Shown here in pieces: positions 1 through 61,151 of a stretch of DNA of 61,151 bases (within the stretch, counting starts at the first letter, position 1; the number at the start of each line of letters is the position of its first letter). Source of the DNA: a virus (taxonomy: Duplodnaviria; Caudoviricetes); IMG/VR virus record IMGVR_UViG_3300022602_002290, positions 1-61,151 of that record; one strand, written 5' to 3'. The position numbers and the translations under genes were made by a program. The notes below the pieces were generated by a model. It ran no database searches and was not told where the DNA came from. It saw nothing but the letters and a program-made list of their open reading frames with translations.

Positions 1-140
1 TGCTTTCGTCATTACTGCCTGCCTTATCCGCCGTTGCTCGAGGCCTTCATGCCCTGGATACCAGGTACCCGTCGGTACGCTTCCATCTCTCCAGGCGCCT
101 AGCGGTGTAGGTAACCTTTAATGCTTTTCTAACTGTCTAT
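1..140 (-). ncRNA. Putative structured non-coding RNA (runs off the left edge of the window)
   Basis: Lies directly downstream of the perfect sigma70 promoter at 147-175; no convincing RBS-led ORF. GC-rich, with nested complementary segments on the minus strand (CCGCT/GGCGG, AGGC/GCCT, CCTGGA/TCCAGG) and a GTACC-GACG-GGTAC hairpin. Confidence 0.45.
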
Positions 141-146
141 GTCTTT

Positions 147-175
147 ATTATAGCACCGGTTTAACCATTTGTCAA
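147..175 (-). promoter_or_regulatory. sigma70-type early promoter TTGACA-N17-TATAAT
   Basis: Minus strand reads TTGACA aatggttaaaccggtgc TATAAT: perfect consensus with a 17-nt spacer. Confidence 0.9.
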
Positions 176-203
176 CCCCGGGCTATAATACCCTTTCTTT
201 CTA

Positions 204-275
204 CTAGGACTTTGGTGCTGTAGGACAGCTCTTAAATCCGTTCCAGTGCCACTTGCGACAATGTGTACATTCCAT
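204..275 (-). CDS. Small Cys/His peptide (23 aa, MECTHCRKWHWNGFKSCPTAPKS), not in the ORF track
   Basis: Has its own consensus promoter (302-330) and a strong RBS (AAAGGAG-cacat-ATG); ends at TAG 204-206. Confidence 0.6.
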   Translation of the reverse strand: MECTHCRKWHWNGFKSCPTAPKS

Positions 276-301
276 ATGTGCTCCTTTGTTGCTAAGTCTT
301 T

Positions 302-330
302 ATTATACGATCGGTTTAACCATTTGTCAA
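302..330 (-). promoter_or_regulatory. sigma70-type early promoter TTGACA-N17-TATAAT
   Basis: TTGACA aatggttaaaccgatcg TATAAT; near-duplicate of the promoter at 147-175. Confidence 0.9.
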
Positions 331-331
331 C

Positions 332-550
332 CTATCCTCTAAATAACCCTACGAGACATACGGATATAGCTACAACGTTAACAATCATCTGTGGCTTATT
401 TGCCACACGATAGCTCCAAGCTAGATAGCAGATCCCGCCCAATAGACCAAAGAGCGGATCCAGCTGGAACTCCCGGAAGAAGTTCATGAGCACGTACATG
501 GCTAGGATGCATGCTGTACCTACCCATTGTAACAGATCATTAAACTTCAT
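332..550 (-). CDS. Small membrane protein (about 3 TM helices)
   Basis: Hydrophobic 72-aa ORF overlapping the end of the upstream gene. Confidence 0.75.
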   Translation of the reverse strand: MKFNDLLQWVGTACILAMYVLMNFFREFQLDPLFGLLGGICYLAWSYRVANKPQMIVNVVAISVCLVGLFRG

Positions 551-1229
551 TCTTAATCCTTATCACGAATCCGCTGTAGTCCTTCTTGGCACGTCCCTTT
601 GCCTTGAGTCCGATCATTCCCACCTTGGGATCTAAGAATCTCAAGTCATCGTTATCAGCTGAATACATTCCCTCCGGGATCTGATCGTATACTGCGGCCA
701 CGTTCATGCCCTCTTTCAACGCTGTAACCACGTCGGATGCATTTGATTCTGCTCGGCTGAATGTCAGGTGATAGTTATTAATGCCACGTGCCTTGATCTT
801 GCGACCTAATACTTTAGTATAATCATAGAACTGAACGTTAGGGAACTGCTCGATGATCCCGTACTTCTCCCAGGCTAGATCTGATGTACCGTTGAGTCGA
901 AACGCTGGCACTTTGCCGTTCTTCTCAGCCTGCTTGATGGCCTTGCGGATATCAACTGCGAGATCACTCATGAATGCATCGCGATTCTCGAAGAAGTACT
1001 TGGTCTTGCGTATACGAGCCTTTTGAATAGCATTCGTAGACTCACCCCGCTTAAACATGCCGCCACGACCCGCTGTATTGAGACAAGCCGCTGTACACCC
1101 TGCGGTTCTCTTTGCGCATACCTCGTAACCGCTAAGATCAGCTGGGGCGAGATGGAGAATGTATGTAACGTAGCCCCTGCCCTCGCCTTTGAGTGTTTTG
1201 GGATTAGCTGTAGAAAGTAGTTTAAACAT
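540..1229 (-). CDS. Phage Gp88-like protein (Cys-motif, radical-SAM-like fold suspected)
   Basis: Motifs C..RTAGCTAACLNTAGRG, RLNGTSDL.WE, FYDYTK and DDLRFLD are typical of the gene-product-88 family; RBS AAGGAG. Confidence 0.75.
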   Translation of the reverse strand: MFKLLSTANPKTLKGEGRGYVTYILHLAPADLSGYEVCAKRTAGCTAACLNTAGRGGMFKRGESTNAIQKARIRKTKYFFENRDAFMSDLAVDIRKAIKQAEKNGKVPAFRLNGTSDLAWEKYGIIEQFPNVQFYDYTKVLGRKIKARGINNYHLTFSRAESNASDVVTALKEGMNVAAVYDQIPEGMYSADNDDLRFLDPKVGMIGLKAKGRAKKDYSGFVIRIKNEV

Positions 1230-1254
1230 GAGTGCTCCTTAAGTGTATGTGACT

Positions 1255-1283
1255 ATTGTAACATGGTTTTACCATGTTGTCAA
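1255..1283 (-). promoter_or_regulatory. sigma70-type early promoter TTGACA-N17-TACAAT
   Basis: The spacer ACATGGTAAAACCATGT is itself an inverted repeat. Confidence 0.85.
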
Positions 1284-1286
1284 CCC

Positions 1287-1520
1287 CTAATCGTAATCTT
1301 TCTTCCCGCCGAACTTCTCATTCCAGTGATAGCCTGCGGTATAGGCCACGATCTCTTCAGCAGTCATATCAGCAAGACCCACGCGAGTGGTGGTATGTGT
1401 GTCACCGCTGTAATAGTGCGGATCAAATGATCTGTTGTACCAACTATCGGCACTGCCGCGATCAAAGGGGCCGCCATGTCTTTGATCATATCTTGTTCTA
1501 GGATCTTCAATCAGAATCAT
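1287..1520 (-). CDS. Hypothetical phage protein (77 aa, RHGGPFDRGSADSWY motif)
   Basis: Start moved to ATG 1520, behind RBS GAGGAG and next to the stop of the upstream gene. Confidence 0.75.
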   Translation of the reverse strand: MILIEDPRTRYDQRHGGPFDRGSADSWYNRSFDPHYYSGDTHTTTRVGLADMTAEEIVAYTAGYHWNEKFGGKKDYD

Positions 1521-1521
1521 A

Positions 1522-1860
1522 TCAATCTCCTCGTGTATCTGTGTTGAGAGCCGGCTTAACTTCCCGGCGGATGCGTACTTCTTCCTTGTGAGCCTCAGCC
1601 TTGCCACGTACGATAGCATGGATGCGTATCACGATCTCTTCTTTGCTGGATAGTGTGCGAAGCTGTTCACAGAGCAACCAGTTCTTGGTCTCTGTCTTAG
1701 CACGATAGAAATGCTTGGCGGCACGTGCCTTCACGCTCTTAAGAACTGTTGATTCGGTCTTAGCTGTGACGCCAATGTAGTTGAGACCATTAACTTCTAG
1801 TTCGTAGATGATGTGATTGCGATCTACTCGTTTTTTACGGGAGGCTTTTTCTAAGTTCAT
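1522..1860 (-). CDS. GIY-YIG-like small endonuclease
   Basis: IIYEL...YIGVT, a conserved R (KARAAKH) and a C-terminal E...PALN; probably leaderless (ATG 6 nt after the -10). Confidence 0.65.
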   Translation of the reverse strand: MNLEKASRKKRVDRNHIIYELEVNGLNYIGVTAKTESTVLKSVKARAAKHFYRAKTETKNWLLCEQLRTLSSKEEIVIRIHAIVRGKAEAHKEEVRIRREVKPALNTDTRGD

Positions 1861-1866
1861 GTGTGT

Positions 1867-1895
1867 AGTATAGCATAGGTTTTACCAGTTGTCAA
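1867..1895 (-). promoter_or_regulatory. sigma70-type early promoter TTGACA-N17-TATACT
   Basis: TTGACA actggtaaaacctatgc TATACT. Confidence 0.85.
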
Positions 1896-1910
1896 CCCCT
1901 ATCATGAAGG

Positions 1911-1928
1911 TGTTGCGAAAATACAACA
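1911..1928. promoter_or_regulatory. Palindromic operator-like box TGTTG-N8-CAACA
   Basis: TGTTGCGAAAATACAACA, 15 nt upstream of a -35 box; a similar box lies at 2194-2211. Confidence 0.5.
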
Positions 1929-1937
1929 CCCCTCGCT

Positions 1938-2123
1938 TTAAGCGTCTACTGTTATTACTTCAATTTCTGTTACAACGTCGTCTAAGCCGTCTGCATGTGC
2001 GTCTGCTATTAATACGTGCATAGCATCCTCCGCCTTTTCGCGTGTGCTGTGTGCGCTTACGTTATACATAGCGTCCTCGTCGTCACCCCACCCCTGTACT
2101 TGCACAATGTATACTTTTTGCAT
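1938..2123 (-). CDS. Small acidic early protein (61 aa, MQKVYIVQVQ...STREKAE...)
   Basis: Start moved to ATG 2123, behind RBS AGAGGAG, with its own promoter; 14 D/E versus 3 K/R. Confidence 0.8.
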   Translation of the reverse strand: MQKVYIVQVQGWGDDEDAMYNVSAHSTREKAEDAMHVLIADAHADGLDDVVTEIEVITVDA

Positions 2124-2150
2124 TTTCGCTCCTCTAGTGTTTAAGTGTGT

Positions 2151-2179
2151 AGTATAACACAAAACAAAAACCCTGTCAA
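2151..2179 (-). promoter_or_regulatory. sigma70-type early promoter TTGACA-N17-TATACT
   Basis: TTGACA gggtttttgttttgtgt TATACT; lacks the GGTWAAACC spacer motif seen in the four promoters to its left. Confidence 0.85.
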
Positions 2180-2193
2180 GTGTAGGGTCTTTG

Positions 2194-2211
2194 TGTGGCT
2201 TTTCTGCCACA
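2194..2211. promoter_or_regulatory. Palindromic operator-like box TGTGG-N8-CCACA
   Basis: TGTGGCTTTTCTGCCACA, 14 nt upstream of a -35 box. Confidence 0.5.
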
Positions 2212-2280
2212 GGCCCCGGCACTCCCTAAGTTAGTGATCGCTAACCCACGGCATCTCGTGTGCGCACTCTCGCTGTGGCC

Positions 2281-2304
2281 AAAAGAAAAGGCCCCGAAGA
2301 GCCT
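2281..2304 (-). terminator. Rho-independent terminator
   Basis: AGGCTC-TTCG-GGGCCT hairpin (UUCG loop) followed by TTTCTTTT. Confidence 0.85.
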
Positions 2305-2565
2305 GTTCTCAGTAACGGCCTCTGCTGAGGTCCAGAGCCGTTCCCTCCGTGGTTTCTGCGCATTGGATTGCGGTCTCAGTTCATCTGATCATGAATCCAC
2401 GTTAGCCTAATCGTACCGTGCTGTGAGAGTATGAAATCTCACCAGCTCCTACCGCGTATCGCTACGTGGGCATCAACGCTGTGTCTATGACATGCACTTA
2501 GGGCCGCCGCCGGCTTATAGTATCAGCTACAGTCCCGCGACAACGGCCTTCGCTTTCGGCTCAAG
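2305..2565 (-). ncRNA. Putative ~260-nt structured ncRNA between the tRNA and the terminator
   Basis: No credible ORF; GC-rich. Stems: GCT-GTGAGA/TCTCAC-AGC, CGTA-GCGA-TACG, TGGATT/AATCCA, CCTAA/TTAGG, plus a 3' H-type pseudoknot (2308-2342). Confidence 0.55.
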
Positions 2566-2572
2566 GTTTAAT

Positions 2573-2649
2573 TGGTGGGCCCACCTGGATTCGAACCAGG
2601 GACCAAAGGATTATGAGTCCTCTGCTCTAACCAACTGAGCTATAGGCCC
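2573..2649 (-). tRNA. tRNA with CAU anticodon, most likely tRNA-Ile2 (lysidine type); elongator Met not excluded
   Basis: GGGCCTATAGCTCAGTTGGTTAGAGCAGAGGACT-CAT-AATCCTTTGGTCCCTGGTTCGAATCCAGGTGGGCCCACCA: cloverleaf, TTCGA T-loop, encoded CCA. Confidence 0.95.
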
Positions 2650-2670
2650 TTAACCCTTATTATACAGCCA

Positions 2671-3651
2671 TTACTGACGTAATCCTAGTCCTGCCAGCAA
2701 TGATTGTGCTGAATTCAGCTTTTTACCTTGTGCTGTAGCGCCTAAGAATGAAGTTGGTCCCTTGTTGACTGCAGAGCCATAGGGCGTGTAGGTCTGCCCA
2801 TTAGATTGATTATTAGCTGGAGTAGGCTGAGCTCGCTGTGCAGGTGCTGGTTGTGCAACGGGGTTTTGTCCTTCTGTGATCGATCTGATCTCAGTGCCTG
2901 GTGGATCTTCTACATCAACGAATGTCCATGGCCCTAGGAGCACAGGATTACCATCTACACGGCGATTCCACTTGCGTATATAGTAAAGATCAGGACCAGA
3001 CCATAGCTTGAGCTGATCGATCAAGTTGGCGAAACAGCTATCGATCAGGATGGCAGTCTCGGCTCCTTCAATGATCTTTAACCAATCAAACACACTATAT
3101 CCCTCTAGTTCACGTAGTTCAATGCACTGAACTTCAGGATCGATTATGCTGAGATCGATCGGATAGCTAACATCCGAAGCCGTGCCCTGATAGACCATAT
3201 AGCGATCTTGTTTGACTTCCTGCTGGTATAGGGCAGTCTCTGCAACGGGGTTTCTAGCGATACACTTATCTAACTCCCACTTTAGGCCGAATGGTAAGTC
3301 CACAGCCGCATACTTGTACTGATCGAACTTGAACTGTGCAAAGTGGCTACGATTAGTCTTTTCTGGATGTGAGCTCAAATACTGATACAAGTATACCGTA
3401 TCTTCCTCACTTATGCCCAAAGCCCGCAACTGCTTAACGGGGTTTTCATAAAAGAACTCACCACGATCATCTACGGGCACAGCGATCCAACCGACCCAGG
3501 GGGCGACTTCCATCATCTGATTGACGAACTGTTCACATACTGGCCAATAGATCTCGTAACCTTGATCCTTATAGTGTCGTGCGATCGGTAGTGCTATGAT
3601 AAGATCACCGATACCTCTGCTTTGTATAAAGCCTTTTTTCATATTCTGCAT
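2671..3651 (-). CDS. Glycosyltransferase family 9-like (heptosyltransferase-like) with a low-complexity C-terminal tail
   Basis: N-terminal RGIGDLIIALPI and IIEGAETAILIDSCFANL motifs; start at ATG 3651 (GGAGG RBS, TAATG overlap). Confidence 0.65.
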   Translation of the reverse strand: MQNMKKGFIQSRGIGDLIIALPIARHYKDQGYEIYWPVCEQFVNQMMEVAPWVGWIAVPVDDRGEFFYENPVKQLRALGISEEDTVYLYQYLSSHPEKTNRSHFAQFKFDQYKYAAVDLPFGLKWELDKCIARNPVAETALYQQEVKQDRYMVYQGTASDVSYPIDLSIIDPEVQCIELRELEGYSVFDWLKIIEGAETAILIDSCFANLIDQLKLWSGPDLYYIRKWNRRVDGNPVLLGPWTFVDVEDPPGTEIRSITEGQNPVAQPAPAQRAQPTPANNQSNGQTYTPYGSAVNKGPTSFLGATAQGKKLNSAQSLLAGLGLRQ

Positions 3652-3760
3652 TAACATTCCTCCGGGTGCATTTGACAATACTTACCACCCCAACCATCGG
3701 GAGCTCGTATATATTGACGCTGGACACCTTCCTGCAGAGGCCTATACACAACGGGGTTTT
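2857..3760 (+). repeat. Four dispersed direct copies of AACGGGGTTT(T)
   Basis: Copies at 2857, 3244, 3436 and 3750, all in the same orientation and inside coding sequence. Confidence 0.8.
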
Positions 3761-3836
3761 GTGATCTATACTGTGGCGCAGAACCACAAGCTGTTAGTGA
3801 TACTATAAGAACCAGTAGAGATAATGTTTTAAGCAT
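3651..3836 (-). CDS. Small lipoprotein (61 aa)
   Basis: MLKTLSLLVLIVSLTA-C: signal peptide II with lipobox LTAC; ATG 7 nt after the -10 (leaderless). Confidence 0.75.
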   Translation of the reverse strand: MLKTLSLLVLIVSLTACGSAPQYRSQNPVVYRPLQEGVQRQYIRAPDGWGGKYCQMHPEEC

Positions 3837-3843
3837 AGTATAT

Positions 3844-3872
3844 ATTATACTGGAATTACCGTGGAGAGTCAA
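3844..3872 (-). promoter_or_regulatory. sigma70-type promoter TTGACT-N17-TATAAT
   Basis: TTGACT ctccacggtaattccag TATAAT. Confidence 0.8.
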
Positions 3873-3874
3873 TC

Positions 3875-3990
3875 AAAATTGGTAAAAAACGGTCTGAAAG
3901 TGAGCCAGAATCAGGGCAAAAATGGAGCAAAACTGTGGTAAAACTGTGAAAATATAGGCTAAAAAAATTTTGTGGGGTGGTGGGGGTGAC
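3875..3990. other. Phased A-tract array (intrinsically curved DNA) followed by a G-rich tract
   Basis: A-tracts start at 3875, 3884, 3897, 3909, 3918, 3929, 3940, 3949 and 3961 (mean spacing ~10.75 nt), followed by GGGGTGGTGGGGG. Confidence 0.6.
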
Positions 3991-4034
3991 AGGCTATGCG
4001 AGATTACTTTCCAAACTAATCAAAGGATTTCCCA

Positions 4035-4253
4035 CTATGCTTCACCTTTTCTTTGATATTTCTCAACCACATTCTCTATCACACGATCAAATATCCACTC
4101 ATTCTTATTATCGTTTAATATGCATTGTGCCAGTATAGCTCTAAGCAGTCCCAGCTCATACTGTGTGGCTAGGTCTGCATCACTGTAAGGATTAACCTGA
4201 TCTATGCCTCGGGCTATACGCTCGCTTGTTCGGACTATTAGACTATTGCTCAT
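4035..4253 (-). CDS. Hypothetical protein
   Basis: 72-aa ORF with RBS AAGGAG. Confidence 0.7.
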   Translation of the reverse strand: MSNSLIVRTSERIARGIDQVNPYSDADLATQYELGLLRAILAQCILNDNKNEWIFDRVIENVVEKYQRKGEA

Positions 4254-4363
4254 ACCTGCTCCTTAGTGTATACTTGTTGTATATAGATTATTTACGGTGA
4301 GTAGCTCAAAGAGAATACTTCAAATTAAGTAGAAAGGGCACTTATACACTCGTAAATAACGGT

Positions 4364-4900
4364 ATGAGTATAAAGATTAACGGAAAGATTGTTCGCAGTG
4401 ATGGTTCACGTCCTCGTCGTCCAGCGCGAGCTGACCAGTCATTTGATCACTTGCAACTAGAAGGACAGGGCTACAATAAACATAAGTGGCTAAACGGTCA
4501 GAACCCTAAAGATCCCAATAACTGGGCACGTAGAGGGCATATACCTTTAAAGTCGTATAAAGACTTTGAACCTGGGGAAAGTCGTTATCGTAAGCCGGTA
4601 GCACCACGCTGTCCTGTATGTGACTCTGAATGCACTAACTGGACATTTGCACACTCGGGCACATGGTGGTGTCATTCATGCTCAGCTAAGATCAAAGGTG
4701 TTTATTCACCAGAAGCCATGTTACCACTGGATGCAGGCGACTATTTAGAGCCCAGCTTATCGGATAGACACGGAGCACTATTATGTAAGCGTTGTGCAGT
4801 GGAAATGCTACCCAGATCAGACAATCAAGGCTACGACTGCCCTACGTGTGCTACTACACACAAGAATCCTGCACCCGTGCGTCCAGGACCCATTATTTGA
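4364..4900 (+). CDS. Zinc-ribbon protein (four CxxC pairs)
   Basis: CPVC, CHSC, CKRC and CPTC; TAAATA 5 nt before the ATG. Confidence 0.7.
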   Translation: MSIKINGKIVRSDGSRPRRPARADQSFDHLQLEGQGYNKHKWLNGQNPKDPNNWARRGHIPLKSYKDFEPGESRYRKPVAPRCPVCDSECTNWTFAHSGTWWCHSCSAKIKGVYSPEAMLPLDAGDYLEPSLSDRHGALLCKRCAVEMLPRSDNQGYDCPTCATTHKNPAPVRPGPII

Positions 4901-4907
4901 GGAACTT

Positions 4908-5555
4908 ATGAGTTTTTTACCCAACACACCCGCCAGAGGATTAAAGTTGCGTCCACAAGGACAACGCTATTACTTCTCCACTACACGTCATTTCTTCCGT
5001 GAAGAAGACATTCCACGCTTACGTGCTTTAGTACCCGAACTTGTGGATGCTACAGTAGCTGAACCTGATGAGTCAGGAACTGTGGCACAACAAATAGCTA
5101 ATGCAGATATTAGGGCTTCTAGAGTAGGCTTTATTGAACCTAGCTCTGATGCAGATTGGCTATATCGTCTTATATCTAGCGGTATTGCGCATCACAATCA
5201 AACCTACTATGACTATGCTATAGAGGGCATTGAAACTGTTCAATTCTCTGAATATCCTGCGGGGGCGGGCTACTACAAGCCACACATGGATTGGGGAGCT
5301 GGCACTATATTTGGACGTAACGATGTTTGCCGTAAGCTGAGTTTTACTATACAACTATCTAAGCCTGACTCTTATGAGGGCGGAGATCTAGTCCTACATG
5401 GTGGACGTGAATTATCGGAAGAACAACGAGTACAGATGCGAGAATTTGGATGCCTTACTGTATTCCCTAGCTGGTTGTTGCATGAAGTAACGCCTGTAAC
5501 GCACGGTACACGACGCTCCCTAGTAGGATGGGTAATAGGACCCGACTTCTTATGA
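4908..5555 (+). CDS. 2OG-Fe(II) oxygenase (prolyl-4-hydroxylase/PKHD-type)
   Basis: H-M-D...RKLS...YEGG...FPS..LHEVTPVT.G.R.SLV; start at ATG 4908 (GAGG RBS). Confidence 0.9.
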   Translation: MSFLPNTPARGLKLRPQGQRYYFSTTRHFFREEDIPRLRALVPELVDATVAEPDESGTVAQQIANADIRASRVGFIEPSSDADWLYRLISSGIAHHNQTYYDYAIEGIETVQFSEYPAGAGYYKPHMDWGAGTIFGRNDVCRKLSFTIQLSKPDSYEGGDLVLHGGRELSEEQRVQMREFGCLTVFPSWLLHEVTPVTHGTRRSLVGWVIGPDFL

Positions 5556-5668
5556 TCTACGAGTTGGGATGAATACTCGTAACCTGTGCGGCATGTGTGA
5601 TAGTCGTACCGCCCATACACTGGTTGGGCTATTGGCTACAAGATCGATTAGGAATTAATGATGAGTAA
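5552..5668 (+). pseudogene. Small membrane-protein-like ORF interrupted by an in-frame TGA (MIYELG*ILVTCAACVIVVPPIHWLGYWLQDRLGINDE)
   Basis: ATGA-coupled to the upstream gene and overlaps the start of the next; TGA at 5570-5572 sits where Trp fits a hydrophobic helix. Confidence 0.45.
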
Positions 5669-6227
5669 AAGATATCAATACTCGACAACACCTGGCGTGT
5701 TTACCGCTGAAGAAATAGCCCGTATCAAAGCTTCTGTAACTGCGCTGGAACCTGGCAACGCAGACTTTAGTGGAGTCAAGCGTTCTAGCAGTATCTGTAT
5801 GCTTACCGCTGAGGATGAAGCAAATATATGGATATTCGATCGACTAAATGACGTACTTAAACAGCATAATGTTAATTTCTACGGCTATGATATAGAATAT
5901 ATACAGCCTCTACAATATAGTGTCTACTCTGCTGACACGGGCGGAGAGTATGCTTGGCATCAAGATTGGGGAGCCGCTGTTTACAATAATCGCCCGGAGT
6001 TTGCTCGCAAATTATCCTTTACTGTGCAGTTGACGGATCCTAGTGAATATGAGGGTGGCAGGCTTGAGATTAACTATGGGCAGGATTATGCGGCAGAAGC
6101 TGAAGAATACCTAGAAGTTGGTACGCTGATAAGTTTTCCCTCTTTTATGTTACATAGAATAACGCCTGTGACGACGGGTACTAGAATATCGTTGGTCGGA
6201 TGGTGTATGGGCCCTGACTATAAATGA
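5658..6227 (+). CDS. 2OG-Fe(II) oxygenase (paralog of 4908-5555)
   Basis: H-Q-D...RKLS...YEGG...LHRITPVT.G.RISLVGW. Confidence 0.9.
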   Translation: MMSKRYQYSTTPGVFTAEEIARIKASVTALEPGNADFSGVKRSSSICMLTAEDEANIWIFDRLNDVLKQHNVNFYGYDIEYIQPLQYSVYSADTGGEYAWHQDWGAAVYNNRPEFARKLSFTVQLTDPSEYEGGRLEINYGQDYAAEAEEYLEVGTLISFPSFMLHRITPVTTGTRISLVGWCMGPDYK

Positions 6228-6241
6228 TTAGATGAAAAATA

Positions 6242-6350
6242 GCTTGTTCTGTAACGTGAGTTACGGAGCAAGCGTGCCGCAAGGCGCCTGATTCGACTAT
6301 GAAAAACCGTCTACCGTTAAAATTTGCGCTCTGCGCTACCGCTTCGCGGC
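6242..6350 (+). ncRNA. Intergenic structured RNA element with GNRA-capped hairpins
   Basis: 14-bp stem GCTTGTTCTGTAAC-GTGA-GTTACGGAGCAAGC with two G-U pairs, then GTGCC-GCAA-GGCGC, and later CCGC-TTC-GCGG; no U-tract. Confidence 0.5.
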
Positions 6351-6372
6351 ATCATTTGCTGGCATAACGCTC

Positions 6373-6966
6373 ATGGATTTACCAAATAATTCTATCAATG
6401 TTCGAGACAATATCAAACTCATAGCCAAGAGCATGTTCCCTTGGGTAGCGGGTGGAACTGTGCTGGAATTGGGTCCTTTTGATGGCTCGTTCTTTACTGA
6501 GCTCCTAAGTGGGCAAAGTTCGGGCTATACGGGCATAGAGTTAGATCCTGATGCCTGTGCTAGATTTAGAGAGTTATGGCCACGCTTACATCTTATAGAA
6601 CAGGATTGGGCCTATGCTGTTCGTGCTCCGGGTCGCTATGACTGTGTTGTGCTATTTGGAGTGCTCACCCATACTTCTAACCCTCTGGGCCTGTTGGAAG
6701 ACATTGTGCAGTATGTCAAGCCTAATCGTATACTACTAGAGTCGGAGCCTGGGTCTACTGTGCGCTGTGTACAAGAGGCCCTGAATACTCCAGGGCAGGG
6801 TCAGGCGCTAAGACCTCACTCGGGTCTTAGCATACAACTAGGTATAGAAGTCTATCGTTATGCTATGAATAGCCTGGGCTATGTAGAAAGGGCCCATTAT
6901 CCGGGCCCTCCTGTTGGGTTCAAATCAGACTGTTGCTATAGTGTATTTGAGCGGATCAATACTTGA
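6373..6966 (+). CDS. Class I SAM-dependent methyltransferase
   Basis: VLELGPFDG motif I and YDCVVLFGVL.H motif. Confidence 0.85.
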   Translation: MDLPNNSINVRDNIKLIAKSMFPWVAGGTVLELGPFDGSFFTELLSGQSSGYTGIELDPDACARFRELWPRLHLIEQDWAYAVRAPGRYDCVVLFGVLTHTSNPLGLLEDIVQYVKPNRILLESEPGSTVRCVQEALNTPGQGQALRPHSGLSIQLGIEVYRYAMNSLGYVERAHYPGPPVGFKSDCCYSVFERINT

Positions 6967-7639
6967 GATATCTTCTTACTGTTTTCTTCATACGCCTTTC
7001 CCATTTATCAAAATGTTCGGGCTCCCATAATGTACTGTGCCATCTAAAGCCGTCCTGCTGAAAAGCACTGAGCTTTAGTCCGATCGCGCTTTCATTGTGT
7101 TTACGCCTATTGAGATTGGCCAATACCTGCTTACCGGGCATTTTGTAACTGCCTATTAACTTATTTTCAGTACGATCGATCATAACAAGGTAAGTGTCGC
7201 GGTTCTTGCTTTTGAATGTTGAAGATGTCATATTCACTGTGTCAAACTTGCCTTCGAAATGGCTGGTAATTGACCTTTTACTGGAACTGTTGTCTAGATG
7301 TGCAGGATTATAATACAGGCCTCCCCTAATACCTAGGGCCAGATCATCTTGATTAACACCGCAGACTTTAACTTCTACATCTGTAAGATAGTTAACGCCG
7401 CCTTGTGAATACCACATGTAGCCATCTGCTCCTTGCTTTTTAAGACTGGGTATGGCTCCTATTGCTGTACAGCCTAGAATATCACTGTATTTGCTAAGAA
7501 CTGTGTCAAAACACAACTGATTAGTGGTTGTACCCTCCCAGAATGTAAACCCATCTAGATTTATAATTCCAGTGTCCATGCATTGTTTGACAATGTTGAC
7601 ATTTTTCTTCTTTACTGCCAAAAACTGTTCTGCATCCAT
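6956..7639 (-). CDS. PD-(D/E)XK nuclease, restriction-endonuclease-like
   Basis: GADGY...DVEVK catalytic pattern; has its own sigma70 promoter. Confidence 0.55.
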   Translation of the reverse strand: MDAEQFLAVKKKNVNIVKQCMDTGIINLDGFTFWEGTTTNQLCFDTVLSKYSDILGCTAIGAIPSLKKQGADGYMWYSQGGVNYLTDVEVKVCGVNQDDLALGIRGGLYYNPAHLDNSSSKRSITSHFEGKFDTVNMTSSTFKSKNRDTYLVMIDRTENKLIGSYKMPGKQVLANLNRRKHNESAIGLKLSAFQQDGFRWHSTLWEPEHFDKWERRMKKTVRRYLKY

Positions 7640-7672
7640 GATATCTTTCTATAAAGTTGTTAAACTAGACAT

Positions 7673-7701
7673 AGTATACGGTCAGAATAAAACTATGTCA
7701 A
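7673..7701 (-). promoter_or_regulatory. sigma70-type promoter TTGACA-N17-TATACT
   Basis: TTGACA tagttttattctgaccg TATACT. Confidence 0.8.
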
Positions 7702-8390
7702 CCGATTTTGGCGATCGCTTGTTCAGGAGTTAGACAGTAAAGCTTCTTGAAACGCTCATAGTATTCTGTTTCTGTAAGGGCGTTGAATTCCCATGTGATA
7801 AGGTCCCTATTGGCCTTGCTTAGGTTTTCATCTAGGCGGGCTAACTTGCTTTCTAAGGGTGTAGTGCGTGTCATCCAACCCGTACCCTGGCTTGCACCAA
7901 ATGCACGTAATTGGGTATACTTGCGGCCCCTGTATTTGATCTCGTCTACCAGCTCTTGTTTAGATAATACAAATAGCTCGTAGTTAGTAGGGCTCCACGC
8001 TTTGAAGAACACATAGTAGGGTACATTCTCGTAGAAACGGAATTGCTTGCCCCCAATGCTACCCCCATCACGTAGGATAACTTTGAGCTCTGCGTTATTG
8101 TGGCCTAGAGTCTTGCCAGGGCCTACCCAGATATCACCGTAGTCATGCCCACGGTCTTGTTCTGGAATGTCTTGGCTTTGTAGTTTGGCACCCTTGAGCA
8201 AGTGGGCCACCCAGCCCTCGATATACTTCTCAGCTTGCTTGCCTGATAGGGTGTTGTAGATAACCCACATGTCAGGGTAGGCCAGCTCATAATACTCAGA
8301 GCTGGAGCCTATCTTTTTTCTGACTGCTTGGAGTTGTGTTAGTACTGCTCTTGCTTCTGCTAAGAGTTTAGAATGGTCCGTTGTTTCCAC
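7698..8390 (-). CDS. PD-(D/E)XK nuclease, restriction-endonuclease-like
   Basis: Helix E (GKQAEKYI), YGD...AELK and QFR motifs. Confidence 0.55.
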   Translation of the reverse strand: METTDHSKLLAEARAVLTQLQAVRKKIGSSSEYYELAYPDMWVIYNTLSGKQAEKYIEGWVAHLLKGAKLQSQDIPEQDRGHDYGDIWVGPGKTLGHNNAELKVILRDGGSIGGKQFRFYENVPYYVFFKAWSPTNYELFVLSKQELVDEIKYRGRKYTQLRAFGASQGTGWMTRTTPLESKLARLDENLSKANRDLITWEFNALTETEYYERFKKLYCLTPEQAIAKIG

Positions 8391-9189
8391 GTTCGCCGAT
8401 TACCCATGGGTTACGCCATAGTTCAACGCCGGGTAGGCTTTGCACTAGATAGCGTTGGTTGATAGCTTGCGCTATGGCCGCACCCCAACCTGGAGTGCAG
8501 ATGACTTGTTGAGCACCACTAATCCACTGTGCTAATTCTGCCACGTGCTTATAGCCTACACGGGTCATCTTGATACCCGTAACAGCTACCCACTCTTTGT
8601 AATCTGCTTCTGAGCCCAAGAATGTGCTCATGTTGCCTAGACCCTGCTGGGCCCATGCACTATATGTATCACGTGCTTCCCAGCCCGATCCTGTAACAAC
8701 AATACCCTTGCCTGTAGGACGGCCCACGTTGGCAGGAATGTCTAGCCAGCTGGTCATTTTGATCATGTTCCATTGGCTCCAATGTATGTTGCATACTTTG
8801 CCAAAACGGTCCATAGGGTGGCGATTGAAACGGTTGTCCATGTCTACTGTATAATCGATCTTGTCCAAATCCCAATCAACGATCTCACCAGTCCAAGGCT
8901 CAATGCTACGAACGTATGAACAGTTCTGGGCTAGGCTTTGGATGATTTCGATATCTTCATCATTTAGGCGCCCTGCTAGATCTGGAGGAGCCGCATGACC
9001 CATATAGTATTGATGTTTGGCTGATAGCAGGCCTTTAGCAATACGTACATGGCCACCCCCTAGGGCTCTTACATAAGCAAGGGCCTGGATAACTTCTAAG
9101 GGTGTTCCGGATATTTTGAATGTTTGTTCAGAGGGTACAGTCTCTGGGTTGAAATTTGGGTTTTGGGTGTGATCGATTTGTGTTAGCAT
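8368..9189 (-). CDS. Divergent glycosyltransferase family 9-like protein
   Basis: LAQWISGAQQVICTPGWGAAIAQAI resembles the GT9 C-terminal motif; TAAATA 5 nt before the ATG. Confidence 0.5.
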   Translation of the reverse strand: MLTQIDHTQNPNFNPETVPSEQTFKISGTPLEVIQALAYVRALGGGHVRIAKGLLSAKHQYYMGHAAPPDLAGRLNDEDIEIIQSLAQNCSYVRSIEPWTGEIVDWDLDKIDYTVDMDNRFNRHPMDRFGKVCNIHWSQWNMIKMTSWLDIPANVGRPTGKGIVVTGSGWEARDTYSAWAQQGLGNMSTFLGSEADYKEWVAVTGIKMTRVGYKHVAELAQWISGAQQVICTPGWGAAIAQAINQRYLVQSLPGVELWRNPWVIGERGNNGPF

Positions 9190-9250
9190 GATTTTATTTA
9201 AGTATCACTATTACTATCTATTATACATTCTGAGCTTTAAATAGTCAACT

Positions 9251-10429
9251 ATGGATCAACCAAAAATATATTCTAAAACGGGCAGGCTCCCTCATAGCAA
9301 GTTTAGATTGGACAGTATCAAACCCTTACGCTACTGCGAATTCAAAAGACACACTATCTATTACTATCAAGTCTATGACCTGCTAAATCACGATGTGCAG
9401 ATGTCCAACTGCTTAGAAGAAGAAAATTGGACACATTTCAAGTTGGACAAGACAACCAAATTTGTGTATGAAAATAACAACGAAACATTTGACCGCAGAT
9501 TCGTAAATGAGTTGGCTGTATTAATAACCTTACGTGAACTGCCTTTGGACAGGGTCTATGTTATTGTAGTAGATGATATACACGCTGAGTTCCTACGATC
9601 TGGGCTAGAAGAATTAGGCATCACAGGAGTTAAGATAGCGGCCACATATCAAAGCATTGTGCTTACAGAAGTTCCAGAACCACAAGAGCCCATGTATAAG
9701 TTTTGTTGTCTTAGCCGTAACTACAGACCCTGGCGGTTGCGTTTGTTTGCAGATCTAGTCAACAAGGGCTTGATTGATGATTTTATCTATAGCTTTCACA
9801 ACATACAACCCTATGGAGTTCCTGTGCAATACAGTCTATTGCATTTAGCACACGATCTAAAAAAGCAGGGCATAGATGCAGAACAAGAGCCCCTAGCATC
9901 CTGGCTCAAACAAGTGCCCTATGACATTGGTGGGTCTATACAACAAAAGTTCCACAACGCTACCTACTCTGCGATACAGCATGCAGATATCAATCTAGTG
10001 ATAGAAAGCAAATTCAACCCTAATGAATATAGACGGCATGCGGCCTATGACCCTAGCTATCAGCCTGTGTTTCTAACAGAAAAAACATTCAAGGCCATAG
10101 CCTGCGCTAGACCCTTTATCATGTACAGCGTACCCGGCACACTTAAAGCCATACAATCAATGGGCTTTAAAACCTATAACGGTTTGATAAACGAAGACTA
10201 TGATGATATTGTTGATAATGAGCAACGCCATCAAGCCATACTAACTGAAATAGATCGTATCTGCAAGTTAAGCAAACTAGACTATGCTAATATGATGGCA
10301 GTATGCATACACATCGCAGAATACAATCAACGAGTATTCAAACGTCTAAAGGAACAAGCGGTATGGACAGAAGAAAACTTTCCTGATTTCCTGTGGCTGA
10401 ACAAATTCAAATTAGAAATGCAACAATGA
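9251..10429 (+). CDS. Glycosyltransferase-like protein (LTEKTFK motif, GT10/GT-B-like)
   Basis: NLVIES...FLTEKTFKAIAC.RPFI...MGFKTY...EDYD; paralog of 14725-16002. Confidence 0.55.
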   Translation: MDQPKIYSKTGRLPHSKFRLDSIKPLRYCEFKRHTIYYYQVYDLLNHDVQMSNCLEEENWTHFKLDKTTKFVYENNNETFDRRFVNELAVLITLRELPLDRVYVIVVDDIHAEFLRSGLEELGITGVKIAATYQSIVLTEVPEPQEPMYKFCCLSRNYRPWRLRLFADLVNKGLIDDFIYSFHNIQPYGVPVQYSLLHLAHDLKKQGIDAEQEPLASWLKQVPYDIGGSIQQKFHNATYSAIQHADINLVIESKFNPNEYRRHAAYDPSYQPVFLTEKTFKAIACARPFIMYSVPGTLKAIQSMGFKTYNGLINEDYDDIVDNEQRHQAILTEIDRICKLSKLDYANMMAVCIHIAEYNQRVFKRLKEQAVWTEENFPDFLWLNKFKLEMQQ

Positions 10430-11169
10430 TCAACCTCTACGACTATTTTAACAATTTACATTTAAAATACAATCCGCAAGAATATCACTTGGACTATATT
10501 CAAAAGAAACCTGTTCCCTATTTGGTTCTAGATGATTTCTTGCCCGATGATCTACTGGCCCAGGCGCAGAAAGAAATAGCACAGATACCTGACTATCAGT
10601 GGACTAAGTTTACACGCAAGGGCAGTCTTATGCGTGAGTGTAAGATATTCTCACATGCTCCTGTTATACAAACGCTGACACATTGTTTTAACAGCGGTGT
10701 GTTTCTTAATTGGCTAGAACAACTAACAGGCAAAGATAGGATCATCAGCGATCCCAAATTAGTAGGTGCTGGACTATCAACTTGCAGTCGTGGACACTTT
10801 CTTAATCTACACACAGACTTTAATTGGAATGAGCAACTGCATCTAAACCGTAGCTGTAGTGCTATCCTATACCTAAACCCTCAATGGGCTGAAACATGGA
10901 ATGGCGCATTAGAGTTTTGGGATTTCGAACGTACGGAATGTTTGGTAAAAACATACCCTATGCCAAACAGGCTGATCATATGGGACTATGATGAAAGACT
11001 CATACACGGATACCCCGCACCCTTAGATTGCCCAGCGGATCAACAGCGTGAAAACCTACGCTTGTTTTATTACAGCAGTAACTCAACACCCGTAAGCGAT
11101 CCACATCGCAGTTTATATTGGTGGGATGATAAAACCAAAACGCCATTTGACAATCGCAACGAAAGATAA
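10426..11169 (+). CDS. 2OG-Fe(II) oxygenase (prolyl-hydroxylase-like)
   Basis: LHTDFN...LYLN..W...W.GALEFW...HG...R motifs; ATGA overlap. Confidence 0.85.
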   Translation: MINLYDYFNNLHLKYNPQEYHLDYIQKKPVPYLVLDDFLPDDLLAQAQKEIAQIPDYQWTKFTRKGSLMRECKIFSHAPVIQTLTHCFNSGVFLNWLEQLTGKDRIISDPKLVGAGLSTCSRGHFLNLHTDFNWNEQLHLNRSCSAILYLNPQWAETWNGALEFWDFERTECLVKTYPMPNRLIIWDYDERLIHGYPAPLDCPADQQRENLRLFYYSSNSTPVSDPHRSLYWWDDKTKTPFDNRNER

Positions 11170-11175
11170 TATACT
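11147..11175 (+). promoter_or_regulatory. sigma70-type promoter TTGACA-N17-TATACT
   Basis: TTGACA atcgcaacgaaagataa TATACT upstream of the gene at 11194. Confidence 0.75.
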
Positions 11176-11193
11176 ATTCATACAGGAGATATA

Positions 11194-11403
11194 ATGTTAA
11201 AACCAACAGCAAACTATAAAATGAGCAAACAGCTCAAAACATCATTGGCTCTGAGCCATATGCAAGATCCACACCAAAAGGGTGAATGGAAACGTGCTAT
11301 GATACAGGCAGAATTGTATGGCGCTCTTGCTCCAAAGAAAGAAAAGCGTGAATACAAAGGTACTAACACACCTTTAACTGACGTTGTAGCAGATAGTGAA
11401 TAA
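11194..11403 (+). CDS. Hypothetical phage protein
   Basis: 69 aa, RBS AGGAG, own promoter. Confidence 0.75.
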   Translation: MLKPTANYKMSKQLKTSLALSHMQDPHQKGEWKRAMIQAELYGALAPKKEKREYKGTNTPLTDVVADSE

Positions 11404-11428
11404 TATACCTACTTATTGTTCAAAACGA

Positions 11429-11461
11429 GTCATTTTGGCCCTATTTTAGGGCCGATATGAC
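11429..11461. terminator. Intergenic inverted repeat (terminator or regulatory hairpin)
   Basis: GTCAT..TTGGCCCTA-TTT-TAGGGCCGA.ATGAC. Confidence 0.45.
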
Positions 11462-11541
11462 AAAATAAAGTAACTAAACTTACCCACAGAGGATTTTTAC
11501 ACACACAGACCGCAGTATACAATCAAAAGGAGGACACGATT

Positions 11542-12252
11542 ATGTCAATAACACAACGATTTTTTGGAGTGTTAGTAGCAGTATACGCCCTGACCGTAAT
11601 GGCACCCGGTCATGCAGAAGAGAGTTATCAGGTAGCATTATCAGATGGCTCTAGTTTTACAGCACAGGACTTTATAGGAATGGCTGAAGACAAAGTACAG
11701 GCAGTAGCAAGAACTATTGCGAATCCTGTAATCAATCAAAGAGAGTTAACTTGCCTTGCTAAGAACATATTTTATGAAGCAGGCAACCAACCAGAAGAAG
11801 GCAAAGTAGCCGTAGGTCTTGTAACACTTAACCGTGCTCAAGATGGCAGATTTAGTAACACCGTATGTGGTGTTGTTGATCAGAAAGCAGTCTTCGAAGT
11901 TCCAAGAACTCGCACAGTGACTAAACAGGTCAAGGTCGGATGGTTTGGTAAAACAGAAACTCAAACAGAAAAACAAACAACATGGCTTAAGGCCAGCGTT
12001 TGCCAGTTTAGCTGGCGTTGCATGTTTGTCAGACCCCCTATGAAAGATGACGAGCGTTGGGTTGAAAGCCAACGAGTAGCTCGTGAGCTTTTAGCGGATG
12101 AAGAGAATTATGAGTCTCTCAGAAACAAGTATTCTGATGCACTTTATTTCCATGCTACGGCGATTAAACCATCGTGGGCTAGGACTAAAGAACGAGTCAG
12201 TAAGATTGGCGGTCACATCTTTTACAAGGAGCGTGAATACGCTAAATATTGA
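11542..12252 (+). CDS. Cell wall hydrolase (SleB/Hydrolase_2 family) with an N-terminal signal sequence
   Basis: CLAKNIFYEAG.Q..GK.AVG.VTLNR, QFSW and ALYFHA...IGGHIFY; RBS AGGAGG. Confidence 0.9.
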   Translation: MSITQRFFGVLVAVYALTVMAPGHAEESYQVALSDGSSFTAQDFIGMAEDKVQAVARTIANPVINQRELTCLAKNIFYEAGNQPEEGKVAVGLVTLNRAQDGRFSNTVCGVVDQKAVFEVPRTRTVTKQVKVGWFGKTETQTEKQTTWLKASVCQFSWRCMFVRPPMKDDERWVESQRVARELLADEENYESLRNKYSDALYFHATAIKPSWARTKERVSKIGGHIFYKEREYAKY

Positions 12253-12253
12253 T

Positions 12254-12505
12254 ATGAGAGCCATTGAATTCATATCAGAAATCGCAAACCCAACCCGAAG
12301 CCAATGTAAAAGTGGCAACACAAAAAGCCGTGTTCGCTACAACCAATGCGTTAGCCTAGGATACTTACCACATGATTCAGACCACACAGATGGTACTGGT
12401 AAACAAGGTGAGAAAGGATCCGGAGTACACCTAAGAGGTAAGGAAGGAGCCAAAGGGCAAAGCGAAAGACACGGCGGCAAAGTCAAAGACTACAGCGGCA
12501 AATAA
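12254..12505 (+). CDS. Small basic late protein (possible head-packaged protein)
   Basis: Start MRAIEFISE, 5 nt after TAAATA; G/K-rich tail. Confidence 0.65.
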   Translation: MRAIEFISEIANPTRSQCKSGNTKSRVRYNQCVSLGYLPHDSDHTDGTGKQGEKGSGVHLRGKEGAKGQSERHGGKVKDYSGK

Positions 12506-12515
12506 GGAGAAAACA

Positions 12516-12626
12516 ATGGTCTTAATAGACACATACCTCGCAGAAGTCATGCGAGTCCAAAAATCAATTGCTGAAACATTACACTTGGTAATTGTTGATA
12601 TCTTTAAAATAAAACCCAAATCATAA
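12516..12626 (+). CDS. Small hypothetical protein (36 aa, MVLIDTYLAEVMRVQKSIAETLHLVIVDIFKIKPKS), not in the ORF track
   Basis: RBS AAGGAG directly after the upstream stop. Confidence 0.55.
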   Translation: MVLIDTYLAEVMRVQKSIAETLHLVIVDIFKIKPKS

Positions 12627-12664
12627 GATACAGCTTTAGACTGAACCCCTAGATAATTAAGAGT

Positions 12665-13417
12665 ATGAAAATAGTTTTAGTTACTGGGGGTTTCGACCCT
12701 CTCCATTCTGGTCATTTAGATTTATTTTACAAAGCCCGCGACCTTGGCGATAGACTCATTGTTGGAGTCAATAGCGATGCTTGGCTTGAACGCAAAAAAG
12801 GCCGTGCGTTTTTAGATCTGCGTACTCGTGTAGATATCATACAAAGTTTAAGTATGGTCTACGGTGTTGATATTTGGGATGATAGCGACGGAACTGCTAT
12901 AAAACTGCTTGAAAAAGTAAAAAGAGAAAATCCTAACGACACTATCATATTTGCTAACGGCGGAGATCGTACAGCAAATAACATTCCAGAATTAGTTGTA
13001 CCTGATGTTATTTTTAAGTTCGGTGTCGGCGGAGAGGAGAAAAAGAATTCGAGCTCATGGGTCCTTGAAGAATGGAAAGCACCTAAGACTGAACGACCTT
13101 GGGGTTACTATCGAACCATATACGATATTCCTGGAACTAAAGTCAAAGAACTTACTGTTAATCCTGGAGAATCTCTTAGCCTACAGCGACACAGACAGAG
13201 ATCCGAGTTTTGGCATGTTGCCCAAGGTCGATGTGCAGTTGAGCAACGTATGGCCGGGGGTTACTCATTACCTACACTAACGTTAGATACACAACAGCAG
13301 ATAGTGATTCCACAAAACGAATGGCACAGATTATATAATCCATTTGAAGAGCCTTGCCGAATAGTAGAAATACAATACGGAACTGAATGTAGCGAGGAAG
13401 ACATTGAGCGAGATTGA
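12665..13417 (+). CDS. Cytidylyl/adenylyltransferase (RfaE/TagD-like) fused to a mannose-6-phosphate isomerase-type cupin
   Basis: TGGFDPLHSGH (HxGH) N-terminal domain; RPWG...LSLQRH..RSEFW...HRL.N...EIQYG C-terminal domain. Confidence 0.9.
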   Translation: MKIVLVTGGFDPLHSGHLDLFYKARDLGDRLIVGVNSDAWLERKKGRAFLDLRTRVDIIQSLSMVYGVDIWDDSDGTAIKLLEKVKRENPNDTIIFANGGDRTANNIPELVVPDVIFKFGVGGEEKKNSSSWVLEEWKAPKTERPWGYYRTIYDIPGTKVKELTVNPGESLSLQRHRQRSEFWHVAQGRCAVEQRMAGGYSLPTLTLDTQQQIVIPQNEWHRLYNPFEEPCRIVEIQYGTECSEEDIERD

Positions 13418-14750
13418 TCGCATTCGTAAAGTAATACCAATAGTCAATGAAGTAAGTCCTACATTCTGTTTGGCTAAATGGCATCATACAACTATCTATT
13501 TGCAAAGCGGGCAAACACATAGTTGTTATCATCCACGACCACATACTATACCTTTAGATCTATTAGCTGAAGACCCTAGCGTCTTGCACAACACACCTGG
13601 TAAAAGACAAGAACGCAAACTAATGATAGATGGCAAAAGACCTAGTGGTTGCCAATACTGTTGGAACATAGAAGATCTAACAACAGATCATATTAGTGAT
13701 AGACATGAGCGTAACGCAGGTATCTATACAGAAGAAAGACTAGGAGCTATTCTCAAGGATCCTCTAGCTCCTGTAAATCCAGAATACATTGAAATATCGT
13801 TTGGTAATGAATGCAATTTCAAATGCGGATACTGCCATCCAAAACATAGTTCTGCTTACCATAAAGAGATCAAAGACTTTGGTCCGTATACGATGGTAAA
13901 GAATCATCGCAATGATATAGACTATCTACATCTGTATGAAGAAGAAACTAATCCATATGTTGATGCATGGTGGGCATGGTGGCCTGAAGTTAGCAAGACT
14001 CTAAATATCTTGCGAATAACGGGTGGGGAACCTTTGTTGCAAAAATCAACTTGGAAATTATTAGATGATCTGGCTGTTAACCCTAAACCTAATCTTGAGC
14101 TTAATATTAATAGTAATCTTGGCATCAAGCCTATTATGATGGAACGCCTAGTCGAAAAGGTAAATGCTTTGATTAAAGACAAAAAGATCAAACACTTTAA
14201 ACTATTCACAAGCATAGATACATGGGGCAAGCCTGCAGAATACATTAGAACAGGACTAGATATCAATGTGTGGGAAAAGAATCTTGATACATATCTAACC
14301 AAAACTAAACAGCCTATTACTTTTATGTGTACGTTCAATATACTAACAGTAACCAATTTCCATTTGCTGTTAAAAGAAATAACAAGATGGCGTAAGAAAT
14401 ACAACAGTTGGTTTAGTCGTAAACAACGTATTAGGTTTGATACTCCTTATCTAAAAGAACCTTTGCAGTATGATATGAATCTGTTGCCAAAAGAAGAATT
14501 TATGCCTTACATGGACATTACTTTAGAGTATATGCAAAGAAACAAATTCTCGACACTCGAATGTGAAAAATTCAGTCGTGTTGTTGAGTATATGAGAACT
14601 ACAACATATGAAGATACAAAAATTATTGAGGGTCGCAGAGACTTCTATAATTGGTTTACTGAATACGACTGCAGACGCGGTACGGACTTTCTTAAAACCT
14701 TTCCAGAACTCGCAAGATTCTATTTTGACTGCAAAGCCCTTTCTTCTTAA
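13404..14750 (+). CDS. Radical SAM protein with an N-terminal SPASM/twitch-like Cys cluster
   Basis: CNFKCGYC and GGEP; N-terminal FC..W...SC...GC.YC. Confidence 0.9.
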   Translation: MSEIDRIRKVIPIVNEVSPTFCLAKWHHTTIYLQSGQTHSCYHPRPHTIPLDLLAEDPSVLHNTPGKRQERKLMIDGKRPSGCQYCWNIEDLTTDHISDRHERNAGIYTEERLGAILKDPLAPVNPEYIEISFGNECNFKCGYCHPKHSSAYHKEIKDFGPYTMVKNHRNDIDYLHLYEEETNPYVDAWWAWWPEVSKTLNILRITGGEPLLQKSTWKLLDDLAVNPKPNLELNINSNLGIKPIMMERLVEKVNALIKDKKIKHFKLFTSIDTWGKPAEYIRTGLDINVWEKNLDTYLTKTKQPITFMCTFNILTVTNFHLLLKEITRWRKKYNSWFSRKQRIRFDTPYLKEPLQYDMNLLPKEEFMPYMDITLEYMQRNKFSTLECEKFSRVVEYMRTTTYEDTKIIEGRRDFYNWFTEYDCRRGTDFLKTFPELARFYFDCKALSS

Positions 14751-16002
14751 TTTTTCTTTTGAACGCAATCAAGAAGATAGTTTAGAAAACTTTATAGACT
14801 GCCCAGATGTTAATCCGTCAGGGTTGAGTCGATTCCATCCCTGCATATTAGCTACTGTTACTCTTACCTATGATCATTTAGAACAAGATGTATTGCTGTA
14901 CACCAAACAAAACTTTACATTTGGACAACAGCCTAGTCCTTATGTTATTGCATCTGGAGTTAGACATCATCCAGATAACTGGACTACACCTAAAGGCAAG
15001 AAGAATTTGTTTGAATGGTTGAATCCAACATACCTAAAAGATTTGCAGGAAGGCCATGCTGTATTATTGTTAGATCAATGCTTAGAAGGATACCATACTC
15101 CTTATTTGTGGCAATGGTTTCACGATAGCTGTTCTAAATATAATGTTCCTCCTGAAGCGGTTGTGTATGTCACAGGCAACTGGAGAACCGCAGATGATTA
15201 TCAACAATGGGCAGGTAATAAATCTAATAAGATTAAAACAATACCATATACTCATTTTGAATCCTATGTCAAGTTTATAACAGACAAGCATAACATAAGG
15301 TCAGACTGGAATGATAATATCAAATACAAACAAAACAATAAGATAAAAACATACAACTGTCTACAAAAACGATTACGAACACATCGCATTTGGTTTTATG
15401 CAGAACTATACAAGGCTGGGTTGTTAGATCAGGGACTGGTTAGCATGAACGACTATGGCCCGCATGTAAATGGCCTAGACGGAAGGGCTCCTAATAATTT
15501 ACTTCTGCAGAAAGCAAGAACCGTGCTACCTTTAGAAGTCTACGGCAAATCAAATGTCCGATTTGATGACAGCTATTACATAGATAGGATTGTAGATCAA
15601 GTGTATAAAGACACTTGGGTAACTGTAGTAAGCGAGCCTATATTTGCAGATAGCGACAATGCACTATTCATTAGTGAAAAGACTTTTAAACCTATAGCAT
15701 GTATGCATCCTTTTATCATACTAGGTGGTAAAGGTAGCCTACAGGCCATGCGAGATATGGGCTACAGAACATTTGATGGTTTTATCGATGAAAGCTACGA
15801 TCAGTTGTCGACTTTTGAAAGGATAGATGCTATAATCAAAGAGATCAAGAGAATAGATGCTATAGAAGATAAACTAAGTTGGTTTAAAGGTATGAAAGAA
15901 ATATTAGAACACAATTACAATACATTCCACGAGTCTAAAAACAAAAGACCGACGGCCTCTACTGAATTTGTAAATTATTGCAAAGGATATTTTAATGTAT
16001 AA
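14725..16002 (+). CDS. Glycosyltransferase-like protein (ISEKTFK motif)
   Basis: VVSE...FISEKTFKPIAC.HPFI...GYRTF..FIDESYD; start uncertain (TTG 14725 chosen; the ORF is open from 14608). Confidence 0.55.
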   Translation: MTAKPFLLNFSFERNQEDSLENFIDCPDVNPSGLSRFHPCILATVTLTYDHLEQDVLLYTKQNFTFGQQPSPYVIASGVRHHPDNWTTPKGKKNLFEWLNPTYLKDLQEGHAVLLLDQCLEGYHTPYLWQWFHDSCSKYNVPPEAVVYVTGNWRTADDYQQWAGNKSNKIKTIPYTHFESYVKFITDKHNIRSDWNDNIKYKQNNKIKTYNCLQKRLRTHRIWFYAELYKAGLLDQGLVSMNDYGPHVNGLDGRAPNNLLLQKARTVLPLEVYGKSNVRFDDSYYIDRIVDQVYKDTWVTVVSEPIFADSDNALFISEKTFKPIACMHPFIILGGKGSLQAMRDMGYRTFDGFIDESYDQLSTFERIDAIIKEIKRIDAIEDKLSWFKGMKEILEHNYNTFHESKNKRPTASTEFVNYCKGYFNV

Positions 16003-16882
16003 TCTAGCTATACCTAACTTAAAAAAAGGTGATAAGGTTATTGTAGGCTTAGGAGATAGTTATACACAAGGCTTAGGATCGTATACAGATATAACCTGGA
16101 AGAAAAATAATTATATGATTCCAGTATACACTCATGATAAAAGATTAATAGCAGAGCAGTACCAAGGTAGCTGGGTATCACAATTATGTCAGACCTATTT
16201 AGAAGATTATGTTCCTGTAAATTTTGGGCAAGCAGGCATCGGCAATAGGGGAGCATTAAAACAGTTATATTTAAACACTCAGGTTGACTTATCTCTTGCA
16301 GACGAAGTGATTGTTGTTTATATGCTAACAGGATTAGAAAGATTTGATTTTATTAGAAAAAATTATGGTAGTGAAGAACATTATAATTTTCATACTATGT
16401 GGCCTAATCCTCACGACGAGGGAGCTACGCATCCTGATCTCTGGAAGGCATATGAAAAGAACATTTATTCAGATGAGTTTATGGCAGGTGAATTAATATT
16501 AAACATATTAGAAGCACAAACATATTGTAAAGCCAATAACTATCGATTAATAATAACAAACGGATTTGATCCTAGAGCAAGTAAGGAGTGGTTACGAAAG
16601 GCCCTATGGAGTAACATTCCTATACTAGGTAGAAATCAAAAGAAACTAATCGATAAGATAGATTGGAATAATTTTCTATATCCAAAAGGACATAAATCTT
16701 TCTTGTATTATCTTTTAGAGTTAGAAGGTATGAGCCATCTGGAAAACGGAGGGTGGTGGGATCACTATTCTAAATTGCCAAGGCCTAGCGAATATATTAC
16801 TAATTGTGTTCATCCTACGCATAAAGGTCATTCAATAATCGCAAAAGAGATTTATGAGTTTATAAATGCAAATAGATACTGA
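15995..16882 (+). CDS. SGNH/GDSL hydrolase or acyltransferase-like protein
   Basis: GLGDSYTQG block I, NFGQAG.GN block II and C-terminal HPT.KGH. Confidence 0.75.
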   Translation: MYNLAIPNLKKGDKVIVGLGDSYTQGLGSYTDITWKKNNYMIPVYTHDKRLIAEQYQGSWVSQLCQTYLEDYVPVNFGQAGIGNRGALKQLYLNTQVDLSLADEVIVVYMLTGLERFDFIRKNYGSEEHYNFHTMWPNPHDEGATHPDLWKAYEKNIYSDEFMAGELILNILEAQTYCKANNYRLIITNGFDPRASKEWLRKALWSNIPILGRNQKKLIDKIDWNNFLYPKGHKSFLYYLLELEGMSHLENGGWWDHYSKLPRPSEYITNCVHPTHKGHSIIAKEIYEFINANRY

Positions 16883-17471
16883 ACACCTACATCATTGGAT
16901 GCAGGCTATACGGCAAAGTCCTGATCCTATGCGGACTATGGATGCCTTTTGGTCCGGACAACTCAAAAGCAAAGAATGGCTGATTGATAATTTAGACGAG
17001 TACGTACACTCAGCATCTAGCATAGAAATATGTGCAGGCTGGGTAGGTGTATTAGCCAGTATGTTGTTCCAAAGCAATATACCAATTACTCATATTGCCA
17101 GTTATGATATTGATCCTACTTGCAAGCCTATAGCAGAAGCAATGAATAAGCTAGAGGAAATGCAAGGCAGGTTCCGTGCCAGCGTAGTAGATATAAGTCA
17201 TCCTATGCATATGAGTGCTGATATTATCATTAATACCAGTTGTGAACATCTTACACAAGAACAATATAATAGTTGGTTAACCTACACTCCTAAAGATAGT
17301 TTGCTTGTATTGCAGAGCAATAATTATAATATACTAGAACACGTAAGAATTGCCAACGACCTAGAAGAATTTAAAACACAATGTGGTGTTGATATTATAT
17401 GGGCAGGTGAGCTAGAATTACCGTTGTATACTAGGTATATGATTATTGGAAAAAATAATGAACCTTCATAA
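16866..17471 (+). CDS. Class I SAM-dependent methyltransferase-like protein
   Basis: ICAGWVG, SYDID and IINTSCEH motifs. Confidence 0.75.
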   Translation: MQIDTEHLHHWMQAIRQSPDPMRTMDAFWSGQLKSKEWLIDNLDEYVHSASSIEICAGWVGVLASMLFQSNIPITHIASYDIDPTCKPIAEAMNKLEEMQGRFRASVVDISHPMHMSADIIINTSCEHLTQEQYNSWLTYTPKDSLLVLQSNNYNILEHVRIANDLEEFKTQCGVDIIWAGELELPLYTRYMIIGKNNEPS

Positions 17472-18198
17472 TATAGATAATGTGATCATTCCGTTTGATA
17501 AGAGATGGAATAAAATTGCTATCAGTGTAAGCGGTGGTGCTGATAGTGCGTATCTTGCTTATCTGATCAGTGCATTTGTCTATCACTATGAAAGAACGGA
17601 TGTTGAAATACATGTTATTAGCCATACCAGGATGTGGAAGACACGTCCCTGGCAATCTTATGATAGCAAACAAGTATTTGATTGGTTAGTAAACAGATTT
17701 CCAGATATCAAATTTATCAGACACATAAACTTTATTGCGCCTGATTTAGAATGGGGCAATAAAGGTCGAATACTAACAGATGAATATGGTAAAGAAGTAA
17801 GCGGTGATAATATACAGCAAAGATCCTATGCAGAGTATATCTGCTATCACCATAATATAGATGCATACTATAATGCAGTTACTCGCAATCCTAAAAATGT
17901 AGACTTCAAAGGCCTGAGCCCGAGAGATGTAGATCCTACAGAAGATAATCAACATTTAGTATTAATGCAACACATGGATGTTTGGGCTATACATCCTTTT
18001 AGATTTACAGAAAAGAGCTGGGTAATAAAACAGTATCGTGAAATGGGTCTAATGGATCTGTTTGAATTAACTCGTAGTTGTGAAGGCGAGTTTGAGGGTA
18101 TTGACTATAAAACATATAAGCCAGGACAGTATGTTCCTGTATGCGGAGAGTGTTTTTGGTGCAAAGAAAGAGAGTGGGCATTAAATGTTCAAGTTTGA
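17458..18198 (+). CDS. QueC-like PP-loop ATPase (7-cyano-7-deazaguanine synthase fold)
   Basis: SGGADS PP-loop and TRSC...CGECFWC.ER zinc site. Confidence 0.7.
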   Translation: MNLHNIDNVIIPFDKRWNKIAISVSGGADSAYLAYLISAFVYHYERTDVEIHVISHTRMWKTRPWQSYDSKQVFDWLVNRFPDIKFIRHINFIAPDLEWGNKGRILTDEYGKEVSGDNIQQRSYAEYICYHHNIDAYYNAVTRNPKNVDFKGLSPRDVDPTEDNQHLVLMQHMDVWAIHPFRFTEKSWVIKQYREMGLMDLFELTRSCEGEFEGIDYKTYKPGQYVPVCGECFWCKEREWALNVQV

Positions 18199-19249
18199 CG
18201 AACTACAGCAGATACATTTAGAAATCACAAACAACTGCCAAGCCAGTTGTCCTATGTGTTCTAGAAACATACATGGCGGATTAGATAATCCGTTGATAAC
18301 ATCTGCTGGTTGGACTATTGATGATTTCAAAGCAGTAATGACTCCTGAAGTATTCGCGCAGATTAGGAGTTTTTATTTCTGCGGAAACTTTGGAGATCCT
18401 ATACTGAACAATGATCTAATTAAGATGTGCGAGTACGCTAAAGAAATGGCTCCGGGTATGCCTGTTCGTATACACACAAACGGTAGTGCTAGATCTGTTA
18501 GCTGGTGGAAACAATTAGCCAAAGCAATGCCAGATAAAAATGGTATTGTATTTGCGCTAGATGGTTTAGAAGATACTCACAGTATCTATAGGATAGGTAC
18601 AGATTTTAACACTATCATTCGAAATGCAAAAGCTGTTATAGAAGAAGGTATAGAAGCAGAATGGGTGTTCATTAGATTTAAGCATAACGAACATCAAGTA
18701 GAACAAGCACGAGCAATGGCTAAAGATTTAGGGTTTACTACGTTTACAGTAAAGAACAGTAGTCGTTTCTTATTAGATCCGCAGTATCCTGTTTTAAACA
18801 AACAAGGAGAAACAATATATAACCTAGAACCGTCTACTGATAATAAAATGGTATTCATTGATAAGAAAGTAATTGAAAACTATAAGACTGTTATGGATAC
18901 TATGGAAATAGATTGCTATGCTCAAAAAGAACGTGAGCTATACATAGATGCTTATAAAAATGTATTTCCTTGTTGCTGGCTGTCTAGTATTCCTTATAAC
19001 CATATAGAAGATAATCCGTTATCGAGTGTAAGATACGAGATTAGAAATGAGTATACTAATCTAATGAATACTCTCGGTAATGTTAACGGTGTTGAGCGTT
19101 CTATTAAAGATATAATTGATTCTGATGCTTGGCAGACATGTTGGGAAGAATACTGGACAACTAAGAAACTGATAACCTGTGCAAGAACATGCGGGCGTTC
19201 TAATGCTGTATCGTTTGCACAGCCAAGAGATCAAAAAGAAAATGTCTAA
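18185..19249 (+). CDS. Radical SAM protein with a C-terminal SPASM/twitch domain
   Basis: CQASCPMC, GNFGDP and C-terminal C...PCC...C..TC. Confidence 0.9.
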   Translation: MFKFDELQQIHLEITNNCQASCPMCSRNIHGGLDNPLITSAGWTIDDFKAVMTPEVFAQIRSFYFCGNFGDPILNNDLIKMCEYAKEMAPGMPVRIHTNGSARSVSWWKQLAKAMPDKNGIVFALDGLEDTHSIYRIGTDFNTIIRNAKAVIEEGIEAEWVFIRFKHNEHQVEQARAMAKDLGFTTFTVKNSSRFLLDPQYPVLNKQGETIYNLEPSTDNKMVFIDKKVIENYKTVMDTMEIDCYAQKERELYIDAYKNVFPCCWLSSIPYNHIEDNPLSSVRYEIRNEYTNLMNTLGNVNGVERSIKDIIDSDAWQTCWEEYWTTKKLITCARTCGRSNAVSFAQPRDQKENV

Positions 19250-20546
19250 TACTATTTGTACGCTTCCTTGGATACATTTGGCTACAAGACCTAACGGAGA
19301 TGTTAGAGTATGTTGTACAGCTAATGCCAGCGGTGCAGGTGAGGATGATATTAAAGATGCAGGTCTTGTAAAGAAAGACGGGCGAATAATGAATCTGCAA
19401 CAAGACACAATAGATGAAGTATGGAATAGTGATTATATGAAAACTATAAGACTTCAGATGTTAGCAGGTGAAGCCCCGCCTAGTTGTAGGAAATGCTATG
19501 CAGAAGAAGCAAGCGGTATTGTTAGTAAAAGACAATGGGAAAAGGAAGTTTGGAAAGATAGACTAGATATCGAAAGCATTATTGGATCAACAACAGAAGA
19601 TGGAAGCCTTCCTGTGAGTATTCCTTATTTTGATTTACGATTAGGTAACATGTGCCAACTTAAATGTATCATGTGTAGTCCGCACGATAGTAGTAGTTGG
19701 ATCAAAGAATGGAAACTACAGTATCCAAAATATAAAACTATAGAACTCAAACAGGATCAGCGTTGGGATAGCGATTTTGATTACACATGGTATAAGAAAG
19801 GTAGTTTCTTAGAAGACATGCGTTCTCAATCTGCTAACATACGAGAGTTGTATTTTGCGGGCGGCGAACCTTTACTAATACCAGAACACTACAAGATATT
19901 AGAGTTTATGGTAGAAACAGGTGCGGCTAAAAATTGTGTGCTACGTTATAACAGTAATGGATTAGAACTTCCAGACCGCTTGTTTGATTTATGGAATCAT
20001 TTTAAAGAGGTTAAGTTTAATTTTAGTATAGATGCAATAGGCGATAGAAATGATTATATACGCTATCCTAGTAAATGGAAAGATGTTACTACTAACTTAG
20101 AACGATTAGATGATACCCCAGACAACATTACGGTAAACATTGCCTGTGCTGTGCAGTTATTAAACGTATTAACAGTACCAGAATTAGTGCATTGGAAAGA
20201 AAGTAAAAACTTTAAAAAGATTAACTTACCTCCCTATGGTGCAGGATTGATAGGAACTCACTTAGTTTATCTACCTAGCTATTTGAATGTAAGAGTTTTA
20301 CCAAAGCATCTAAAACAAAAAGTAATAAAGAATGTAGACTACTTTTGTTCTCGTAGATCAAGTGATCGAGAGTTTATTTCAAATCCATACGGATTCAAAC
20401 GCTGGCAAGGACTTGTACAATATATGATGGCAGAGGATTGGTCAAACAAACTCCCTATGCTTGAAGATTATCTAACAACAACAGATCAACAACGTGGTAC
20501 AAACTTTAGGAAAACTTTCCCTGAATTATCCGACATTTTTGAATAG
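19242..20546 (+). CDS. Radical SAM protein with an N-terminal SPASM/twitch-like cluster
   Basis: CQLKCIMC and AGGEP; N-terminal C.LPW...CC...C.KC. Confidence 0.9.
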   Translation: MSNTICTLPWIHLATRPNGDVRVCCTANASGAGEDDIKDAGLVKKDGRIMNLQQDTIDEVWNSDYMKTIRLQMLAGEAPPSCRKCYAEEASGIVSKRQWEKEVWKDRLDIESIIGSTTEDGSLPVSIPYFDLRLGNMCQLKCIMCSPHDSSSWIKEWKLQYPKYKTIELKQDQRWDSDFDYTWYKKGSFLEDMRSQSANIRELYFAGGEPLLIPEHYKILEFMVETGAAKNCVLRYNSNGLELPDRLFDLWNHFKEVKFNFSIDAIGDRNDYIRYPSKWKDVTTNLERLDDTPDNITVNIACAVQLLNVLTVPELVHWKESKNFKKINLPPYGAGLIGTHLVYLPSYLNVRVLPKHLKQKVIKNVDYFCSRRSSDREFISNPYGFKRWQGLVQYMMAEDWSNKLPMLEDYLTTTDQQRGTNFRKTFPELSDIFE

Positions 20547-21003
20547 GGTCTTGCTGTCTGCGTGGAATTAGACTGTTAACAATTATACATGCCTTAATTG
20601 CCCAGTTTTCTTTTTTGATTTTGCGTTTTGTTTTTTTATTTTCTAATCCTATACTAGATATAAAGTGATTGATCTCATCTAGTTCTGTGTTGCATTTTTT
20701 AATAAAGAAATTTTTAGAATCTAGTATTATGTAATCATCATCTAATAAATTTGATATCAATAGCTTATATAGATTTTGTTTAGCATACCCGTCAAGTGTT
20801 GTTGCCCAATAATTAGGAAACAATATTTTTAATTTATGTTTAGTATAATAAGGTTGTAAAGATTCTATCCATTGTTTTTTATCAATAGAATAATCGTTTA
20901 CTATTACCCAATGAGTACAAGGTTCAAGAAATTTCCTAATACTTTCCGCCTGTAATAGCATATCATTTAAATCTTTATTACAGGTTACTGTTACTAGATG
21001 CAT
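20506..21003 (-). CDS. GT-A glycosyltransferase-like protein, apparently short or truncated
   Basis: VTVTC..D...GY.KQ...K...YIILDSKNFF motifs; the C-terminus is K-rich and overlaps the convergent gene. Confidence 0.45.
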   Translation of the reverse strand: MHLVTVTCNKDLNDMLLQAESIRKFLEPCTHWVIVNDYSIDKKQWIESLQPYYTKHKLKILFPNYWATTLDGYAKQNLYKLLISNLLDDDYIILDSKNFFIKKCNTELDEINHFISSIGLENKKTKRKIKKENWAIKACIIVNSLIPRRQQDPIQKCRIIQGKFS

Positions 21004-21892
21004 TTTGTATTTTAGTTAACGGAATATCAGCGGCACATGTACACCAGTCTCGAGTGCATATAACGGGTTCGTTGGGCACAAGGAAGGTGCCTTCATATAT
21101 GTTTCCCAAGCTACCACCTACTCTACAAGTAGCACGATGCACTTCACCGTCCCAATTAATCATGAGACTTTCGAGACCGGCGTTACATGTCCAGTCCTTA
21201 TATTTGTTCATATGCAATTTGATTATATCATTTGCATGATATAATTGATTAGGATCATCGTCTATTACACAGTTTGCATATACTGTAGAACTGTTCTCTA
21301 TAATCCATTTATAATCATCCGGCTCATATCGCATGTCATCAAATATATTGTGATCACCCTCAGTCCAGCGGATCCTGCGTATGTTGTAGGATATACTATG
21401 AGCCTGACATGCATCAGCTACTATTTTAACAGTTTTCATGTGCGTATGCAAGGCCATAATTTGAGCAACTATATAGATATTAGGATTATTCATATGCACA
21501 TTGACTATTGTGTTTAACACACGCATAGGATCGTGTTCCATATGTATGCTGAATATATACTGATCTACTGGTAAATTTTCATACCAAACTGCTTTCCTAG
21601 ATCCGTTAGTAGTTACACTGATTTTCTGTATGCCCACATGCTTTGCATACATAACAAGCTCAGAGAACTTAGGATGTACACAAGGTTCACCTCCTGTAAA
21701 ACTTAGATGGACAGGTTTACCTAACGTCATCATCTTGTCTACAGTCGCTTTGAGTATTTCTATATCTGTATGCTCGCTGGTAGAATCATGTATAGAGGAT
21801 GGACAATAACTGCAATCAAAATTACAGCGTTTTCCTAAGTTCCACTCTATGTGAATAGAGTTGTCTCTATTTCTATGCGCTACCTTATGCAT
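20978..21892 (-). CDS. Radical SAM protein with a twitch domain
   Basis: CNFDCSYC, TGGEP and C.AG...C...C..D.C.C. Confidence 0.9.
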   Translation of the reverse strand: MHKVAHRNRDNSIHIEWNLGKRCNFDCSYCPSSIHDSTSEHTDIEILKATVDKMMTLGKPVHLSFTGGEPCVHPKFSELVMYAKHVGIQKISVTTNGSRKAVWYENLPVDQYIFSIHMEHDPMRVLNTIVNVHMNNPNIYIVAQIMALHTHMKTVKIVADACQAHSISYNIRRIRWTEGDHNIFDDMRYEPDDYKWIIENSSTVYANCVIDDDPNQLYHANDIIKLHMNKYKDWTCNAGLESLMINWDGEVHRATCRVGGSLGNIYEGTFLVPNEPVICTRDWCTCAADIPLTKIQNASSNSNL

Positions 21893-22698
21893 GTTTTTGT
21901 AATCCGTGAGTATCTTGAAAGTTCGGATACAATGTTATCTTCTGAAAGTCCTTTAAATCCGCTATCATTGTAATTGAGTTTGGCTACTGGAATCAATCCC
22001 AGTGACAAGTGTTTAAATTTGAAATCTTGTTCTTCTAACCATTTGTATAATTTCTTACTACGTCGATCATACACATCGTCTGTAGTATCTTTGCCAAACT
22101 TAACCATAAAATCTGCGCTGTAATATTCCAATGGCTGTATATTGTTTACCAGTTGATCTTTATCTTTAAACACATCCAGTATCGGTTTTCCTACTTCACA
22201 GTAATTTATATATACATATCCAAACTTCCATTTGAATGTAAAATGTTGATAGTCTTCTTCTTGCAAACTAATTCTTGGCCTATCATTATAGGTGCCTACA
22301 ATTTCTGGATATGTAGAATTACGCAAATGATGCTCAAGCTCATGTATTAATATGTTAAATCTATCAATAGCATTTTTTACATTATCTGGAGCATTGTTAT
22401 AAAATTCTGTTCCAACATCTATTGGTCCTCGTAGGTCTTCAAAATGTTTGTGTAATAGATTTAAATTATCTTGTGTAAACTCTGTTACATCTGTTATAGG
22501 ACTGTATTGATTAACGATATCAATTTGTTGTTTAAGCTCTGCATGATAATCTTTATTGTTATTCCATCCTTTAAATCTATCTGTTTCATACAATGAGTAA
22601 TTATTGTTAATCTCATTACCCCAACGCTGTGCAATGTCAGTATCTAATAAATCAAATACAACATTCTTATTGTCTAATGTTAAAACAAATTGTTTCAT
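21880..22698 (-). CDS. Hypothetical protein
   Basis: 272-aa ORF overlapping both neighbours. Confidence 0.75.
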   Translation of the reverse strand: MKQFVLTLDNKNVVFDLLDTDIAQRWGNEINNNYSLYETDRFKGWNNNKDYHAELKQQIDIVNQYSPITDVTEFTQDNLNLLHKHFEDLRGPIDVGTEFYNNAPDNVKNAIDRFNILIHELEHHLRNSTYPEIVGTYNDRPRISLQEEDYQHFTFKWKFGYVYINYCEVGKPILDVFKDKDQLVNNIQPLEYYSADFMVKFGKDTTDDVYDRRSKKLYKWLEEQDFKFKHLSLGLIPVAKLNYNDSGFKGLSEDNIVSELSRYSRITKTCIR

Positions 22699-23960
22699 TT
22701 ATAATCATCAAAGTCTGGAGTTACATCAAAGAAACTCTGATTGCGTGTAGCATCTAATCTACGATTAAATTCAATACAGTCTTGCCATTTATCGCTTTGG
22801 TCATCAGCCCATATGTAATTGATAATACCATCTATCTGTTTCAGTGTAAGATCTAATAGCATAGGATGTTGCTGTACTAATTTGTAATCTTCTATATACA
22901 TTTTAGCAAAGTTTAAATTAATGGTTGCTTGTTCTTTAAGATGTTCTGGTAACACTTGTGCAGATAATACTGTAGGATAATTTACCATGTTAGTATAAAA
23001 CACAATGCCTAACTCGTCTAAGAAGTATTTGATCATCTCTTCTAGAATCATCACATTACTAACTTGTACAGCAACCGCTCCTACTATTCTGGTAACGTTT
23101 GGGATTGTTTGTATTTCTTTAATGTTCGAAACAACTTTGCTCCAATCGCTGTTACCACGAATGTAGTTGTAAACATCGCCAATGCCGTCAATGCTGACAT
23201 TAACGGCAATTGATTTAAAATAAGGCCAGTATTCATGTATTGTTCTTCCTTTGTTAATTCCTAATGTTGTGCCATTGGTAGCATACTTTAGTTCTATTTG
23301 ATGTCCATAAGGTTTGAGCATATCTAATATACGATAGTGCGTAGGATCCATTAATGGTTCACCGCCTGCAAATTCCACACGACGGAAGTAAGGCAATAGC
23401 TTTTCTAAACTTGCCCACCATTGCGGATTATCTGTAAACTTGTCTAGGTATGGACTATCTATCAGCTTGAGATCTTGTATAGTTTTTACCAAATAATTGT
23501 TCTCTTTAGAATAAAAGTCTTCTACTTCTTTCCAGTCATTCCAGCTTGTGCTGTCCATAGGATGACACATACGACACTTAAGATTGCACAAATTGTTTAA
23601 CTTTAATTCCATAGTAGGCAAAGTAAACGGCATCATATAATCTGCACCAACTTGCTCTAGTGCATTAGGATATAAATTAATGCGAGCTTCTGGTATAACT
23701 CCATTAATGTGTCTTTGTCTTAGACTTTCTACTCCCTGTCTTTCTAGATTGAAACAAGGTGCGCATTCGGGAGGGCGTTCATCGTTCAATACTTGTCTAC
23801 GGATACGGCGCATGGTCGTACCATTCCAGATATCTTCTAGGGTATTGTCTTGGATAAAACCAATAGGATGGCTACGGCAACATACTTTAATTGCGCCGTC
23901 TTCTCTAGTAGCGAGCCCTGTAAATGGGTGCATACAAAATGTAGTTGATTTATGTTGCAT
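22695..23960 (-). CDS. Radical SAM protein with an N-terminal SPASM/twitch-like cluster
   Basis: CNLKCRMC and AGGEP; paralog of 19242-20546. Confidence 0.9.
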   Translation of the reverse strand: MQHKSTTFCMHPFTGLATREDGAIKVCCRSHPIGFIQDNTLEDIWNGTTMRRIRRQVLNDERPPECAPCFNLERQGVESLRQRHINGVIPEARINLYPNALEQVGADYMMPFTLPTMELKLNNLCNLKCRMCHPMDSTSWNDWKEVEDFYSKENNYLVKTIQDLKLIDSPYLDKFTDNPQWWASLEKLLPYFRRVEFAGGEPLMDPTHYRILDMLKPYGHQIELKYATNGTTLGINKGRTIHEYWPYFKSIAVNVSIDGIGDVYNYIRGNSDWSKVVSNIKEIQTIPNVTRIVGAVAVQVSNVMILEEMIKYFLDELGIVFYTNMVNYPTVLSAQVLPEHLKEQATINLNFAKMYIEDYKLVQQHPMLLDLTLKQIDGIINYIWADDQSDKWQDCIEFNRRLDATRNQSFFDVTPDFDDYK

Positions 23961-24771
23961 GTGTTAACTCAATGTAATACAAACCAACATCATCTATTGA
24001 ATATTCTTTGTTAGGAAATATTCCCGTTACCGTTAGTTCAGAATCTTTGATAAATGGTAGGAATGTATCTAGAGAAGATCCGTGTTTATTTTCCTGTAAC
24101 AAAATTACACCATCATGTGCAAGATGTTTTTTAATATTGTTAAAAAAGTTCTTGTGTGCTTGCCAACTTAGATCTACATTAATTCGCATACCGTGGTTGT
24201 CCTTTGAATGAAAGTGTGCGGGATTTTCAAAATGCGGAGGATTAGCTACTACAAGATCAAATATTTCGTAGTCTGGTAAACATGATAAATCGCCTCCTAA
24301 ATATGCGGTTCCTGTACAGTTATTATATTTGATAGAATCTTTAACGCAATCAATTGCAGGTTTGTAAATATCAGAAAAACATACAGAATTGCACAATTTG
24401 TTTCCTAATAATGAAAAACCAATAAATCCAGGACCCGAACACCATTCGTAACATTTTTTAAAAATTCTGTCTTTATACCTAGACCGAATGATATCTAAAT
24501 AATACGAAGACTGAATTATACCTCCACCATATAGCGCATTTTCATAAAACACTTTGATAGATCCTGTGCTGAATATTTTTTTGCTGGTAAAGCTATAAAA
24601 AACATTTATAATTTTTTCAGCTATGTCTTTTGGGTATTCATCAAAAGGGTTGCTGGTAATGGATGTTGGGTTAACGTAATCCGGCCAACCTGGTTCTTTA
24701 GCTAGATTGTACGCAAGTTTCCATTCATCTTGACTAATTTTTTCACGAATGAGATTATGATCTATATGCAT
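23950..24771 (-). CDS. Class I methyltransferase (NPPx motif, N-methyltransferase type)
   Basis: EWCSGPGFIG and FDLVVANPPHF. Confidence 0.85.
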   Translation of the reverse strand: MHIDHNLIREKISQDEWKLAYNLAKEPGWPDYVNPTSITSNPFDEYPKDIAEKIINVFYSFTSKKIFSTGSIKVFYENALYGGGIIQSSYYLDIIRSRYKDRIFKKCYEWCSGPGFIGFSLLGNKLCNSVCFSDIYKPAIDCVKDSIKYNNCTGTAYLGGDLSCLPDYEIFDLVVANPPHFENPAHFHSKDNHGMRINVDLSWQAHKNFFNNIKKHLAHDGVILLQENKHGSSLDTFLPFIKDSELTVTGIFPNKEYSIDDVGLYYIELTHAT

Positions 24772-24812
24772 AGAAATATTTATGTACGCATTTAATGGTG
24801 TTAAATATATCT

Positions 24813-25481
24813 ATGCTAACTAAAACCTCTTTTAATGTCTCTTTGGATACTATAGAAATTGCCAAAAACAATTTACCATCTGACGAATTCCGCTTGACTA
24901 TCAACAAGCCTACCGGCGATTTCTTCTACGATCCCTGGATTATAAAAGACGAGTATAAGAATACAGTATGGGAAACTATATTAAAATCCCTAGGTACAAT
25001 ACACGGAGAAGCACGTATTATCTTGTTAGATGAAGGTAACTGCTATCAATCGCATTCGGACATAGATAATCGTTATCATTTGAACATAAGTGGTACTGAT
25101 TGTTACATAGCTGATCTATTGTCTAGTAAACTGCATCAATTAAAGGCAGACGGACACTGGTACTATATGGATGCAGGTAAAAAGCATTCAGCCGCTAATT
25201 TTGGAAGAGGTGTTAGGGCACAGTTAGTTGTAAGATGTTTATTATTGAACGGTCATAAGGGCAAGTTTGTTCCTGTTACTATTGAGTCAACCTTAGATGA
25301 TAAAGAAGAATCTAGATATAGATTTGATATGCACATCAGTCCAGAATTGAATAAACAAAACAAATATCAATGGATGCGTAATTTTAAAATATTGGATGCT
25401 TCTGTATCATTTGAAGTTAGTTCTGAATCATTATCATCATTGCGTAGTTGTATTCCAGAAGGATTTATTTTACATGAGTAA
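24813..25481 (+). CDS. Cupin/2OG-Fe(II) hydroxylase (Asp/Asn beta-hydroxylase-like)
   Basis: HSD..RYHL...HSAAN...R; TAAATA 5 nt before ATG 24813. Confidence 0.7.
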   Translation: MLTKTSFNVSLDTIEIAKNNLPSDEFRLTINKPTGDFFYDPWIIKDEYKNTVWETILKSLGTIHGEARIILLDEGNCYQSHSDIDNRYHLNISGTDCYIADLLSSKLHQLKADGHWYYMDAGKKHSAANFGRGVRAQLVVRCLLLNGHKGKFVPVTIESTLDDKEESRYRFDMHISPELNKQNKYQWMRNFKILDASVSFEVSSESLSSLRSCIPEGFILHE

Positions 25482-26016
25482 GTTTATAGGTCGTTCTAAT
25501 ATTAATTGGTATGAGCTGATACAAGCTCTTGATCCGCAACAAGGTGATATCAGAACATACGGAATAGATTTTTATCAAAACACCGATGGTAGGTTTAATG
25601 ATATTATTGAATTATGGCAACATGCAGGATATGACAAAGCAGGCACAGTTGAATGGGTAAACTATTATCCAGAAAAACATTTTGACAAAAAGATAATAGA
25701 AGATTATAGCCAATGGCTAGGATATAAATGTGTACGTGCTTGGGTCAGCTCTATACGTCCTGGAAAATATGCGCCCTATCATTGGGATATAGATGACAAT
25801 GAAGAAGAGCATCTTAAACTAGGTGAGCTAACTAGATTTACTACACACATGGGAATATCAGAACCCGGACATGTATTCATTGTAGACGATCAAGTATTTT
25901 CAAATCAAGAATCTGGATACACACATCAATGGTCCTCTCACAGAGCATGGCATGCTGGTGGAAACTGCGGGCTCAAAAAGAAATGGTTGTTTAATTTTAT
26001 AGGAGTGAAGGTATGA
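25474..26016 (+). CDS. Cupin/2OG-Fe(II) hydroxylase-like protein
   Basis: PG..APYHWD...WHAGGN. Confidence 0.7.
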   Translation: MSKFIGRSNINWYELIQALDPQQGDIRTYGIDFYQNTDGRFNDIIELWQHAGYDKAGTVEWVNYYPEKHFDKKIIEDYSQWLGYKCVRAWVSSIRPGKYAPYHWDIDDNEEEHLKLGELTRFTTHMGISEPGHVFIVDDQVFSNQESGYTHQWSSHRAWHAGGNCGLKKKWLFNFIGVKV

Positions 26017-26546
26017 AGTTTGTAGGCAATTCGTCTAATCTAATTGATTGGCCTTCGCTAATTGAACAACTCAATTTTCAAGAAGGACGATTCAGAGGTA
26101 GCGATCAAGAAGATGATATACATCATAATCCTAAAGTTGCGGCATTAAGAAAGCTATGGCAACGTGCAGGGTATGATGGCAACAAAGCAGTAGGATGGTT
26201 TGATTATGACTGCCCTCAAGATATAGTAAACAAGTTTGCAGATTATGTAAACGTAGTTCCTATTGGTTGTTGGATAACAAGTGTTAGACCGGGCTACATT
26301 GTTCCGTGGCATTATGATATAACAGACAACGAAGTAGAAATGTTAGAAAAAGGAATCATTAAAAGATTTACTTGCCACATTAATAAGCCTGCATTTGGAC
26401 AAGTGTTTATATTAGAAGGCGAAGTTTGTTACAACAGAGAGCAAGGCGATGTCTTTGAATGGGACGATTGGCAACAATGGCATGGCGGTATGAACATGGG
26501 GCTAGAGCCAAAATTCTTGTTTAATTTCTTAGGTTATGCAAAATGA
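26013..26546 (+). CDS. Cupin/2OG-Fe(II) hydroxylase-like protein (tandem paralog of 25474-26016)
   Basis: PG..VPWHYD...WHGGMN; shares LWQ.AGYD. Confidence 0.7.
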   Translation: MKFVGNSSNLIDWPSLIEQLNFQEGRFRGSDQEDDIHHNPKVAALRKLWQRAGYDGNKAVGWFDYDCPQDIVNKFADYVNVVPIGCWITSVRPGYIVPWHYDITDNEVEMLEKGIIKRFTCHINKPAFGQVFILEGEVCYNREQGDVFEWDDWQQWHGGMNMGLEPKFLFNFLGYAK

Positions 26547-27100
26547 AATATGCTGTTGATCTAAAGATTCCATTTAGTCCCCTTGCAGACTATTCTATAC
26601 TAAGCCAAACATCAGATGAGCCTGCAATATGGTTCGCTGATCAAGCGGATGTATCTAATAGTTTTAAACAGTGGCTATCTGATCAAGATCTAGTAATGAC
26701 ATATCCTCCTTTGATATTTTATACACCTCCCGGACAACAATGCGGTATACATATAGATGGATATGCAGTAGGCGATAGAGCATGTGTTAATTTTATATTT
26801 GGCGGAGCTGGTAGTTTGATGCATTGGTATAAACTTAATAATGACGTTACAACAACTGAGCAAGTAGAAACACAAGCAGGAACACCATATACTCTATATG
26901 AGCCAAAACAAGTAACTCATGTGTATTCACATAGCGTTAAATGGCCTAGCATCGTTCAAACTGGTGTTCCACATAATATTACAAATCACACGCAAGGTCC
27001 TCGTTGGTGCATCAGTTGTGATGTCAGTTTAAAATCTAATCCTGAAGTAGGACTGACTATGGATCAAGCATTAGAGGTATTTAAAAAATGGATATCTTAG
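26543..27100 (+). CDS. Cupin/2OG-Fe(II) hydroxylase-like protein
   Basis: IHIDG...VPHNI.N...R..IS. Confidence 0.65.
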   Translation: MKYAVDLKIPFSPLADYSILSQTSDEPAIWFADQADVSNSFKQWLSDQDLVMTYPPLIFYTPPGQQCGIHIDGYAVGDRACVNFIFGGAGSLMHWYKLNNDVTTTEQVETQAGTPYTLYEPKQVTHVYSHSVKWPSIVQTGVPHNITNHTQGPRWCISCDVSLKSNPEVGLTMDQALEVFKKWIS

Positions 27101-27738
27101 AACAAGCTCGTACTATATTAAAGAATACAAGTATCCCTTGGCTTGAATTAGATTTAAAATTTAATGTAGATGTTTGGAAACAGCAAGCATTAGAAGCAGA
27201 ACAATATTATACCGAATATAGAGATAGTGCAAGCTCTCTATGGAGCAGTTGTTGCTTGCACGGACTAGGTATAGATAAAACATATACAGCAAACAATTAT
27301 GGATATGACGAGTTCACTGCACCTTATCAATACACGGATCTATCTATCAAGACTCCTGTAATAACTAACTTCTGGAAAAATGAATTTCCTGCAGAAAGAT
27401 ATACTCGCATACGCTTTATGAAGATAGATGCGGGCGGATATATAGATTATCACAATGATGGTACATTGCCTGAGGGTATAGATCCATTAGACTCAATCCT
27501 GCCCATCAACCTAGCAATAAGCCATCCTGTAAATTGTACAATGGAATTAGATGGTAAAATAGTTCCTTGGACAGAAGGTAAAATCTTTTTGTTAAACATT
27601 AGCAAAGATCACGCAGTATTCAATCACAGTAGCAAGTCTAGAGTACATATGATCGCTAATATAATTTTAGGTAATCGTAAAGAAGAGTTTTGCGAAATGC
27701 TTGTAAGATGTTATAATAAACATTATGGTCAAATTTAA
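27088..27738 (+). CDS. Asp/Asn beta-hydroxylase-like 2OG-Fe(II) oxygenase
   Basis: R.RFM.I..GG.I..HND...HAV.N.S...R.H.I. Confidence 0.75.
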   Translation: MDILEQARTILKNTSIPWLELDLKFNVDVWKQQALEAEQYYTEYRDSASSLWSSCCLHGLGIDKTYTANNYGYDEFTAPYQYTDLSIKTPVITNFWKNEFPAERYTRIRFMKIDAGGYIDYHNDGTLPEGIDPLDSILPINLAISHPVNCTMELDGKIVPWTEGKIFLLNISKDHAVFNHSSKSRVHMIANIILGNRKEEFCEMLVRCYNKHYGQI

Positions 27739-29050
27739 TAATCCCGAAGCTTCTACCGAAATAGTATACATAGTGTTGGATAGGATAAGTTCCTGCCAAA
27801 CACAGTGGACGGCTGAACTAATGAAAAATCTTAGCGATTTTGTTGTTAGCAATATACTAGATAAAGGCTACAACGTAATACAAGGGATTGATGAAGACGA
27901 TCTTCTAAGAGAAGCATCTGCTCATTATGATTATGCAGTTGTATTAAGCACAGGTACCGAATTTATTAATGGTAGCGTTTTCTTTGATGAAGTAGAAAGA
28001 ACTGTAAACAGTGATCGAGCATTTTTCTTAATAGGACATATACCTGATAGAGATGATGGCTACTATGAATTACACGAACAATGCTATATCATCAACCTTA
28101 AAAAATATAAAGAGTTAGGTTCTCCTATTGTAGGAGAGTTTGCTTTCTATAGTCCACATACACAAGTAGAGCCTGCCCGTAGTGATCTTAATATACACGA
28201 CGATTACACACCACTATGGATCTTGCCAGGACATAACGAAAGAAACTACAAACATAAATGGCACGGTTGGAATATATTATCAGTGGCATTAGCAAATAAT
28301 GAGATTGTCAAAGTGTTTCCTAGCGTGTTTAGAAAAAACAAAAAGCACTACTATCCAAATTACGAACCTGCCTTCTTGCCAGCAAGCTCATATCTATACG
28401 GAAAGTATAGTGTTGCAAGTCAAGCCTTATTCTATCCGTATAATACAGAAGAGTTTGTTGCTATAGATTTTAAAGGACCGATACAACAGTTAGTAATTCA
28501 AGCCAGCGGACTACAATGGTATGAATACTTGTTGTATTATGGATACAATGAAAATACCGTAGTGCGTTTTGTAGATTATAATCTATTTGCATTAGAATGT
28601 ATGCATTACATTATTTCTAATTGGAACGCTGATACAAACTACATAAATTTTGTGCGTGAATACGTTGAGAATCGTAAAAGTATACTGTCATCCGGAGGTG
28701 AACATTTTATTACTATGACAGGTGATAAACAACAAGTTGACCCTAAGATGTGGATAGATATGATGAACACAGTTAAATTTGAATTCCATCATCAAGATAT
28801 TGTTCTTAACACAGAACTGCCGGTAAGGGTATGGGTAGATAACGTACCTAACACACTTATACATCTAAGTCATATATTCAATTACGATCCTGTTGCGCCA
28901 TTTGTTCCTTTAAAAACTAGAATATATAATAAAACAGTATTGTTTGATAAGTTAAAAACACATGTTCCTGATGCAATGGTTATTATGGTAGATGATTTCA
29001 ATACTACTAGACCAACATGGCATATGAACGGAGACTGGAATGGAATTTAA
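27725..29050 (+). CDS. Hypothetical protein (possibly transferase-like)
   Basis: 441-aa ORF overlapping both neighbours; no motif recognised with confidence. Confidence 0.7.
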   Translation: MVKFNNPEASTEIVYIVLDRISSCQTQWTAELMKNLSDFVVSNILDKGYNVIQGIDEDDLLREASAHYDYAVVLSTGTEFINGSVFFDEVERTVNSDRAFFLIGHIPDRDDGYYELHEQCYIINLKKYKELGSPIVGEFAFYSPHTQVEPARSDLNIHDDYTPLWILPGHNERNYKHKWHGWNILSVALANNEIVKVFPSVFRKNKKHYYPNYEPAFLPASSYLYGKYSVASQALFYPYNTEEFVAIDFKGPIQQLVIQASGLQWYEYLLYYGYNENTVVRFVDYNLFALECMHYIISNWNADTNYINFVREYVENRKSILSSGGEHFITMTGDKQQVDPKMWIDMMNTVKFEFHHQDIVLNTELPVRVWVDNVPNTLIHLSHIFNYDPVAPFVPLKTRIYNKTVLFDKLKTHVPDAMVIMVDDFNTTRPTWHMNGDWNGI

Positions 29051-29651
29051 AAGCGTAGCGATAACAGGACATACCAGTGGCATAGGAAAAGGATTGTTTG
29101 AATATTTTACAGCTAAAGGATGCAATGTTAAAGGGTTCAGCAAAGACAACGGTTTTGACATCAGCAATAAAACTAATCAAGACTTGATAGTAGAATTTAC
29201 AAAAGACTGCGATCTATTCATTAACAATGCTTACCATCATTATGCACAAGTTGAATTGATGAAGTTGTGGCAACAACAGCATTGGCACGATAATCATTTT
29301 ATAATCAACACCAGCAGTATTGCCGCAGAACCTCTAGCGGATATTCCTGATAGTTTTCCTTGGCTAACTCCTTACGGAGAAGAAAAGTATGCTATCAATA
29401 AAACCAGTTGGGAAATTAATCATAGCGGTAGCAACTGTAAAAGCATAGTTGTAATGCCAGGAGTGGTACAGACTAATTTTTATAACCCTTATGATACTGT
29501 AGAACAAAATGGTGCAGAACTGTATGATCAAATTGTTAAGACTAACAGTATCATTACAGTAGATGATCTAGTTAAAACTATAGATCTTGTGCTACAGAGT
29601 ATTAATGGAAGAAACTTTATTTCTAGTTTCACAGTTCTAAATGGATATTGA
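29040..29651 (+). CDS. Short-chain dehydrogenase/reductase
   Basis: AITGHTSGIG, FINNA, NTSS and YxxxK (YGEEK). Confidence 0.85.
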   Translation: MEFKSVAITGHTSGIGKGLFEYFTAKGCNVKGFSKDNGFDISNKTNQDLIVEFTKDCDLFINNAYHHYAQVELMKLWQQQHWHDNHFIINTSSIAAEPLADIPDSFPWLTPYGEEKYAINKTSWEINHSGSNCKSIVVMPGVVQTNFYNPYDTVEQNGAELYDQIVKTNSIITVDDLVKTIDLVLQSINGRNFISSFTVLNGY

Positions 29652-30060
29652 TTATTGGATAACGCATATTAGCCAACCGCGTTCTGAGCTGGACGGTATG
29701 CCAGTATGTCCTTTTGCTAAGAATAGTGATGTAAGCATAATTGAAACAGATGGTAGCGATATAGATCCACCTCCATGGGCTTTTGATCTAATCATATATA
29801 AACTGCCCGATCATTATACTATTGAAGAAATAAATGACATAGCAGTAGAATACAATAATCTGTATCCGGAAATGGTTTTCTTGCCGGACCATAAAGACAA
29901 GGACACATTTATAAATGGTGTACAAACAAACAATGGTCGCTATAACTTTATCTTGTGCCAATGGAGAGATGATCTACAGTCCGCTAGAGATAAATTAAAG
30001 AAAACAAGTTACTACAGCTTCTGGGCCGATGACTATTTGAAAGAGATAACAGAGAAATGA
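29641..30060 (+). CDS. Hypothetical protein (CPFAK motif)
   Basis: 139-aa coupled ORF. Confidence 0.7.
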   Translation: MDIDYWITHISQPRSELDGMPVCPFAKNSDVSIIETDGSDIDPPPWAFDLIIYKLPDHYTIEEINDIAVEYNNLYPEMVFLPDHKDKDTFINGVQTNNGRYNFILCQWRDDLQSARDKLKKTSYYSFWADDYLKEITEK

Positions 30061-30632
30061 TAAAACACCTATTTCCTAATCTAATACTAGATACAGATTT
30101 TCCTGATTGGGATATTTGCCAAGCCGAGATATTAGATTATATAAAAAATAATCCAACTGATGAATTAGTAATCAACGCAGAGGAATTTGTTAATAATAAA
30201 TTTATCTGCATGAATATCTTAAACTATTGTCCAGAAACTCGCAAGCGTGTTAAACAACTGATACACGAATACGCCGAAGCGGCTAATATAAAAACACTCG
30301 TGCTTGAAGACAGCTGGATAACTGAATATAATCAGAAAGAATATATTCCAGGACATACACATCTTCCTAAGTTTGTATCCGGAGTAGTGTTCATCAAACA
30401 ACCGCAGAAAGGCGGAATGTTTTATTTCAACAGTCCACAACACGATCTAGACAATATAGCACAACACGAACACTATAAGAGTTTTACTCCGGAGTCCGAA
30501 CGTGTACATATTATTAGACCTAGAGAAGGACAAGTATTAATTTTCAAATCATATATGCATCATGGAACTACTCCTGTGTTTTCAGATGAGACAAGATATA
30601 CATTAGCGTTCAACGTAGGAATAGAAAAATGA
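30057..30632 (+). CDS. Putative 2OG-Fe(II) oxygenase (HxH type)
   Basis: SW...HTH...SGV.F...IF.S...H.T....R...AFN. Confidence 0.8.
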   Translation: MIKHLFPNLILDTDFPDWDICQAEILDYIKNNPTDELVINAEEFVNNKFICMNILNYCPETRKRVKQLIHEYAEAANIKTLVLEDSWITEYNQKEYIPGHTHLPKFVSGVVFIKQPQKGGMFYFNSPQHDLDNIAQHEHYKSFTPESERVHIIRPREGQVLIFKSYMHHGTTPVFSDETRYTLAFNVGIEK

Positions 30633-31702
30633 GTATTTGGACAAATTGGGATCCGTTACAGGAAGTAATCGTTGGAGATTGCTATGAGCCAGGCACACTA
30701 GATGCAGTACTACCTAAGGGTGCAGAACTACAGTTTAATAAGATACTAGAAGAAACTAAAGAAGATTTACAAAATCTAGCCGATTATCTAACACGATTAA
30801 AAATTAAAGTACATAGACCAAAAGTTCCTGAATATAAATCTTATATAGATTTAGGATATTTTAAAGTATTAAATCCTACTGCACCTATTGTTCCTAGAGA
30901 TCAGTATCTCGCATATGGTAAAACAATATATCAAACATATACCAGCATGCCTGATAGATATTTTGATAGCATTAACTATAATCATATATTCAAGGAAAAG
31001 TTTGACGAAGGGTATAATTGGATTAGCCAGCCGCCCCCTGTGTTAAAAGCATTGCACCAAGACAAATGGTGGGCCGACGGTAAAGATATCTATCATCATA
31101 CATTGAATAATCGTATACTTTGGCATACCGCTACAATGTTTAAGTGCGGGAGTAAGTTAATAACAAACACAGAGGGTCCAGGAACAGAAGCAGGACTAGA
31201 ATGGATGAGTCGTAATCTACCTGCGGGAACTATTATTAGTGCTGGCCGTAACTACCAAAAGAGTTGGGGACATATTGATCATGGTTGGTTTATGGCCAAT
31301 GACAATCTAGTATTTTGTGCCAATAAAGAATGGGTGCCTGAACCTTTACGCAACAAAGAGATCGTTGAGTTTTCTACATTAGTTGACAAGTTTGACGATG
31401 AAAAGTTTATAGCTGGTTATACTAAAGCAGGGGGCAAGTTTACTAAAGAATGGATCGATACATGGTTAACTGAATGGAAGGGGTATGCACAAGATGTATT
31501 CTTTGACAGTAATGTATTAGTAGTAGATCCACAGAATATTATATTCTCTAACACACAGCCTAAACTGTTTAAATTATTAGAAGGGTATGGAATCACACCG
31601 CACGTTGTAAAACAACGACACGGACTATTCTGGGAAAGCGGAATACATTGTATGACTTTGGATCTAGCTAGAGAGGGCGAAAGCCGACGCATAATCAATT
31701 AA
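30629..31702 (+). CDS. Amidinotransferase (glycine/inosamine-phosphate amidinotransferase family)
   Basis: WDPLQEVIVG, PRD, HID and C-terminal GIHCMT catalytic Cys. Confidence 0.85.
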   Translation: MSIWTNWDPLQEVIVGDCYEPGTLDAVLPKGAELQFNKILEETKEDLQNLADYLTRLKIKVHRPKVPEYKSYIDLGYFKVLNPTAPIVPRDQYLAYGKTIYQTYTSMPDRYFDSINYNHIFKEKFDEGYNWISQPPPVLKALHQDKWWADGKDIYHHTLNNRILWHTATMFKCGSKLITNTEGPGTEAGLEWMSRNLPAGTIISAGRNYQKSWGHIDHGWFMANDNLVFCANKEWVPEPLRNKEIVEFSTLVDKFDDEKFIAGYTKAGGKFTKEWIDTWLTEWKGYAQDVFFDSNVLVVDPQNIIFSNTQPKLFKLLEGYGITPHVVKQRHGLFWESGIHCMTLDLAREGESRRIIN

Positions 31703-32851
31703 TGCATTGGTTAGGCAAGACTCTAATCTTACGAACCAGCTAGGCGGAGCAGTGATCGGCACGATAAACAACAGTCCGTTGCCTCCTTCATTCCACAGTC
31801 CTGCATAAAGGCCGTGCTTGTATAAGAAGCTTTCAAACAAGGTATCAAGCGGCTTTTCGTTTAACAGCACTAGATTAAACACAAGACCGTGATTGGTATA
31901 GGACTTAATCAATCCTTGCTCTACTAATCTATCAGCTAACTCCTTAGTCCAGGTTATTAGTTGAGGAACTTTATCTAGTAGTTGTTCTTTTTCTAACAGA
32001 TCTAAATAGGCAAGAGTTGAGTATATACCACTTAGATTGAAACTGTAACTGAATCCGTGTGCCCACATAGTATCTTTAACTTTATTAAACACTAGATCAT
32101 TTATGCAGGTAGCACTAAGCGGAAAGTAACCCCCGCTTAATGCTTTGCCCATAGTAAAGACATCTGGTTGGACTACGTCTTTCCAACCAAAGAATGAACC
32201 AGTCTTCCCACCGCACATTGCGATGTCATCGACAATAAGAACTATATTCTTATCGGTACATGCTTGACGTAGTCCTTGCCAGAATTCTTTACCTGGATTA
32301 TACAATCCGTTTTGCCAACTACTTGTTTCTATAACCACAGCACATAGATCATCAGTAATGTTATCTAATGTGTAATTGCTAATAATGCAACGAGAATCCT
32401 TTCCAAATGTATTTGTGATATATGTGGCATCGCTAATACTTGAGCTCATGTAAGTGCTACCATGATAGCTTTTAGTAAATCCTAAAAATTTATTGCGACC
32501 GTTATACAGTTGTGCTATTTTAATAGCACCTTCTATAGCATCACTGCCACTTACTGAAAAGAAACTGCGATATCCTTGGCTCATATTATACAAGCGATTA
32601 CCTAATTCTATTACAGCAGGATGTGTAGTATAAAATTCTCCGCTACTAAATGGAGCTTGTTTCATCTGTTCTGATACGTAGTCCACTATGTCTGTGCGTT
32701 TAAATCCTATAGGAAAACAACCGCAACTGCCTAGACTTAAATCCATCTTAGGAGATCCGTTGTCAACGAACCCGTAGTCTATATATTCATGTATTACACG
32801 AAGTGACTGTGAGCTATTAGTTGCATAGGGAAATAATAGTTTTGAATCCAT
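31664..32851 (-). CDS. Class III PLP-dependent aminotransferase
   Basis: SGSDAIEGAIK, SYHGST, IVDDI...GKTG and PLP lysine in GKALSGG. Confidence 0.9.
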   Translation of the reverse strand: MDSKLLFPYATNSSQSLRVIHEYIDYGFVDNGSPKMDLSLGSCGCFPIGFKRTDIVDYVSEQMKQAPFSSGEFYTTHPAVIELGNRLYNMSQGYRSFFSVSGSDAIEGAIKIAQLYNGRNKFLGFTKSYHGSTYMSSSISDATYITNTFGKDSRCIISNYTLDNITDDLCAVVIETSSWQNGLYNPGKEFWQGLRQACTDKNIVLIVDDIAMCGGKTGSFFGWKDVVQPDVFTMGKALSGGYFPLSATCINDLVFNKVKDTMWAHGFSYSFNLSGIYSTLAYLDLLEKEQLLDKVPQLITWTKELADRLVEQGLIKSYTNHGLVFNLVLLNEKPLDTLFESFLYKHGLYAGLWNEGGNGLLFIVPITAPPSWFVRLESCLTNALIDYASAFALSS

Positions 32852-34347
32852 TACGAAAAATATTTTCCAAAAGTAACATCAAGGTTTGTTTTATATTCTT
32901 GTTCCATGAGCTGTATTCTATTTGCTTTCCAGCTTTCATATTCTGCTCTAATTGATTCTTCTTTGCCTTGAAGCTGTGCTCTAGCAACATCTTTTGATAT
33001 AAAGCCCAACCCTGATAGTATTTGATTCCAAGCCTGATGCCCAATACTATTTTCAGGATTAGGGACGTCTTCTTCTGTTAGTAATCGATGCTTGCTTATT
33101 TCTAAAACATGCTTAACAAAATCAGTAGATATATCAGTGTTAGCTACGTGTTTCCAAAAAGGAGTATCTTCTTTTCCTCCTAGATAATGTAAGATAATAA
33201 AATCTCTTATATCATCGTACATTGCACCTATTTCTTTGTTGTAACGATCTATCACAGATTTATTACAAGTTTCTTCTCTAGTCATTTTTAGATTTTCAAC
33301 AAATTTAGTAAGTTGTATGGTAGATGCATGTATGCTGGTTGCTTCTAATGGTTCAATGAACGCAGAAGCTAATCCTAGTGCGATACAATTTTTAAACCAC
33401 GGTGTTTGATGCCTACCTGGTTCAAATTTAATTTGTTTAATTGGAGTTATATCGTATTTGAAATATTGTACAAGTTCTAACTCTGCTTGATTGAATGTCA
33501 TAAATTCATCACAGAATACATATCCACATCCGTATCTTTCTAGTGTAGGTATTTGCCAAGCCCACCCAGCAGATAATGCGTGTGCTGTAGTAACAGGTTG
33601 TGGGCGTATTGGATTTTCATATCCGTAAGGTAGATAGAAAGGTAATGCAGAATTTAAAAGCAAATGATCTTTATAACTTTTCCAGCCCGTGTTTAATTTG
33701 TCTATTAGTATCCTAGCGAATCCTGTACAATCTATAAAGAAATCGCCTTCTACATACTGCTTGTTATGCAGTCTGATGCTTACAATACCATGTACATCTT
33801 GAAACACATTCTCAACACGAGAATCTATGCATTCTCCGCCCATCTGTAAAACTTGTCGTTTAAAGTAGCGTCCTATCTTGTGACCATCAAAGTGATAGCT
33901 GAATCCCTCAGTAGGTGAAACTCCTGATTCGTCTTGTTTTACAACAGATCTTTTTTCATCAATGAACATGCCTAATTCACTAATAGCATGTATAGGACCT
34001 TCGCACAATATCTGTAGTGCTAGATAATCATTTAGTTTAGGGTCTCTAGAAAAATTTAAATCCAAAGGATTATGATAGGTACTAGGAGTTTTAGTCCAAT
34101 TTACGTGCTTAGTGCCCTGCTTGAATGTAGCATCGGTCTTAATTATAAAATCTTTTATGTCTATGCAAAAATCAACAGATCTACCATTTACAATACTTCC
34201 AAGTATGTGTGTTGATCCTTCACCGACTCCAATAATACCATCTGCAGAACTTTCAATTACTGTTACCTGCTGTTCTGGTTGAGATTTTAAAATATAGTAA
34301 GCCGCTAACCATCCTGCTGTACCGCCTCCAACTATAACAATTTTCAT
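32851..34347 (-). CDS. Flavin-dependent tryptophan-halogenase-like protein
   Basis: GGGTAG, IGVGE, ATFK, WAWQIP and FIEPLEAT; ATGA-coupled start at 34347. Confidence 0.9.
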   Translation of the reverse strand: MKIVIVGGGTAGWLAAYYILKSQPEQQVTVIESSADGIIGVGEGSTHILGSIVNGRSVDFCIDIKDFIIKTDATFKQGTKHVNWTKTPSTYHNPLDLNFSRDPKLNDYLALQILCEGPIHAISELGMFIDEKRSVVKQDESGVSPTEGFSYHFDGHKIGRYFKRQVLQMGGECIDSRVENVFQDVHGIVSIRLHNKQYVEGDFFIDCTGFARILIDKLNTGWKSYKDHLLLNSALPFYLPYGYENPIRPQPVTTAHALSAGWAWQIPTLERYGCGYVFCDEFMTFNQAELELVQYFKYDITPIKQIKFEPGRHQTPWFKNCIALGLASAFIEPLEATSIHASTIQLTKFVENLKMTREETCNKSVIDRYNKEIGAMYDDIRDFIILHYLGGKEDTPFWKHVANTDISTDFVKHVLEISKHRLLTEEDVPNPENSIGHQAWNQILSGLGFISKDVARAQLQGKEESIRAEYESWKANRIQLMEQEYKTNLDVTFGKYFS

Positions 34348-34985
34348 TTTCTTATATCCCATTCACGATTTGCAATCATCCAATCTGATCCTTTACATCC
34401 TACATTGAACGATACTGCGTATCTATAATCGTTTGTGTTATTCTTTCGTGTCTTATGTCGTAGCCAGCCCGGAAATAATATCAAATCTCCTGTTTGAATC
34501 TCTATACTCGTTTCTAACCATTCTGGTACATCTTCTGGACGTTGATAGTCGTATGGTTGCATAGATGCAACAAGTGAGTTTGGATTTTCAAACACTAAGT
34601 TCCCCATGTCTTTGTCTGCCTTAAGATATAAAACACCTGCTAAGACATACGGAGCATGATTGTGTGCGATTACCTCAGAGCCTGTGCTATTTCGATTCAT
34701 CCAGCACTCGCTTATAAATGGATCCAGACCCCTATAAAATTTAAATTGTTTCCAACAGTCTGCAATACAAACATTGAGCTGTTCAACTATATCTTTAAAC
34801 GACTCATCCTCATGTAGTTTATTATTCACATTAAAGGTAGTAGTTACTCCTGAAGAAAAATCTGGGTGCGCACTATGTAGTCCTTCAAATATAGGTTTTA
34901 CCTTTGGCATTATTTGATCCAATGCAGTTTCAACACCATGTATTTTGGTCTTATAGATGTTGATAGGAAAGATTTGTGTGAGCAT
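34344..34985 (-). CDS. Putative 2OG-Fe(II) oxygenase (HxH type)
   Basis: W.N...HNH...GVLY...LFPGWL.H...R..VSFN; TATAAATA 4 nt before ATG 34985. Confidence 0.8.
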   Translation of the reverse strand: MLTQIFPINIYKTKIHGVETALDQIMPKVKPIFEGLHSAHPDFSSGVTTTFNVNNKLHEDESFKDIVEQLNVCIADCWKQFKFYRGLDPFISECWMNRNSTGSEVIAHNHAPYVLAGVLYLKADKDMGNLVFENPNSLVASMQPYDYQRPEDVPEWLETSIEIQTGDLILFPGWLRHKTRKNNTNDYRYAVSFNVGCKGSDWMIANREWDIRK

Positions 34986-35025
34986 GGGATATTTATAGTT
35001 AAGTACGCTGTTAATAAATATTATC

Positions 35026-35649
35026 ATGATACGTATATCAACAGCAGAAATCACATATAATCAACAAGTAGCAGAACTATATAATCTTATTGATCCTAAA
35101 GATGAGAATGAACATTTTATTAGATTGTTTTTGAAGTATCATAAATCTGTTAATGGATCGCTAATAGACTTGTGCTGTGGGCTTGGTAAATTGTGTGATG
35201 AATTTAAAAAATTTAATCCTAATTTATCTATCACGGGCTGTGATAAATCTCCGGATATGCTAAAACATCGCGCTGATTTAATAGTTGGAGATATAGTTAA
35301 CCTAACAGGACAATACGATAATATAGTAAGCACTTACGGATATAGACACTTTGATAATGTTGATCAATTTTGGGAGACTGTATTTAGACTGTCACACGAC
35401 AATACTAAAATTTTAATATGTGATTGGTTAAGGCCCGATGATGCAAGCTCAATCAGATCCGTGCTATCTTATTTTTCTTCGATAGATGATCCTGCATTAA
35501 TAAAATTACATCCTATGATTGAACTATGTATTCAATCTGCTTATAGCAAAAGTGAAATAGCTATTCAAATAAAAAAGTATCCCACTCTAAAAGTAGATTA
35601 TTATGATACTGGTTTTGGTATAGAGTTATTTTATATCTACAACACTTAG
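35026..35649 (+). CDS. Class I SAM-dependent methyltransferase
   Basis: LIDLCCGLG and GCDKSPDML. Confidence 0.85.
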   Translation: MIRISTAEITYNQQVAELYNLIDPKDENEHFIRLFLKYHKSVNGSLIDLCCGLGKLCDEFKKFNPNLSITGCDKSPDMLKHRADLIVGDIVNLTGQYDNIVSTYGYRHFDNVDQFWETVFRLSHDNTKILICDWLRPDDASSIRSVLSYFSSIDDPALIKLHPMIELCIQSAYSKSEIAIQIKKYPTLKVDYYDTGFGIELFYIYNT

Positions 35650-36210
35650 CGATAACGAGATGCGAGGATAGTCTAAGTTGTTTACGCTGTGTATCATAGA
35701 CGTATTGATCTCATGCCATCTACGAGGTTCTATTGTTATTTGATCAATTAACTCTATCCTATCTTCTGTAAAAGTTGTATGCGGATAAACAGATAAATGT
35801 TTGAATTCTTGTTTTGGTTGATAAAACGATGTAGTAGCATTGCCAGTTGAGATGACGTAGTTGTAGGCTTTGTATCGTATCTCATCAACGTGCGGAGGAA
35901 TGTTCCTACCTCCGTGCATGTGTTGTATGCTTATATAGGCAAACTCTCCTATATTTTCATAAACCCAATCAGCTATTGAATCACTGACATCTAAGAAATC
36001 AAACCTAGCAATATCTCCTGTAGCTTCTGACAGAGGATACCCTAAAGAATCCTCAAGATTGTACTTGAACTTTTTAACTTCTTCTAAAACAGTGTTTGAA
36101 GCTTTTATGTTTAGATCTTCTATGCTATGATCAATAGATCCTTCAACCAAAGATAATATTTGTTTTTCTAAATAGTCTGGAAGGGTTGGTAAATCTAAAT
36201 AATTAAACAT
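35626..36210 (-). CDS. Cupin/2OG-Fe(II) hydroxylase-like protein
   Basis: PPHVD.R...NY...WH..N...HSV.N...RISLS; start at ATG 36210. Confidence 0.7.
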   Translation of the reverse strand: MFNYLDLPTLPDYLEKQILSLVEGSIDHSIEDLNIKASNTVLEEVKKFKYNLEDSLGYPLSEATGDIARFDFLDVSDSIADWVYENIGEFAYISIQHMHGGRNIPPHVDEIRYKAYNYVISTGNATTSFYQPKQEFKHLSVYPHTTFTEDRIELIDQITIEPRRWHEINTSMIHSVNNLDYPRISLSLSVVDIK

Positions 36211-36230
36211 ACGAATACTTATTATACCGC

Positions 36231-37328
36231 ATGAACGAAAAAAAATATATAGAAATACAGTTAGAGCAACAGTATGCATACCATCCAGGATTAAAGTCCT
36301 ATAAGCGTGGAGCAGATCTACCTAATGTATGGAAATACGATTGCAATATTCCCTCACGTGCTTTGAGCATAGATTTTAGGGGTGACTGTCACGTTTGTAT
36401 ATGCGAAGTATTTTTACCAATTCCTGTAGGTAATATATTAGATTTTGAATCGTTGGAAGATGTTTGGACAAGCCCTATTGCCAAGGAACTACAAAAAGAC
36501 ATAGAGATAGAAAACAAGTATACCTACTGTGCTGTAGAACATTGTGGTATATTGCAAATGGATCAACATCTATCTCGTTATAAGTTAAGCATTGATGTTG
36601 ATGAGAGTTGTAATCTAGCATGTCCTAGTTGTAGACGTGAACCTATTATGTTAAACAGTGGTCCAGAGTACGAACGTAGAAAGAACATAATAGATCACAT
36701 TCTTAAATTAGTACAAAAATTTGATAAGCCTATCACTATCACAACCAGCGGCGGCGATGTATTTGCAAGTAGAATACTACGTCCCTTGTTTATCGATTGG
36801 CAACCAAAAGATACACAGGAGTTTATATTCCAAACAAATGGGCTCTTGATGAAAAAATTATTACCCGATTCTAATATTGTTTCTAAGATTACTGAACTGT
36901 TAGTAAGTGTGGATGCAGGTACTAAAGAAGTATATGAAGTAGTCCGATCGCCCGGTAAGTTCGATGTGCTGGAAGAAAATCTAGAATGGTTATCTAGCAA
37001 TAGGCATCTATTACCTAATGCCGAAATCAAGATACGTTATGTAATGCAATCAGCTAATGCAGAGGATCTTGTTAATTTTGCTCAAATGTGTAAAAGACTT
37101 AATTTTCAAGGTGTTGTGAGTAAAGTAGATGATTGGGGTACTTGGGATAATTTTAGTGAACATGATGTTACAATTCCTAGTCATCCTAAACATCAATTAG
37201 CTATGCAACAAATATTGCAAGTACTAAAAGAATATACAAAACAAGAAATGTATATTCAAGAGTCGTTAGTTGCTATGAGCCGTACACTCGATCATATATC
37301 TCAGGAAGAACATCGTCAGGCCATTTGA
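36231..37328 (+). CDS. Radical SAM protein with an N-terminal SPASM-like cluster
   Basis: CNLACPSC, SGGD, TNG and SVDA; N-terminal C...C.C...C...C. Confidence 0.9.
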   Translation: MNEKKYIEIQLEQQYAYHPGLKSYKRGADLPNVWKYDCNIPSRALSIDFRGDCHVCICEVFLPIPVGNILDFESLEDVWTSPIAKELQKDIEIENKYTYCAVEHCGILQMDQHLSRYKLSIDVDESCNLACPSCRREPIMLNSGPEYERRKNIIDHILKLVQKFDKPITITTSGGDVFASRILRPLFIDWQPKDTQEFIFQTNGLLMKKLLPDSNIVSKITELLVSVDAGTKEVYEVVRSPGKFDVLEENLEWLSSNRHLLPNAEIKIRYVMQSANAEDLVNFAQMCKRLNFQGVVSKVDDWGTWDNFSEHDVTIPSHPKHQLAMQQILQVLKEYTKQEMYIQESLVAMSRTLDHISQEEHRQAI

Positions 37329-37896
37329 TATATTCTTTAAATGCCTTTTCATTTAATAGTTTCATATCCAAATTATTACCAATCATTAGTTGTCTAACTA
37401 ACTTAGCTCGTTCACTATTCAATAGTGGCATATATAACTGCATATTCATAGGTTGTTCAAGGTATCTAGATGCACTAAAAAATGAAAATGTTTTTAGAAC
37501 TTTATCTTCGTCTATGAAAAAACATTTAGGATACATAGATAGCTTGTATATCTGAGCTTTATGTAGATCCAAGCATATCTGTTCTAATTGCTGTTTCCAA
37601 TCAGGGCAATAGTCTTCGAGCTGTTCTCCTCTATTGATTATGTCCTGACAAATGTGTCCGCTAAATCTTAGATATATTTTATAACCATCTTTTTCTTCTT
37701 TGGCAAGTTTAGCGCACCACCTGTACTGCTCGAGTTCTCCGCCTACAAAGTTTAAATCTCTAATATAGCAAGAACGCATTAGCAACATATCATATTGCGG
37801 TTTAATTTCGTATTCTTGACATAAGAAATTACCGTCTGTGCTCTTATAAAGATTATAAACTCCGTGTTCTAATTGAACCCAGTTTTCACTCATCAT
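37273..37896 (-). CDS. Degenerate protein-kinase/phosphotransferase-fold protein
   Basis: LH...IYKLSMYP..FF lines up with a kinase catalytic loop but lacks the Asp; paralog of 38728-39414. Confidence 0.45.
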   Translation of the reverse strand: MMSENWVQLEHGVYNLYKSTDGNFLCQEYEIKPQYDMLLMRSCYIRDLNFVGGELEQYRWCAKLAKEEKDGYKIYLRFSGHICQDIINRGEQLEDYCPDWKQQLEQICLDLHKAQIYKLSMYPKCFFIDEDKVLKTFSFFSASRYLEQPMNMQLYMPLLNSERAKLVRQLMIGNNLDMKLLNEKAFKEYIKWPDDVLPEIYDRVYGS

Positions 37897-37897
37897 A

Positions 37898-38704
37898 TTA
37901 GTAGCTCTCCAAATGATTAATACCTAGTTGTTTGCGGAATCCTTCAGTGAACTTGCCATCAATGCGTAGGCTGTAACTTTGTTCCATAATACGTTCGCCT
38001 CCGTGCCAGTCAACATCATTCCACCAAGCGGCACGAGTATTAAGATATGTCTTATCCTTAGTTTCTGGATCCCAAAGGTACATGGCTTTCTTTGTGTTAG
38101 GGCGAATGTGTATAAACTCATTGCGGTGAGGCTTAACAACATCTATACCATTTTTAGCATCTAAATCTCTATGTTCAAACGGAATACCATCTGCTTCACA
38201 ATGAAAGAATATAACACGGCCTATATGTTCAAATATCCCTAAGGTAATTAAATCCTCAACCCATTTTACTGTATTAGGAAAATACTGTGCTTCTTCTGTT
38301 AAATTTCTTTTTGCTGTCCTATTGTCCCACGATCCTTCTTCCCATAGATAATAGTAGATGTAAGGATCATATGCTCCTAGCGCCATCTTTAGATAGCGTG
38401 TGAATATGTTGCGCTGTTTAAAGTCTTTAAAATCATTTGGCATTAGGTCCATGCCGTTTAGCTTTACTGGATCAGAATCGGACAGAGCTGTAAATTCTTC
38501 CATAGCTTTGTAGATAGGTTTCCAGTGTAAGAGATAACTCATATCATTAAAGGTAAAACCAGGAGACATCCAAGTTCCTTCTTTAGCAAACTCTCTCGCT
38601 AAGGCAAATCCTTTCATAATCTCTGGCTGTAGCTTTTCGAATGAATCCATATTAATGTATGGAGTCATATCTATATATGGTTGGCCGTTTATACCTTTAA
38701 TCAT
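37898..38704 (-). CDS. Cupin/2OG-Fe(II) hydroxylase-like protein
   Basis: GRV.FF...EHRD...DWHGG...R.DG. Confidence 0.6.
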   Translation of the reverse strand: MIKGINGQPYIDMTPYINMDSFEKLQPEIMKGFALAREFAKEGTWMSPGFTFNDMSYLLHWKPIYKAMEEFTALSDSDPVKLNGMDLMPNDFKDFKQRNIFTRYLKMALGAYDPYIYYYLWEEGSWDNRTAKRNLTEEAQYFPNTVKWVEDLITLGIFEHIGRVIFFHCEADGIPFEHRDLDAKNGIDVVKPHRNEFIHIRPNTKKAMYLWDPETKDKTYLNTRAAWWNDVDWHGGERIMEQSYSLRIDGKFTEGFRKQLGINHLESY

Positions 38705-38727
38705 TTTTTCCTTTGATAATTACTTAC

Positions 38728-39414
38728 ATGAAATACGAATACTACTATAACAATGTTCCTGGAGTAGGGCAAACACGCAATAATCTTATTTACACCAGCC
38801 TGATATCAGCCGATAAAAAAACGTTTGTTCAGTGGTACCACAATGATACAGAATATCACAAAGGACAAAACCAAGTAGTTGATCCTGCCAAAATGGAAGA
38901 GAAGTGGTTGCGTGAAGTGAACTATTTGACTCAAATGCGGAATACATATCCACACCTAGTTCCTACGATTAAGAACATAGATTTAGATTCTAGAAAGTTA
39001 TATTTAGAAATAGACGGCCCCGATTTTTGGGAACAAGCAGGGTGTGATATAGCAAACTATAATAGTGTGTTACCGGATTGGCAAGAACAGATGCTTAACA
39101 TCATTAAGATACATAAAACATTAGGATGGCACAAGTATAGTATGCATCCTAGCAGTTACTTTGTAGTAGATAGAAAACTAAAGAGTATTAATTACTTCTT
39201 TACCTATAGAAATACTGAACCCAATATTAGTATACAAGATGTCGAAAGTCATATCTATTCTACAAGGCAAGATGAAATGCGTAAGCATTTAGATACACTA
39301 GGTATTGAATGGGATAAGCCACAGCCGTGGACAGTTATGGATCAGTTGTGTTGGGAAAGTTTTAGCACAAACTATCCAAAAGAATTTATCGAGCGAGTCA
39401 AATGTATAGTTTAA
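38728..39414 (+). CDS. Degenerate protein-kinase/phosphotransferase-fold protein
   Basis: REV.YL...P.I..ID....LYLE and H..GW.KYSMHPSSYF. Confidence 0.5.
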   Translation: MKYEYYYNNVPGVGQTRNNLIYTSLISADKKTFVQWYHNDTEYHKGQNQVVDPAKMEEKWLREVNYLTQMRNTYPHLVPTIKNIDLDSRKLYLEIDGPDFWEQAGCDIANYNSVLPDWQEQMLNIIKIHKTLGWHKYSMHPSSYFVVDRKLKSINYFFTYRNTEPNISIQDVESHIYSTRQDEMRKHLDTLGIEWDKPQPWTVMDQLCWESFSTNYPKEFIERVKCIV

Positions 39415-39944
39415 AGCCTTGGTCTGAAGATTTAGATCTAACTGAATTTTATGCTGAAGCCGAGCGTAGAGGATTTACAAATAACTCTAGTCAAAAAGCT
39501 ATGATAGATTGTTTTAAAAATGAACAACGATGGAATGTTTGGATTTTATATTATAAAAATACTGCTGTTGGATCAGTAGCCGCACATACACTAGATGATA
39601 TTGGATATAGGATATGTACAAGAACTTGTGCGTTTACTGATAAGATGCCTATAGATCATTTGCGTACTAGAGAAGGAATAACTTCTCATCAAAATGTTAC
39701 AGCACAATTTTTTATTCCCCAATGCATAGAGTGGGTAGGTGATCATGATATGTATATTACAACGCATCCTAGTGAAGTTGGTACACAGCGTCTGGTACAC
39801 ACAATATGGGGACCTGCCCTGGCCGCTACAGGGTGTTTAGAATTAGCGTTCAATAAAGAATATAGAGGACACATGCAAACGTTTTGGCGTCTAAATAAAG
39901 ATGTATTCTTAGAACAATTATCAAAAGGACCTAGATGGCATTAA
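39402..39944 (+). CDS. GNAT-like acyltransferase
   Basis: WILY....VG..AAH...YRI..R beta-strand pattern and ~180-aa size; weak call. Confidence 0.45.
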   Translation: MYSLKPWSEDLDLTEFYAEAERRGFTNNSSQKAMIDCFKNEQRWNVWILYYKNTAVGSVAAHTLDDIGYRICTRTCAFTDKMPIDHLRTREGITSHQNVTAQFFIPQCIEWVGDHDMYITTHPSEVGTQRLVHTIWGPALAATGCLELAFNKEYRGHMQTFWRLNKDVFLEQLSKGPRWH

Positions 39945-41017
39945 CTTTATCTCTATGCGAACATTGCTATAGACACGTACCTGCTGAAAAGTTTGAACGT
40001 GACGGTTCTGTTTGGATGCGTAAAACTTGTACAGAACACGGCACAAGCGAATATATGATAGAACGTGATTCTGAATTTTATAATACTCTAGAATTTGATT
40101 CTATAGGATACGACGTTCCTAGCGGAATCATGATAGAAGTTACTGATCGGTGTAATCTCAAATGTCCGCATTGTTATCATGAGCCCGAAAGTGCTACAAC
40201 TGATAAACCAATAGAATTGATACTTAGCCAGATAGAGTCTTGGCCAGATGATGCTGGTAGTGTTATACTTGCAGGTGCCGAACCTACACTACGCAAAGAC
40301 CTTCCAGAACTTATTAAAGCCATACACGAACTACAGGTGCGTACTAATAGAACGCATCAGGATATTACTATCCTTACTAACGGAGTGCGATTTGCAGATC
40401 GTGATTGGGTACAACAAATAAAAGATGCAGGTTGTCGTGCAGTAATGATAGGCTTGAATCATCCTACATATCAAGGAAAGACTGTACATGCAAAACAACT
40501 GCAAGGTATACAGAACTGTGTTGATGCAGGTATTATGGTATACTATGTAGGATATACTTTAGAAGACATTGATCATATACCCGATGTACTAGATGAAATA
40601 CAAGCATTAGGCAACAGTGCTTGGCAGTATCGTGTACGTGCAGGAAGTGACATAGGTCGCAATCCAGACGAACCGCGCTACTATCTAAGCGATCATGTTA
40701 AAGCAATTAAAGCATACGTAGATAGCAAAGGCTGGACATGGGAAAAGATTCCTGCAGATGATAATTTATATCATTACATGGTTAAAATAAATGGTATTAC
40801 ACACAGACTAATACAGTGGAGTGATCCTAAGACTATTGATATGGAAGAACTGCGCTGTGGTCCGTGGTGTGATTTTGTGCCCAACAAACCTATCACAAAT
40901 TTCCTACATCAAATCATGTTACGTGATGCGGCTGTAAACAAGGGAATGAATCTATGGGATACTGTTCCAGAAAGATATCAATTTCGTAGCAGAGATGCTA
41001 TGCGACAAGATCCTTAA
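39935..41017 (+). CDS. Radical SAM protein with an N-terminal zinc-ribbon (MJ0619/Tes-like architecture)
   Basis: SLCEHC...K.C.EHG N-terminus, CNLKCPHC, GAEPT and TNG. Confidence 0.85.
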   Translation: MALTLSLCEHCYRHVPAEKFERDGSVWMRKTCTEHGTSEYMIERDSEFYNTLEFDSIGYDVPSGIMIEVTDRCNLKCPHCYHEPESATTDKPIELILSQIESWPDDAGSVILAGAEPTLRKDLPELIKAIHELQVRTNRTHQDITILTNGVRFADRDWVQQIKDAGCRAVMIGLNHPTYQGKTVHAKQLQGIQNCVDAGIMVYYVGYTLEDIDHIPDVLDEIQALGNSAWQYRVRAGSDIGRNPDEPRYYLSDHVKAIKAYVDSKGWTWEKIPADDNLYHYMVKINGITHRLIQWSDPKTIDMEELRCGPWCDFVPNKPITNFLHQIMLRDAAVNKGMNLWDTVPERYQFRSRDAMRQDP

Positions 41018-41367
41018 GCCTGTCTCTCTAACCAAGTTTCTTTTATAGTTTCTGGTTTGAACCAGTCTTGCACAAACTGTTTAACAACTGCTGGATCAAA
41101 CTTTTTACAACTAAACAGATCAATATATCCTTCGCATGTAGCATCCACAAAGTGTGCTGTAATATTGCTCGTTGATATCATTTGCATAGCACTAAACCCT
41201 GCGTTTGGAGTTCTTGGTAACAGATATTCTATCATAGGATCTCCTACAGGAGTCATACCAATCATAGGTATAAGTTTAATAAAAAAATCTTTAATAGAAT
41301 CGTCGCTGGTAATCATATCTCTTTTACACTTACCGCAATCTAGTATTAGGTGATATCCCCAAGTCAT
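41014..41367 (-). CDS. speD: S-adenosylmethionine decarboxylase-like pyruvoyl enzyme
   Basis: G.HLILD.C, G.S...ISTSNIT.H and YIDLFSCK; ATGA-coupled start at 41367. Confidence 0.75.
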   Translation of the reverse strand: MTWGYHLILDCGKCKRDMITSDDSIKDFFIKLIPMIGMTPVGDPMIEYLLPRTPNAGFSAMQMISTSNITAHFVDATCEGYIDLFSCKKFDPAVVKQFVQDWFKPETIKETWLERQA

Positions 41368-42047
41368 GCTATGTCCTTTAAAATTAATTGTGCTAATGCT
41401 TCGTGTGCATCTTTTCCGTAATGTAGATAAGGCATCCGAGTAAAATTCTTCTCCTTTGCCCAATCGCTATAATTATCGTGTCCTTCAAAATCAAACCAAT
41501 TATCAAAATCGCTTGTTGTATGATTAAGCATTAAATGACAAACATCTTTACATGCCGCATCGACTAGATATGCAAAAGAATCTATATTATCAACAGGGCG
41601 CAATAATTGTTTTACATAGATATCATTGATAGGATTACGCAGATTAGACAGTCTAAGATCTTTTTCAATAGGACCGTACCATTGCATACCTACTTGTAGA
41701 TATCCGTCATCGTCTTGTCCTAATAAGTTCTTTCCGGGATAGTAGAATTCATTCCGGTCAGGAGATGTATAACCAAATAGCACAAGACTATTAGGATGTC
41801 TTTTTAATGCTTGTCCTAACAATCTTAGACTGCGCTGATTACTCCCGCCAGTCATTGCATAATTATAGCAAGGAACCTTTAGTGCTTTTGCAACAATAGC
41901 AGGAAACGCTATCATTTTACCAGGTACATCGGCGGCTTCTAATGATATTTCTCCGCTTAGGTAAAAATCGTAGGTATTAGCATTGGTTAATTCACATCCT
42001 GCGACATGACTATCACCAAATGCAAGGACAGACTCATAGTTTTTCAT
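41364..42047 (-). CDS. SGNH/GDSL-like protein
   Basis: AFGDSHVAG, NYA..GGSN and C-terminal H...AH. Confidence 0.7.
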   Translation of the reverse strand: MKNYESVLAFGDSHVAGCELTNANTYDFYLSGEISLEAADVPGKMIAFPAIVAKALKVPCYNYAMTGGSNQRSLRLLGQALKRHPNSLVLFGYTSPDRNEFYYPGKNLLGQDDDGYLQVGMQWYGPIEKDLRLSNLRNPINDIYVKQLLRPVDNIDSFAYLVDAACKDVCHLMLNHTTSDFDNWFDFEGHDNYSDWAKEKNFTRMPYLHYGKDAHEALAQLILKDIA

Positions 42048-42074
42048 TATGTATATATTTAACTTAAATACACC

Positions 42075-43682
42075 ATGTTCGATGTAATTTTATTTGCAGA
42101 TGCTCCCTACCCACACCATAAGATAAGAGGATATGGCGTACATAGAATAGCCAGCCATATACGTGCTAATGGTTATTCATGTATCGTTATAGATTTTAGT
42201 TCTGCGCTTACATTTGATCTATACAAAGAAATCATAGATCTTACAGTTGGCCCTAACACACTTATGGTAGGATATTCTACTACATGGCTTCCTTATAGGT
42301 ATCCAGAAGCTCCTGGCGAGTTCAGTAATCAAATACCAGGTCATCACATTGGAGAAGAACATGAACTATCTAATAACAAAGAAGATTTAAAAGATTGGAA
42401 AAAAAATAACCTAGTCTTTAAATTTGGCCTTAATGAAGTTGACGAATGGTTAAAATATCCAAAGTCTATTAATCCTAATTTGAAAATAGTGTTAGGCGGA
42501 GCTAAGGCTGATTTTTACATGGACTTACAAAATGTAGATCATGTTATATTTGGTATAGCAGAAACTATGACGATTGATCTGCTAGATAAACTCAGTGGTA
42601 AAACAAAACGTATTTTCAACAAATACATTGATCACGATCGTAAAGCTCACGCACCAACTTGGGATTTTAGAGAAAGCAAAACAACTTACACTGATTTAGA
42701 TTTCCTCCAACCACAGGAAACACTTGTACTAGAAGTTGGTAGAGGCTGTAGATTTAAATGTGCATTTTGTAATTTTCCGCTAATTGGACAGAAAAATGTC
42801 AACGACTATCTAAAGCATCCTAGCATAGTTAGAGACGAGTTATTAGAAAACTATGAACGTTGGGGGACTACCAAATACTTTATTGTAGATGACACATTTA
42901 ATGACAGCACAGAAAAATTAGAAATGATGGTAAAGGTAATGCGCGATTTACCTTTTGATATTAAGTTTTGGTGCTATACTCGTATTGACTTGTTAGCCGC
43001 ACACCCTGAACAGATAGAGCTAATGAAAGAACTAGGAGTGGCCGAAACATTCTTTGGACTAGAAACATTTAACGATAAAAGCAGTAAGACTATTGGAAAA
43101 GGCATGCCCAATAGCAGACGTAAAGATACTTTATACAAAGCAAAAGAGATATGGGGAGATCGTGTTTATATGGAGGGTGGCTTTATGATAGGACTGCCGT
43201 ATGAAACACAAGCCAGCTGGAGAGAAACAGTTGAATGGTTAAAACGAGAAGACTGTCCTCTAGATATATCAACATGCTATCCTGTAAACATCATTAAAAA
43301 GACAGAGCGCAATCAATGGTTTCCAACCAGTTGGTTTGATAATAACTATGAACAGTTTGGGTATTACTTTCCAAACGAAGGAATAGATGGCCTGCTTACA
43401 TGGCACAAAGATGATGATACTGATATCAATACATTCGTTAAGGCACAAGAAATAGCAGATGCTACTACAAAAGAGTTGGCTCCTTATCAACGTCCTCGTA
43501 AGGGAGATTTTTATGCCAGTTCATTTAACCATCCTATACTAAAAAATAGAGAAGCAACATTAGATATGACAGACCAAGATTATAATCAAATGGTATATAA
43601 TATAGATTTTGATAATTTATTTTATGAATCGGCCCATCAGGAATATTTTAATCTATTGTTGAAAAAATTAAAAAATGTTTAA
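42075..43682 (+). CDS. Cobalamin-dependent (class B) radical SAM enzyme
   Basis: N-terminal B12-binding-like domain (G..RIAS.IR..G...KIVLGG), RGCRFKCAFC, DDTFN and GLET. Confidence 0.85.
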   Translation: MFDVILFADAPYPHHKIRGYGVHRIASHIRANGYSCIVIDFSSALTFDLYKEIIDLTVGPNTLMVGYSTTWLPYRYPEAPGEFSNQIPGHHIGEEHELSNNKEDLKDWKKNNLVFKFGLNEVDEWLKYPKSINPNLKIVLGGAKADFYMDLQNVDHVIFGIAETMTIDLLDKLSGKTKRIFNKYIDHDRKAHAPTWDFRESKTTYTDLDFLQPQETLVLEVGRGCRFKCAFCNFPLIGQKNVNDYLKHPSIVRDELLENYERWGTTKYFIVDDTFNDSTEKLEMMVKVMRDLPFDIKFWCYTRIDLLAAHPEQIELMKELGVAETFFGLETFNDKSSKTIGKGMPNSRRKDTLYKAKEIWGDRVYMEGGFMIGLPYETQASWRETVEWLKREDCPLDISTCYPVNIIKKTERNQWFPTSWFDNNYEQFGYYFPNEGIDGLLTWHKDDDTDINTFVKAQEIADATTKELAPYQRPRKGDFYASSFNHPILKNREATLDMTDQDYNQMVYNIDFDNLFYESAHQEYFNLLLKKLKNV

Positions 43683-45291
43683 TGTAATAATCTTTACAGA
43701 CACTCCAGAACCGTTAACCAAAACTAGGGGGTACGGCTCGCACAGACTTGCTTCGCAAATAAGAAGCGAAGGATATACCTGCTTGGTTGTAGATTTTATA
43801 TCTGCAATGACTTACGACATGTATAAAGAAATCTTAAACAATGCTGTAGGACCAGAAACTTATGTTGTAGGGTTTAGTTCATCGTGGCTTCCTTATCTTA
43901 TGTTAGAAGGAGAAGCTCCGCAAACTGCTGATCCAGGAAGAGAAGTCGATAAGCGTAGAAGAGGTAGTGATGAGATACTATTAAAAACTAATGTTGAAGA
44001 TCCGTTTAATGGGTCGTTGCTAACTGCATTTATTAATAAGCATGCAGGCCAATGGTTTAATTATATAAAAGAACTAAATCCTAAAACCAAAATAGTGCTA
44101 GGCGGAAATAAAATTGATTGGTATACAGATATAAAAGAAGCCGATCATTTTATGATAGGACTATCCGAGACTATGATGTTAGACTTACTTGACTCACTCA
44201 GTAAAAAAGGTCCTAAGAGAATATTCAACAGAGTAATAGAACACGATACTCGTGCTAGATTGCCTAGATGGGATTTTAGAGAAAGTACAACATCTTATAC
44301 AGAATATGATTTTATCAAACCTAATGAAACTCTGAGCTTAGAGCTTTCAAGAGGATGTAGATATAAATGCACCTATTGTTCATATCCTATGATTGGACAA
44401 AAGAATATGCATGATTATCTAAAGTATCCTGAAACATTAAAAAGAGAGCTACTAGAAAATTATGAAAGATGGGGAACTACACAGTATTATTTTATGGACG
44501 ACACATTTAATGATACTACTGAAAAGTTACAATCATTCTTAGATGTTGTTAACTCGTTGCCCTTTAAGATTAGTTTTTGGTGCTACTTACGATTAGATGT
44601 ATTAGCAGTACATCCTGAACAGATACACATACTAAAAGAATTAGGGGTTGGTCAGTGCTACATGGGCATAGAAACATTCCACGATAAAGCAGGTAAGGCT
44701 ATTGGAAAAGGTATGTCGGCTAAACGTAGGAAAGAAACACTTAAACTATGTCAAGAAATATGGGGACCCGATGTAAGCATACAAGCAGGCTTCATAGTAG
44801 GTTTACCACACGAGTCCTCTGATTCTATATATGAAACAGCAAAGTATCTATCTGAGCCTGATTGTCCTATAACACAAGGATGGATATTCTCTTTAAGTAT
44901 TGTAGGAAATCACGACTTATCCAAATATGTTTACAAAAGCGAATTTGATACTAATCATGAGAAATATGGTTACAAGATTCCTAACCCAGATAGATTCTGG
45001 GAATGGTACAAGGAAGATGAAACCGATATTACCAGCTGGAAGGTAGCAGAAGCCATTAGTGCAAAAGCACACGAAACTATCGTTAATAAAGTATATAAAG
45101 GTGACTTCTATAAAGCATCTCTAAAACACCCTGTGCTATCGAATAGACAGCTAACTATGTCGATGACAGATAAAGAGTACAAGGATCTTATCGATTCAAT
45201 CGATCAACTAAAACTGTACACAGATACTGTGATGGAAGATTACTTCAATCCTCTAATACAAAAACTAAAAAATGACAATACCGCTAAATGA
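43675..45291 (+). CDS. Cobalamin-dependent (class B) radical SAM enzyme (tandem paralog)
   Basis: RGCRYKCTYC, DDTFN and GIET; co-linear with 42075-43682. Confidence 0.85.
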   Translation: MFNVIIFTDTPEPLTKTRGYGSHRLASQIRSEGYTCLVVDFISAMTYDMYKEILNNAVGPETYVVGFSSSWLPYLMLEGEAPQTADPGREVDKRRRGSDEILLKTNVEDPFNGSLLTAFINKHAGQWFNYIKELNPKTKIVLGGNKIDWYTDIKEADHFMIGLSETMMLDLLDSLSKKGPKRIFNRVIEHDTRARLPRWDFRESTTSYTEYDFIKPNETLSLELSRGCRYKCTYCSYPMIGQKNMHDYLKYPETLKRELLENYERWGTTQYYFMDDTFNDTTEKLQSFLDVVNSLPFKISFWCYLRLDVLAVHPEQIHILKELGVGQCYMGIETFHDKAGKAIGKGMSAKRRKETLKLCQEIWGPDVSIQAGFIVGLPHESSDSIYETAKYLSEPDCPITQGWIFSLSIVGNHDLSKYVYKSEFDTNHEKYGYKIPNPDRFWEWYKEDETDITSWKVAEAISAKAHETIVNKVYKGDFYKASLKHPVLSNRQLTMSMTDKEYKDLIDSIDQLKLYTDTVMEDYFNPLIQKLKNDNTAK

Positions 45292-46225
45292 AATAAAAAG
45301 TTTTGGACAACAGACATTACTAGATAATCCTAGGTTTAATGTTAGTTGGATATTAGGTAGATTTTGTAATTATAAATGTTCTTACTGTTGGCCATATGCC
45401 AGATCCGATAAGCCAGACTATGCAGAGTTAGAAGTTTATAAAACTGCTGTAAATGAAATAAAGAGACAGGCCGGAGAAAATGGATTCACCGAATTCCACT
45501 GGAGCTTCAGCGGGGGAGAACCTACTGCGTACAAGCATCTTTTAGAACTAATCAAACATCTTGATGAGACCACAAGTTTCTATCAAAGCATACACATGAC
45601 TACTAATTTAAGTCCAGGCCTAAATTGGTGGAGAAGTTGGCATTATGCTACAGAAATGCTACAAAGACGAAGCATTACTGCCAGTTTTCATGCAGAATTT
45701 GCAAAAGAAAATGAGTTTGCTGAAAAGTGCTTACAGTTAATGTATGACAGGGTTCATGTTACAATTAATCAAGTTATGGTTCCTGAAAAGTTTTACGAAA
45801 CATTAGAACGTTGCGAGCGTTTTAGATCTCGCGGTATCAATGTTACGCTAAAACCGCAAAGCAACGATACTGCTACTGCTATTGTTCAAGGATACACGCC
45901 TGAAATGATTAGCATCATGCAGAATGATTTTGAACAGCAAGAAGGATATCAAATTAGGCTAACTGACGGAATTAACAACTACTTTATTGATCAAGCAGAA
46001 CGATTCAATGCATTAGGGTTTAACAAATTTAAAGGTTGGAAATGCTCTGCAGGGTTTCAAGGGTTAATTATTAGAGGAAATGAAGTAAAGCGTGGATATT
46101 CTTGCAAGGAAGAGTCTATAGGAACACTAGAAAAATTTAATCTGCTGAGATCTCCTACTTTATGTGTTACAGACAGTTGCGTAAGCTCTGCAGACAGCAA
46201 GATGCCCAAATACAGGATTGAATAA
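45272..46225 (+). CDS. Radical SAM protein with a twitch domain
   Basis: CNYKCSYC, SGGEP and W.C.AG...C...C; paralog of 20978-21892. Confidence 0.9.
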   Translation: MTIPLNEIKSFGQQTLLDNPRFNVSWILGRFCNYKCSYCWPYARSDKPDYAELEVYKTAVNEIKRQAGENGFTEFHWSFSGGEPTAYKHLLELIKHLDETTSFYQSIHMTTNLSPGLNWWRSWHYATEMLQRRSITASFHAEFAKENEFAEKCLQLMYDRVHVTINQVMVPEKFYETLERCERFRSRGINVTLKPQSNDTATAIVQGYTPEMISIMQNDFEQQEGYQIRLTDGINNYFIDQAERFNALGFNKFKGWKCSAGFQGLIIRGNEVKRGYSCKEESIGTLEKFNLLRSPTLCVTDSCVSSADSKMPKYRIE

Positions 46226-46248
46226 ATAAACGTAGAAACGGATCACTT

Positions 46249-46977
46249 ATGCTAGATATACTAAAAAACAAAATCCTAACCTGGACTCCAGAAGCCGCTG
46301 ATACTTTTTTCCAAGGAACAATTAGATATTCCTATCTAGGCGGACGGATTTGGGAAATTGCACCAACTGGGTATTATCTATGGTCGTCTGACTACGCAGG
46401 ATACTTTGACAACAATGGTAAAACTTATGAACTATTTGTTAAAGACAACGAAGCAGACATAACATTCAAGCAAACTTTAAGCAACTATGTTGACAATTCT
46501 GGCGCTGTTAAAATAGAAAAGCCCACACTAATACAGTCAGTTAATATGTTTGGTCTAGTTTGTACCTATGTTGAGCAACAGCGTCCTTATAATTCGCATG
46601 GTATTAATTTGATGAACATGATCGCTGTTCCTAATAATTTTGAAGATAATTATCTACAAATAATACAGCAAGCAATTTTATCATATGAAAAATTAGTAAC
46701 AGCTATTGATATTATGCAAGGCAATGAGACCTCTGGCACTTATCCTAATGCGGTATGGGATTCATACTTCTTAGATCCAGTAACTCAAAACATATTTTGG
46801 GCTGGACCAATGGAGTTTATTTGTAATAGACAGGACTCTATACAAATAATGCAGGCTTCAACTGCGTATGCAGATACATTTGTTCAACAAGTGTGCGGGC
46901 ATACTAACGCTAGATCTATCCAAGCCGATTTAAATAATTTTATAAAAACACAATGTACAATACTTCAACTTCCTTAA
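46249..46977 (+). CDS. Hypothetical protein
   Basis: 242-aa ORF with TAAATA upstream. Confidence 0.7.
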   Translation: MLDILKNKILTWTPEAADTFFQGTIRYSYLGGRIWEIAPTGYYLWSSDYAGYFDNNGKTYELFVKDNEADITFKQTLSNYVDNSGAVKIEKPTLIQSVNMFGLVCTYVEQQRPYNSHGINLMNMIAVPNNFEDNYLQIIQQAILSYEKLVTAIDIMQGNETSGTYPNAVWDSYFLDPVTQNIFWAGPMEFICNRQDSIQIMQASTAYADTFVQQVCGHTNARSIQADLNNFIKTQCTILQLP

Positions 46978-47729
46978 TAGATTTTACAGTTCAAGACAAC
47001 GGATCGCAAGTATTCAGCGGCAAGATTCCCTATAATCTGTTAAATCATCTTACAGAAATTTTAGGATTTTCTAAAAACAATAGAGTAATAACATATAACA
47101 TCGACGGCAATTCTTTTAGTTTCAAAGGACCTGGAGATGATATTCTTTCAACAGGAACAGATGATCCTTCTCATTTTTCAAGATTAGTATATGACGGTGT
47201 TCAACACGCCAATGCTTTATATCAGCAAGCTCTACAAGATAGAAATTCATATGAGTTAATGCAACAACAACTAGATCAAGAAAAAATGACATTTGAAGCT
47301 AATGAAGCACAACGATTAACAGTAGAGGCATTTGATAATTTTAAAGAAATGCTAATTGCTCAGAAACAATTAACTGAAGAGCAAGCCCAATTAGCTGAAG
47401 CAGAAAAATTAAGACAAGATGAAAATAGAATAGCTCTTGTTAGAAGTATAGCATTAGATCCTTCAACAGCACCAGATGCACTACAATCTGAGTTTGGTCA
47501 AACAGGTGATGTAAGAAGACAGATAGCCGCTGTTATGACTGCCAATGTTGAAATTTCAAAATTAGTAGCGGCAGTCAATCCTATGTATTGGATGTCTAGT
47601 TATGAAATTATGTCAGTACTAGGATCTCAGTGTTCCGAAAATCAAAGCCTAGCACGTATAGTAGCAAATCAATTACCAGACGATAGTAATTTGAAAAAGA
47701 TGCTAACCAATTTTGGTTGGGTCAACTAA
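46953..47729 (+). CDS. Hypothetical coiled-coil protein
   Basis: Q/E/A-rich central helix. Confidence 0.7.
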   Translation: MYNTSTSLIDFTVQDNGSQVFSGKIPYNLLNHLTEILGFSKNNRVITYNIDGNSFSFKGPGDDILSTGTDDPSHFSRLVYDGVQHANALYQQALQDRNSYELMQQQLDQEKMTFEANEAQRLTVEAFDNFKEMLIAQKQLTEEQAQLAEAEKLRQDENRIALVRSIALDPSTAPDALQSEFGQTGDVRRQIAAVMTANVEISKLVAAVNPMYWMSSYEIMSVLGSQCSENQSLARIVANQLPDDSNLKKMLTNFGWVN

Positions 47730-49176
47730 ACACTTTAACTTTATATAAACTTTCAAAGTTACGTGCATCAGTAGTATTATTCACCATAGGTTTTCCTTTA
47801 ACATTAAGGCTGGTGTTTAACAACATAGGACATCCTGTCCGAGCATACCATAATTCTAAGAGTTGTCTGAAAGGTGATCCATCTTTTGGGACTGTTTGTA
47901 CACGAGATGTCCCGTCAGCATGAACGATAGCAGGAAATAAGTCAGGAACCCTACAACGAGCGATGACTTGCATATACCTACTGTTATTCCAACCGCTAGG
48001 CATATCAAAGTAAGTGTCACATAGCTCCTCCAAAATTGCGGGAGCAAATGGTCTAAATTGTTGTCGTTGTTTAATTGCATTTACTTTATCCTTTATATCC
48101 GGACCTCTAGGATCCGCTAACAAACTTCTATTACCTAAAGCACGTGGACCAAACTCTGCTCGTCCCCTAGCAAGTCCGCAAATTTTATTTTCTTCCAGAT
48201 AAGTTACGATCTTATCGTTAGTAGTTGTGCCGCCCATATCGTGTCCTAGATAAGGACCTGGCCATTCAATATGCATTTTGTCTACTGCTAATACTGAACC
48301 TACTGCGCTACCTGCATCACCAGGTGCTGGCATTATCCATGTCTTATCAAAATACTTTCCTGTAAGACGATTAGCAACACAATTTAATGCACAGCCTCCG
48401 CTCAACACTAGATTTTTACTTTTAGTTAGACGCTTGGCTTTTATTAGTAAGTGTTCAAAATAGTCTTCATATATCTTTTGTGTAGTAGCCGCTATATCAA
48501 AATCGCTTGCATCCGGCTTGTAGTCTTTAACGCCTCTATGACAGTTACGAATAAATTTTAAATTTCCGTAGTTGTCTATAAAGTCGTGGCTCATATCAAA
48601 ATATAGTTTACTTGCGTCCCCGTATGCTGACATTCCCATTAGAATATATTCTTCTTCGTTAGGTTTCAATCCTACACGCTGAGTCATTGCACTATAAAAT
48701 AATCCAATAGAATGCGGATAGATTAGGCTCCATAACTTCTTAAGTTTGTTTCCTTGGCCTTCCCAGATTGTGGCAGTTTCAAACTCTCCTATAGCGTCAA
48801 TAACAATAACACAGGCGTTGTCCCAACCGCTGGTATAATAGCCGCCAGCCGCATGACTATGATGATGTCCGGCAAATTCTAATTTTGTAGTGGGTAGATA
48901 CTCTTTTAGATATCTTCTGATGTTGTTTTCTTTAAGACGCAATCCTTGTCCTGCTGTAAATTGGCGCAGGGTTTTTAACAAGGGCTTTTCATACCAAACA
49001 ATTCTATCTGGTGTAAGTCCACGAAAGTGTAGATCGTATATTAAATCTTTATTCAGATCAGGGTCATTTTTTATACCGCTGTATCTTTCAGTCTCGGAAG
49101 CAAATATCAGTCGCTGATCAGCATATACAGCAACTGCCGCATTATGACTATTAGCTGATATGCCCCAGGTAATCAT
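47722..49176 (-). CDS. Carbamoyltransferase (NodU/CmcH/TobZ family)
   Basis: HHHSHAA, ID.IGE, GGCALNC, EFGPRALGNRS, FRPFAP and LLNTSLN. Confidence 0.95.
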   Translation of the reverse strand: MITWGISANSHNAAVAVYADQRLIFASETERYSGIKNDPDLNKDLIYDLHFRGLTPDRIVWYEKPLLKTLRQFTAGQGLRLKENNIRRYLKEYLPTTKLEFAGHHHSHAAGGYYTSGWDNACVIVIDAIGEFETATIWEGQGNKLKKLWSLIYPHSIGLFYSAMTQRVGLKPNEEEYILMGMSAYGDASKLYFDMSHDFIDNYGNLKFIRNCHRGVKDYKPDASDFDIAATTQKIYEDYFEHLLIKAKRLTKSKNLVLSGGCALNCVANRLTGKYFDKTWIMPAPGDAGSAVGSVLAVDKMHIEWPGPYLGHDMGGTTTNDKIVTYLEENKICGLARGRAEFGPRALGNRSLLADPRGPDIKDKVNAIKQRQQFRPFAPAILEELCDTYFDMPSGWNNSRYMQVIARCRVPDLFPAIVHADGTSRVQTVPKDGSPFRQLLELWYARTGCPMLLNTSLNVKGKPMVNNTTDARNFESLYKVKVFS

Positions 49177-49274
49177 TTGTATATATAAGGATCACGCATT
49201 CGTAACTGTTTAATGCGTTTGCGTTCTCTATACCAATGCAGTGGATTCATTAATATTTTTAGTAAGTTTCTCAT
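49173..49274 (-). CDS. Small basic peptide (33 aa, MRNLLKILMNPLHWYRERKRIKQLRMRDPYIYK), not in the ORF track
   Basis: RBS AAGGA; its stop overlaps the carbamoyltransferase start (ATGA). Confidence 0.65.
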   Translation of the reverse strand: MRNLLKILMNPLHWYRERKRIKQLRMRDPYIYK

Positions 49275-49938
49275 ATGTTTCCTTCAACCATTCGTAATCA
49301 TTAATCTTTAATAGTGCATCCGGATCATCTTTATTTACGGACCCGTATTCACGTCCTGCAACAGCACCCATATATCCTTGTGCGCCAAATGGTTCTGTTT
49401 CATTTAATGAACACCATGCGTTCAATCTCTGTTCGCTTTCGGCAGTAATTTGTCCATCGATTACCTTGCTAGATAATTTAACGCACTCTCTAAATGCTGA
49501 ACGCCATGCACTGAACGGATCTGTATTAAAGGCTGTAACGTTGCTGATTTCCGGCATAGCTTTAAACAATTTACTAATGCTGGTTGTCATGTCGGGCTTA
49601 GACAAATCCATTTCTATTGTAAGTTTCTTTGGTAGTAACTTAACTCCACCGTAACCATATTCTAGATTATTAAGCGGGTTTCGACTGCGCCACACATGCA
49701 CACATTCTAAATCCCATTCAGGAACTTTGTAATCAAAGTTGAACGAGTCTAATATTTGTGCATCACCGTCTACTACCCAAAACATTTCAGTAAAGCTCAT
49801 ACGTGCGGCTTTGATGTGCGCTTGATGTATGCCTTTAACATCTTTTACACGTTTAGCTAATGGGAACCGTGCCTTAACACGCTGATAGTTTTCTTCAGCA
49901 TTAGGTTCTTCATAACTGATAAAAATTAAATCATACAC
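49228..49938 (-). CDS. GT-A glycosyltransferase-like protein
   Basis: FISYEEPNA, VDGD (DxD) and WRSAFRECVK. Confidence 0.7.
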   Translation of the reverse strand: MYDLIFISYEEPNAEENYQRVKARFPLAKRVKDVKGIHQAHIKAARMSFTEMFWVVDGDAQILDSFNFDYKVPEWDLECVHVWRSRNPLNNLEYGYGGVKLLPKKLTIEMDLSKPDMTTSISKLFKAMPEISNVTAFNTDPFSAWRSAFRECVKLSSKVIDGQITAESEQRLNAWCSLNETEPFGAQGYMGAVAGREYGSVNKDDPDALLKINDYEWLKETYEKLTKNINESTALV

Positions 49939-50806
49939 GATTGAGCCTGTAAAATTCTTCGAATAGATCTACCATATTTTCGCTTTGTGCAGGATCTATT
50001 AATTGCAATTTTCCTTCAAAGAAGTTTTGTAGTTTCTTTCCATAATAGTCGCATGCGTATTCAACGTCATCACCAATAGTATTAAATTCTTCTTTGAGTA
50101 AATCAAAATCTCTGACTCTGGTTATATCCCAATCTGTTAACATAGTTTGATAACAGCCTTGTCTTGCACCTGCAATAGCCCAGAGACCGTTTTCTATATG
50201 ACTGCCTACTGTTAGCCATATTTTAAGTCTAAAAAGATTTTCCCACCAAATAGCTTCCCTAGCAGTATCTCCTTTGCAACGGATACCACGATCTAAACAC
50301 ATCTTAACACCTTCGCGGAATCCGGCACGCCATGCCTGATAAGGTGTTTTATTAATATGAGTTACTGAATAGCTTTTGGCTAACGGAATGTAACCTGACT
50401 CCCAACAGAAGTCTACATCGTTCTTACCAACTTCTGCGGCTTCGTGTGTACGCATATTCCATATGAACTCTCTGCGCCACGCTTTAAGGCTACCGTTACC
50501 GTAACGTAGTCCGTTAATAATATTTTTGCCTGGCCAACTGAATGCCTGTGCATTAGCATAAACATCTGTATCAATTTCTAAATCTAAAAAACTTTCGTCA
50601 ATGACATTGTCTGCATCTACAGTGACTAACCATTCTGTTTCGCTAATATCAGCCGCGGCTTTATGACAAGCGTCACTGCCCTTAACTCCGTGAACACGTT
50701 TTACCCAGGGAGCGATAGCTGACAGTTTTGCAAAGTTCATTTCGGCATTAGGTTCATCATAGCTGATAAACACCATATCGATTTCGTTAATTTTTAGTAA
50801 TGGCAT
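49931..50806 (-). CDS. GT-A glycosyltransferase-like protein (paralog of 49228-49938)
   Basis: FISYDEPNA, VDAD and WRAGFREGVK. Confidence 0.7.
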   Translation of the reverse strand: MPLLKINEIDMVFISYDEPNAEMNFAKLSAIAPWVKRVHGVKGSDACHKAAADISETEWLVTVDADNVIDESFLDLEIDTDVYANAQAFSWPGKNIINGLRYGNGSLKAWRREFIWNMRTHEAAEVGKNDVDFCWESGYIPLAKSYSVTHINKTPYQAWRAGFREGVKMCLDRGIRCKGDTAREAIWWENLFRLKIWLTVGSHIENGLWAIAGARQGCYQTMLTDWDITRVRDFDLLKEEFNTIGDDVEYACDYYGKKLQNFFEGKLQLIDPAQSENMVDLFEEFYRLNRV

Positions 50807-51347
50807 AAACTGATATATCCTTGGGTCCTGTGTAATCTAGTTCAATTGGCCGACCTTCCAGGAAATTGTCTAACTCAACTGTATAACTTGCATACAGGAA
50901 ATAAGGGTTACCTTTTTGAGTGACTTGTAAATTATACTGCTTTCCCTTGACCAAAGTCAACCTATCTATGTTTTCCTGATTGGTTAATGCACCAAAATAA
51001 TTTTTATCGTAGTTGAGAGTTAATCGGTTATCTTTTAGATTTACCATAATACAGCAATCAGCTATGAAATTCTCGTATGGGTTTATTACTTTAAGAGTTT
51101 CATTATCGTCATTCTTTACCACTCGAGAATGTGCTATTTTCTTTTTCCTAAAACCCGTAACTTCGTTGTTTTCTATGATAGGATAATAGTCTGCAAGATT
51201 TTTAAATTCTACAAAGAATGGCTCTATCAATTTCCAATCAACTGCCTTGACTGTGTATCCAGATTCTTCCTGAACGTGCAGTCCTGCAGAATGTATATTC
51301 AAGGAAGACGAGTCAAATTTTACAAAATGTCTTTGTATTTGTTCCAT
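50787..51347 (-). CDS. Hypothetical protein
   Basis: 186-aa coupled ORF. Confidence 0.7.
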   Translation of the reverse strand: MEQIQRHFVKFDSSSLNIHSAGLHVQEESGYTVKAVDWKLIEPFFVEFKNLADYYPIIENNEVTGFRKKKIAHSRVVKNDDNETLKVINPYENFIADCCIMVNLKDNRLTLNYDKNYFGALTNQENIDRLTLVKGKQYNLQVTQKGNPYFLYASYTVELDNFLEGRPIELDYTGPKDISVYAITKN

Positions 51348-52180
51348 ACTTTATCTTCCAATAGGTTAATTAGTGCATCAGAAATTAAATCTTTCTTTGT
51401 GTAATGCAAAATATCTTGTTGTACAAAAGGACCTAGCCTTACATTAAAATCTTTGTCATAGTAAAACGGAATGTGTTCAGTCCAATCGTCACTTAGTCCA
51501 ACCCCTTGTGATTTTGGTTTCATATGTGTAAATCTAGGAAACGGCAATTTAGGGTTACTTATGTCTTCAACTATGTCTAGCATCTTTGCGGCTAATGCGC
51601 ATGCTTCGTCAGTAGGTATACTTTCAAACTTGCAATTGATCAATTGATCCTTCCAAGTTTCTGGAAAGTCTGTGAGTGCTCTTAGCACATCAAAAAACTT
51701 AGTCGTTTCTCTGCTTTGTTTAAAATACAACCATCCTGAATAAAAGTCTGGAAGATTATTATCAACAAACACTTTGCGATAATACTTGTCCTCCATTGTA
51801 GTATTGCGAAATGTCATAGGACGAGTAGCGCACCAAAGATCATGCTTCTGCATGTGTGGCCACCAATGGCTAACATCATTAAGGAATAAGAAGTCTCCGT
51901 CGATAAACACAGTTTCTTCATAGGGAGTTAGTTCGTATGCACGTGAACGGCAGTTCATTCCCTTAGGACCTTCGTAATCTATTATATTATCAAATACCCA
52001 AGACAATTTTAAATTTTGTGCGTTGCGTACTTGATTGGTCGCAATTGATACTGAATTAAATCCATCTGGTTGTGTTAATTTAATAGTAAGAGCTGTGACA
52101 TAAGCCAGTCTAAGATAATCTGACTGTTTTGTAGGAAGTGCTATCATAAAATAGCCGCTAGGTAATCTTTTTTCAATCAT
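51320..52180 (-). CDS. GT-A (GT8-like) nucleotide-sugar transferase
   Basis: TPYEETVFIDGD, YSG..YF and HY. Confidence 0.7.
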   Translation of the reverse strand: MIEKRLPSGYFMIALPTKQSDYLRLAYVTALTIKLTQPDGFNSVSIATNQVRNAQNLKLSWVFDNIIDYEGPKGMNCRSRAYELTPYEETVFIDGDFLFLNDVSHWWPHMQKHDLWCATRPMTFRNTTMEDKYYRKVFVDNNLPDFYSGWLYFKQSRETTKFFDVLRALTDFPETWKDQLINCKFESIPTDEACALAAKMLDIVEDISNPKLPFPRFTHMKPKSQGVGLSDDWTEHIPFYYDKDFNVRLGPFVQQDILHYTKKDLISDALINLLEDKVWNKYKDIL

Positions 52181-52970
52181 TGGCCAACTCCGATAATTTA
52201 TCTAGGTTTGCCAACAGATCAAATTTATTCATCATATGAACATCTTGATCTTTAGTCTTTATTAAAAAATTTTCTATTCCTACTACCCATGCAAGATTAT
52301 CTTTGCTCACTTTGATTAAATTATCTTGATCATTAAAAAATACAGGACTAGGCAATGCTGTGTAGAAATCATTCATAGTGTGGCATGCAATGGTAAATGC
52401 ATAATCATTTCTAAATCTTCTTGTATCAAATTTATACAAAGCTCCATACCATTGCCAATTTTCTTTGATATGATCTACTAAGTTAAACAATGCTTCTACT
52501 TCTGGAGTCTTATTAAAAATTATGTTTGTTGCCCATAGCATATCTAAACTTGCAGGATCAAATCGTACATGACTTCCTTGTCTAGTAGGATGTAGATCTT
52601 TCATGCTTTCGCATATCATAAAATCATAATTGCTATCAAGGTATTCTTTCAATCTAGAGCTAAAGACTAAGAAATCGCTGTCAATTACTAATGTTCTATC
52701 ATATGGGGTTAGATGATATACAGAATTTCTATTGCCATTTTTAAAAGATATTTCTTTGCCAGCAAGTATTCTTTTGTTGCCAGAATCTGTGTTATCGGAA
52801 TAGACTACTGATTCAAATACGCCAATGTCAATAGCAGAAGCAGTAGCGGCATCTGTAATCAATGTTACAGGAATGCCAAGATGCTTCTTAACTAATCGTG
52901 CAGATAGAACTGCTTGTGGGCCATAGGCTATATCGCCATCATAGGCAAAAATTACGCAACCACATGTCAT
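52173..52970 (-). CDS. GT-A (GT8-like) nucleotide-sugar transferase
   Basis: TPYDRTLVIDSD and RNDYAF. Confidence 0.7.
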   Translation of the reverse strand: MTCGCVIFAYDGDIAYGPQAVLSARLVKKHLGIPVTLITDAATASAIDIGVFESVVYSDNTDSGNKRILAGKEISFKNGNRNSVYHLTPYDRTLVIDSDFLVFSSRLKEYLDSNYDFMICESMKDLHPTRQGSHVRFDPASLDMLWATNIIFNKTPEVEALFNLVDHIKENWQWYGALYKFDTRRFRNDYAFTIACHTMNDFYTALPSPVFFNDQDNLIKVSKDNLAWVVGIENFLIKTKDQDVHMMNKFDLLANLDKLSELAND

Positions 52971-53308
52971 AGGTCCACCAATTTTGCCGCTGTTCTTTTT
53001 TGTTTGATTTGATTGTAGTCTGTTAGGTATCTATTAGTAACTTCAAAGTAAGTACCAAGTACCCTAGCCTGGAAGGCTTCCAGATCTTCTATGTCTACAG
53101 GATAGCCATTATCATCTAATATAACAGCTGATCCGTAGTCTTTGATTGCATTGATAAAACCAATTAAGTTTCTATCAACTGTAAACATGCCGCCGTTAAA
53201 AGCTATAACGAGTTCAGCTTGTGCTTTGTCTTTTAGTCTCTGTCTTTCTACGCCTAATGCTTGTCTGTAATTAGCATGTTCTAGTGCTTTTATCAGTCTA
53301 TCGTCCAT
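52967..53308 (-). CDS. Hypothetical protein (possible tail-assembly chaperone)
   Basis: 113-aa ORF directly downstream of the virion-like genes; RBS AAGG. Confidence 0.65.
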   Translation of the reverse strand: MDDRLIKALEHANYRQALGVERQRLKDKAQAELVIAFNGGMFTVDRNLIGFINAIKDYGSAVILDDNGYPVDIEDLEAFQARVLGTYFEVTNRYLTDYNQIKQKRTAAKLVDL

Positions 53309-53318
53309 TTTCTACCTT

Positions 53319-56300
53319 TTAAGATGATGGAACTACTCCAGGATATCCAGGTGTGTAAGTATATGAACCATCTAAGTAATTATACCCGTGCGTCTGGGTG
53401 GTAGAAAAATTGAAAGGATAATTTGTAGTCATCGACACTCCTGGAATTCCCGACGAAGTTGCGTTTGACCCACCCTGTCCTGAATATTGATTTACCAATC
53501 CGATGATAACAATTAACGATTGTGCCTGGAATAGATTTGAATTGTCAAGGCCAACGTAGAAATCAAAATAGTTAGATGTATAATTTGCATCTGCTTCTGT
53601 GACTACAGCCGATTTGGTAATTCCAGGATTAGCAATAGGATCAGGATTGACCAACATACTACCACCGTAGACACCGTTTGTAAATCCGAGACTTGCACTA
53701 TAGCTAGGATTGTTATTGGTTTGATAGAATCTATCTTTAGTAAGCACTAGGGTTCCTACTCCAGTCAGCATATCATACCACGATTGGTTGAGTGCGTTCT
53801 GTGGATTTGGAGAAAAACTAAAACTCCAAGTTATAGAACCGCCACCGTTCCAGAAACTTCTAAATGCTGTATTGCTACCAAAATCTACTTGATAATGATA
53901 TCCATATACGCTATTAAACGCTACTTGAGTATGTCCTGTCCATGTTTGTGATGTTAGATGTGAAGGAGATGCTGTTGAACGGTTTGAATATACATAATCA
54001 ATTTGTGTTGATAATCTAGCATAATCATCATTAGTGATCAATTGATGTGCATCTCTAGTTCCGTCATTGTAATTAGAATTAGATATGTGTGATAGACAAA
54101 CATTTATGTCATTCGCTAACTGATCATATTCTGTTCCATAAATATCCCCGCTCGGTGACGATCTTTGTGAAACAGATGAACTTTGAATAAGTGAAGGTAC
54201 ACCCCAACCTAAATCAACTGTATTAGAATCAGGATTGCCTAATATTGAAGCTACTTTAGCCTGTAGTGTATTCCACTGTTGGTGTGTAACTACTACGTTC
54301 TGTAGTCCTACTCCGCCTCCTCCGCTTGCCGCTTGTACCGCTAGATTGAATGTAGCAGATACTGATTTTCCTGAAGCGTCTGTTCCTGTAACAGTATATA
54401 CTGTGGTCTGAGAACTTGATGCCGGAGTACCACTTACAGATCCAGTACTTGATGAAAAGTTTAAACCTGATGGAAGACTTGGACTGATACTAAAAGATAT
54501 TGATCCAGAGCCCTGACTAAATGAAACAGGGATAAACGGAGTTATTGCGGTGCCCGCTGTGATAGTCTTAGATGCAACGTTAACTGTTGATAAAATTGCA
54601 AAAGCTCGTCGAGCAAGATCTCCAAGATACACAACGATTGGATATTGTAAGTTGTGGTTAGGATAACTAGGATTCTCAACAAATGATCCTTGTGCCACAG
54701 CTTCTACCAAAACTCTACTGTTTCCTAATTCTGCTTGTAGTGTATTATAGAAAGGAACCTGTAGGCTAGGAACAACTAAAGTATCGTTTGGATTGTAATA
54801 AATCCAGAATTTTAAGTTAGAGTTATAAACTGCTGAATGCCAAGGTCCTGGACTTGATATACTTCCATATTGCCAGCGAGGACTGATTGCTTTTTCCTGT
54901 GCTTCTGAAGGAGATGCTGTTACCCCATTTATATAATTCTTTAATATATTTTGAGCTACAGTAGTAACGGTAGGATCAGTGTTTGCAATGATATCTGCAT
55001 CTTGTGGACCAACTACAGGAGCAACGCCGTTCCTTGGGTAGTGTCCAGTTGTATAAAGATATTGTTGTACAGCAAATGAAGAAAGATGTCCACCTGCGCT
55101 TGCACCTGATACAAGTAAGCCGTATGTAAGTACTGCATTATACACACCTACCCATAGTCCAGCACCACCGCCAACCATCATAAGGCCTAATACTGTTTCT
55201 ACGTCATTTACGTTAGCTGGAAAATAGTTGTTAGATGATCCGCCTGCTTTTGTGTAGTTGTTGTAATCATTTATATCTCCAGCCCCCGATACTCCTTGTC
55301 CGGTATTTGAATTAGCTAATCTATAATCCATGGCTACAATATAGTAACCTAATTTGGCCATAGAATTCATCTGGTGTTCGTCATTGATCCAATAGCCGCC
55401 CTGTGATGTTGTATATCCGTGACTAGATTTAGAACCTCCTGTCCAGCCGCCACCGTGTATCCAAAGTATAACACCCTTGGGGGTTCCACTAGGAACATAA
55501 ATGTCTACTGTCTGTTGCGGATCTGATCCGTAAGATACTTCATATGTAGCTGTGTAGTTTTGCGCCGCTATAACTTGTAAACTAAAATTAGCTGATGATG
55601 CACTACCGTTTCCATCTGTAACTGTAACGGTATACGAAGTGTTACCCATGGTGCTTGCAGGAGTACCTGTGATTTCTCCTGTAGCACTATTCATGGACAT
55701 ACCATTAGACACGGTAATCGGTGAATCTGCACTTCCTATGTTTGCAGAATAACCTGGCTGTATGAGCCATGTGCTGTAGGTAGCATCAGTTGGAGATGCC
55801 AACCAAGTAGGAGCAGTCAATCCACCACCAAAGATATTATCACCGATACCCCATCCTGTAGCTCCTGACACTACATGAAAATATGCAGATGTAAGATTTC
55901 CTGGTATGGCTTCTACCCAACCCGTAGCGGAGATACCTGCAGGTAACTGTGTGTTTAGTGTATAAGTTAATGCTCCAAATCCTCCACTACCTGTAACGGG
56001 TGTAAACGCAGTATTGACTCCGGCTGTGACTACTGTTGATGATTGAGCAACAGTGGCTGTAGGAAGACTTGGAAACAATGCATAAAGAACTTTGTTGTTG
56101 CCACCTTGTATACTAGAATAGTCAAAGTTGTTATAGATAAATTGATTGTTGATCATTTGCCCACCTTTTGCATTGGTGGTCATGTAAGAAAGAGCGGCCG
56201 CCTGTTGTGCTGTTGGAAATGCTTCTAGCAAACATGCGATAACACCAGTTACTTGAGGAGTAGCCTGAGAGGTACCATTAACTTTACCTATATAGTAACT

Positions 56301-57707
56301 GCTGTTTCGTGAATCAGCAACACCTTGGGGATATCCTTCGTATGATAGTCCGGCTTGTGTACTAAAGGCACCTGTGATGTTAAATCCTGGAGAATATAAA
56401 TCTACACGAGGACCGCAGTTACTAAAAAAAGCTTTGGCAGTATTATACTGTGCAGATATCGCACCAACACAGATAACTCCGTTAGTAGCGGCTGGATCTG
56501 CTCCTCTGTTATAATAATATGTTCCTCCAGAAGTATTGATAGCGTTATTATAATTAATATCTGTTCCACTGGCTGAATCTAATGCCATATAAGAACCGTT
56601 GTTACCTGCGGCGGCAACTACAATAACTCCGGCAGTGATAAGATCTTGTATCTGAGATTCTATAGCTAGATATCTAAACGGAACAACACAGTTCGCTCCA
56701 TCAAAACAAGGAACTCCATACTGTGCAATAGCAACTGCTGTAAATCCTCCTGCGGGTGCAGTATATGTTGTGCCTTGATAAACAACGCTGGTTATGCTAG
56801 ATAAAGGAATAGTCGATTGATATTGCCAGCTATTGGTACAGACTGTGGGATTACGTATTCCTGTAGCAGGGTTAATGGGTTTATTTTGATGCCAGTATCT
56901 AACATATTCTAAAAAATAACTGTTAATAAATGCTGTTGGACCTGTAAAACTAAATGGATTGCTATCAGCAAACCCAAATCCTATATTATATATGTTAGCA
57001 CTTCGTGCCCAACCTTGAGTATTACCTGCACAACTAGATGCAACGTGTGTACCGTGATTGTTGTTGGCTTCGAGACTAGGACTTATAGCCGCGGCCGCTG
57101 ATCCACCATAAGGAGTGTATACATAAGTTCCATTAGCTGTTCCAAATAAGGCATTGTTGTATGCAAGCCAGTTGATTTGATTATATCTGCTTCCACCTGA
57201 TCCGTCTGGATTTACAGCAAATTCGGGATGTGCAGGATCAGCATGTCCGTCAACAACTACGATATCAACATTTTCTCCGCTGTAAGGAACTGTAATAGAG
57301 GCAGTGACATCATATAGTTGAATAGGACTATCATCGCCCCAATCAAATCGGTTTTGTCCTTCTAACACTTGTAATAGTGCCCAGTTTATGTCTGTCGATG
57401 CTTGAGAATCGTTTTTACTAAAGTGATTGCTGGTTTGGGTATAGCTGTAACCGCAATGGGCAGGAATAAGTCCCAGGTCTTGCCATGTTCTAGTTACTTC
57501 CCATACTCGTGGATCTTGCTTTATCAACTCTGCTTCTTCGTCAGTCATCATGTAGTGTGTATTACGACTGGTAAGAGGATTTATATTACATTCTACAGCT
57601 CTCTGCGGAACACATTCACTTCCGCCTGCGTTAATGATTTCGTCATGCAGACTTGCTTTGTCTTCAAATTTGTTTACTATTACGATATATTCTTTTAAAT
57701 CGCTCAT
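53319..57707 (-). CDS. Large virion-associated multidomain protein: S8 subtilase + Ig-like repeats + alpha/beta-hydrolase esterase + C-terminal structural domain
   Basis: S8 triad VVDG / HGTHVAS / GTSQATPQV plus AAAGN; esterase HGGGW / GASAGG; Ig repeats ...TGEITGTP / TGSVSGTP; C-terminal FWNGGG shared with the next two genes. Confidence 0.85.
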   Translation of the reverse strand: MSDLKEYIVIVNKFEDKASLHDEIINAGGSECVPQRAVECNINPLTSRNTHYMMTDEEAELIKQDPRVWEVTRTWQDLGLIPAHCGYSYTQTSNHFSKNDSQASTDINWALLQVLEGQNRFDWGDDSPIQLYDVTASITVPYSGENVDIVVVDGHADPAHPEFAVNPDGSGGSRYNQINWLAYNNALFGTANGTYVYTPYGGSAAAAISPSLEANNNHGTHVASSCAGNTQGWARSANIYNIGFGFADSNPFSFTGPTAFINSYFLEYVRYWHQNKPINPATGIRNPTVCTNSWQYQSTIPLSSITSVVYQGTTYTAPAGGFTAVAIAQYGVPCFDGANCVVPFRYLAIESQIQDLITAGVIVVAAAGNNGSYMALDSASGTDINYNNAINTSGGTYYYNRGADPAATNGVICVGAISAQYNTAKAFFSNCGPRVDLYSPGFNITGAFSTQAGLSYEGYPQGVADSRNSSYYIGKVNGTSQATPQVTGVIACLLEAFPTAQQAAALSYMTTNAKGGQMINNQFIYNNFDYSSIQGGNNKVLYALFPSLPTATVAQSSTVVTAGVNTAFTPVTGSGGFGALTYTLNTQLPAGISATGWVEAIPGNLTSAYFHVVSGATGWGIGDNIFGGGLTAPTWLASPTDATYSTWLIQPGYSANIGSADSPITVSNGMSMNSATGEITGTPASTMGNTSYTVTVTDGNGSASSANFSLQVIAAQNYTATYEVSYGSDPQQTVDIYVPSGTPKGVILWIHGGGWTGGSKSSHGYTTSQGGYWINDEHQMNSMAKLGYYIVAMDYRLANSNTGQGVSGAGDINDYNNYTKAGGSSNNYFPANVNDVETVLGLMMVGGGAGLWVGVYNAVLTYGLLVSGASAGGHLSSFAVQQYLYTTGHYPRNGVAPVVGPQDADIIANTDPTVTTVAQNILKNYINGVTASPSEAQEKAISPRWQYGSISSPGPWHSAVYNSNLKFWIYYNPNDTLVVPSLQVPFYNTLQAELGNSRVLVEAVAQGSFVENPSYPNHNLQYPIVVYLGDLARRAFAILSTVNVASKTITAGTAITPFIPVSFSQGSGSISFSISPSLPSGLNFSSSTGSVSGTPASSSQTTVYTVTGTDASGKSVSATFNLAVQAASGGGGVGLQNVVVTHQQWNTLQAKVASILGNPDSNTVDLGWGVPSLIQSSSVSQRSSPSGDIYGTEYDQLANDINVCLSHISNSNYNDGTRDAHQLITNDDYARLSTQIDYVYSNRSTASPSHLTSQTWTGHTQVAFNSVYGYHYQVDFGSNTAFRSFWNGGGSITWSFSFSPNPQNALNQSWYDMLTGVGTLVLTKDRFYQTNNNPSYSASLGFTNGVYGGSMLVNPDPIANPGITKSAVVTEADANYTSNYFDFYVGLDNSNLFQAQSLIVIIGLVNQYSGQGGSNATSSGIPGVSMTTNYPFNFSTTQTHGYNYLDGSYTYTPGYPGVVPSS

Positions 57708-57715
57708 ATTATTCC

Positions 57716-58564
57716 TTAGGATTGGGATTGGCTGGCTACATTTAGTGATTGGATGGGGTTACCAAATGGATATCTTTGTGTAACCACCAGTCTAGCTTGG
57801 CCATCAACATAATCATAACCTCCGGCTATTCCTGCATGTGCATCTTGCAATATGATTGACATCTGCAATTGAGTACCATTAGTGTTGAATTGAATTTGTA
57901 GATAATTTGCGGTATAATTAGTGTCTTGGTTGTACAACTGGAAATATGTAGTTGGTGTTGTATTAAATCCGTTAAGTGGTCCAACGTTGCCTCCCGGGTA
58001 TGTACCAGACCATGTTTGTCCTTGTTGTCCTATAGATGTTGGAAGAACATAAAAGGCCCCCATGTTCGCAAACAGATCAACCCATGATTGGGATTGAGAA
58101 CTACCGCTACTTATCCCTGATAAATTGATGTAGAATCCGCCACCTGCGTTCCAAAATTGATTGTATGAAGCGAAAGAACTCCAGTTTATATTGTAATTGG
58201 CAATGTAATAATTTTGCCACGGACTAAATGTCTGATAGCCGGAATCATAAAGCGTGTTCTGAGTATATTGTGTAGATGCAATAGAATATTGATTGGTATT
58301 GATATAGGTTACAGCCGCTGAAGCATTTGTTAAGTTTGCTTGGGTTATTCTAGTGCCTGTAACCACTGTTGACAAACTTGAATTAGATCCAGTAATGTGA
58401 GTATAGCATTTATTAATATCAGCTACTAACGCATTCCAGTCAGCATGATTTACTGTGTTGCCTGTTGCAACAGCATAGCTAGAGTGTGTTTGGCCCCACC
58501 CTGTTAGAACTCCTTGTACAGAGCTTACTAACGGATTCCAATCTGAGTGTGAAATTTGTGACAT
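57716..58564 (-). CDS. Virion structural protein (tail/baseplate-like)
   Basis: S/T/N/G-rich; FWNAGG and DTNYTANY motifs shared with its neighbours. Confidence 0.6.
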   Translation of the reverse strand: MSQISHSDWNPLVSSVQGVLTGWGQTHSSYAVATGNTVNHADWNALVADINKCYTHITGSNSSLSTVVTGTRITQANLTNASAAVTYINTNQYSIASTQYTQNTLYDSGYQTFSPWQNYYIANYNINWSSFASYNQFWNAGGGFYINLSGISSGSSQSQSWVDLFANMGAFYVLPTSIGQQGQTWSGTYPGGNVGPLNGFNTTPTTYFQLYNQDTNYTANYLQIQFNTNGTQLQMSIILQDAHAGIAGGYDYVDGQARLVVTQRYPFGNPIQSLNVASQSQS

Positions 58565-58575
58565 GTGTTATCCTA

Positions 58576-59487
58576 TTATGATATTGTGTTGTTAACATTA
58601 ATAGCATTAGGAGTTTTATTAAAACAATAATATGTATTGATACTCCAGTTAAATGTAGAATTTATTACATCTGAATTTGTGTTAGGCTCAGACGTATAAG
58701 GATTATTAAGTATTGCGGTTACTGTAAAACCTGTACAGGCAAACACACCAGTACCTGATGGATACGGAGTAATGTTTATAAAAAATGAATTTCCTGTATA
58801 ATGAGCATCAGTATCTAACAACTTAAACCCAACTGATGCATTAGCACCTACCTGTCCGTTTTGTATTAGATTGTACAGTCCACCATTTGGAAAAGAACCG
58901 TTTCGTCCGTTGCTATTCTGGAATGCGGCATCGCCAGAAAATACTATGTTGCCCGCTGATGTTAATAAAGTTTCCCAAGAGTTTACTAGGGGAGATCCGT
59001 CACCACCTGTGGTACTTGCACCTATGGCAATAAATCCGCCTAAGTTGGTCCAGCCTCGGAAGTTGTTATTGCTACCCCAATCTAAGGTCACGCTATGAGT
59101 TCTCCTTACACCCCATGAGCTTCCGTCTGAATAAGAATCTGAAGTTAAAACTGCTAATAGCTCTGTACCTACTGAGTTTCTAGCGGTATATGCAGAATCT
59201 GTATGTGAACTCAGCCCTGCTAGGTCTCCGGCAGAAATAATCTGACCTTTGCTAAACGTAGATAAATCTGTAGGATTTCCTGTTTGATGTTGTATTATTG
59301 TATTAAGGTCGCCTATGGCTCTGTTAGCATCGTCACCGTAAACTATTGCACCTCTTGAAACTTGTGCGCTGTTATAGGTAAGATTGTAACCTAAATCAAT
59401 GATAGATTGATCAGGCGCTCCTAATATAGAAGCGATTTTTGATTGTATACCGTTAAAGGTATCTATTACAATTTTGCTTGATGCCAT
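58576..59487 (-). CDS. Virion structural protein (tail/baseplate-like)
   Basis: Q.K.ASILG.PD...DLG and W.NLGG.I motifs shared with the C-terminus of 53319-57707. Confidence 0.6.
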   Translation of the reverse strand: MASSKIVIDTFNGIQSKIASILGAPDQSIIDLGYNLTYNSAQVSRGAIVYGDDANRAIGDLNTIIQHQTGNPTDLSTFSKGQIISAGDLAGLSSHTDSAYTARNSVGTELLAVLTSDSYSDGSSWGVRRTHSVTLDWGSNNNFRGWTNLGGFIAIGASTTGGDGSPLVNSWETLLTSAGNIVFSGDAAFQNSNGRNGSFPNGGLYNLIQNGQVGANASVGFKLLDTDAHYTGNSFFINITPYPSGTGVFACTGFTVTAILNNPYTSEPNTNSDVINSTFNWSINTYYCFNKTPNAINVNNTIS

Positions 59488-59498
59488 CTGTTATTCCG

Positions 59499-59825
59499 TT
59501 AAACTCTAAAACTTTCGCCACACCCACAACGATCACGTTCATTTGGATTTTTAAAATCAAATCCTTCGTTGAGCCCGTTTCTTACCCAATCCATTGTTAA
59601 ACCAGTTAAGTATGGCTCGTCCTTTAAACTTACTAAAACGCAAAAATCTGGTTGTGCATAGTTGATTACACCTTCTTCGTGCTCTATCTTATCTACATAT
59701 TCTAGAACATAAGCAAGGCCACTGCATCCTGTAGTTTTTATTCCAATCCTAATTCCCACACCTTTGCCTCTTTTTTTAAGATTTTCAGAGACTTTTTTAA
59801 CGGCTTCAGATGTTAAATTGATCAT
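59499..59825 (-). CDS. iscA: Iron-sulfur cluster assembly accessory protein IscA (HesB family)
   Basis: GCSG and CGCGESF motifs; 108 aa. Confidence 0.95.
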   Translation of the reverse strand: MINLTSEAVKKVSENLKKRGKGVGIRIGIKTTGCSGLAYVLEYVDKIEHEEGVINYAQPDFCVLVSLKDEPYLTGLTMDWVRNGLNEGFDFKNPNERDRCGCGESFRV

Positions 59826-59893
59826 AATATGCTACAATAAATACCCTACACATATTTAGCGCATCAACAAACACAACAAAATAAAAATAAATT

Positions 59894-61150
59894 ATGAAAA
59901 TAGCCGTATTAGGAGCAGGATCCGCTGGAGTTATATCTATGGCACAACTGTGTGCGAATGTACCTAACGGATTTGAAATTGTAAGCATTTATGATCCAAA
60001 TACAAAAATATTAGGTATTGGTGAAAGTACTAACAGTGGGTTTATTACTGTGTTAGAACAAGCATGCGGTTTCAGTTTCATGGACGACCTAGATGCTATG
60101 GATAGTACATTAAAATTTGGTAACAAATTTATGGATTGGCGCAGTGATGATTGGTTCAATCCATTGTTAGACGGTGGCATTGCGATACATATTAACAATT
60201 TTAAACTAAAAGAATACGTATTTTCTAGATTGTCTCAACGCTTTCCTACAAAATTTAAAACAATAGAAGGGTTTGTAACTGATCTTGTTAGTACGGGTGA
60301 TGGAGTAGATGTTGTAGTAGATGGAGTTACTCATCATTTTGATCATGTAATCGATACTCGAGGATTTCCTAAAGACTATACAGACTGTCATATAGTTGAC
60401 AGTTTACCTCTCAATCGCGGAATCATACATACAGAATACGAACCAGGAGATTGGCAGTACACTGAACATCGGGCAACTGCAAATGGGTGGATGTTTGGAA
60501 TCCCGTTAAAAAATCGCAGAACCTATGGATATCTATTCAACGATACAATTACTCCTGTTGAAGAAGCCTATGAAGATGTTTGTCGTATTTTTAACATTGA
60601 TGTAGATAATGTTGGCCGTCTTGAAGGGCAAGTAGAGTATCAGTTTAAAAGCTATTATGCTCGTACAGTATATGAAGGTAATGTGCTAAAGAATGGCAAT
60701 CGTGCTATATTCTTTGAGCCTATCAGTGCAAGTAGCATTTATTTTTATATCTTTACAAACTATGTGTTCATTGATTATCTCAAAGGTAATATATCTAAGC
60801 AGATGCTTAATGATAGATTTGTTGAGTATGCACAAAAGCTAGAAGATATTATCTGTTTCTTTTATCACGGCGGCAGTACGTTTGATACTCCGTTTTGGAC
60901 TATGGCCAAAGAACGCACAACAAAACATCTAATGCATAGCCGTAATTTTAGAGATGCTCTTGTTGATTGTATAAGATGGAATCAACAGGGATTACCGCAC
61001 TATGCAGATGGACTTGTTTTTAGTGGGTACCACCTAAATTTAATAGATCAAAAGTTTGGTTATAACTATTTTACTGATCCTGAAAAGAACAAAAAAACTA
61101 TCGAGGCTATTGATCGCAACTTAAATACAGGTGGAAGGATGATATTATGA
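59894..61150 (+). CDS. Flavin-dependent tryptophan-halogenase-like protein
   Basis: GAGSAG, LGIGES, TLK, GWMFGIP and FFEP. Confidence 0.85.
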   Translation: MKIAVLGAGSAGVISMAQLCANVPNGFEIVSIYDPNTKILGIGESTNSGFITVLEQACGFSFMDDLDAMDSTLKFGNKFMDWRSDDWFNPLLDGGIAIHINNFKLKEYVFSRLSQRFPTKFKTIEGFVTDLVSTGDGVDVVVDGVTHHFDHVIDTRGFPKDYTDCHIVDSLPLNRGIIHTEYEPGDWQYTEHRATANGWMFGIPLKNRRTYGYLFNDTITPVEEAYEDVCRIFNIDVDNVGRLEGQVEYQFKSYYARTVYEGNVLKNGNRAIFFEPISASSIYFYIFTNYVFIDYLKGNISKQMLNDRFVEYAQKLEDIICFFYHGGSTFDTPFWTMAKERTTKHLMHSRNFRDALVDCIRWNQQGLPHYADGLVFSGYHLNLIDQKFGYNYFTDPEKNKKTIEAIDRNLNTGGRMIL

Positions 61151-61151
61151 T

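Follow-up and report, generated by a model that had tools for sequence, protein, structure and literature searches.

The window considered here, that is, the whole stretch of DNA analysed, is an IMG/VR virus record of 61,151 bases. CheckV has estimated it to be 17% complete, so its source phage is probably a giant of roughly 350 kb. On the minus strand, a tRNA gene with anticodon CAT is followed by a 6-base AU-rich linker, by about 250 bases without an open frame and by a terminator, and the motifs listed in a preliminary description of this locus, which names no strand, read correctly on that strand. This segment belongs to a kept gene order, in which a 335-aa ORF precedes the tRNA and the RNA described below, and a regulatory block, small ORFs and then GP88 follow. 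The features ahead of and behind the RNA are these:

2659..2666, minus strand: extended -10 element TG-TATAAT, a putative promoter, 9 bases ahead of the tRNA's first base
2573..2649, minus strand: tRNA gene, anticodon CAT, CCA encoded (ARAGORN; 73.9 bits with the Rfam tRNA model)
2567..2572, minus strand: AU-rich, single-stranded linker AUUAAA from CCA to helix P1 (alignments A3 and A4), presumed nuclease cut site
2281..2304, minus strand: intrinsic terminator with stem AGGCUC/GGGCCU, loop UUCG and then UUUUCUUUU (terminator scan)
2151..2226, minus strand: conserved block GGAGTGCCGG ... GTGGC-A-rich-GCCAC ... AAAGACCC with the promoter of the next gene, outside the RNA; right-hand border of the cassette

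ARAGORN called one tRNA in the window but no tmRNA, and nothing in its output places the RNA among tmRNA or tRNA-like RNAs. The tRNA was called tRNA-Met; its closest matches in E. coli are CAT-anticodon genes annotated as tRNA-Ile (the six matches listed all carry this annotation, at ~80-84% identity, and the one inspected has anticodon CAT). The TG-TATAAT box lies within the final codons of the 335-aa ORF that precedes the tRNA; the consensus promoter scan did not call it, its -35 being weak. A TGnTATAAT or TGnTATACT element is found 7-9 bases ahead of the tRNA in the seven RNA-bearing loci (the window and six homologs), as well as in the relatives L005 and L007. No promoter-like site between tRNA and RNA appeared in the promoter scan of the window. 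The linker reads UUAAA in six of the seven copies and UUUAA in L113, and the bases that follow CCA across the seven are AUUAAAC, UUAAAC, AGUUAAAC or UUUAAU; cleavage there is what we presume from general knowledge of bacterial tRNA 3' processing. At the far end, the terminator consists of a 6-pair stem with its UUCG loop (2304..2289) and then TTTTCTTTT to 2281. Since the gap from CCA to the first helix is only 6 bases, the TGnTATAAT element is conserved and an internal promoter is missing, the tRNA and the RNA most probably form one transcription unit. The preliminary description had called the RNA co-transcribed with the tRNA; the shared unit stands as the most probable arrangement, and the common transcript as what these signals predict.

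The segment 2572..2314 on the minus strand is a structured non-coding RNA gene of ~260 nt that lies outside Rfam 15. Searching the whole window with the 4227 families of that release at the gathering threshold gave the tRNA only, and the same search of seven homolog or relative loci likewise gave only tRNAs. With permissive filters and E<=10, nothing credible was obtained over 2000..2900; near the RNA, the only two matches fell on the terminator hairpin, one scoring 15.8 bits where 50 are required and the other 11.2 bits where 45 are required. Presumably, GOLLD, ROOL, RNase P, tmRNA, group I/II introns, riboswitches and small ribozymes are all among the families covered. The preliminary description had regarded the RNA as structured and unassigned, had failed to match it to GOLLD, ROOL or theta ribozymes, and had proposed as checks a cmscan search of Rfam and a search for covariation among homologs; the first of these has now returned nothing but tRNA, with no GOLLD, ROOL or HDV-like family of Rfam 15 giving a match, and the second is taken up below. 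At the nucleotide level, a blastn comparison with 50,697 phage records brought up 1,235, none of which covers 80% of the query, and the 40 matches listed all fall within the tRNA part (query 3-99). Sequence strings of the RNA were not found in the full text of the papers searched, and keyword searches brought up no description of it. In a survey of 10,006 candidate viral RNAs (PMC10690425), the four sample numbers belonging to viral contigs with the RNA are absent from the searchable part of the supplementary material; the RNA may still be listed in the remainder.

A coding function for 2572..2314 has been ruled out, as stop codons interrupt all six frames in the window and in the six other full-length homologs (7/7 copies). 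This bears out the earlier reading of an ORF-free stretch between the CCA end of the tRNA and a textbook terminator. In addition, the indels among copies are not multiples of three. The direction of the RNA can be read from the alignment: its paired columns hold 40 G·U cells versus 7 A·C cells, and 538/570 paired cells are satisfied on the minus strand versus 505/570 if the opposite strand were the RNA. The G·U excess and the poorer pairing of the opposite strand thus indicate that the RNA reads in the direction of the tRNA. Thermodynamics gives weak support for a structured RNA, the minimum-free-energy z-score being -2.29 on the minus strand (2/200 shuffles fold as well) versus -1.21 on the plus strand, and the window's own minimum-free-energy fold includes the same helices as the conserved model. 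The case for more than chance structure is made by covariation and not by folding energy.

Homologs were sought in 25 loci fetched around relatives of the upstream 335-aa ORF and in 80 of 190 loci for the GP88-family protein, and sequence collections were also scanned with patterns from conserved blocks of the RNA. After dropping duplicates (L118, identical to the window; L112 and L115, identical to L004; L117, identical to L114), seven distinct full-length copies were counted (the window, L003, L002, L004, L114, L116 and L113), together with one copy truncated by a contig end (L058). Every one of these, the seven full-length and the truncated, lies directly 3' of the same kind of CAT-anticodon tRNA, and all come from uncultured phage or lake-metagenome contigs. 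They represent about four lineages with 50-70% pairwise identity between them: the L003 group, with 88-100% mutual identity; L113, at ~70% to that group; the window, at ~64%; and L004, at 50-55%. The carriers are a subset of related giant lake phages of about 330-360 kb. A covariance model of the whole RNA (R1, 263 positions and 73 pairs) finds only these eight copies in 884,129 bases from 98 sources, with 242.8 bits for the window, 178-290 bits for the other six full copies and 83.6 bits for the truncated one; these copies went into the building of R1 and were bound to match it, and what informs is that the 884 kb held no further match. The window holds a full-length R1 match directly 3' of a CAT-anticodon tRNA, the arrangement that defines the new family.

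In viral records, a 21-mer from the RNA hit five stretches, three of them known and two (L108 and L109) being one coding sequence matched by chance. A combination of the 5' motif and the invariant hairpin hit eight, three of them known and five discarded, as they match R1 over the 11-base hairpin or not at all, and a pattern from the 3' domain hit four, all known. The metagenome scan returned seven loci, among them the four duplicates named above. Among prokaryote species-representative genomes, two pattern scans gave no match and then one, a contig of an Opitutales MAG (L131) that matches R1 over 14 bases only and was set aside as a chance match.

Not all relatives of these phages have the RNA. 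R1 is absent from five related records, three of them 93-96% complete; as a positive control, it recovered three of three known full-length copies, one per longer record. L007 carries a tRNA identical to that of L002 and lacks the RNA, and the 335-aa ORF is also present in relatives without it. ORF-free stretches do lie behind the tRNA in L005, L006 and L041, and nhmmer found no match between them and the RNA; R1 gave no full match there with default filters, nor with filters off on L005 and L006, and blastn among the loci detected no relatives of the three stretches. On the other side, the block at 2151..2226 is common to the window, the L003 group and the RNA-less L007 and L008. In the L003 group, ~230 bases of repeats and conserved blocks lie ahead of the next promoter. 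A second match to GTGGC...GCCAC / GGAGTKCCRG, at 391..473, is inside a 72-aa ORF and was dismissed as fortuitous. Since close relatives with an identical tRNA are without it, the RNA seems, from this comparison of loci, to be not a core gene but an accessory cassette, acquired or shed at a site flanked by the tRNA and the conserved block. Pfam gave no family match for the flanking 335-aa and 112-aa ORFs; the latter is 79% identical between the window and L058, and a GIY-YIG reading of it was rejected for want of Pfam support. No protein or ligand partner of the RNA was found.

The architecture of the RNA was obtained with RNAalifold on four and then on seven sequences, which gave the same result, and was then refined by hand. 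Stacked closing helices P1 and P2 enclose the P3, P4 and P5 domains, and a hairpin, P6, follows P1. Its elements in the window are the following:

2344..2566, minus strand: RNA body closed by P1 and P2, holding the P3, P4 and P5 domains
2566..2563 with 2347..2344, minus strand: P1, 96.4% paired, one pair changing on both sides
2561..2558 with 2407..2404, minus strand: P2, 96.4% paired, two pairs changing on both sides
2502..2548, minus strand: P3, a long hairpin; 6/7 foot pairs change on both sides
2418..2497, minus strand: P4, a multi-helix domain of P4a, P4b and P4c
2492..2482, minus strand: P4a, the triloop hairpin UGUC-AUA-GACA, invariant at 4/4 pairs
2481..2443, minus strand: P4b with a GNRA-capped hairpin (loop 2462..2459); 2/4 pairs of the hairpin stem change on both sides
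2441..2424, minus strand: P4c, a variable hairpin; 5/5 pairs change on both sides
2348..2401, minus strand: P5 domain, with closing helix 2401..2397 with 2352..2348
2394..2381, minus strand: P5a, a hairpin whose loop has an invariant UCAG
2379..2374 (5' strand, CUGAGA) and 2330..2325 (3' strand, CCUCAG, the P6 loop), minus strand: candidate pseudoknot, 93.8% of cells pairing
2372..2359, minus strand: P5b, a hairpin of the P5 domain
2314..2342, minus strand: P6, the 3' hairpin; 7/10 stem pairs change on both sides (A4)
2308..2312, minus strand: downstream CUGAG, specific to the window; 27.3% of cells pair over seven sequences, with no covariation

Two alignments were used to evaluate this fold, a structure-blind MAFFT alignment (A3) and a model-fitted one (A4), which leans towards the structure. 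On A3, 79 pairs in 17 helices are paired in 90.6% of 543 cells, versus 34-41% in a control with the 3' partners slid along by 1-3 columns, and both sides change in 34/79 pairs versus 8-13 in the slid control. None of 500 shuffles reaches the observed pairing, double-change or covariation values; with about four independent lineages many double changes are inherited, and the shuffle control ignores this relatedness while the slid control corrects for it. On A4, which favours the structure, 94.4% of cells are paired and 43/79 pairs change on both sides. The covariation asked of homologs in the preliminary description has thus been found, and the alignments argue that the fold is conserved. For example, the foot of P3 reads GGCCG/CGGCC, GUAC/GUAC or UCCAG/CUGGA in different lineages, and the closing helix of P5 occurs as CGUGG/CCACG, CGUAG/CUACG, CGUGC/GCACG, CGUGA/UCACG and GCGGU/ACCGC, with both-side changes in 5/5 pairs on A4 and 2/5 on A3. 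Two hairpins noted earlier belong to this fold: CGTA-GCGA-TACG is present in P4b, with a GNRA loop in all seven copies (GCGA or GAGA), and AACGGC-TCTG/CAGA-G-GCCGTT is P6, at 2342..2314, where 7/10 pairs covary.

These compensatory changes bear on the idea that the segment is no functional RNA at all, and is instead an element that matters as DNA (such as sites bound by proteins, or the scar of a recombination event) or a remnant in decay, with a structure that arose by chance. The small size of the family and the modest thermodynamic z-score would agree with this idea, and expression data offer it some room: none of the 24 sequencing runs found contains more than a 0.10 share of the words sampled, and these runs share only the tRNA part, giving no evidence of expression; in four metatranscriptome runs, contigs are confined to the tRNA (2559..2663) and most probably stem from tRNAs of other organisms. 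On the other hand, chance or decay would hardly preserve 79 pairs by compensatory change across lineages only 50-70% identical, nor produce the strand-specific excess of G·U over A·C, and the indel lengths and closed frames described above count against it as well. We regard it as extremely improbable.

The loop of P6 has been found to pair elsewhere than first proposed. The preliminary description had drawn an H-type pseudoknot between the loop CTCAG and the downstream CTGAG, and had suggested that a second GGCCGTT near the 5' end could pair with the AACGGC of P6, giving two mutually exclusive folds and a possible switch. Both GGCCGTT (2548..2542) and the downstream CTGAG (2312..2308) are indeed in the sequence, the former as the 5' strand of P3. 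The downstream pairing, as listed above, is hardly kept beyond the window, and the conserved partner of the loop lies upstream, at 2379..2374, between P5a and P5b in the internal loop of P5. Here, one pair is AU in five sequences and GC in three, so that both sides change, and a neighbouring one is GU in six and AU in two; the former is the single position with a double change, and 7/500 shuffles reach the observed score. With modest confidence, the alignment thus suggests that the P6 loop pairs back with the upstream P5 strand in a long-range pseudoknot. Another candidate partner, CUAAG at the P3/P4 junction, was discarded: 83.3% of its cells pair, with no covariation, and it overlaps P4. As for the switch, the alternative helix between 5' GGCCGUU (2548..2542) and AACGGC (2342..2337) is complete in the window only; 61.9% of its cells pair, three of its six pairs are broken in 4-5 of the seven sequences, and the other lineages keep 3-4 scattered pairs. 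As neither the downstream pairing nor the alternative helix is conserved in other lineages, both are read as peculiarities of the window.

The same observations weigh on a cis-acting role, in which the RNA would be a riboswitch or attenuator whose ligand- or tRNA-dependent refolding sets termination at 2304..2281 against read-through. The window by itself would suit such a device: the terminator lies 9 bases after P6, the P6 loop has two possible partners (CUGAG at 2379..2374 and CUGAG at 2312..2308), and a 6-7 bp alternative helix joins 2548..2542 with 2342..2337. An attenuating riboswitch would be expected to have a conserved, mutually exclusive pairing with a terminator upstream of the regulated gene, and no such pairing was found, the alternative helix and the downstream partner being held in just 61.9% and 27.3% of cells. 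Moreover, a terminator directly follows P6 in only two of the eight copies compared (the window and L004), and the RNA is 3' of a tRNA rather than within a 5' leader. Both the window and the L003 group have a separate, strong promoter for the next gene; in the window it is of the sigma-70 type, TTGACA-17-TATACT, with 11/12 consensus matches in the promoter scan. No riboswitch family of Rfam 15 matches. Regulation of this kind is accordingly very improbable.

The position of the RNA invites comparison with self-processing RNAs. Conservation begins right after CCA, the linker is nearly invariant, and positions that never vary are concentrated at junctions and within a single hairpin, as they are in catalytic cores. 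These traits would agree with a ribozyme of a new, much larger fold that cuts at the CCA/UUAAA junction or close to it, thereby liberating the tRNA's 3' terminus. A precedent is provided by theta ribozymes, small RNAs folded as nested double pseudoknots, which carry a catalytic C and a cleavage-site G1, come mostly from gut phages and lie, in 742 of 1281 occurrences, at most 5 nt from a tRNA 3' end (PMC10879173). The RNA described here resembles them in that it begins right at a phage tRNA's 3' end, probably on the same transcript, but differs in its length of ~260 nt, in its other, covariation-supported topology and in its origin from lake samples. A theta ribozyme in this position would be expected to have G1 no more than 5 nt (mostly no more than 1 nt) to either side of the tRNA 3' end (PMC10879173); here no such G1 is found, and CCA is followed by A or U. 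Nor could the nested double pseudoknot of P1, P1.1, P2, P3 and P4, with a catalytic C in J4/2, be recognised. CCA is encoded in all copies, versus 4.5% of theta-associated tRNAs (PMC10879173), so ordinary host processing suffices. Finally, the ribozyme families of Rfam 15, HDV-like ones included, gave no match even at E<=10, and relatives with the same tRNA manage without the RNA. Self-cleavage is, on balance, decidedly unlikely.

By setting, the closest known systems are GOLLD and ROOL. These are also phage-encoded RNAs with complex, pseudoknotted folds beside tRNA genes, and ROOL is ~580 nt long. Unlike them, the RNA of the window matches no Rfam 15 family in sequence or structure, and it is known from about four lineages of one lake-phage group. 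GOLLD and ROOL form RNA-only, homo-oligomeric cages, are "often near tRNA islands" and include a case, GOLLD env-38, downstream of a Met-tRNA (PMC12286853). A comparable RNA-only assembly with a structural role, multimerising like those cages, could be imagined for an ornate fold with no evident protein partner. However, ~260 nt is far below the size of GOLLD, many members of which exceed 800 nt (PMC12286853), and neither GOLLD nor ROOL is matched through Rfam. Inspection of the alignments by eye revealed no conserved palindromic loop covarying as a palindrome, which would be the signature of intermolecular kissing. Such an assembly is decidedly improbable.

The reading that we prefer begins with transcription of the tRNA and the RNA early in infection. 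A single transcript would be made by the host polymerase from the TG-extended -10 promoter and would end, in the window, at the terminator 2304..2281. RNase P would cut the 5' end of the tRNA and an endonuclease would cut the AU-rich UUAAA linker after CCA, both being host enzymes. The closing helices and the 3' hairpin locked by the pseudoknot would then shield the RNA, so that a compact, stable molecule could accumulate and act in trans during early infection as the binding partner of a protein or a small ligand. We infer co-transcription, release by nucleases and action in trans as a stable RNA jointly from sequence, and consider the three together to stand at about an even chance. A fold of such complexity would suit a ribozyme or a sensor no less than a scaffold for binding.

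A bolder reading would place this RNA first in a class of large functional RNAs not described before, as a ribozyme acting on tRNA, a sensor of a ligand or of tRNA, or a self-assembling particle like those of ROOL and GOLLD; we consider it unlikely. In its ribozyme form, the RNA would act on the co-transcribed tRNA, at the release of the 3' end or at another step. If a new class were indeed involved, it would be put to use by giant lake phages early in infection, from a cassette open to exchange and placed behind their AUA-decoding tRNA. Elaborate folds conserved by compensatory changes have usually proved to be ribozymes, sensors or the cores of RNA-protein machines.

What the locus contains is a previously uncatalogued family of structured RNA, and it is of a known kind, the ornate RNAs found beside phage tRNAs. 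To our knowledge, GOLLD, ROOL and the stable RNAs of T4, all encoded beside tRNA genes, are still without a known function. The weight of the present example is limited by its narrow distribution, about four lineages in one phage group. As a compact RNA of ~260 nt with clear borders and a long-range pseudoknot that can be tested, it should be easy to study, and close relatives offer a natural contrast of presence and absence, making it a convenient entry to the role of tRNA-linked phage RNAs.

For an RNA that is processed from a tRNA transcript, the nearest functional analogy may be the stable RNAs of T4. Species 1 and 2 (rnaC and rnaD) derive from the transcript of the tRNA cluster and are freed by host tRNA-processing enzymes, and they are about half the size of the RNA described here. 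In the blastn comparison with the phage collection, which is taken to include T4-like phages, the matches listed concern only the tRNA part. The phages in these listed matches are T4-like phages of Acinetobacter.

The gene called 'tRNA-Met' that precedes the structured RNA is probably an AUA-reading tRNA-Ile2 whose C34 is modified to lysidine. A match to this tRNA is present in all E. coli genomes (5,426/5,426); the six matches listed are all annotated as tRNA-Ile, with about 80-84% identity to the window tRNA, and the one inspected has a CAT anticodon according to ARAGORN. The enzyme that modifies C34 would be TilS. The tRNA and the other elements around the RNA are as follows.

Features of the RNA neighborhood (window positions unless a related locus is named)
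2573-2649, minus strand: tRNA gene, anticodon CAT
2151-2226, minus strand: conserved block 3' of the tRNA, just upstream of a consensus sigma-70 promoter
2123..1938: extra 61-aa ORF, between the RNA and the 112-aa ORF
1522-1860, minus strand: 112-aa ORF downstream of the RNA (counterpart L058:308-646)
540-1229, minus strand: GP88-family protein
~330..295 and 176..147, within 1-335, minus strand: two near-identical strong promoters, TTGACAAATGGTTAAACCGnTnnTATAAT
L003, L002, L114, L116 and L058 (loci with the RNA), 20-110 bases after its 3' hairpin P6: ATTATAG / ATTATAC-like repeats
L005:5052-5345, L006:5097-5385, L041:3278-3620 (loci with the tRNA and without the RNA): ORF-free stretches behind the tRNA

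In the conserved block, GGAGTGCCGG is followed by one to three GTGGC-A-rich-GCCAC or ACAAC copies, and these by AAAGACCCTAC. It is also found downstream of the tRNA in L003, L002, L114, L116, L058 and the RNA-less L007/L008, and is kept irrespective of the presence or absence of the RNA. Because the second half of the GTGGC-type repeat is unable to pair in some copies, a DNA motif bound by protein seems a likelier reading of the block than a hairpin. In the L003 group, two to five copies of the ATTATAG / ATTATAC-like repeat follow the RNA; in the window, a terminator occupies that place.

Behind the same tRNA, the RNA-less relatives carry different ORF-free stretches of about 290 bases, and those of L005, L006 and L041 are each singletons among the loci compared here. 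Strong terminators close off the L005 and L006 stretches (z-scores -1.78 and -2.44, respectively). The same loop, GACCUUAG, caps a hairpin in the L005 stretch, and a CUAAGG upstream might pair with this loop; R1, the covariance model of the whole RNA, scores this stretch at 4.7 bits only.

Downstream of the RNA, the 112-aa ORF of the window has 79% identity to its L058 counterpart. Its N-terminus resembles GIY-YIG by eye, but no Pfam match was obtained at E<=0.1. The best cultured-phage matches of the GP88-family protein (47-49% identity) are in Stenotrophomonas and Xanthomonas jumbo phages with records of 309-385 kb; these matches are the sole hint to the kind of phage. The promoter TTGACAAATGGTTAAACCGnTnnTATAAT is found in L058 and L003 too. 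After its second copy in the window, purine-rich sequence extends as far as the window edge. This stretch lacks an ATG start near its 5' end and could represent a leader or a further RNA. The longer contigs (the window and the L002, L003 and L004 records) all break within about 2-5 kb of the RNA locus, and repeats such as this promoter pair may be the cause.

In the rest of the window (4364-61150), tailoring enzymes form an island of unusual density, with radical-SAM or SPASM domains in at least ten ORFs, six 2OG-Fe(II) oxygenase-family ORFs plus one Asp/Asn beta-hydroxylase, two tryptophan-halogenase-like ORFs, methyltransferases, an aminotransferase, a carbamoyltransferase, an AdoMet decarboxylase, an Fe-S assembly protein and a subtilase/Ig-domain protein of 1462 aa. 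Such content hints that the phage carries a pathway for a modified peptide, sugar or nucleotide.

Follow-up and report, generated by a model that had tools for sequence, protein, structure and literature searches.

A phage island of sugar-handling and tailoring enzymes packed directly behind fibre-like genes

What would a phage build with ten radical SAM enzymes, a set of oxygenases and methyltransferases and several sugar-transferase-like proteins lying next to its fibre-like genes? The locus studied here lies in an IMG/VR virus record. The window, i.e., the whole stretch of DNA analysed, comes from a giant phage of lake water that has not been cultured; its 61 kb cover about 17% of a T4-like freshwater phage of roughly 360 kb. 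In it, genes for sugar-handling and tailoring enzymes stand close together over ~45 kb; islands of such kind are already in print (2017, 2020). The initial annotation described a phage-encoded cluster that builds modified sugars or amino acids and attaches them to virion proteins and/or DNA. Its observation holds and is partly confirmed, and its interpretation is partly supported. The phage origin is borne out by the virus record and by the T4 gp23-type capsid gene in relatives of 126-268 kb.

Extent and enzyme content of the island

The limits first given to the cluster, 12665-52970, proved too narrow at both ends. To the left, ORFs 9251 and 10393 belong to the island by synteny, being collinear with 13404, 14608 and 15995 in relatives, and to the right the operon-like block runs on via 52967, 53319, 57716 and 58576 to an IscA-type gene at 59825. 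No gap exceeds 60 nt anywhere from 12665 to 59825. The proposed translational coupling of most genes is well founded, with 35 of 40 same-strand neighbour pairs overlapping or lying at most 10 nt apart. Eleven co-directional genes form the leftward block from 59825 to 47722, where the carbamoyltransferase and four GT-like ORFs are indeed joined with the fibre-side genes. As to the late expression presumed at first, the T4 late-promoter word TATAAATA occurs once, versus ~5 expected per strand. The features up to the carbamoyltransferase are as follows (dot, no single strand assigned to the row).

9251..11169 (+) 9251, paralog of 14608, and 10393, 2OG-Fe(II) oxygenase (Pfam)
12665..13417 (+) cytidylyltransferase-like domain (RfaE domain II type) fused to mannose-6-P-isomerase-type cupin (Pfam, NCBIfam)
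13404..14750 (+) N-terminal-twitch radical SAM (NF033640, 308.7 bits); orthogroup with members also in Bdellovibrionota and RsoM2USA
14608..16002 (+) 464-aa protein; follows the 13404-type gene in relatives (synteny)
15995..16882 (+) SGNH/GDSL-like protein; Lipase_GDSL E 0.0044, below cut-off; GDS motif
16866..17471 (+) core gene, class I SAM-methyltransferase fold (model pLDDT 90.7)
17446..18198 (+) PP-loop ATPase, QueC-like C-terminus; SGGxDS motif, weak Pfam/PHROG matches
18185..19249 (+) core radical SAM, C-terminal Cys-rich part
19179..20546 (+) core N-terminal-twitch radical SAM (NF033640, 430 bits)
20506..21003 (-) 165-aa ORF; homologs in 2/80 cassette loci
20978..21892 (-) STM4011-like radical SAM, paralog of 45272 (Pfam, NCBIfam, paralogy)
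22695..23960 (-) N-terminal-twitch radical SAM (NF033640, 333.7 bits)
23950..24771 (-) methyltransferase, MTS/PrmC-like (Pfam, NCBIfam)
24795..27100 (+) four small ORFs 24795, 25396, 26013, 26543; 25396/26013 paralogs; weak matches
27088..27738 (+) Asp/Arg beta-hydroxylase-type oxygenase (Pfam E 3.1e-12)
27725..29050 (+) 441-aa protein also present in Bdellovibrionota; 16 viral and 3 cell loci
29040..29651 (+) short SDR-like protein, weak matches
30057..30632 (+) 2OG-Fe(II) oxygenase, 2OG-FeII_Oxy_5/TIGR02466-like (Pfam, NCBIfam)
30629..31702 (+) StrB1-type amidinotransferase; best solved relative StrB1 (PDB 1bwd, E 1.4e-21)
31664..32851 (-) class III PLP aminotransferase (Pfam E 3.6e-40)
32851..34362 (-) flavin-dependent halogenase family protein; Trp-halogenase family E 2.5e-93, GxGxxG and WxWxIP motifs
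34344..35649 (.) 2OG oxygenase 34344 (-), above TIGR02466 cut-off, and class I methyltransferase 35026 (+) (Pfam)
36231..37328 (+) radical SAM with N-terminal SPASM/twitch-type Cys domain, below NF033640 cut-off
37273..39944 (.) ORFs 37273 and 38713 (paralogs), 37898, 39402; no family, 39402 weak FeeM/GNAT
39935..41017 (+) radical SAM with N-terminal Zn ribbon, HMPTM/TrsS/Tes-like (Pfam, NCBIfam)
41014..42047 (-) SpeD-like AdoMet-decarboxylase family protein 41014 (Pfam) and SGNH-motif ORF 41364
42075..45291 (+) two paralogous radical SAMs, 42075 and 43675, B12-binding type, 47% identical
45272..46225 (+) core STM4011-like radical SAM
46249..47729 (+) ORFs 46249 and 46953, no family, conserved in closest relatives
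47722..49176 (-) NodU/CmcH-type carbamoyltransferase (both Pfam halves), last gene of the leftward block

The reported count of ten radical SAM enzymes was confirmed: PF04055 matches at exactly ten places in the window, eight of them above the curated cut-off, and among the 69 ORFs examined only the same ten carry the CxxxCxxC motif. They start at 13404, 18185, 19179/19245, 20978, 22695, 36231, 39935, 42075, 43675 and 45272, make up 10 of the 47 ORFs within 12665-52970 and are all intact; the true start of the 19179 ORF is likely near 19245. Three (13404, 19179, 22695) are members of NCBIfam N_Twi_rSAM (NF033640). Each of the three N-Twi paralog types holds both phage and Bdellovibrionota members, which argues that the paralogs are old and have been kept apart, as expected for distinct steps.

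Most other enzyme classes named from the sequence were recovered. They comprise the nucleotidyltransferase-cupin 12665, the amidinotransferase 30629 (with a homolog in Campylobacter phage CP220), the PLP aminotransferase, the halogenase-like flavoprotein, the SpeD-like protein, the carbamoyltransferase, three methyltransferases (23950 and 35026 by Pfam, 16866 by fold, its model matching DnrK, TehB and NodS at Foldseek E 5e-10) and three 2OG oxygenases placed upstream of the cluster (4794, 5658, 10393, by Pfam). Nine further cupin/2OG ORFs had been counted: 27088, 30057 and 34344 are firm, the families of 24795 and 25396/26013 give weak Asp_Arg_Hydrox matches in relatives (E about 3e-4), and 26543, 35626 and 37898 carry motifs read by eye. 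The four small ORFs 24795, 25396, 26013 and 26543 are probably cupin-type oxygenases. Matches are weak for one presumed SGNH protein (15995), the other (41364) being assigned by motif, and for the SDR (29040), QueC-like (17446) and GNAT (39402) proteins. The label of two kinase-like proteins, presumably 37273 and 38713, found no family match in its favour. Proteins 14608 and 27725 matched nothing in Pfam or the PDB, and 20506, with no family match in the Pfam scans, is possibly a remnant.

Two conserved cores and the place of the cassette

A first conserved core consists of three radical SAMs, the methyltransferase-fold protein and a GT-A-fold protein. In viral loci (n = 80) its members are found as follows: 16866 in 79, 18185 in 80, 19179 in 76, the 45272/20978 family in 74 and the 49228/49931 family in 32. 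The corresponding figures for cell loci (n = 78) are 28, 49, 73, 49 and 24. Being conserved among relatives, the core does not bear out the alternative of a randomly reshuffled gene set. It also occurs on Bdellovibrionota chromosomes. Its neighbours there are GT2 arrays (GT2 families in 13, 8 and 4 cell loci), NDP-sugar epimerase/dehydratases, GNAT and SIS genes; in viral loci, UDP-glucose/GDP-mannose dehydrogenase families are present in 20 and 13 loci, together with DegT. The initial sugar reading fits both neighbourhoods. In a Bdellovibrio isolate, an island of ~41 kb encodes three UDP-Glc dehydrogenase-type proteins, two epimerase/dehydratases, a half-size DegT, at least five GT2 proteins and one GNAT; at its end lies the gene of a fibre protein of 687 aa, rich in Ser/Thr and bearing a Peptidase_S74 domain.

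The second core is a cassette of five genes, 52967-52173-51320-49931-49228, which is collinear in 80 viral loci (52967 in 76, 52173 in 80, 51320 in 79, 49931 in 76, 49228 in 68). The isolate phage RsoM2USA has the same cassette together with an N-Twi radical SAM and the methyltransferase-fold gene. The cassette and the genes on its right are:

49228..50806 (-) paralog pair 49228 and 49931, GT-A/nucleotide-diphospho-sugar-transferase fold, invariant DxD
50787..51347 (-) 186-aa variable cassette slot, homologs in 13/80 loci
51320..52970 (-) paralog pair 51320 and 52173 (hhalign 99.5%), GT-like by motif only
52967..53308 (-) 113-aa first cassette gene
53319..57707 (-) 1462-aa protein with subtilase S8, Ig-like (He_PIG, Big) and esterase domains and a C-terminal Ser/Thr/Asn-rich domain
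57716..59487 (-) fibre-like proteins 57716 and 58576, homologous to the 53319 C-terminal domain
59499..59825 (-) IscA-type Fe-S carrier, first gene of the leftward block

Four GT-A ORFs had been proposed. The fold stands for 49228 and, as its paralog, for 49931, although 49228 resembles not only GT-A enzymes but also nucleotidyltransferases (IspD, MobA), with Z 9-10.8 over ~135 residues. For 52173 and 51320 it is only putative, their sole link outside the pair, besides the motif, being a weak DUF5672 match. Protein 52967 is possibly fibre-associated; its nearest named Atlas cluster, DUF4376 at 0.91, is a lead only.

Proteins 53319, 57716 and 58576 are rich in Ser, Thr, Asn, Gly and Gln. The description of this block as tail/baseplate-like draws on that composition, on a cyanophage baseplate module that includes a homolog of the N-terminal third of 53319, and on a 268-kb relative, G001, in which the genes preceding the cassette match virion-structural and tail-fibre PHROGs; the window itself has no such matches, and 57716 and 58576 received no PHROG, PDB or Atlas names. 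Among the loci with at least 1.2 kb upstream (n = 67), a co-directional ORF of at least 150 aa ends within 400 nt ahead of the cassette in 67/67, a figure that reflects conserved gene order and not many independent associations, since most of these ORFs are members of a single protein family (3 clusters at 30% identity). Their S+T+N+G+Q fraction is at least 0.42 in 58/67, with a median of 0.46 versus a background median of 0.276; when the set is dereplicated, richness in these residues holds for 41 of 48 clusters made at 90% identity and for 22 of 23 made at 50%. As gene order, the virion link claimed at first is borne out.

Possible roles of the island

We give about an even chance to a soluble pathway that builds and tailors a glycan without a lipid carrier, the glycan being probably placed on the phage's fibre-like proteins. 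Independence from a lipid carrier is supported by the 69 ORFs, among whose proteins no convincing membrane segment and no match to flippase, polymerase or polyprenyl-phosphate transferase families was found. The resemblance of 49228 to IspD and MobA counts against this reading, as do the merely putative fold of 52173 and 51320, the indirect nature of the fibre assignment for 53319, 57716 and 58576, and the preferences of published authors. In one study of pelagimyophages, host-surface remodelling is proposed as the role of the host recognition cluster; its authors report hypervariable islands that lie among structural genes and contain tail fibres, glycosyltransferases, rfaE and radical SAM cassettes, and they favour O-chain modification (Zaragoza-Solas 2020, PMC7029224). 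A change to the O-antigen, the capsule or another envelope glycan of the infected cell, e.g., as a superinfection block, would agree with the RfaE-domain-II-like nucleotidyltransferase in the window and with the SIS and GT2 genes of the cell loci, which are typical of envelope glycans. We nevertheless consider it unlikely, as neither the window nor ~55 kb of the Bdellovibrio isolate island and flanks matched a flippase, polymerase, ligase or polyprenyl-phosphate transferase, no convincing membrane segment is found in the 69 ORFs, as above, and such remodelling does not need the fixed place of the cassette behind fibre-like genes.

NRPS and PKS domains, reported as missing, were likewise not found in Pfam scans of the 69 ORFs, but RiPP and aminoglycoside-type pathways require neither, a point missed by the argument from their absence to a macromolecule. 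An aminoglycoside- or nucleoside-like compound that diffuses and acts on the host or competitors could employ the StrB1-like amidinotransferase, the class III aminotransferase, the NodU/TobZ-type carbamoyltransferase and the B12-type radical SAM methylase-like enzymes, and a publication on cyanophage S-SCSM2R terms its DegT-like, radical SAM and inosamine amidinotransferase genes "antibiotic synthesis genes" (PMC12801897). This appears quite improbable: no scaffold-forming enzyme (sugar-phosphate cyclase or inositol-phosphate synthase family) was matched, the 69 ORFs include no exporter or self-resistance gene, and the constant position behind fibre genes and the four transferase-like genes heading the island would be left unexplained. 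A slightly smaller chance still falls to direct protein tailoring, in which radical SAMs, hydroxylases, methyltransferases and the halogenase modify side chains of the fibres or of an unseen peptide and sugars are minor. Peptides are the best-known substrates of SPASM/twitch radical SAMs, and this counts against the fibre-glycan reading, as does the best solved match of the N-Twi profile, the peptide-modifying enzyme SkfB (E 2.4e-8, core only). In 19179, 22695 and 36231 the N-terminal domain gives a SPASM Pfam match, the B12-type pair weakly matches RiPP C-methyltransferase models, and an Asp/Arg beta-hydroxylase-type oxygenase as well as a PrmC-like methyltransferase are encoded in the island. 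Yet the genes are packed too closely for a precursor gene to fit between them, the 69 ORFs gave no match to a leader peptidase, a PqqD-like recognition domain or a peptide exporter, and in phages and cells alike the radical SAM core is constantly accompanied by NDP-sugar enzymes and glycosyltransferases. T-even phages modify their genome bases with glucose, and this phage is T4-like, with a GT-A-type fold protein, a PP-loop/QueC-like protein and radical SAM enzymes; a preprint describes viral GT-A enzymes that glycosylate DNA (bioRxiv 10.1101/2023.12.21.572611). A bulky base modification of the phage genome is nonetheless very improbable, and DNA as an alternative target is disfavoured: the same core sits on Bdellovibrionota chromosomes among polysaccharide-type genes (GT2, UDP-glucose dehydrogenase, asparagine-synthase-type), no DNA-directed enzyme (hydroxymethylase, DpdA/TGT, base kinase, Tet/JBP family) was matched in the window, and the QueC match is below cut-off and limited to the C-terminus.

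For the fibre-glycan pathway we infer every chemical step, the acceptor and the timing. An activated sugar would come from the nucleotidyltransferase-cupin 12665, relatives having UDP-glucose dehydrogenase and DegT. The cassette 52173-51320-(50787)-49931-49228, directly behind 52967 and the fibre-like genes, would then transfer sugars in the cytoplasm, most likely to 53319, 57716 and 58576. The remaining enzymes may modify the sugars while these are still nucleotide sugars or once they are attached: radical SAM enzymes by oxidation, epimerisation or C-H chemistry, the two B12-type enzymes by adding C-methyl groups, the aminotransferase and then the StrB1-like amidinotransferase by introducing amino and then guanidino groups, and the NodU-like enzyme by adding carbamoyl groups, with methyltransferases, 2OG oxygenases and perhaps the halogenase supplying the rest. 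The phage's own IscA-type protein (compare Nishimura 2017) could help to load the ten Fe-S enzymes.

The island in a fragment of a large freshwater phage

The block of tailoring enzymes in this fragment of a probable T4-like phage, which runs from ORF 12665 rightwards and extends left to 9251 and right to 59825 (ORFs are named by their position in the window), is a real and conserved island, and islands of its kind have already been described. The window, 61,151 bases long, takes up an entire IMG/VR virus record, which is linear, and its CheckV completeness of 17% places the whole genome near 360 kb. Genes are densely packed from 12665 to 59825: the largest gap is at most 60 nt, and of 40 adjacent gene pairs on one strand, 35 either overlap or are no more than 10 nt apart. 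No convincing membrane segment was found among the ORFs examined.

Megablast with 43 kb of the island as query gave no match to isolated phages. Scanning viral contigs with the protein of 19179, a radical SAM enzyme of the island, we identified 101 relatives (57-83% identity) among 102 candidate stretches, in part on contigs of 126, 186 and 268 kb; isolated phages have no close homolog of this protein, all 21 matching records falling below 60% identity (22.6-25.8% among the matches listed). A gp23-type T4 capsid gene was found in three of the five related records searched and none in the 61-kb fragment itself. At least 84% of the words sampled were present in freshwater/lake DNA of three of the 24 listed runs, one of which may be the source sample. 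Positions 40001-60000 were matched, over up to 2.6 kb at a time and with 0-2 differences, by contig pieces from four freshwater/lake runs dated 2012 to 2020. No structural variant is drawn from these run contigs, since the joint sides were shorter than 30 letters or the contigs had diverged.

The G+C content is 44-47% in positions 1-10000 and then 34-39% across the island (14000-54000), a drop that fits a compositionally distinct, possibly acquired block. Further features towards the left end are:

540-1229 (-): homolog of mycobacteriophage Gene product 88 (PF17338, E 3e-37; phrog_1617), outside the island
2573-2649 (-): tRNA-Met (CAT), the sole Rfam/ARAGORN match in the window
11542-12505 (+): SleB-type cell-wall hydrolase (Hydrolase_2, endolysin PHROGs) in the island's left part, overlapped by an ORF of 135 aa; both are kept in the closest relatives

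Radical SAM enzymes and the core shared with Bdellovibrionota

The ten radical SAM genes counted in the initial annotation were all recovered: PF04055 matched at ten places in the window, eight of them over the cut-off, and the CxxxCxxC motif is intact in all ten and occurs in no other ORF among the 69. Three are members of N_Twi_rSAM, the radical SAM family with N-terminal twitch domain (hereafter N-Twi).

Table. Radical SAM enzymes of the island (ORFs; assignment; source)
13404, 19179, 22695; N_Twi_rSAM members; NCBIfam NF033640, 308.7, 430.1 and 333.7 bits (curated cut-off 170 bits)
36231; weaker N-Twi relative with N-terminal Cys domain, a non-member at 45.6 bits against NF033640; NCBIfam
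42075, 43675; B12-binding-type pair, 47% identical to each other; NCBIfam
20978, 45272; STM4011-like; NCBIfam
39935; Zn ribbon, resemblance to TrsS/Tes; NCBIfam
18185; radical SAM with Cys-rich C-terminal part

The three N-Twi members carry an N-terminal Cys-rich domain, with four to five Cys ahead of the core motif, and SPASM Pfam matches were located at the N-terminus of 19179 and 22695. To our knowledge, no member of this family has been characterised, and none of 14 model genomes encodes an NF033640 member over the cut-off. Homologs of one island enzyme are numerous in metagenomes (more than 4,500 at E <= 1e-10). Ten radical SAM enzymes in a single phage island represent a heavy investment in oxygen-sensitive chemistry. 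One small ORF lies among these genes:

20506-21003 (-): 165-aa ORF without family match, overlapping 19179 at its end and 20978 at its start; it may be a gene remnant, and homologs occur in two of the 80 loci with the cassette described below

The initial annotation's view of the island as one pathway presupposed a conserved gene core among relatives, and such a core emerged when 2,239 ORFs, taken from 80 loci in viruses and 78 in cells, were clustered.

Table. Families of the first conserved core (family; viral loci; cellular loci)
N-Twi (a count high by construction, as the loci were gathered with an N-Twi query); 76/80; 73/78
45272/20978; 74/80; 49/78
18185; 80/80; 49/78
16866; 79/80; 28/78
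49228/49931; 32/80; 24/78

To obtain the cellular loci, one genome was scanned for each species; 303 of the 385 candidates passed confirmation, and 78 loci were kept. Bdellovibrionota lineage labels are attached to 71 of them, some of these on contigs of megabase size and one from a Bdellovibrio isolate in culture; the remaining seven belong to MAGs of other or unknown taxa and one Poseidonocella. Four Bdellovibrionota genomes of 1.9-3.9 Mb (G006-G009) have 7, 16, 9 and 12 N-Twi matches, respectively. One of them has this array:

L161 (G007:C1, ~792-803 kb): seven tandem N-Twi genes, after which come genes for an asparagine-synthase-type protein, a GT2 and a UDP-glucose dehydrogenase

Within a quick maximum-likelihood tree of 65 rows, of which only the grouping by paralog type is relied on because of its short search and long branches, each of the three N-Twi paralog types holds phage and Bdellovibrionota sequences together, which indicates that the paralogs diverged before the set became shared. 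The 19179-type splits into a phage clade (support 97) and a cell clade (support 92). We saw no sign of recent exchange of the N-Twi set between phages and Bdellovibrionota.

Phage loci pair this core with DegT and with dehydrogenase families of the UDP-glucose/GDP-mannose type (found in 20 and 13 loci). Its partners in cell loci are GT2 families (13, 8 and 4 loci), GNAT, SIS, a carbamoyltransferase and a QueC-like protein. In the Bdellovibrio isolate the island is ~41 kb long. Besides N-Twi and other radical SAM enzymes, it encodes three UDP-Glc dehydrogenase-type proteins, at least five GT2, two NAD epimerase/dehydratases, a GNAT, a half-size DegT and a polysaccharide lyase; the protein at its end has 687 aa, a Peptidase_S74 domain, a combined S+T+N+G+Q fraction of 0.45 and no evident signal peptide. 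We saw no gene for a flippase, a polymerase or a polyprenyl-phosphate transferase in it. The island is flanked by ordinary chromosomal genes, among them those for a thiolase, an SDR, an outer-membrane protein and flagellins, and a prophage origin was rejected on this ground. Literature searches on Bdellovibrio combined with radical SAM/glycosyltransferase or jumbo phage found no link to such an island.

The cassette behind the fibre-like genes

A second core, here called the cassette, consists of 52967, 52173, 51320, the variable 50787, 49931 and 49228. The profile of the 52173 family has at least 543 viral relatives, and the best 80 of these loci retain the order 52967-52173-51320-(variable gene)-49931-49228.

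Table. Presence of cassette genes in the best 80 loci (gene; loci)
52967; 76
52173; 80
51320; 79
49931; 76
49228; 68

All 67 loci with at least 1.2 kb of upstream sequence have a co-directional ORF of at least 150 aa ending at most 400 nt from the 52967 homolog. Its S+T+N+G+Q fraction is 0.42 or more in 58 of the 67 (median 0.46), compared with a background median of 0.276, where 14% of 1,218 ORFs reach 0.42. As the loci are related to each other, the upstream ORFs were dereplicated.

Table. Upstream ORFs after dereplication (identity; clusters; clusters rich in S, T, N, G and Q)
90%; 48; 41
50%; 23; 22
30%; 3

The position of the cassette behind a fibre-like ORF is a single conserved gene order, not the outcome of many independent events. 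In the window, the fibre-like genes 53319, 57716 and 58576, which lie upstream of the cassette, are the only ORFs of the 69 with an S+T+N+G+Q fraction over 0.42. They have a domain in common (~230-300 aligned residues). In its N-terminal third, 53319 resembles a subtilisin-like cyanomyovirus protein (30-41% identity), which phage S-H38 encodes within its baseplate-wedge module. In the 268-kb relative (G001), several genes precede the cassette.

Table. Proteins encoded before the cassette in the 268-kb relative, same strand (protein; match)
at least 4,055 aa; virion-structural PHROG
676 aa and 496 aa; tail-fibre and tail-collar PHROGs
603 aa; virion-structural PHROGs
297 aa; followed by the 52967 homolog

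In the cultured Ralstonia phage RsoM2USA (343.8 kb) the cassette and a 13404-type N-Twi gene (37% identity) form one run, together with homologs of 49228 (47% identity) and 16866 (33%). Counting both strands, the window contains the late-promoter word of T4, TATAAATA, a single time, where ~5 copies per strand would be expected; this says nothing about timing, and the 24 runs listed for the sequence included no RNA run. Two further genes lie at the right end; the first has homologs close to the cassette in 11 of the 80 related loci:

59499-59825 (-): IscA-type Fe-S carrier, heading an 11-gene leftward block of the fibre-like genes, the cassette and then the carbamoyltransferase
59894-61150 (+): second gene of the Trp-halogenase family, running off the window end, without the WxWxIP motif of 32851

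Structure models were informative for two conserved proteins. The 16866 protein (201 aa, no family match) gave a model with pLDDT 90.7 and a class I SAM-methyltransferase fold, with Foldseek E-values down to 5e-10 and DnrK, TehB and the Nod-factor N-methyltransferase NodS among the matches. The 49228 model (pLDDT 86.8) had weak Foldseek matches to GT-A glycosyltransferases (E 1.5e-4, TM 0.31-0.42), and VIA-align gave Z 9.1-10.8 over ~126-138 N-terminal residues. Because its match list mixes GT-A enzymes (B4GALNT1, ThuS/SunS, WrtF and PBCV-1 A64R) with the nucleotidyltransferases IspD and MobA, the fold class is clear and the reaction is not; the invariant DxD favours a transferase. Within the cassette the transferase fold was obtained for 49228 only. 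The labels that the initial annotation gave to two kinase-like ORFs, to three of its nine oxygenases and, as GT-A enzymes, to 52173 and 51320 proved weakly based or found no confirmation.

The latter two are distant paralogs (hhalign 99.5%), and profile comparison found no relation between the 52173 and 49228 families. No solved structure was matched significantly in profile searches with the 16866 family (best E 0.18), with the 49228, 52173, 14608/9251 and 27725 families or with 58576. Among 52 relatives of unnamed ORFs, Pfam did not match the 14608, 27725, 37898, 38713 and 21880 families. The ESM Atlas placed 58576 with unnamed viral clusters only; for 52967 the nearest named cluster was DUF4376 (0.91, 167 shared features), which serves as a lead only.

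Possible product and comparison with known systems

We regard it as an even chance that the island encodes a cytoplasmic glycan pathway, in which soluble enzymes would build the glycan, the product would be placed onto the fibre-like proteins and the tailoring enzymes would edit it; every chemical step in this scheme is read from family resemblance only. The reading draws on the solubility of the enzymes, on the sugar-gene partners of the set in two very different hosts and on the tie between a transferase-like cassette and fibre-like genes. It also draws on the absence of lipid-carrier machinery, a scaffold enzyme, a precursor gene and a DNA-directed enzyme.

This last point also bears on the other products that such enzymes could make. 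Similarity to aminoglycoside and oligosaccharide (Nod factor) tailoring shows in the resemblance of 30629 to the streptomycin enzyme StrB1 (E 1.4e-21, the most informative assignment outside the radical SAM genes), in NodU as best NCBIfam match of 47722 and in NodS among the fold matches of 16866. All these scores are, however, far below equivalog cut-offs, and the island, in a lytic phage, has neither a scaffold enzyme of those pathways nor an exporter: no scaffold cyclase/synthase, exporter or resistance Pfam was found among the 69 ORFs, with distant or novel forms being possible. For a RiPP pathway, Pfam revealed no precursor, recognition-element, leader-peptidase or exporter family; the search for precursors was confined to the gaps between genes, none longer than 60 nt. 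As regards 7-deazaguanine modification of DNA, the QueC-like match has E 0.038, is below the cut-off and covers the C-terminus only, and the window has no QueE equivalog over the NCBIfam cut-off and no Pfam TGT match.

A wider form of the glycan reading is distinctly less probable, and we offer it as a tentative proposal. An old, lipid-carrier-free enzyme set, common to giant aquatic phages and predatory Bdellovibrionota, might decorate phage-tail-type fibre proteins directly with a glycan carrying many edits (amino, guanidino, carbamoyl, C-methyl and perhaps halogen groups), and the N-Twi enzymes might perform radical chemistry on protein-attached sugars. The fibre coat would then act as an adjustable layer, serving protection or the recognition of host or prey, and the SPASM/twitch radical SAM enzymes would have a new substrate class. 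A product coating tail fibres would add to host recognition and phage stability a chemical layer that sequence-based host prediction ignores, and would provide the first substrate for the N_Twi_rSAM family. As the core is common to culturable Bdellovibrio strains, the question is open to bench testing.

Among known systems, virion proteins of mycobacteriophages are reportedly glycosylated (Freeman et al. 2023). Like these phages and chlorovirus PBCV-1, the island has virus-encoded, glycosyltransferase-like soluble proteins beside structural genes, and PBCV-1 A64R is itself among the fold matches of 49228. We know of no radical SAM, amidino-, carbamoyl- or halogenating enzymes in those systems, which use a few glycosyltransferases. 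For the present island, the glycan itself is a prediction.

Another such system is the host recognition cluster of pelagimyophages and cyanomyophages, made up of tail fibres, glycosyltransferases, rfaE-type genes and radical SAM cassettes, for which host O-chain modification was proposed (Zaragoza-Solas 2020, PMC7029224). That cluster is a large hypervariable island of T4-like aquatic phages (mean 44.6 kb in pelagimyophages). The present island, in a probable T4-like phage, combines genes of these kinds as well: variable genes surround conserved cores, fibre-like genes precede the cassette and tail-fibre PHROGs are matched in the 268-kb relative. The radical SAM genes are add-on cassettes in PMC7029224, whereas they form a conserved core here; the present phage is much larger (~360 kb by CheckV), and its core is common with Bdellovibrionota, of which the available part of that paper makes no mention. 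The T4-like marine genome TARA_ERS488813_N000010, likened here by its description, encodes 12 radical SAM enzymes alongside an A-type Fe-S carrier (Nishimura 2017, PMC5332604), comparable with the IscA-type carrier and ten in the window, but in the accessible text it is given as Fe-S related metabolism only, with no sugar, fibre or bacterial link. A small related set in cyanophage S-SCSM2R was named "antibiotic synthesis genes" in a 2025 paper, according to which the virion proteome includes a dioxygenase as well as an amidinotransferase (PMC12801897).

On the bacterial side, the MAT fibres of Bdellovibrio are phage-tail-fibre-like and trimeric, with S74 chaperone domains (Caulton 2024, PMC10769870); that article does not mention their glycosylation ("glycosyl", 0 occurrences). 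By its S74 domain, the Ser/Thr-rich protein that ends the homologous island in the Bdellovibrio isolate resembles them, but it differs from these fibres in having no evident signal peptide. Flagellin is a further conceivable target of cytoplasmic glycosylation, and two such genes are located in the same isolate:

L177, 8669-10910 (G006:C1, ~1,907.7-1,909.9 kb): two flagellin genes, ~8.5 kb past the island
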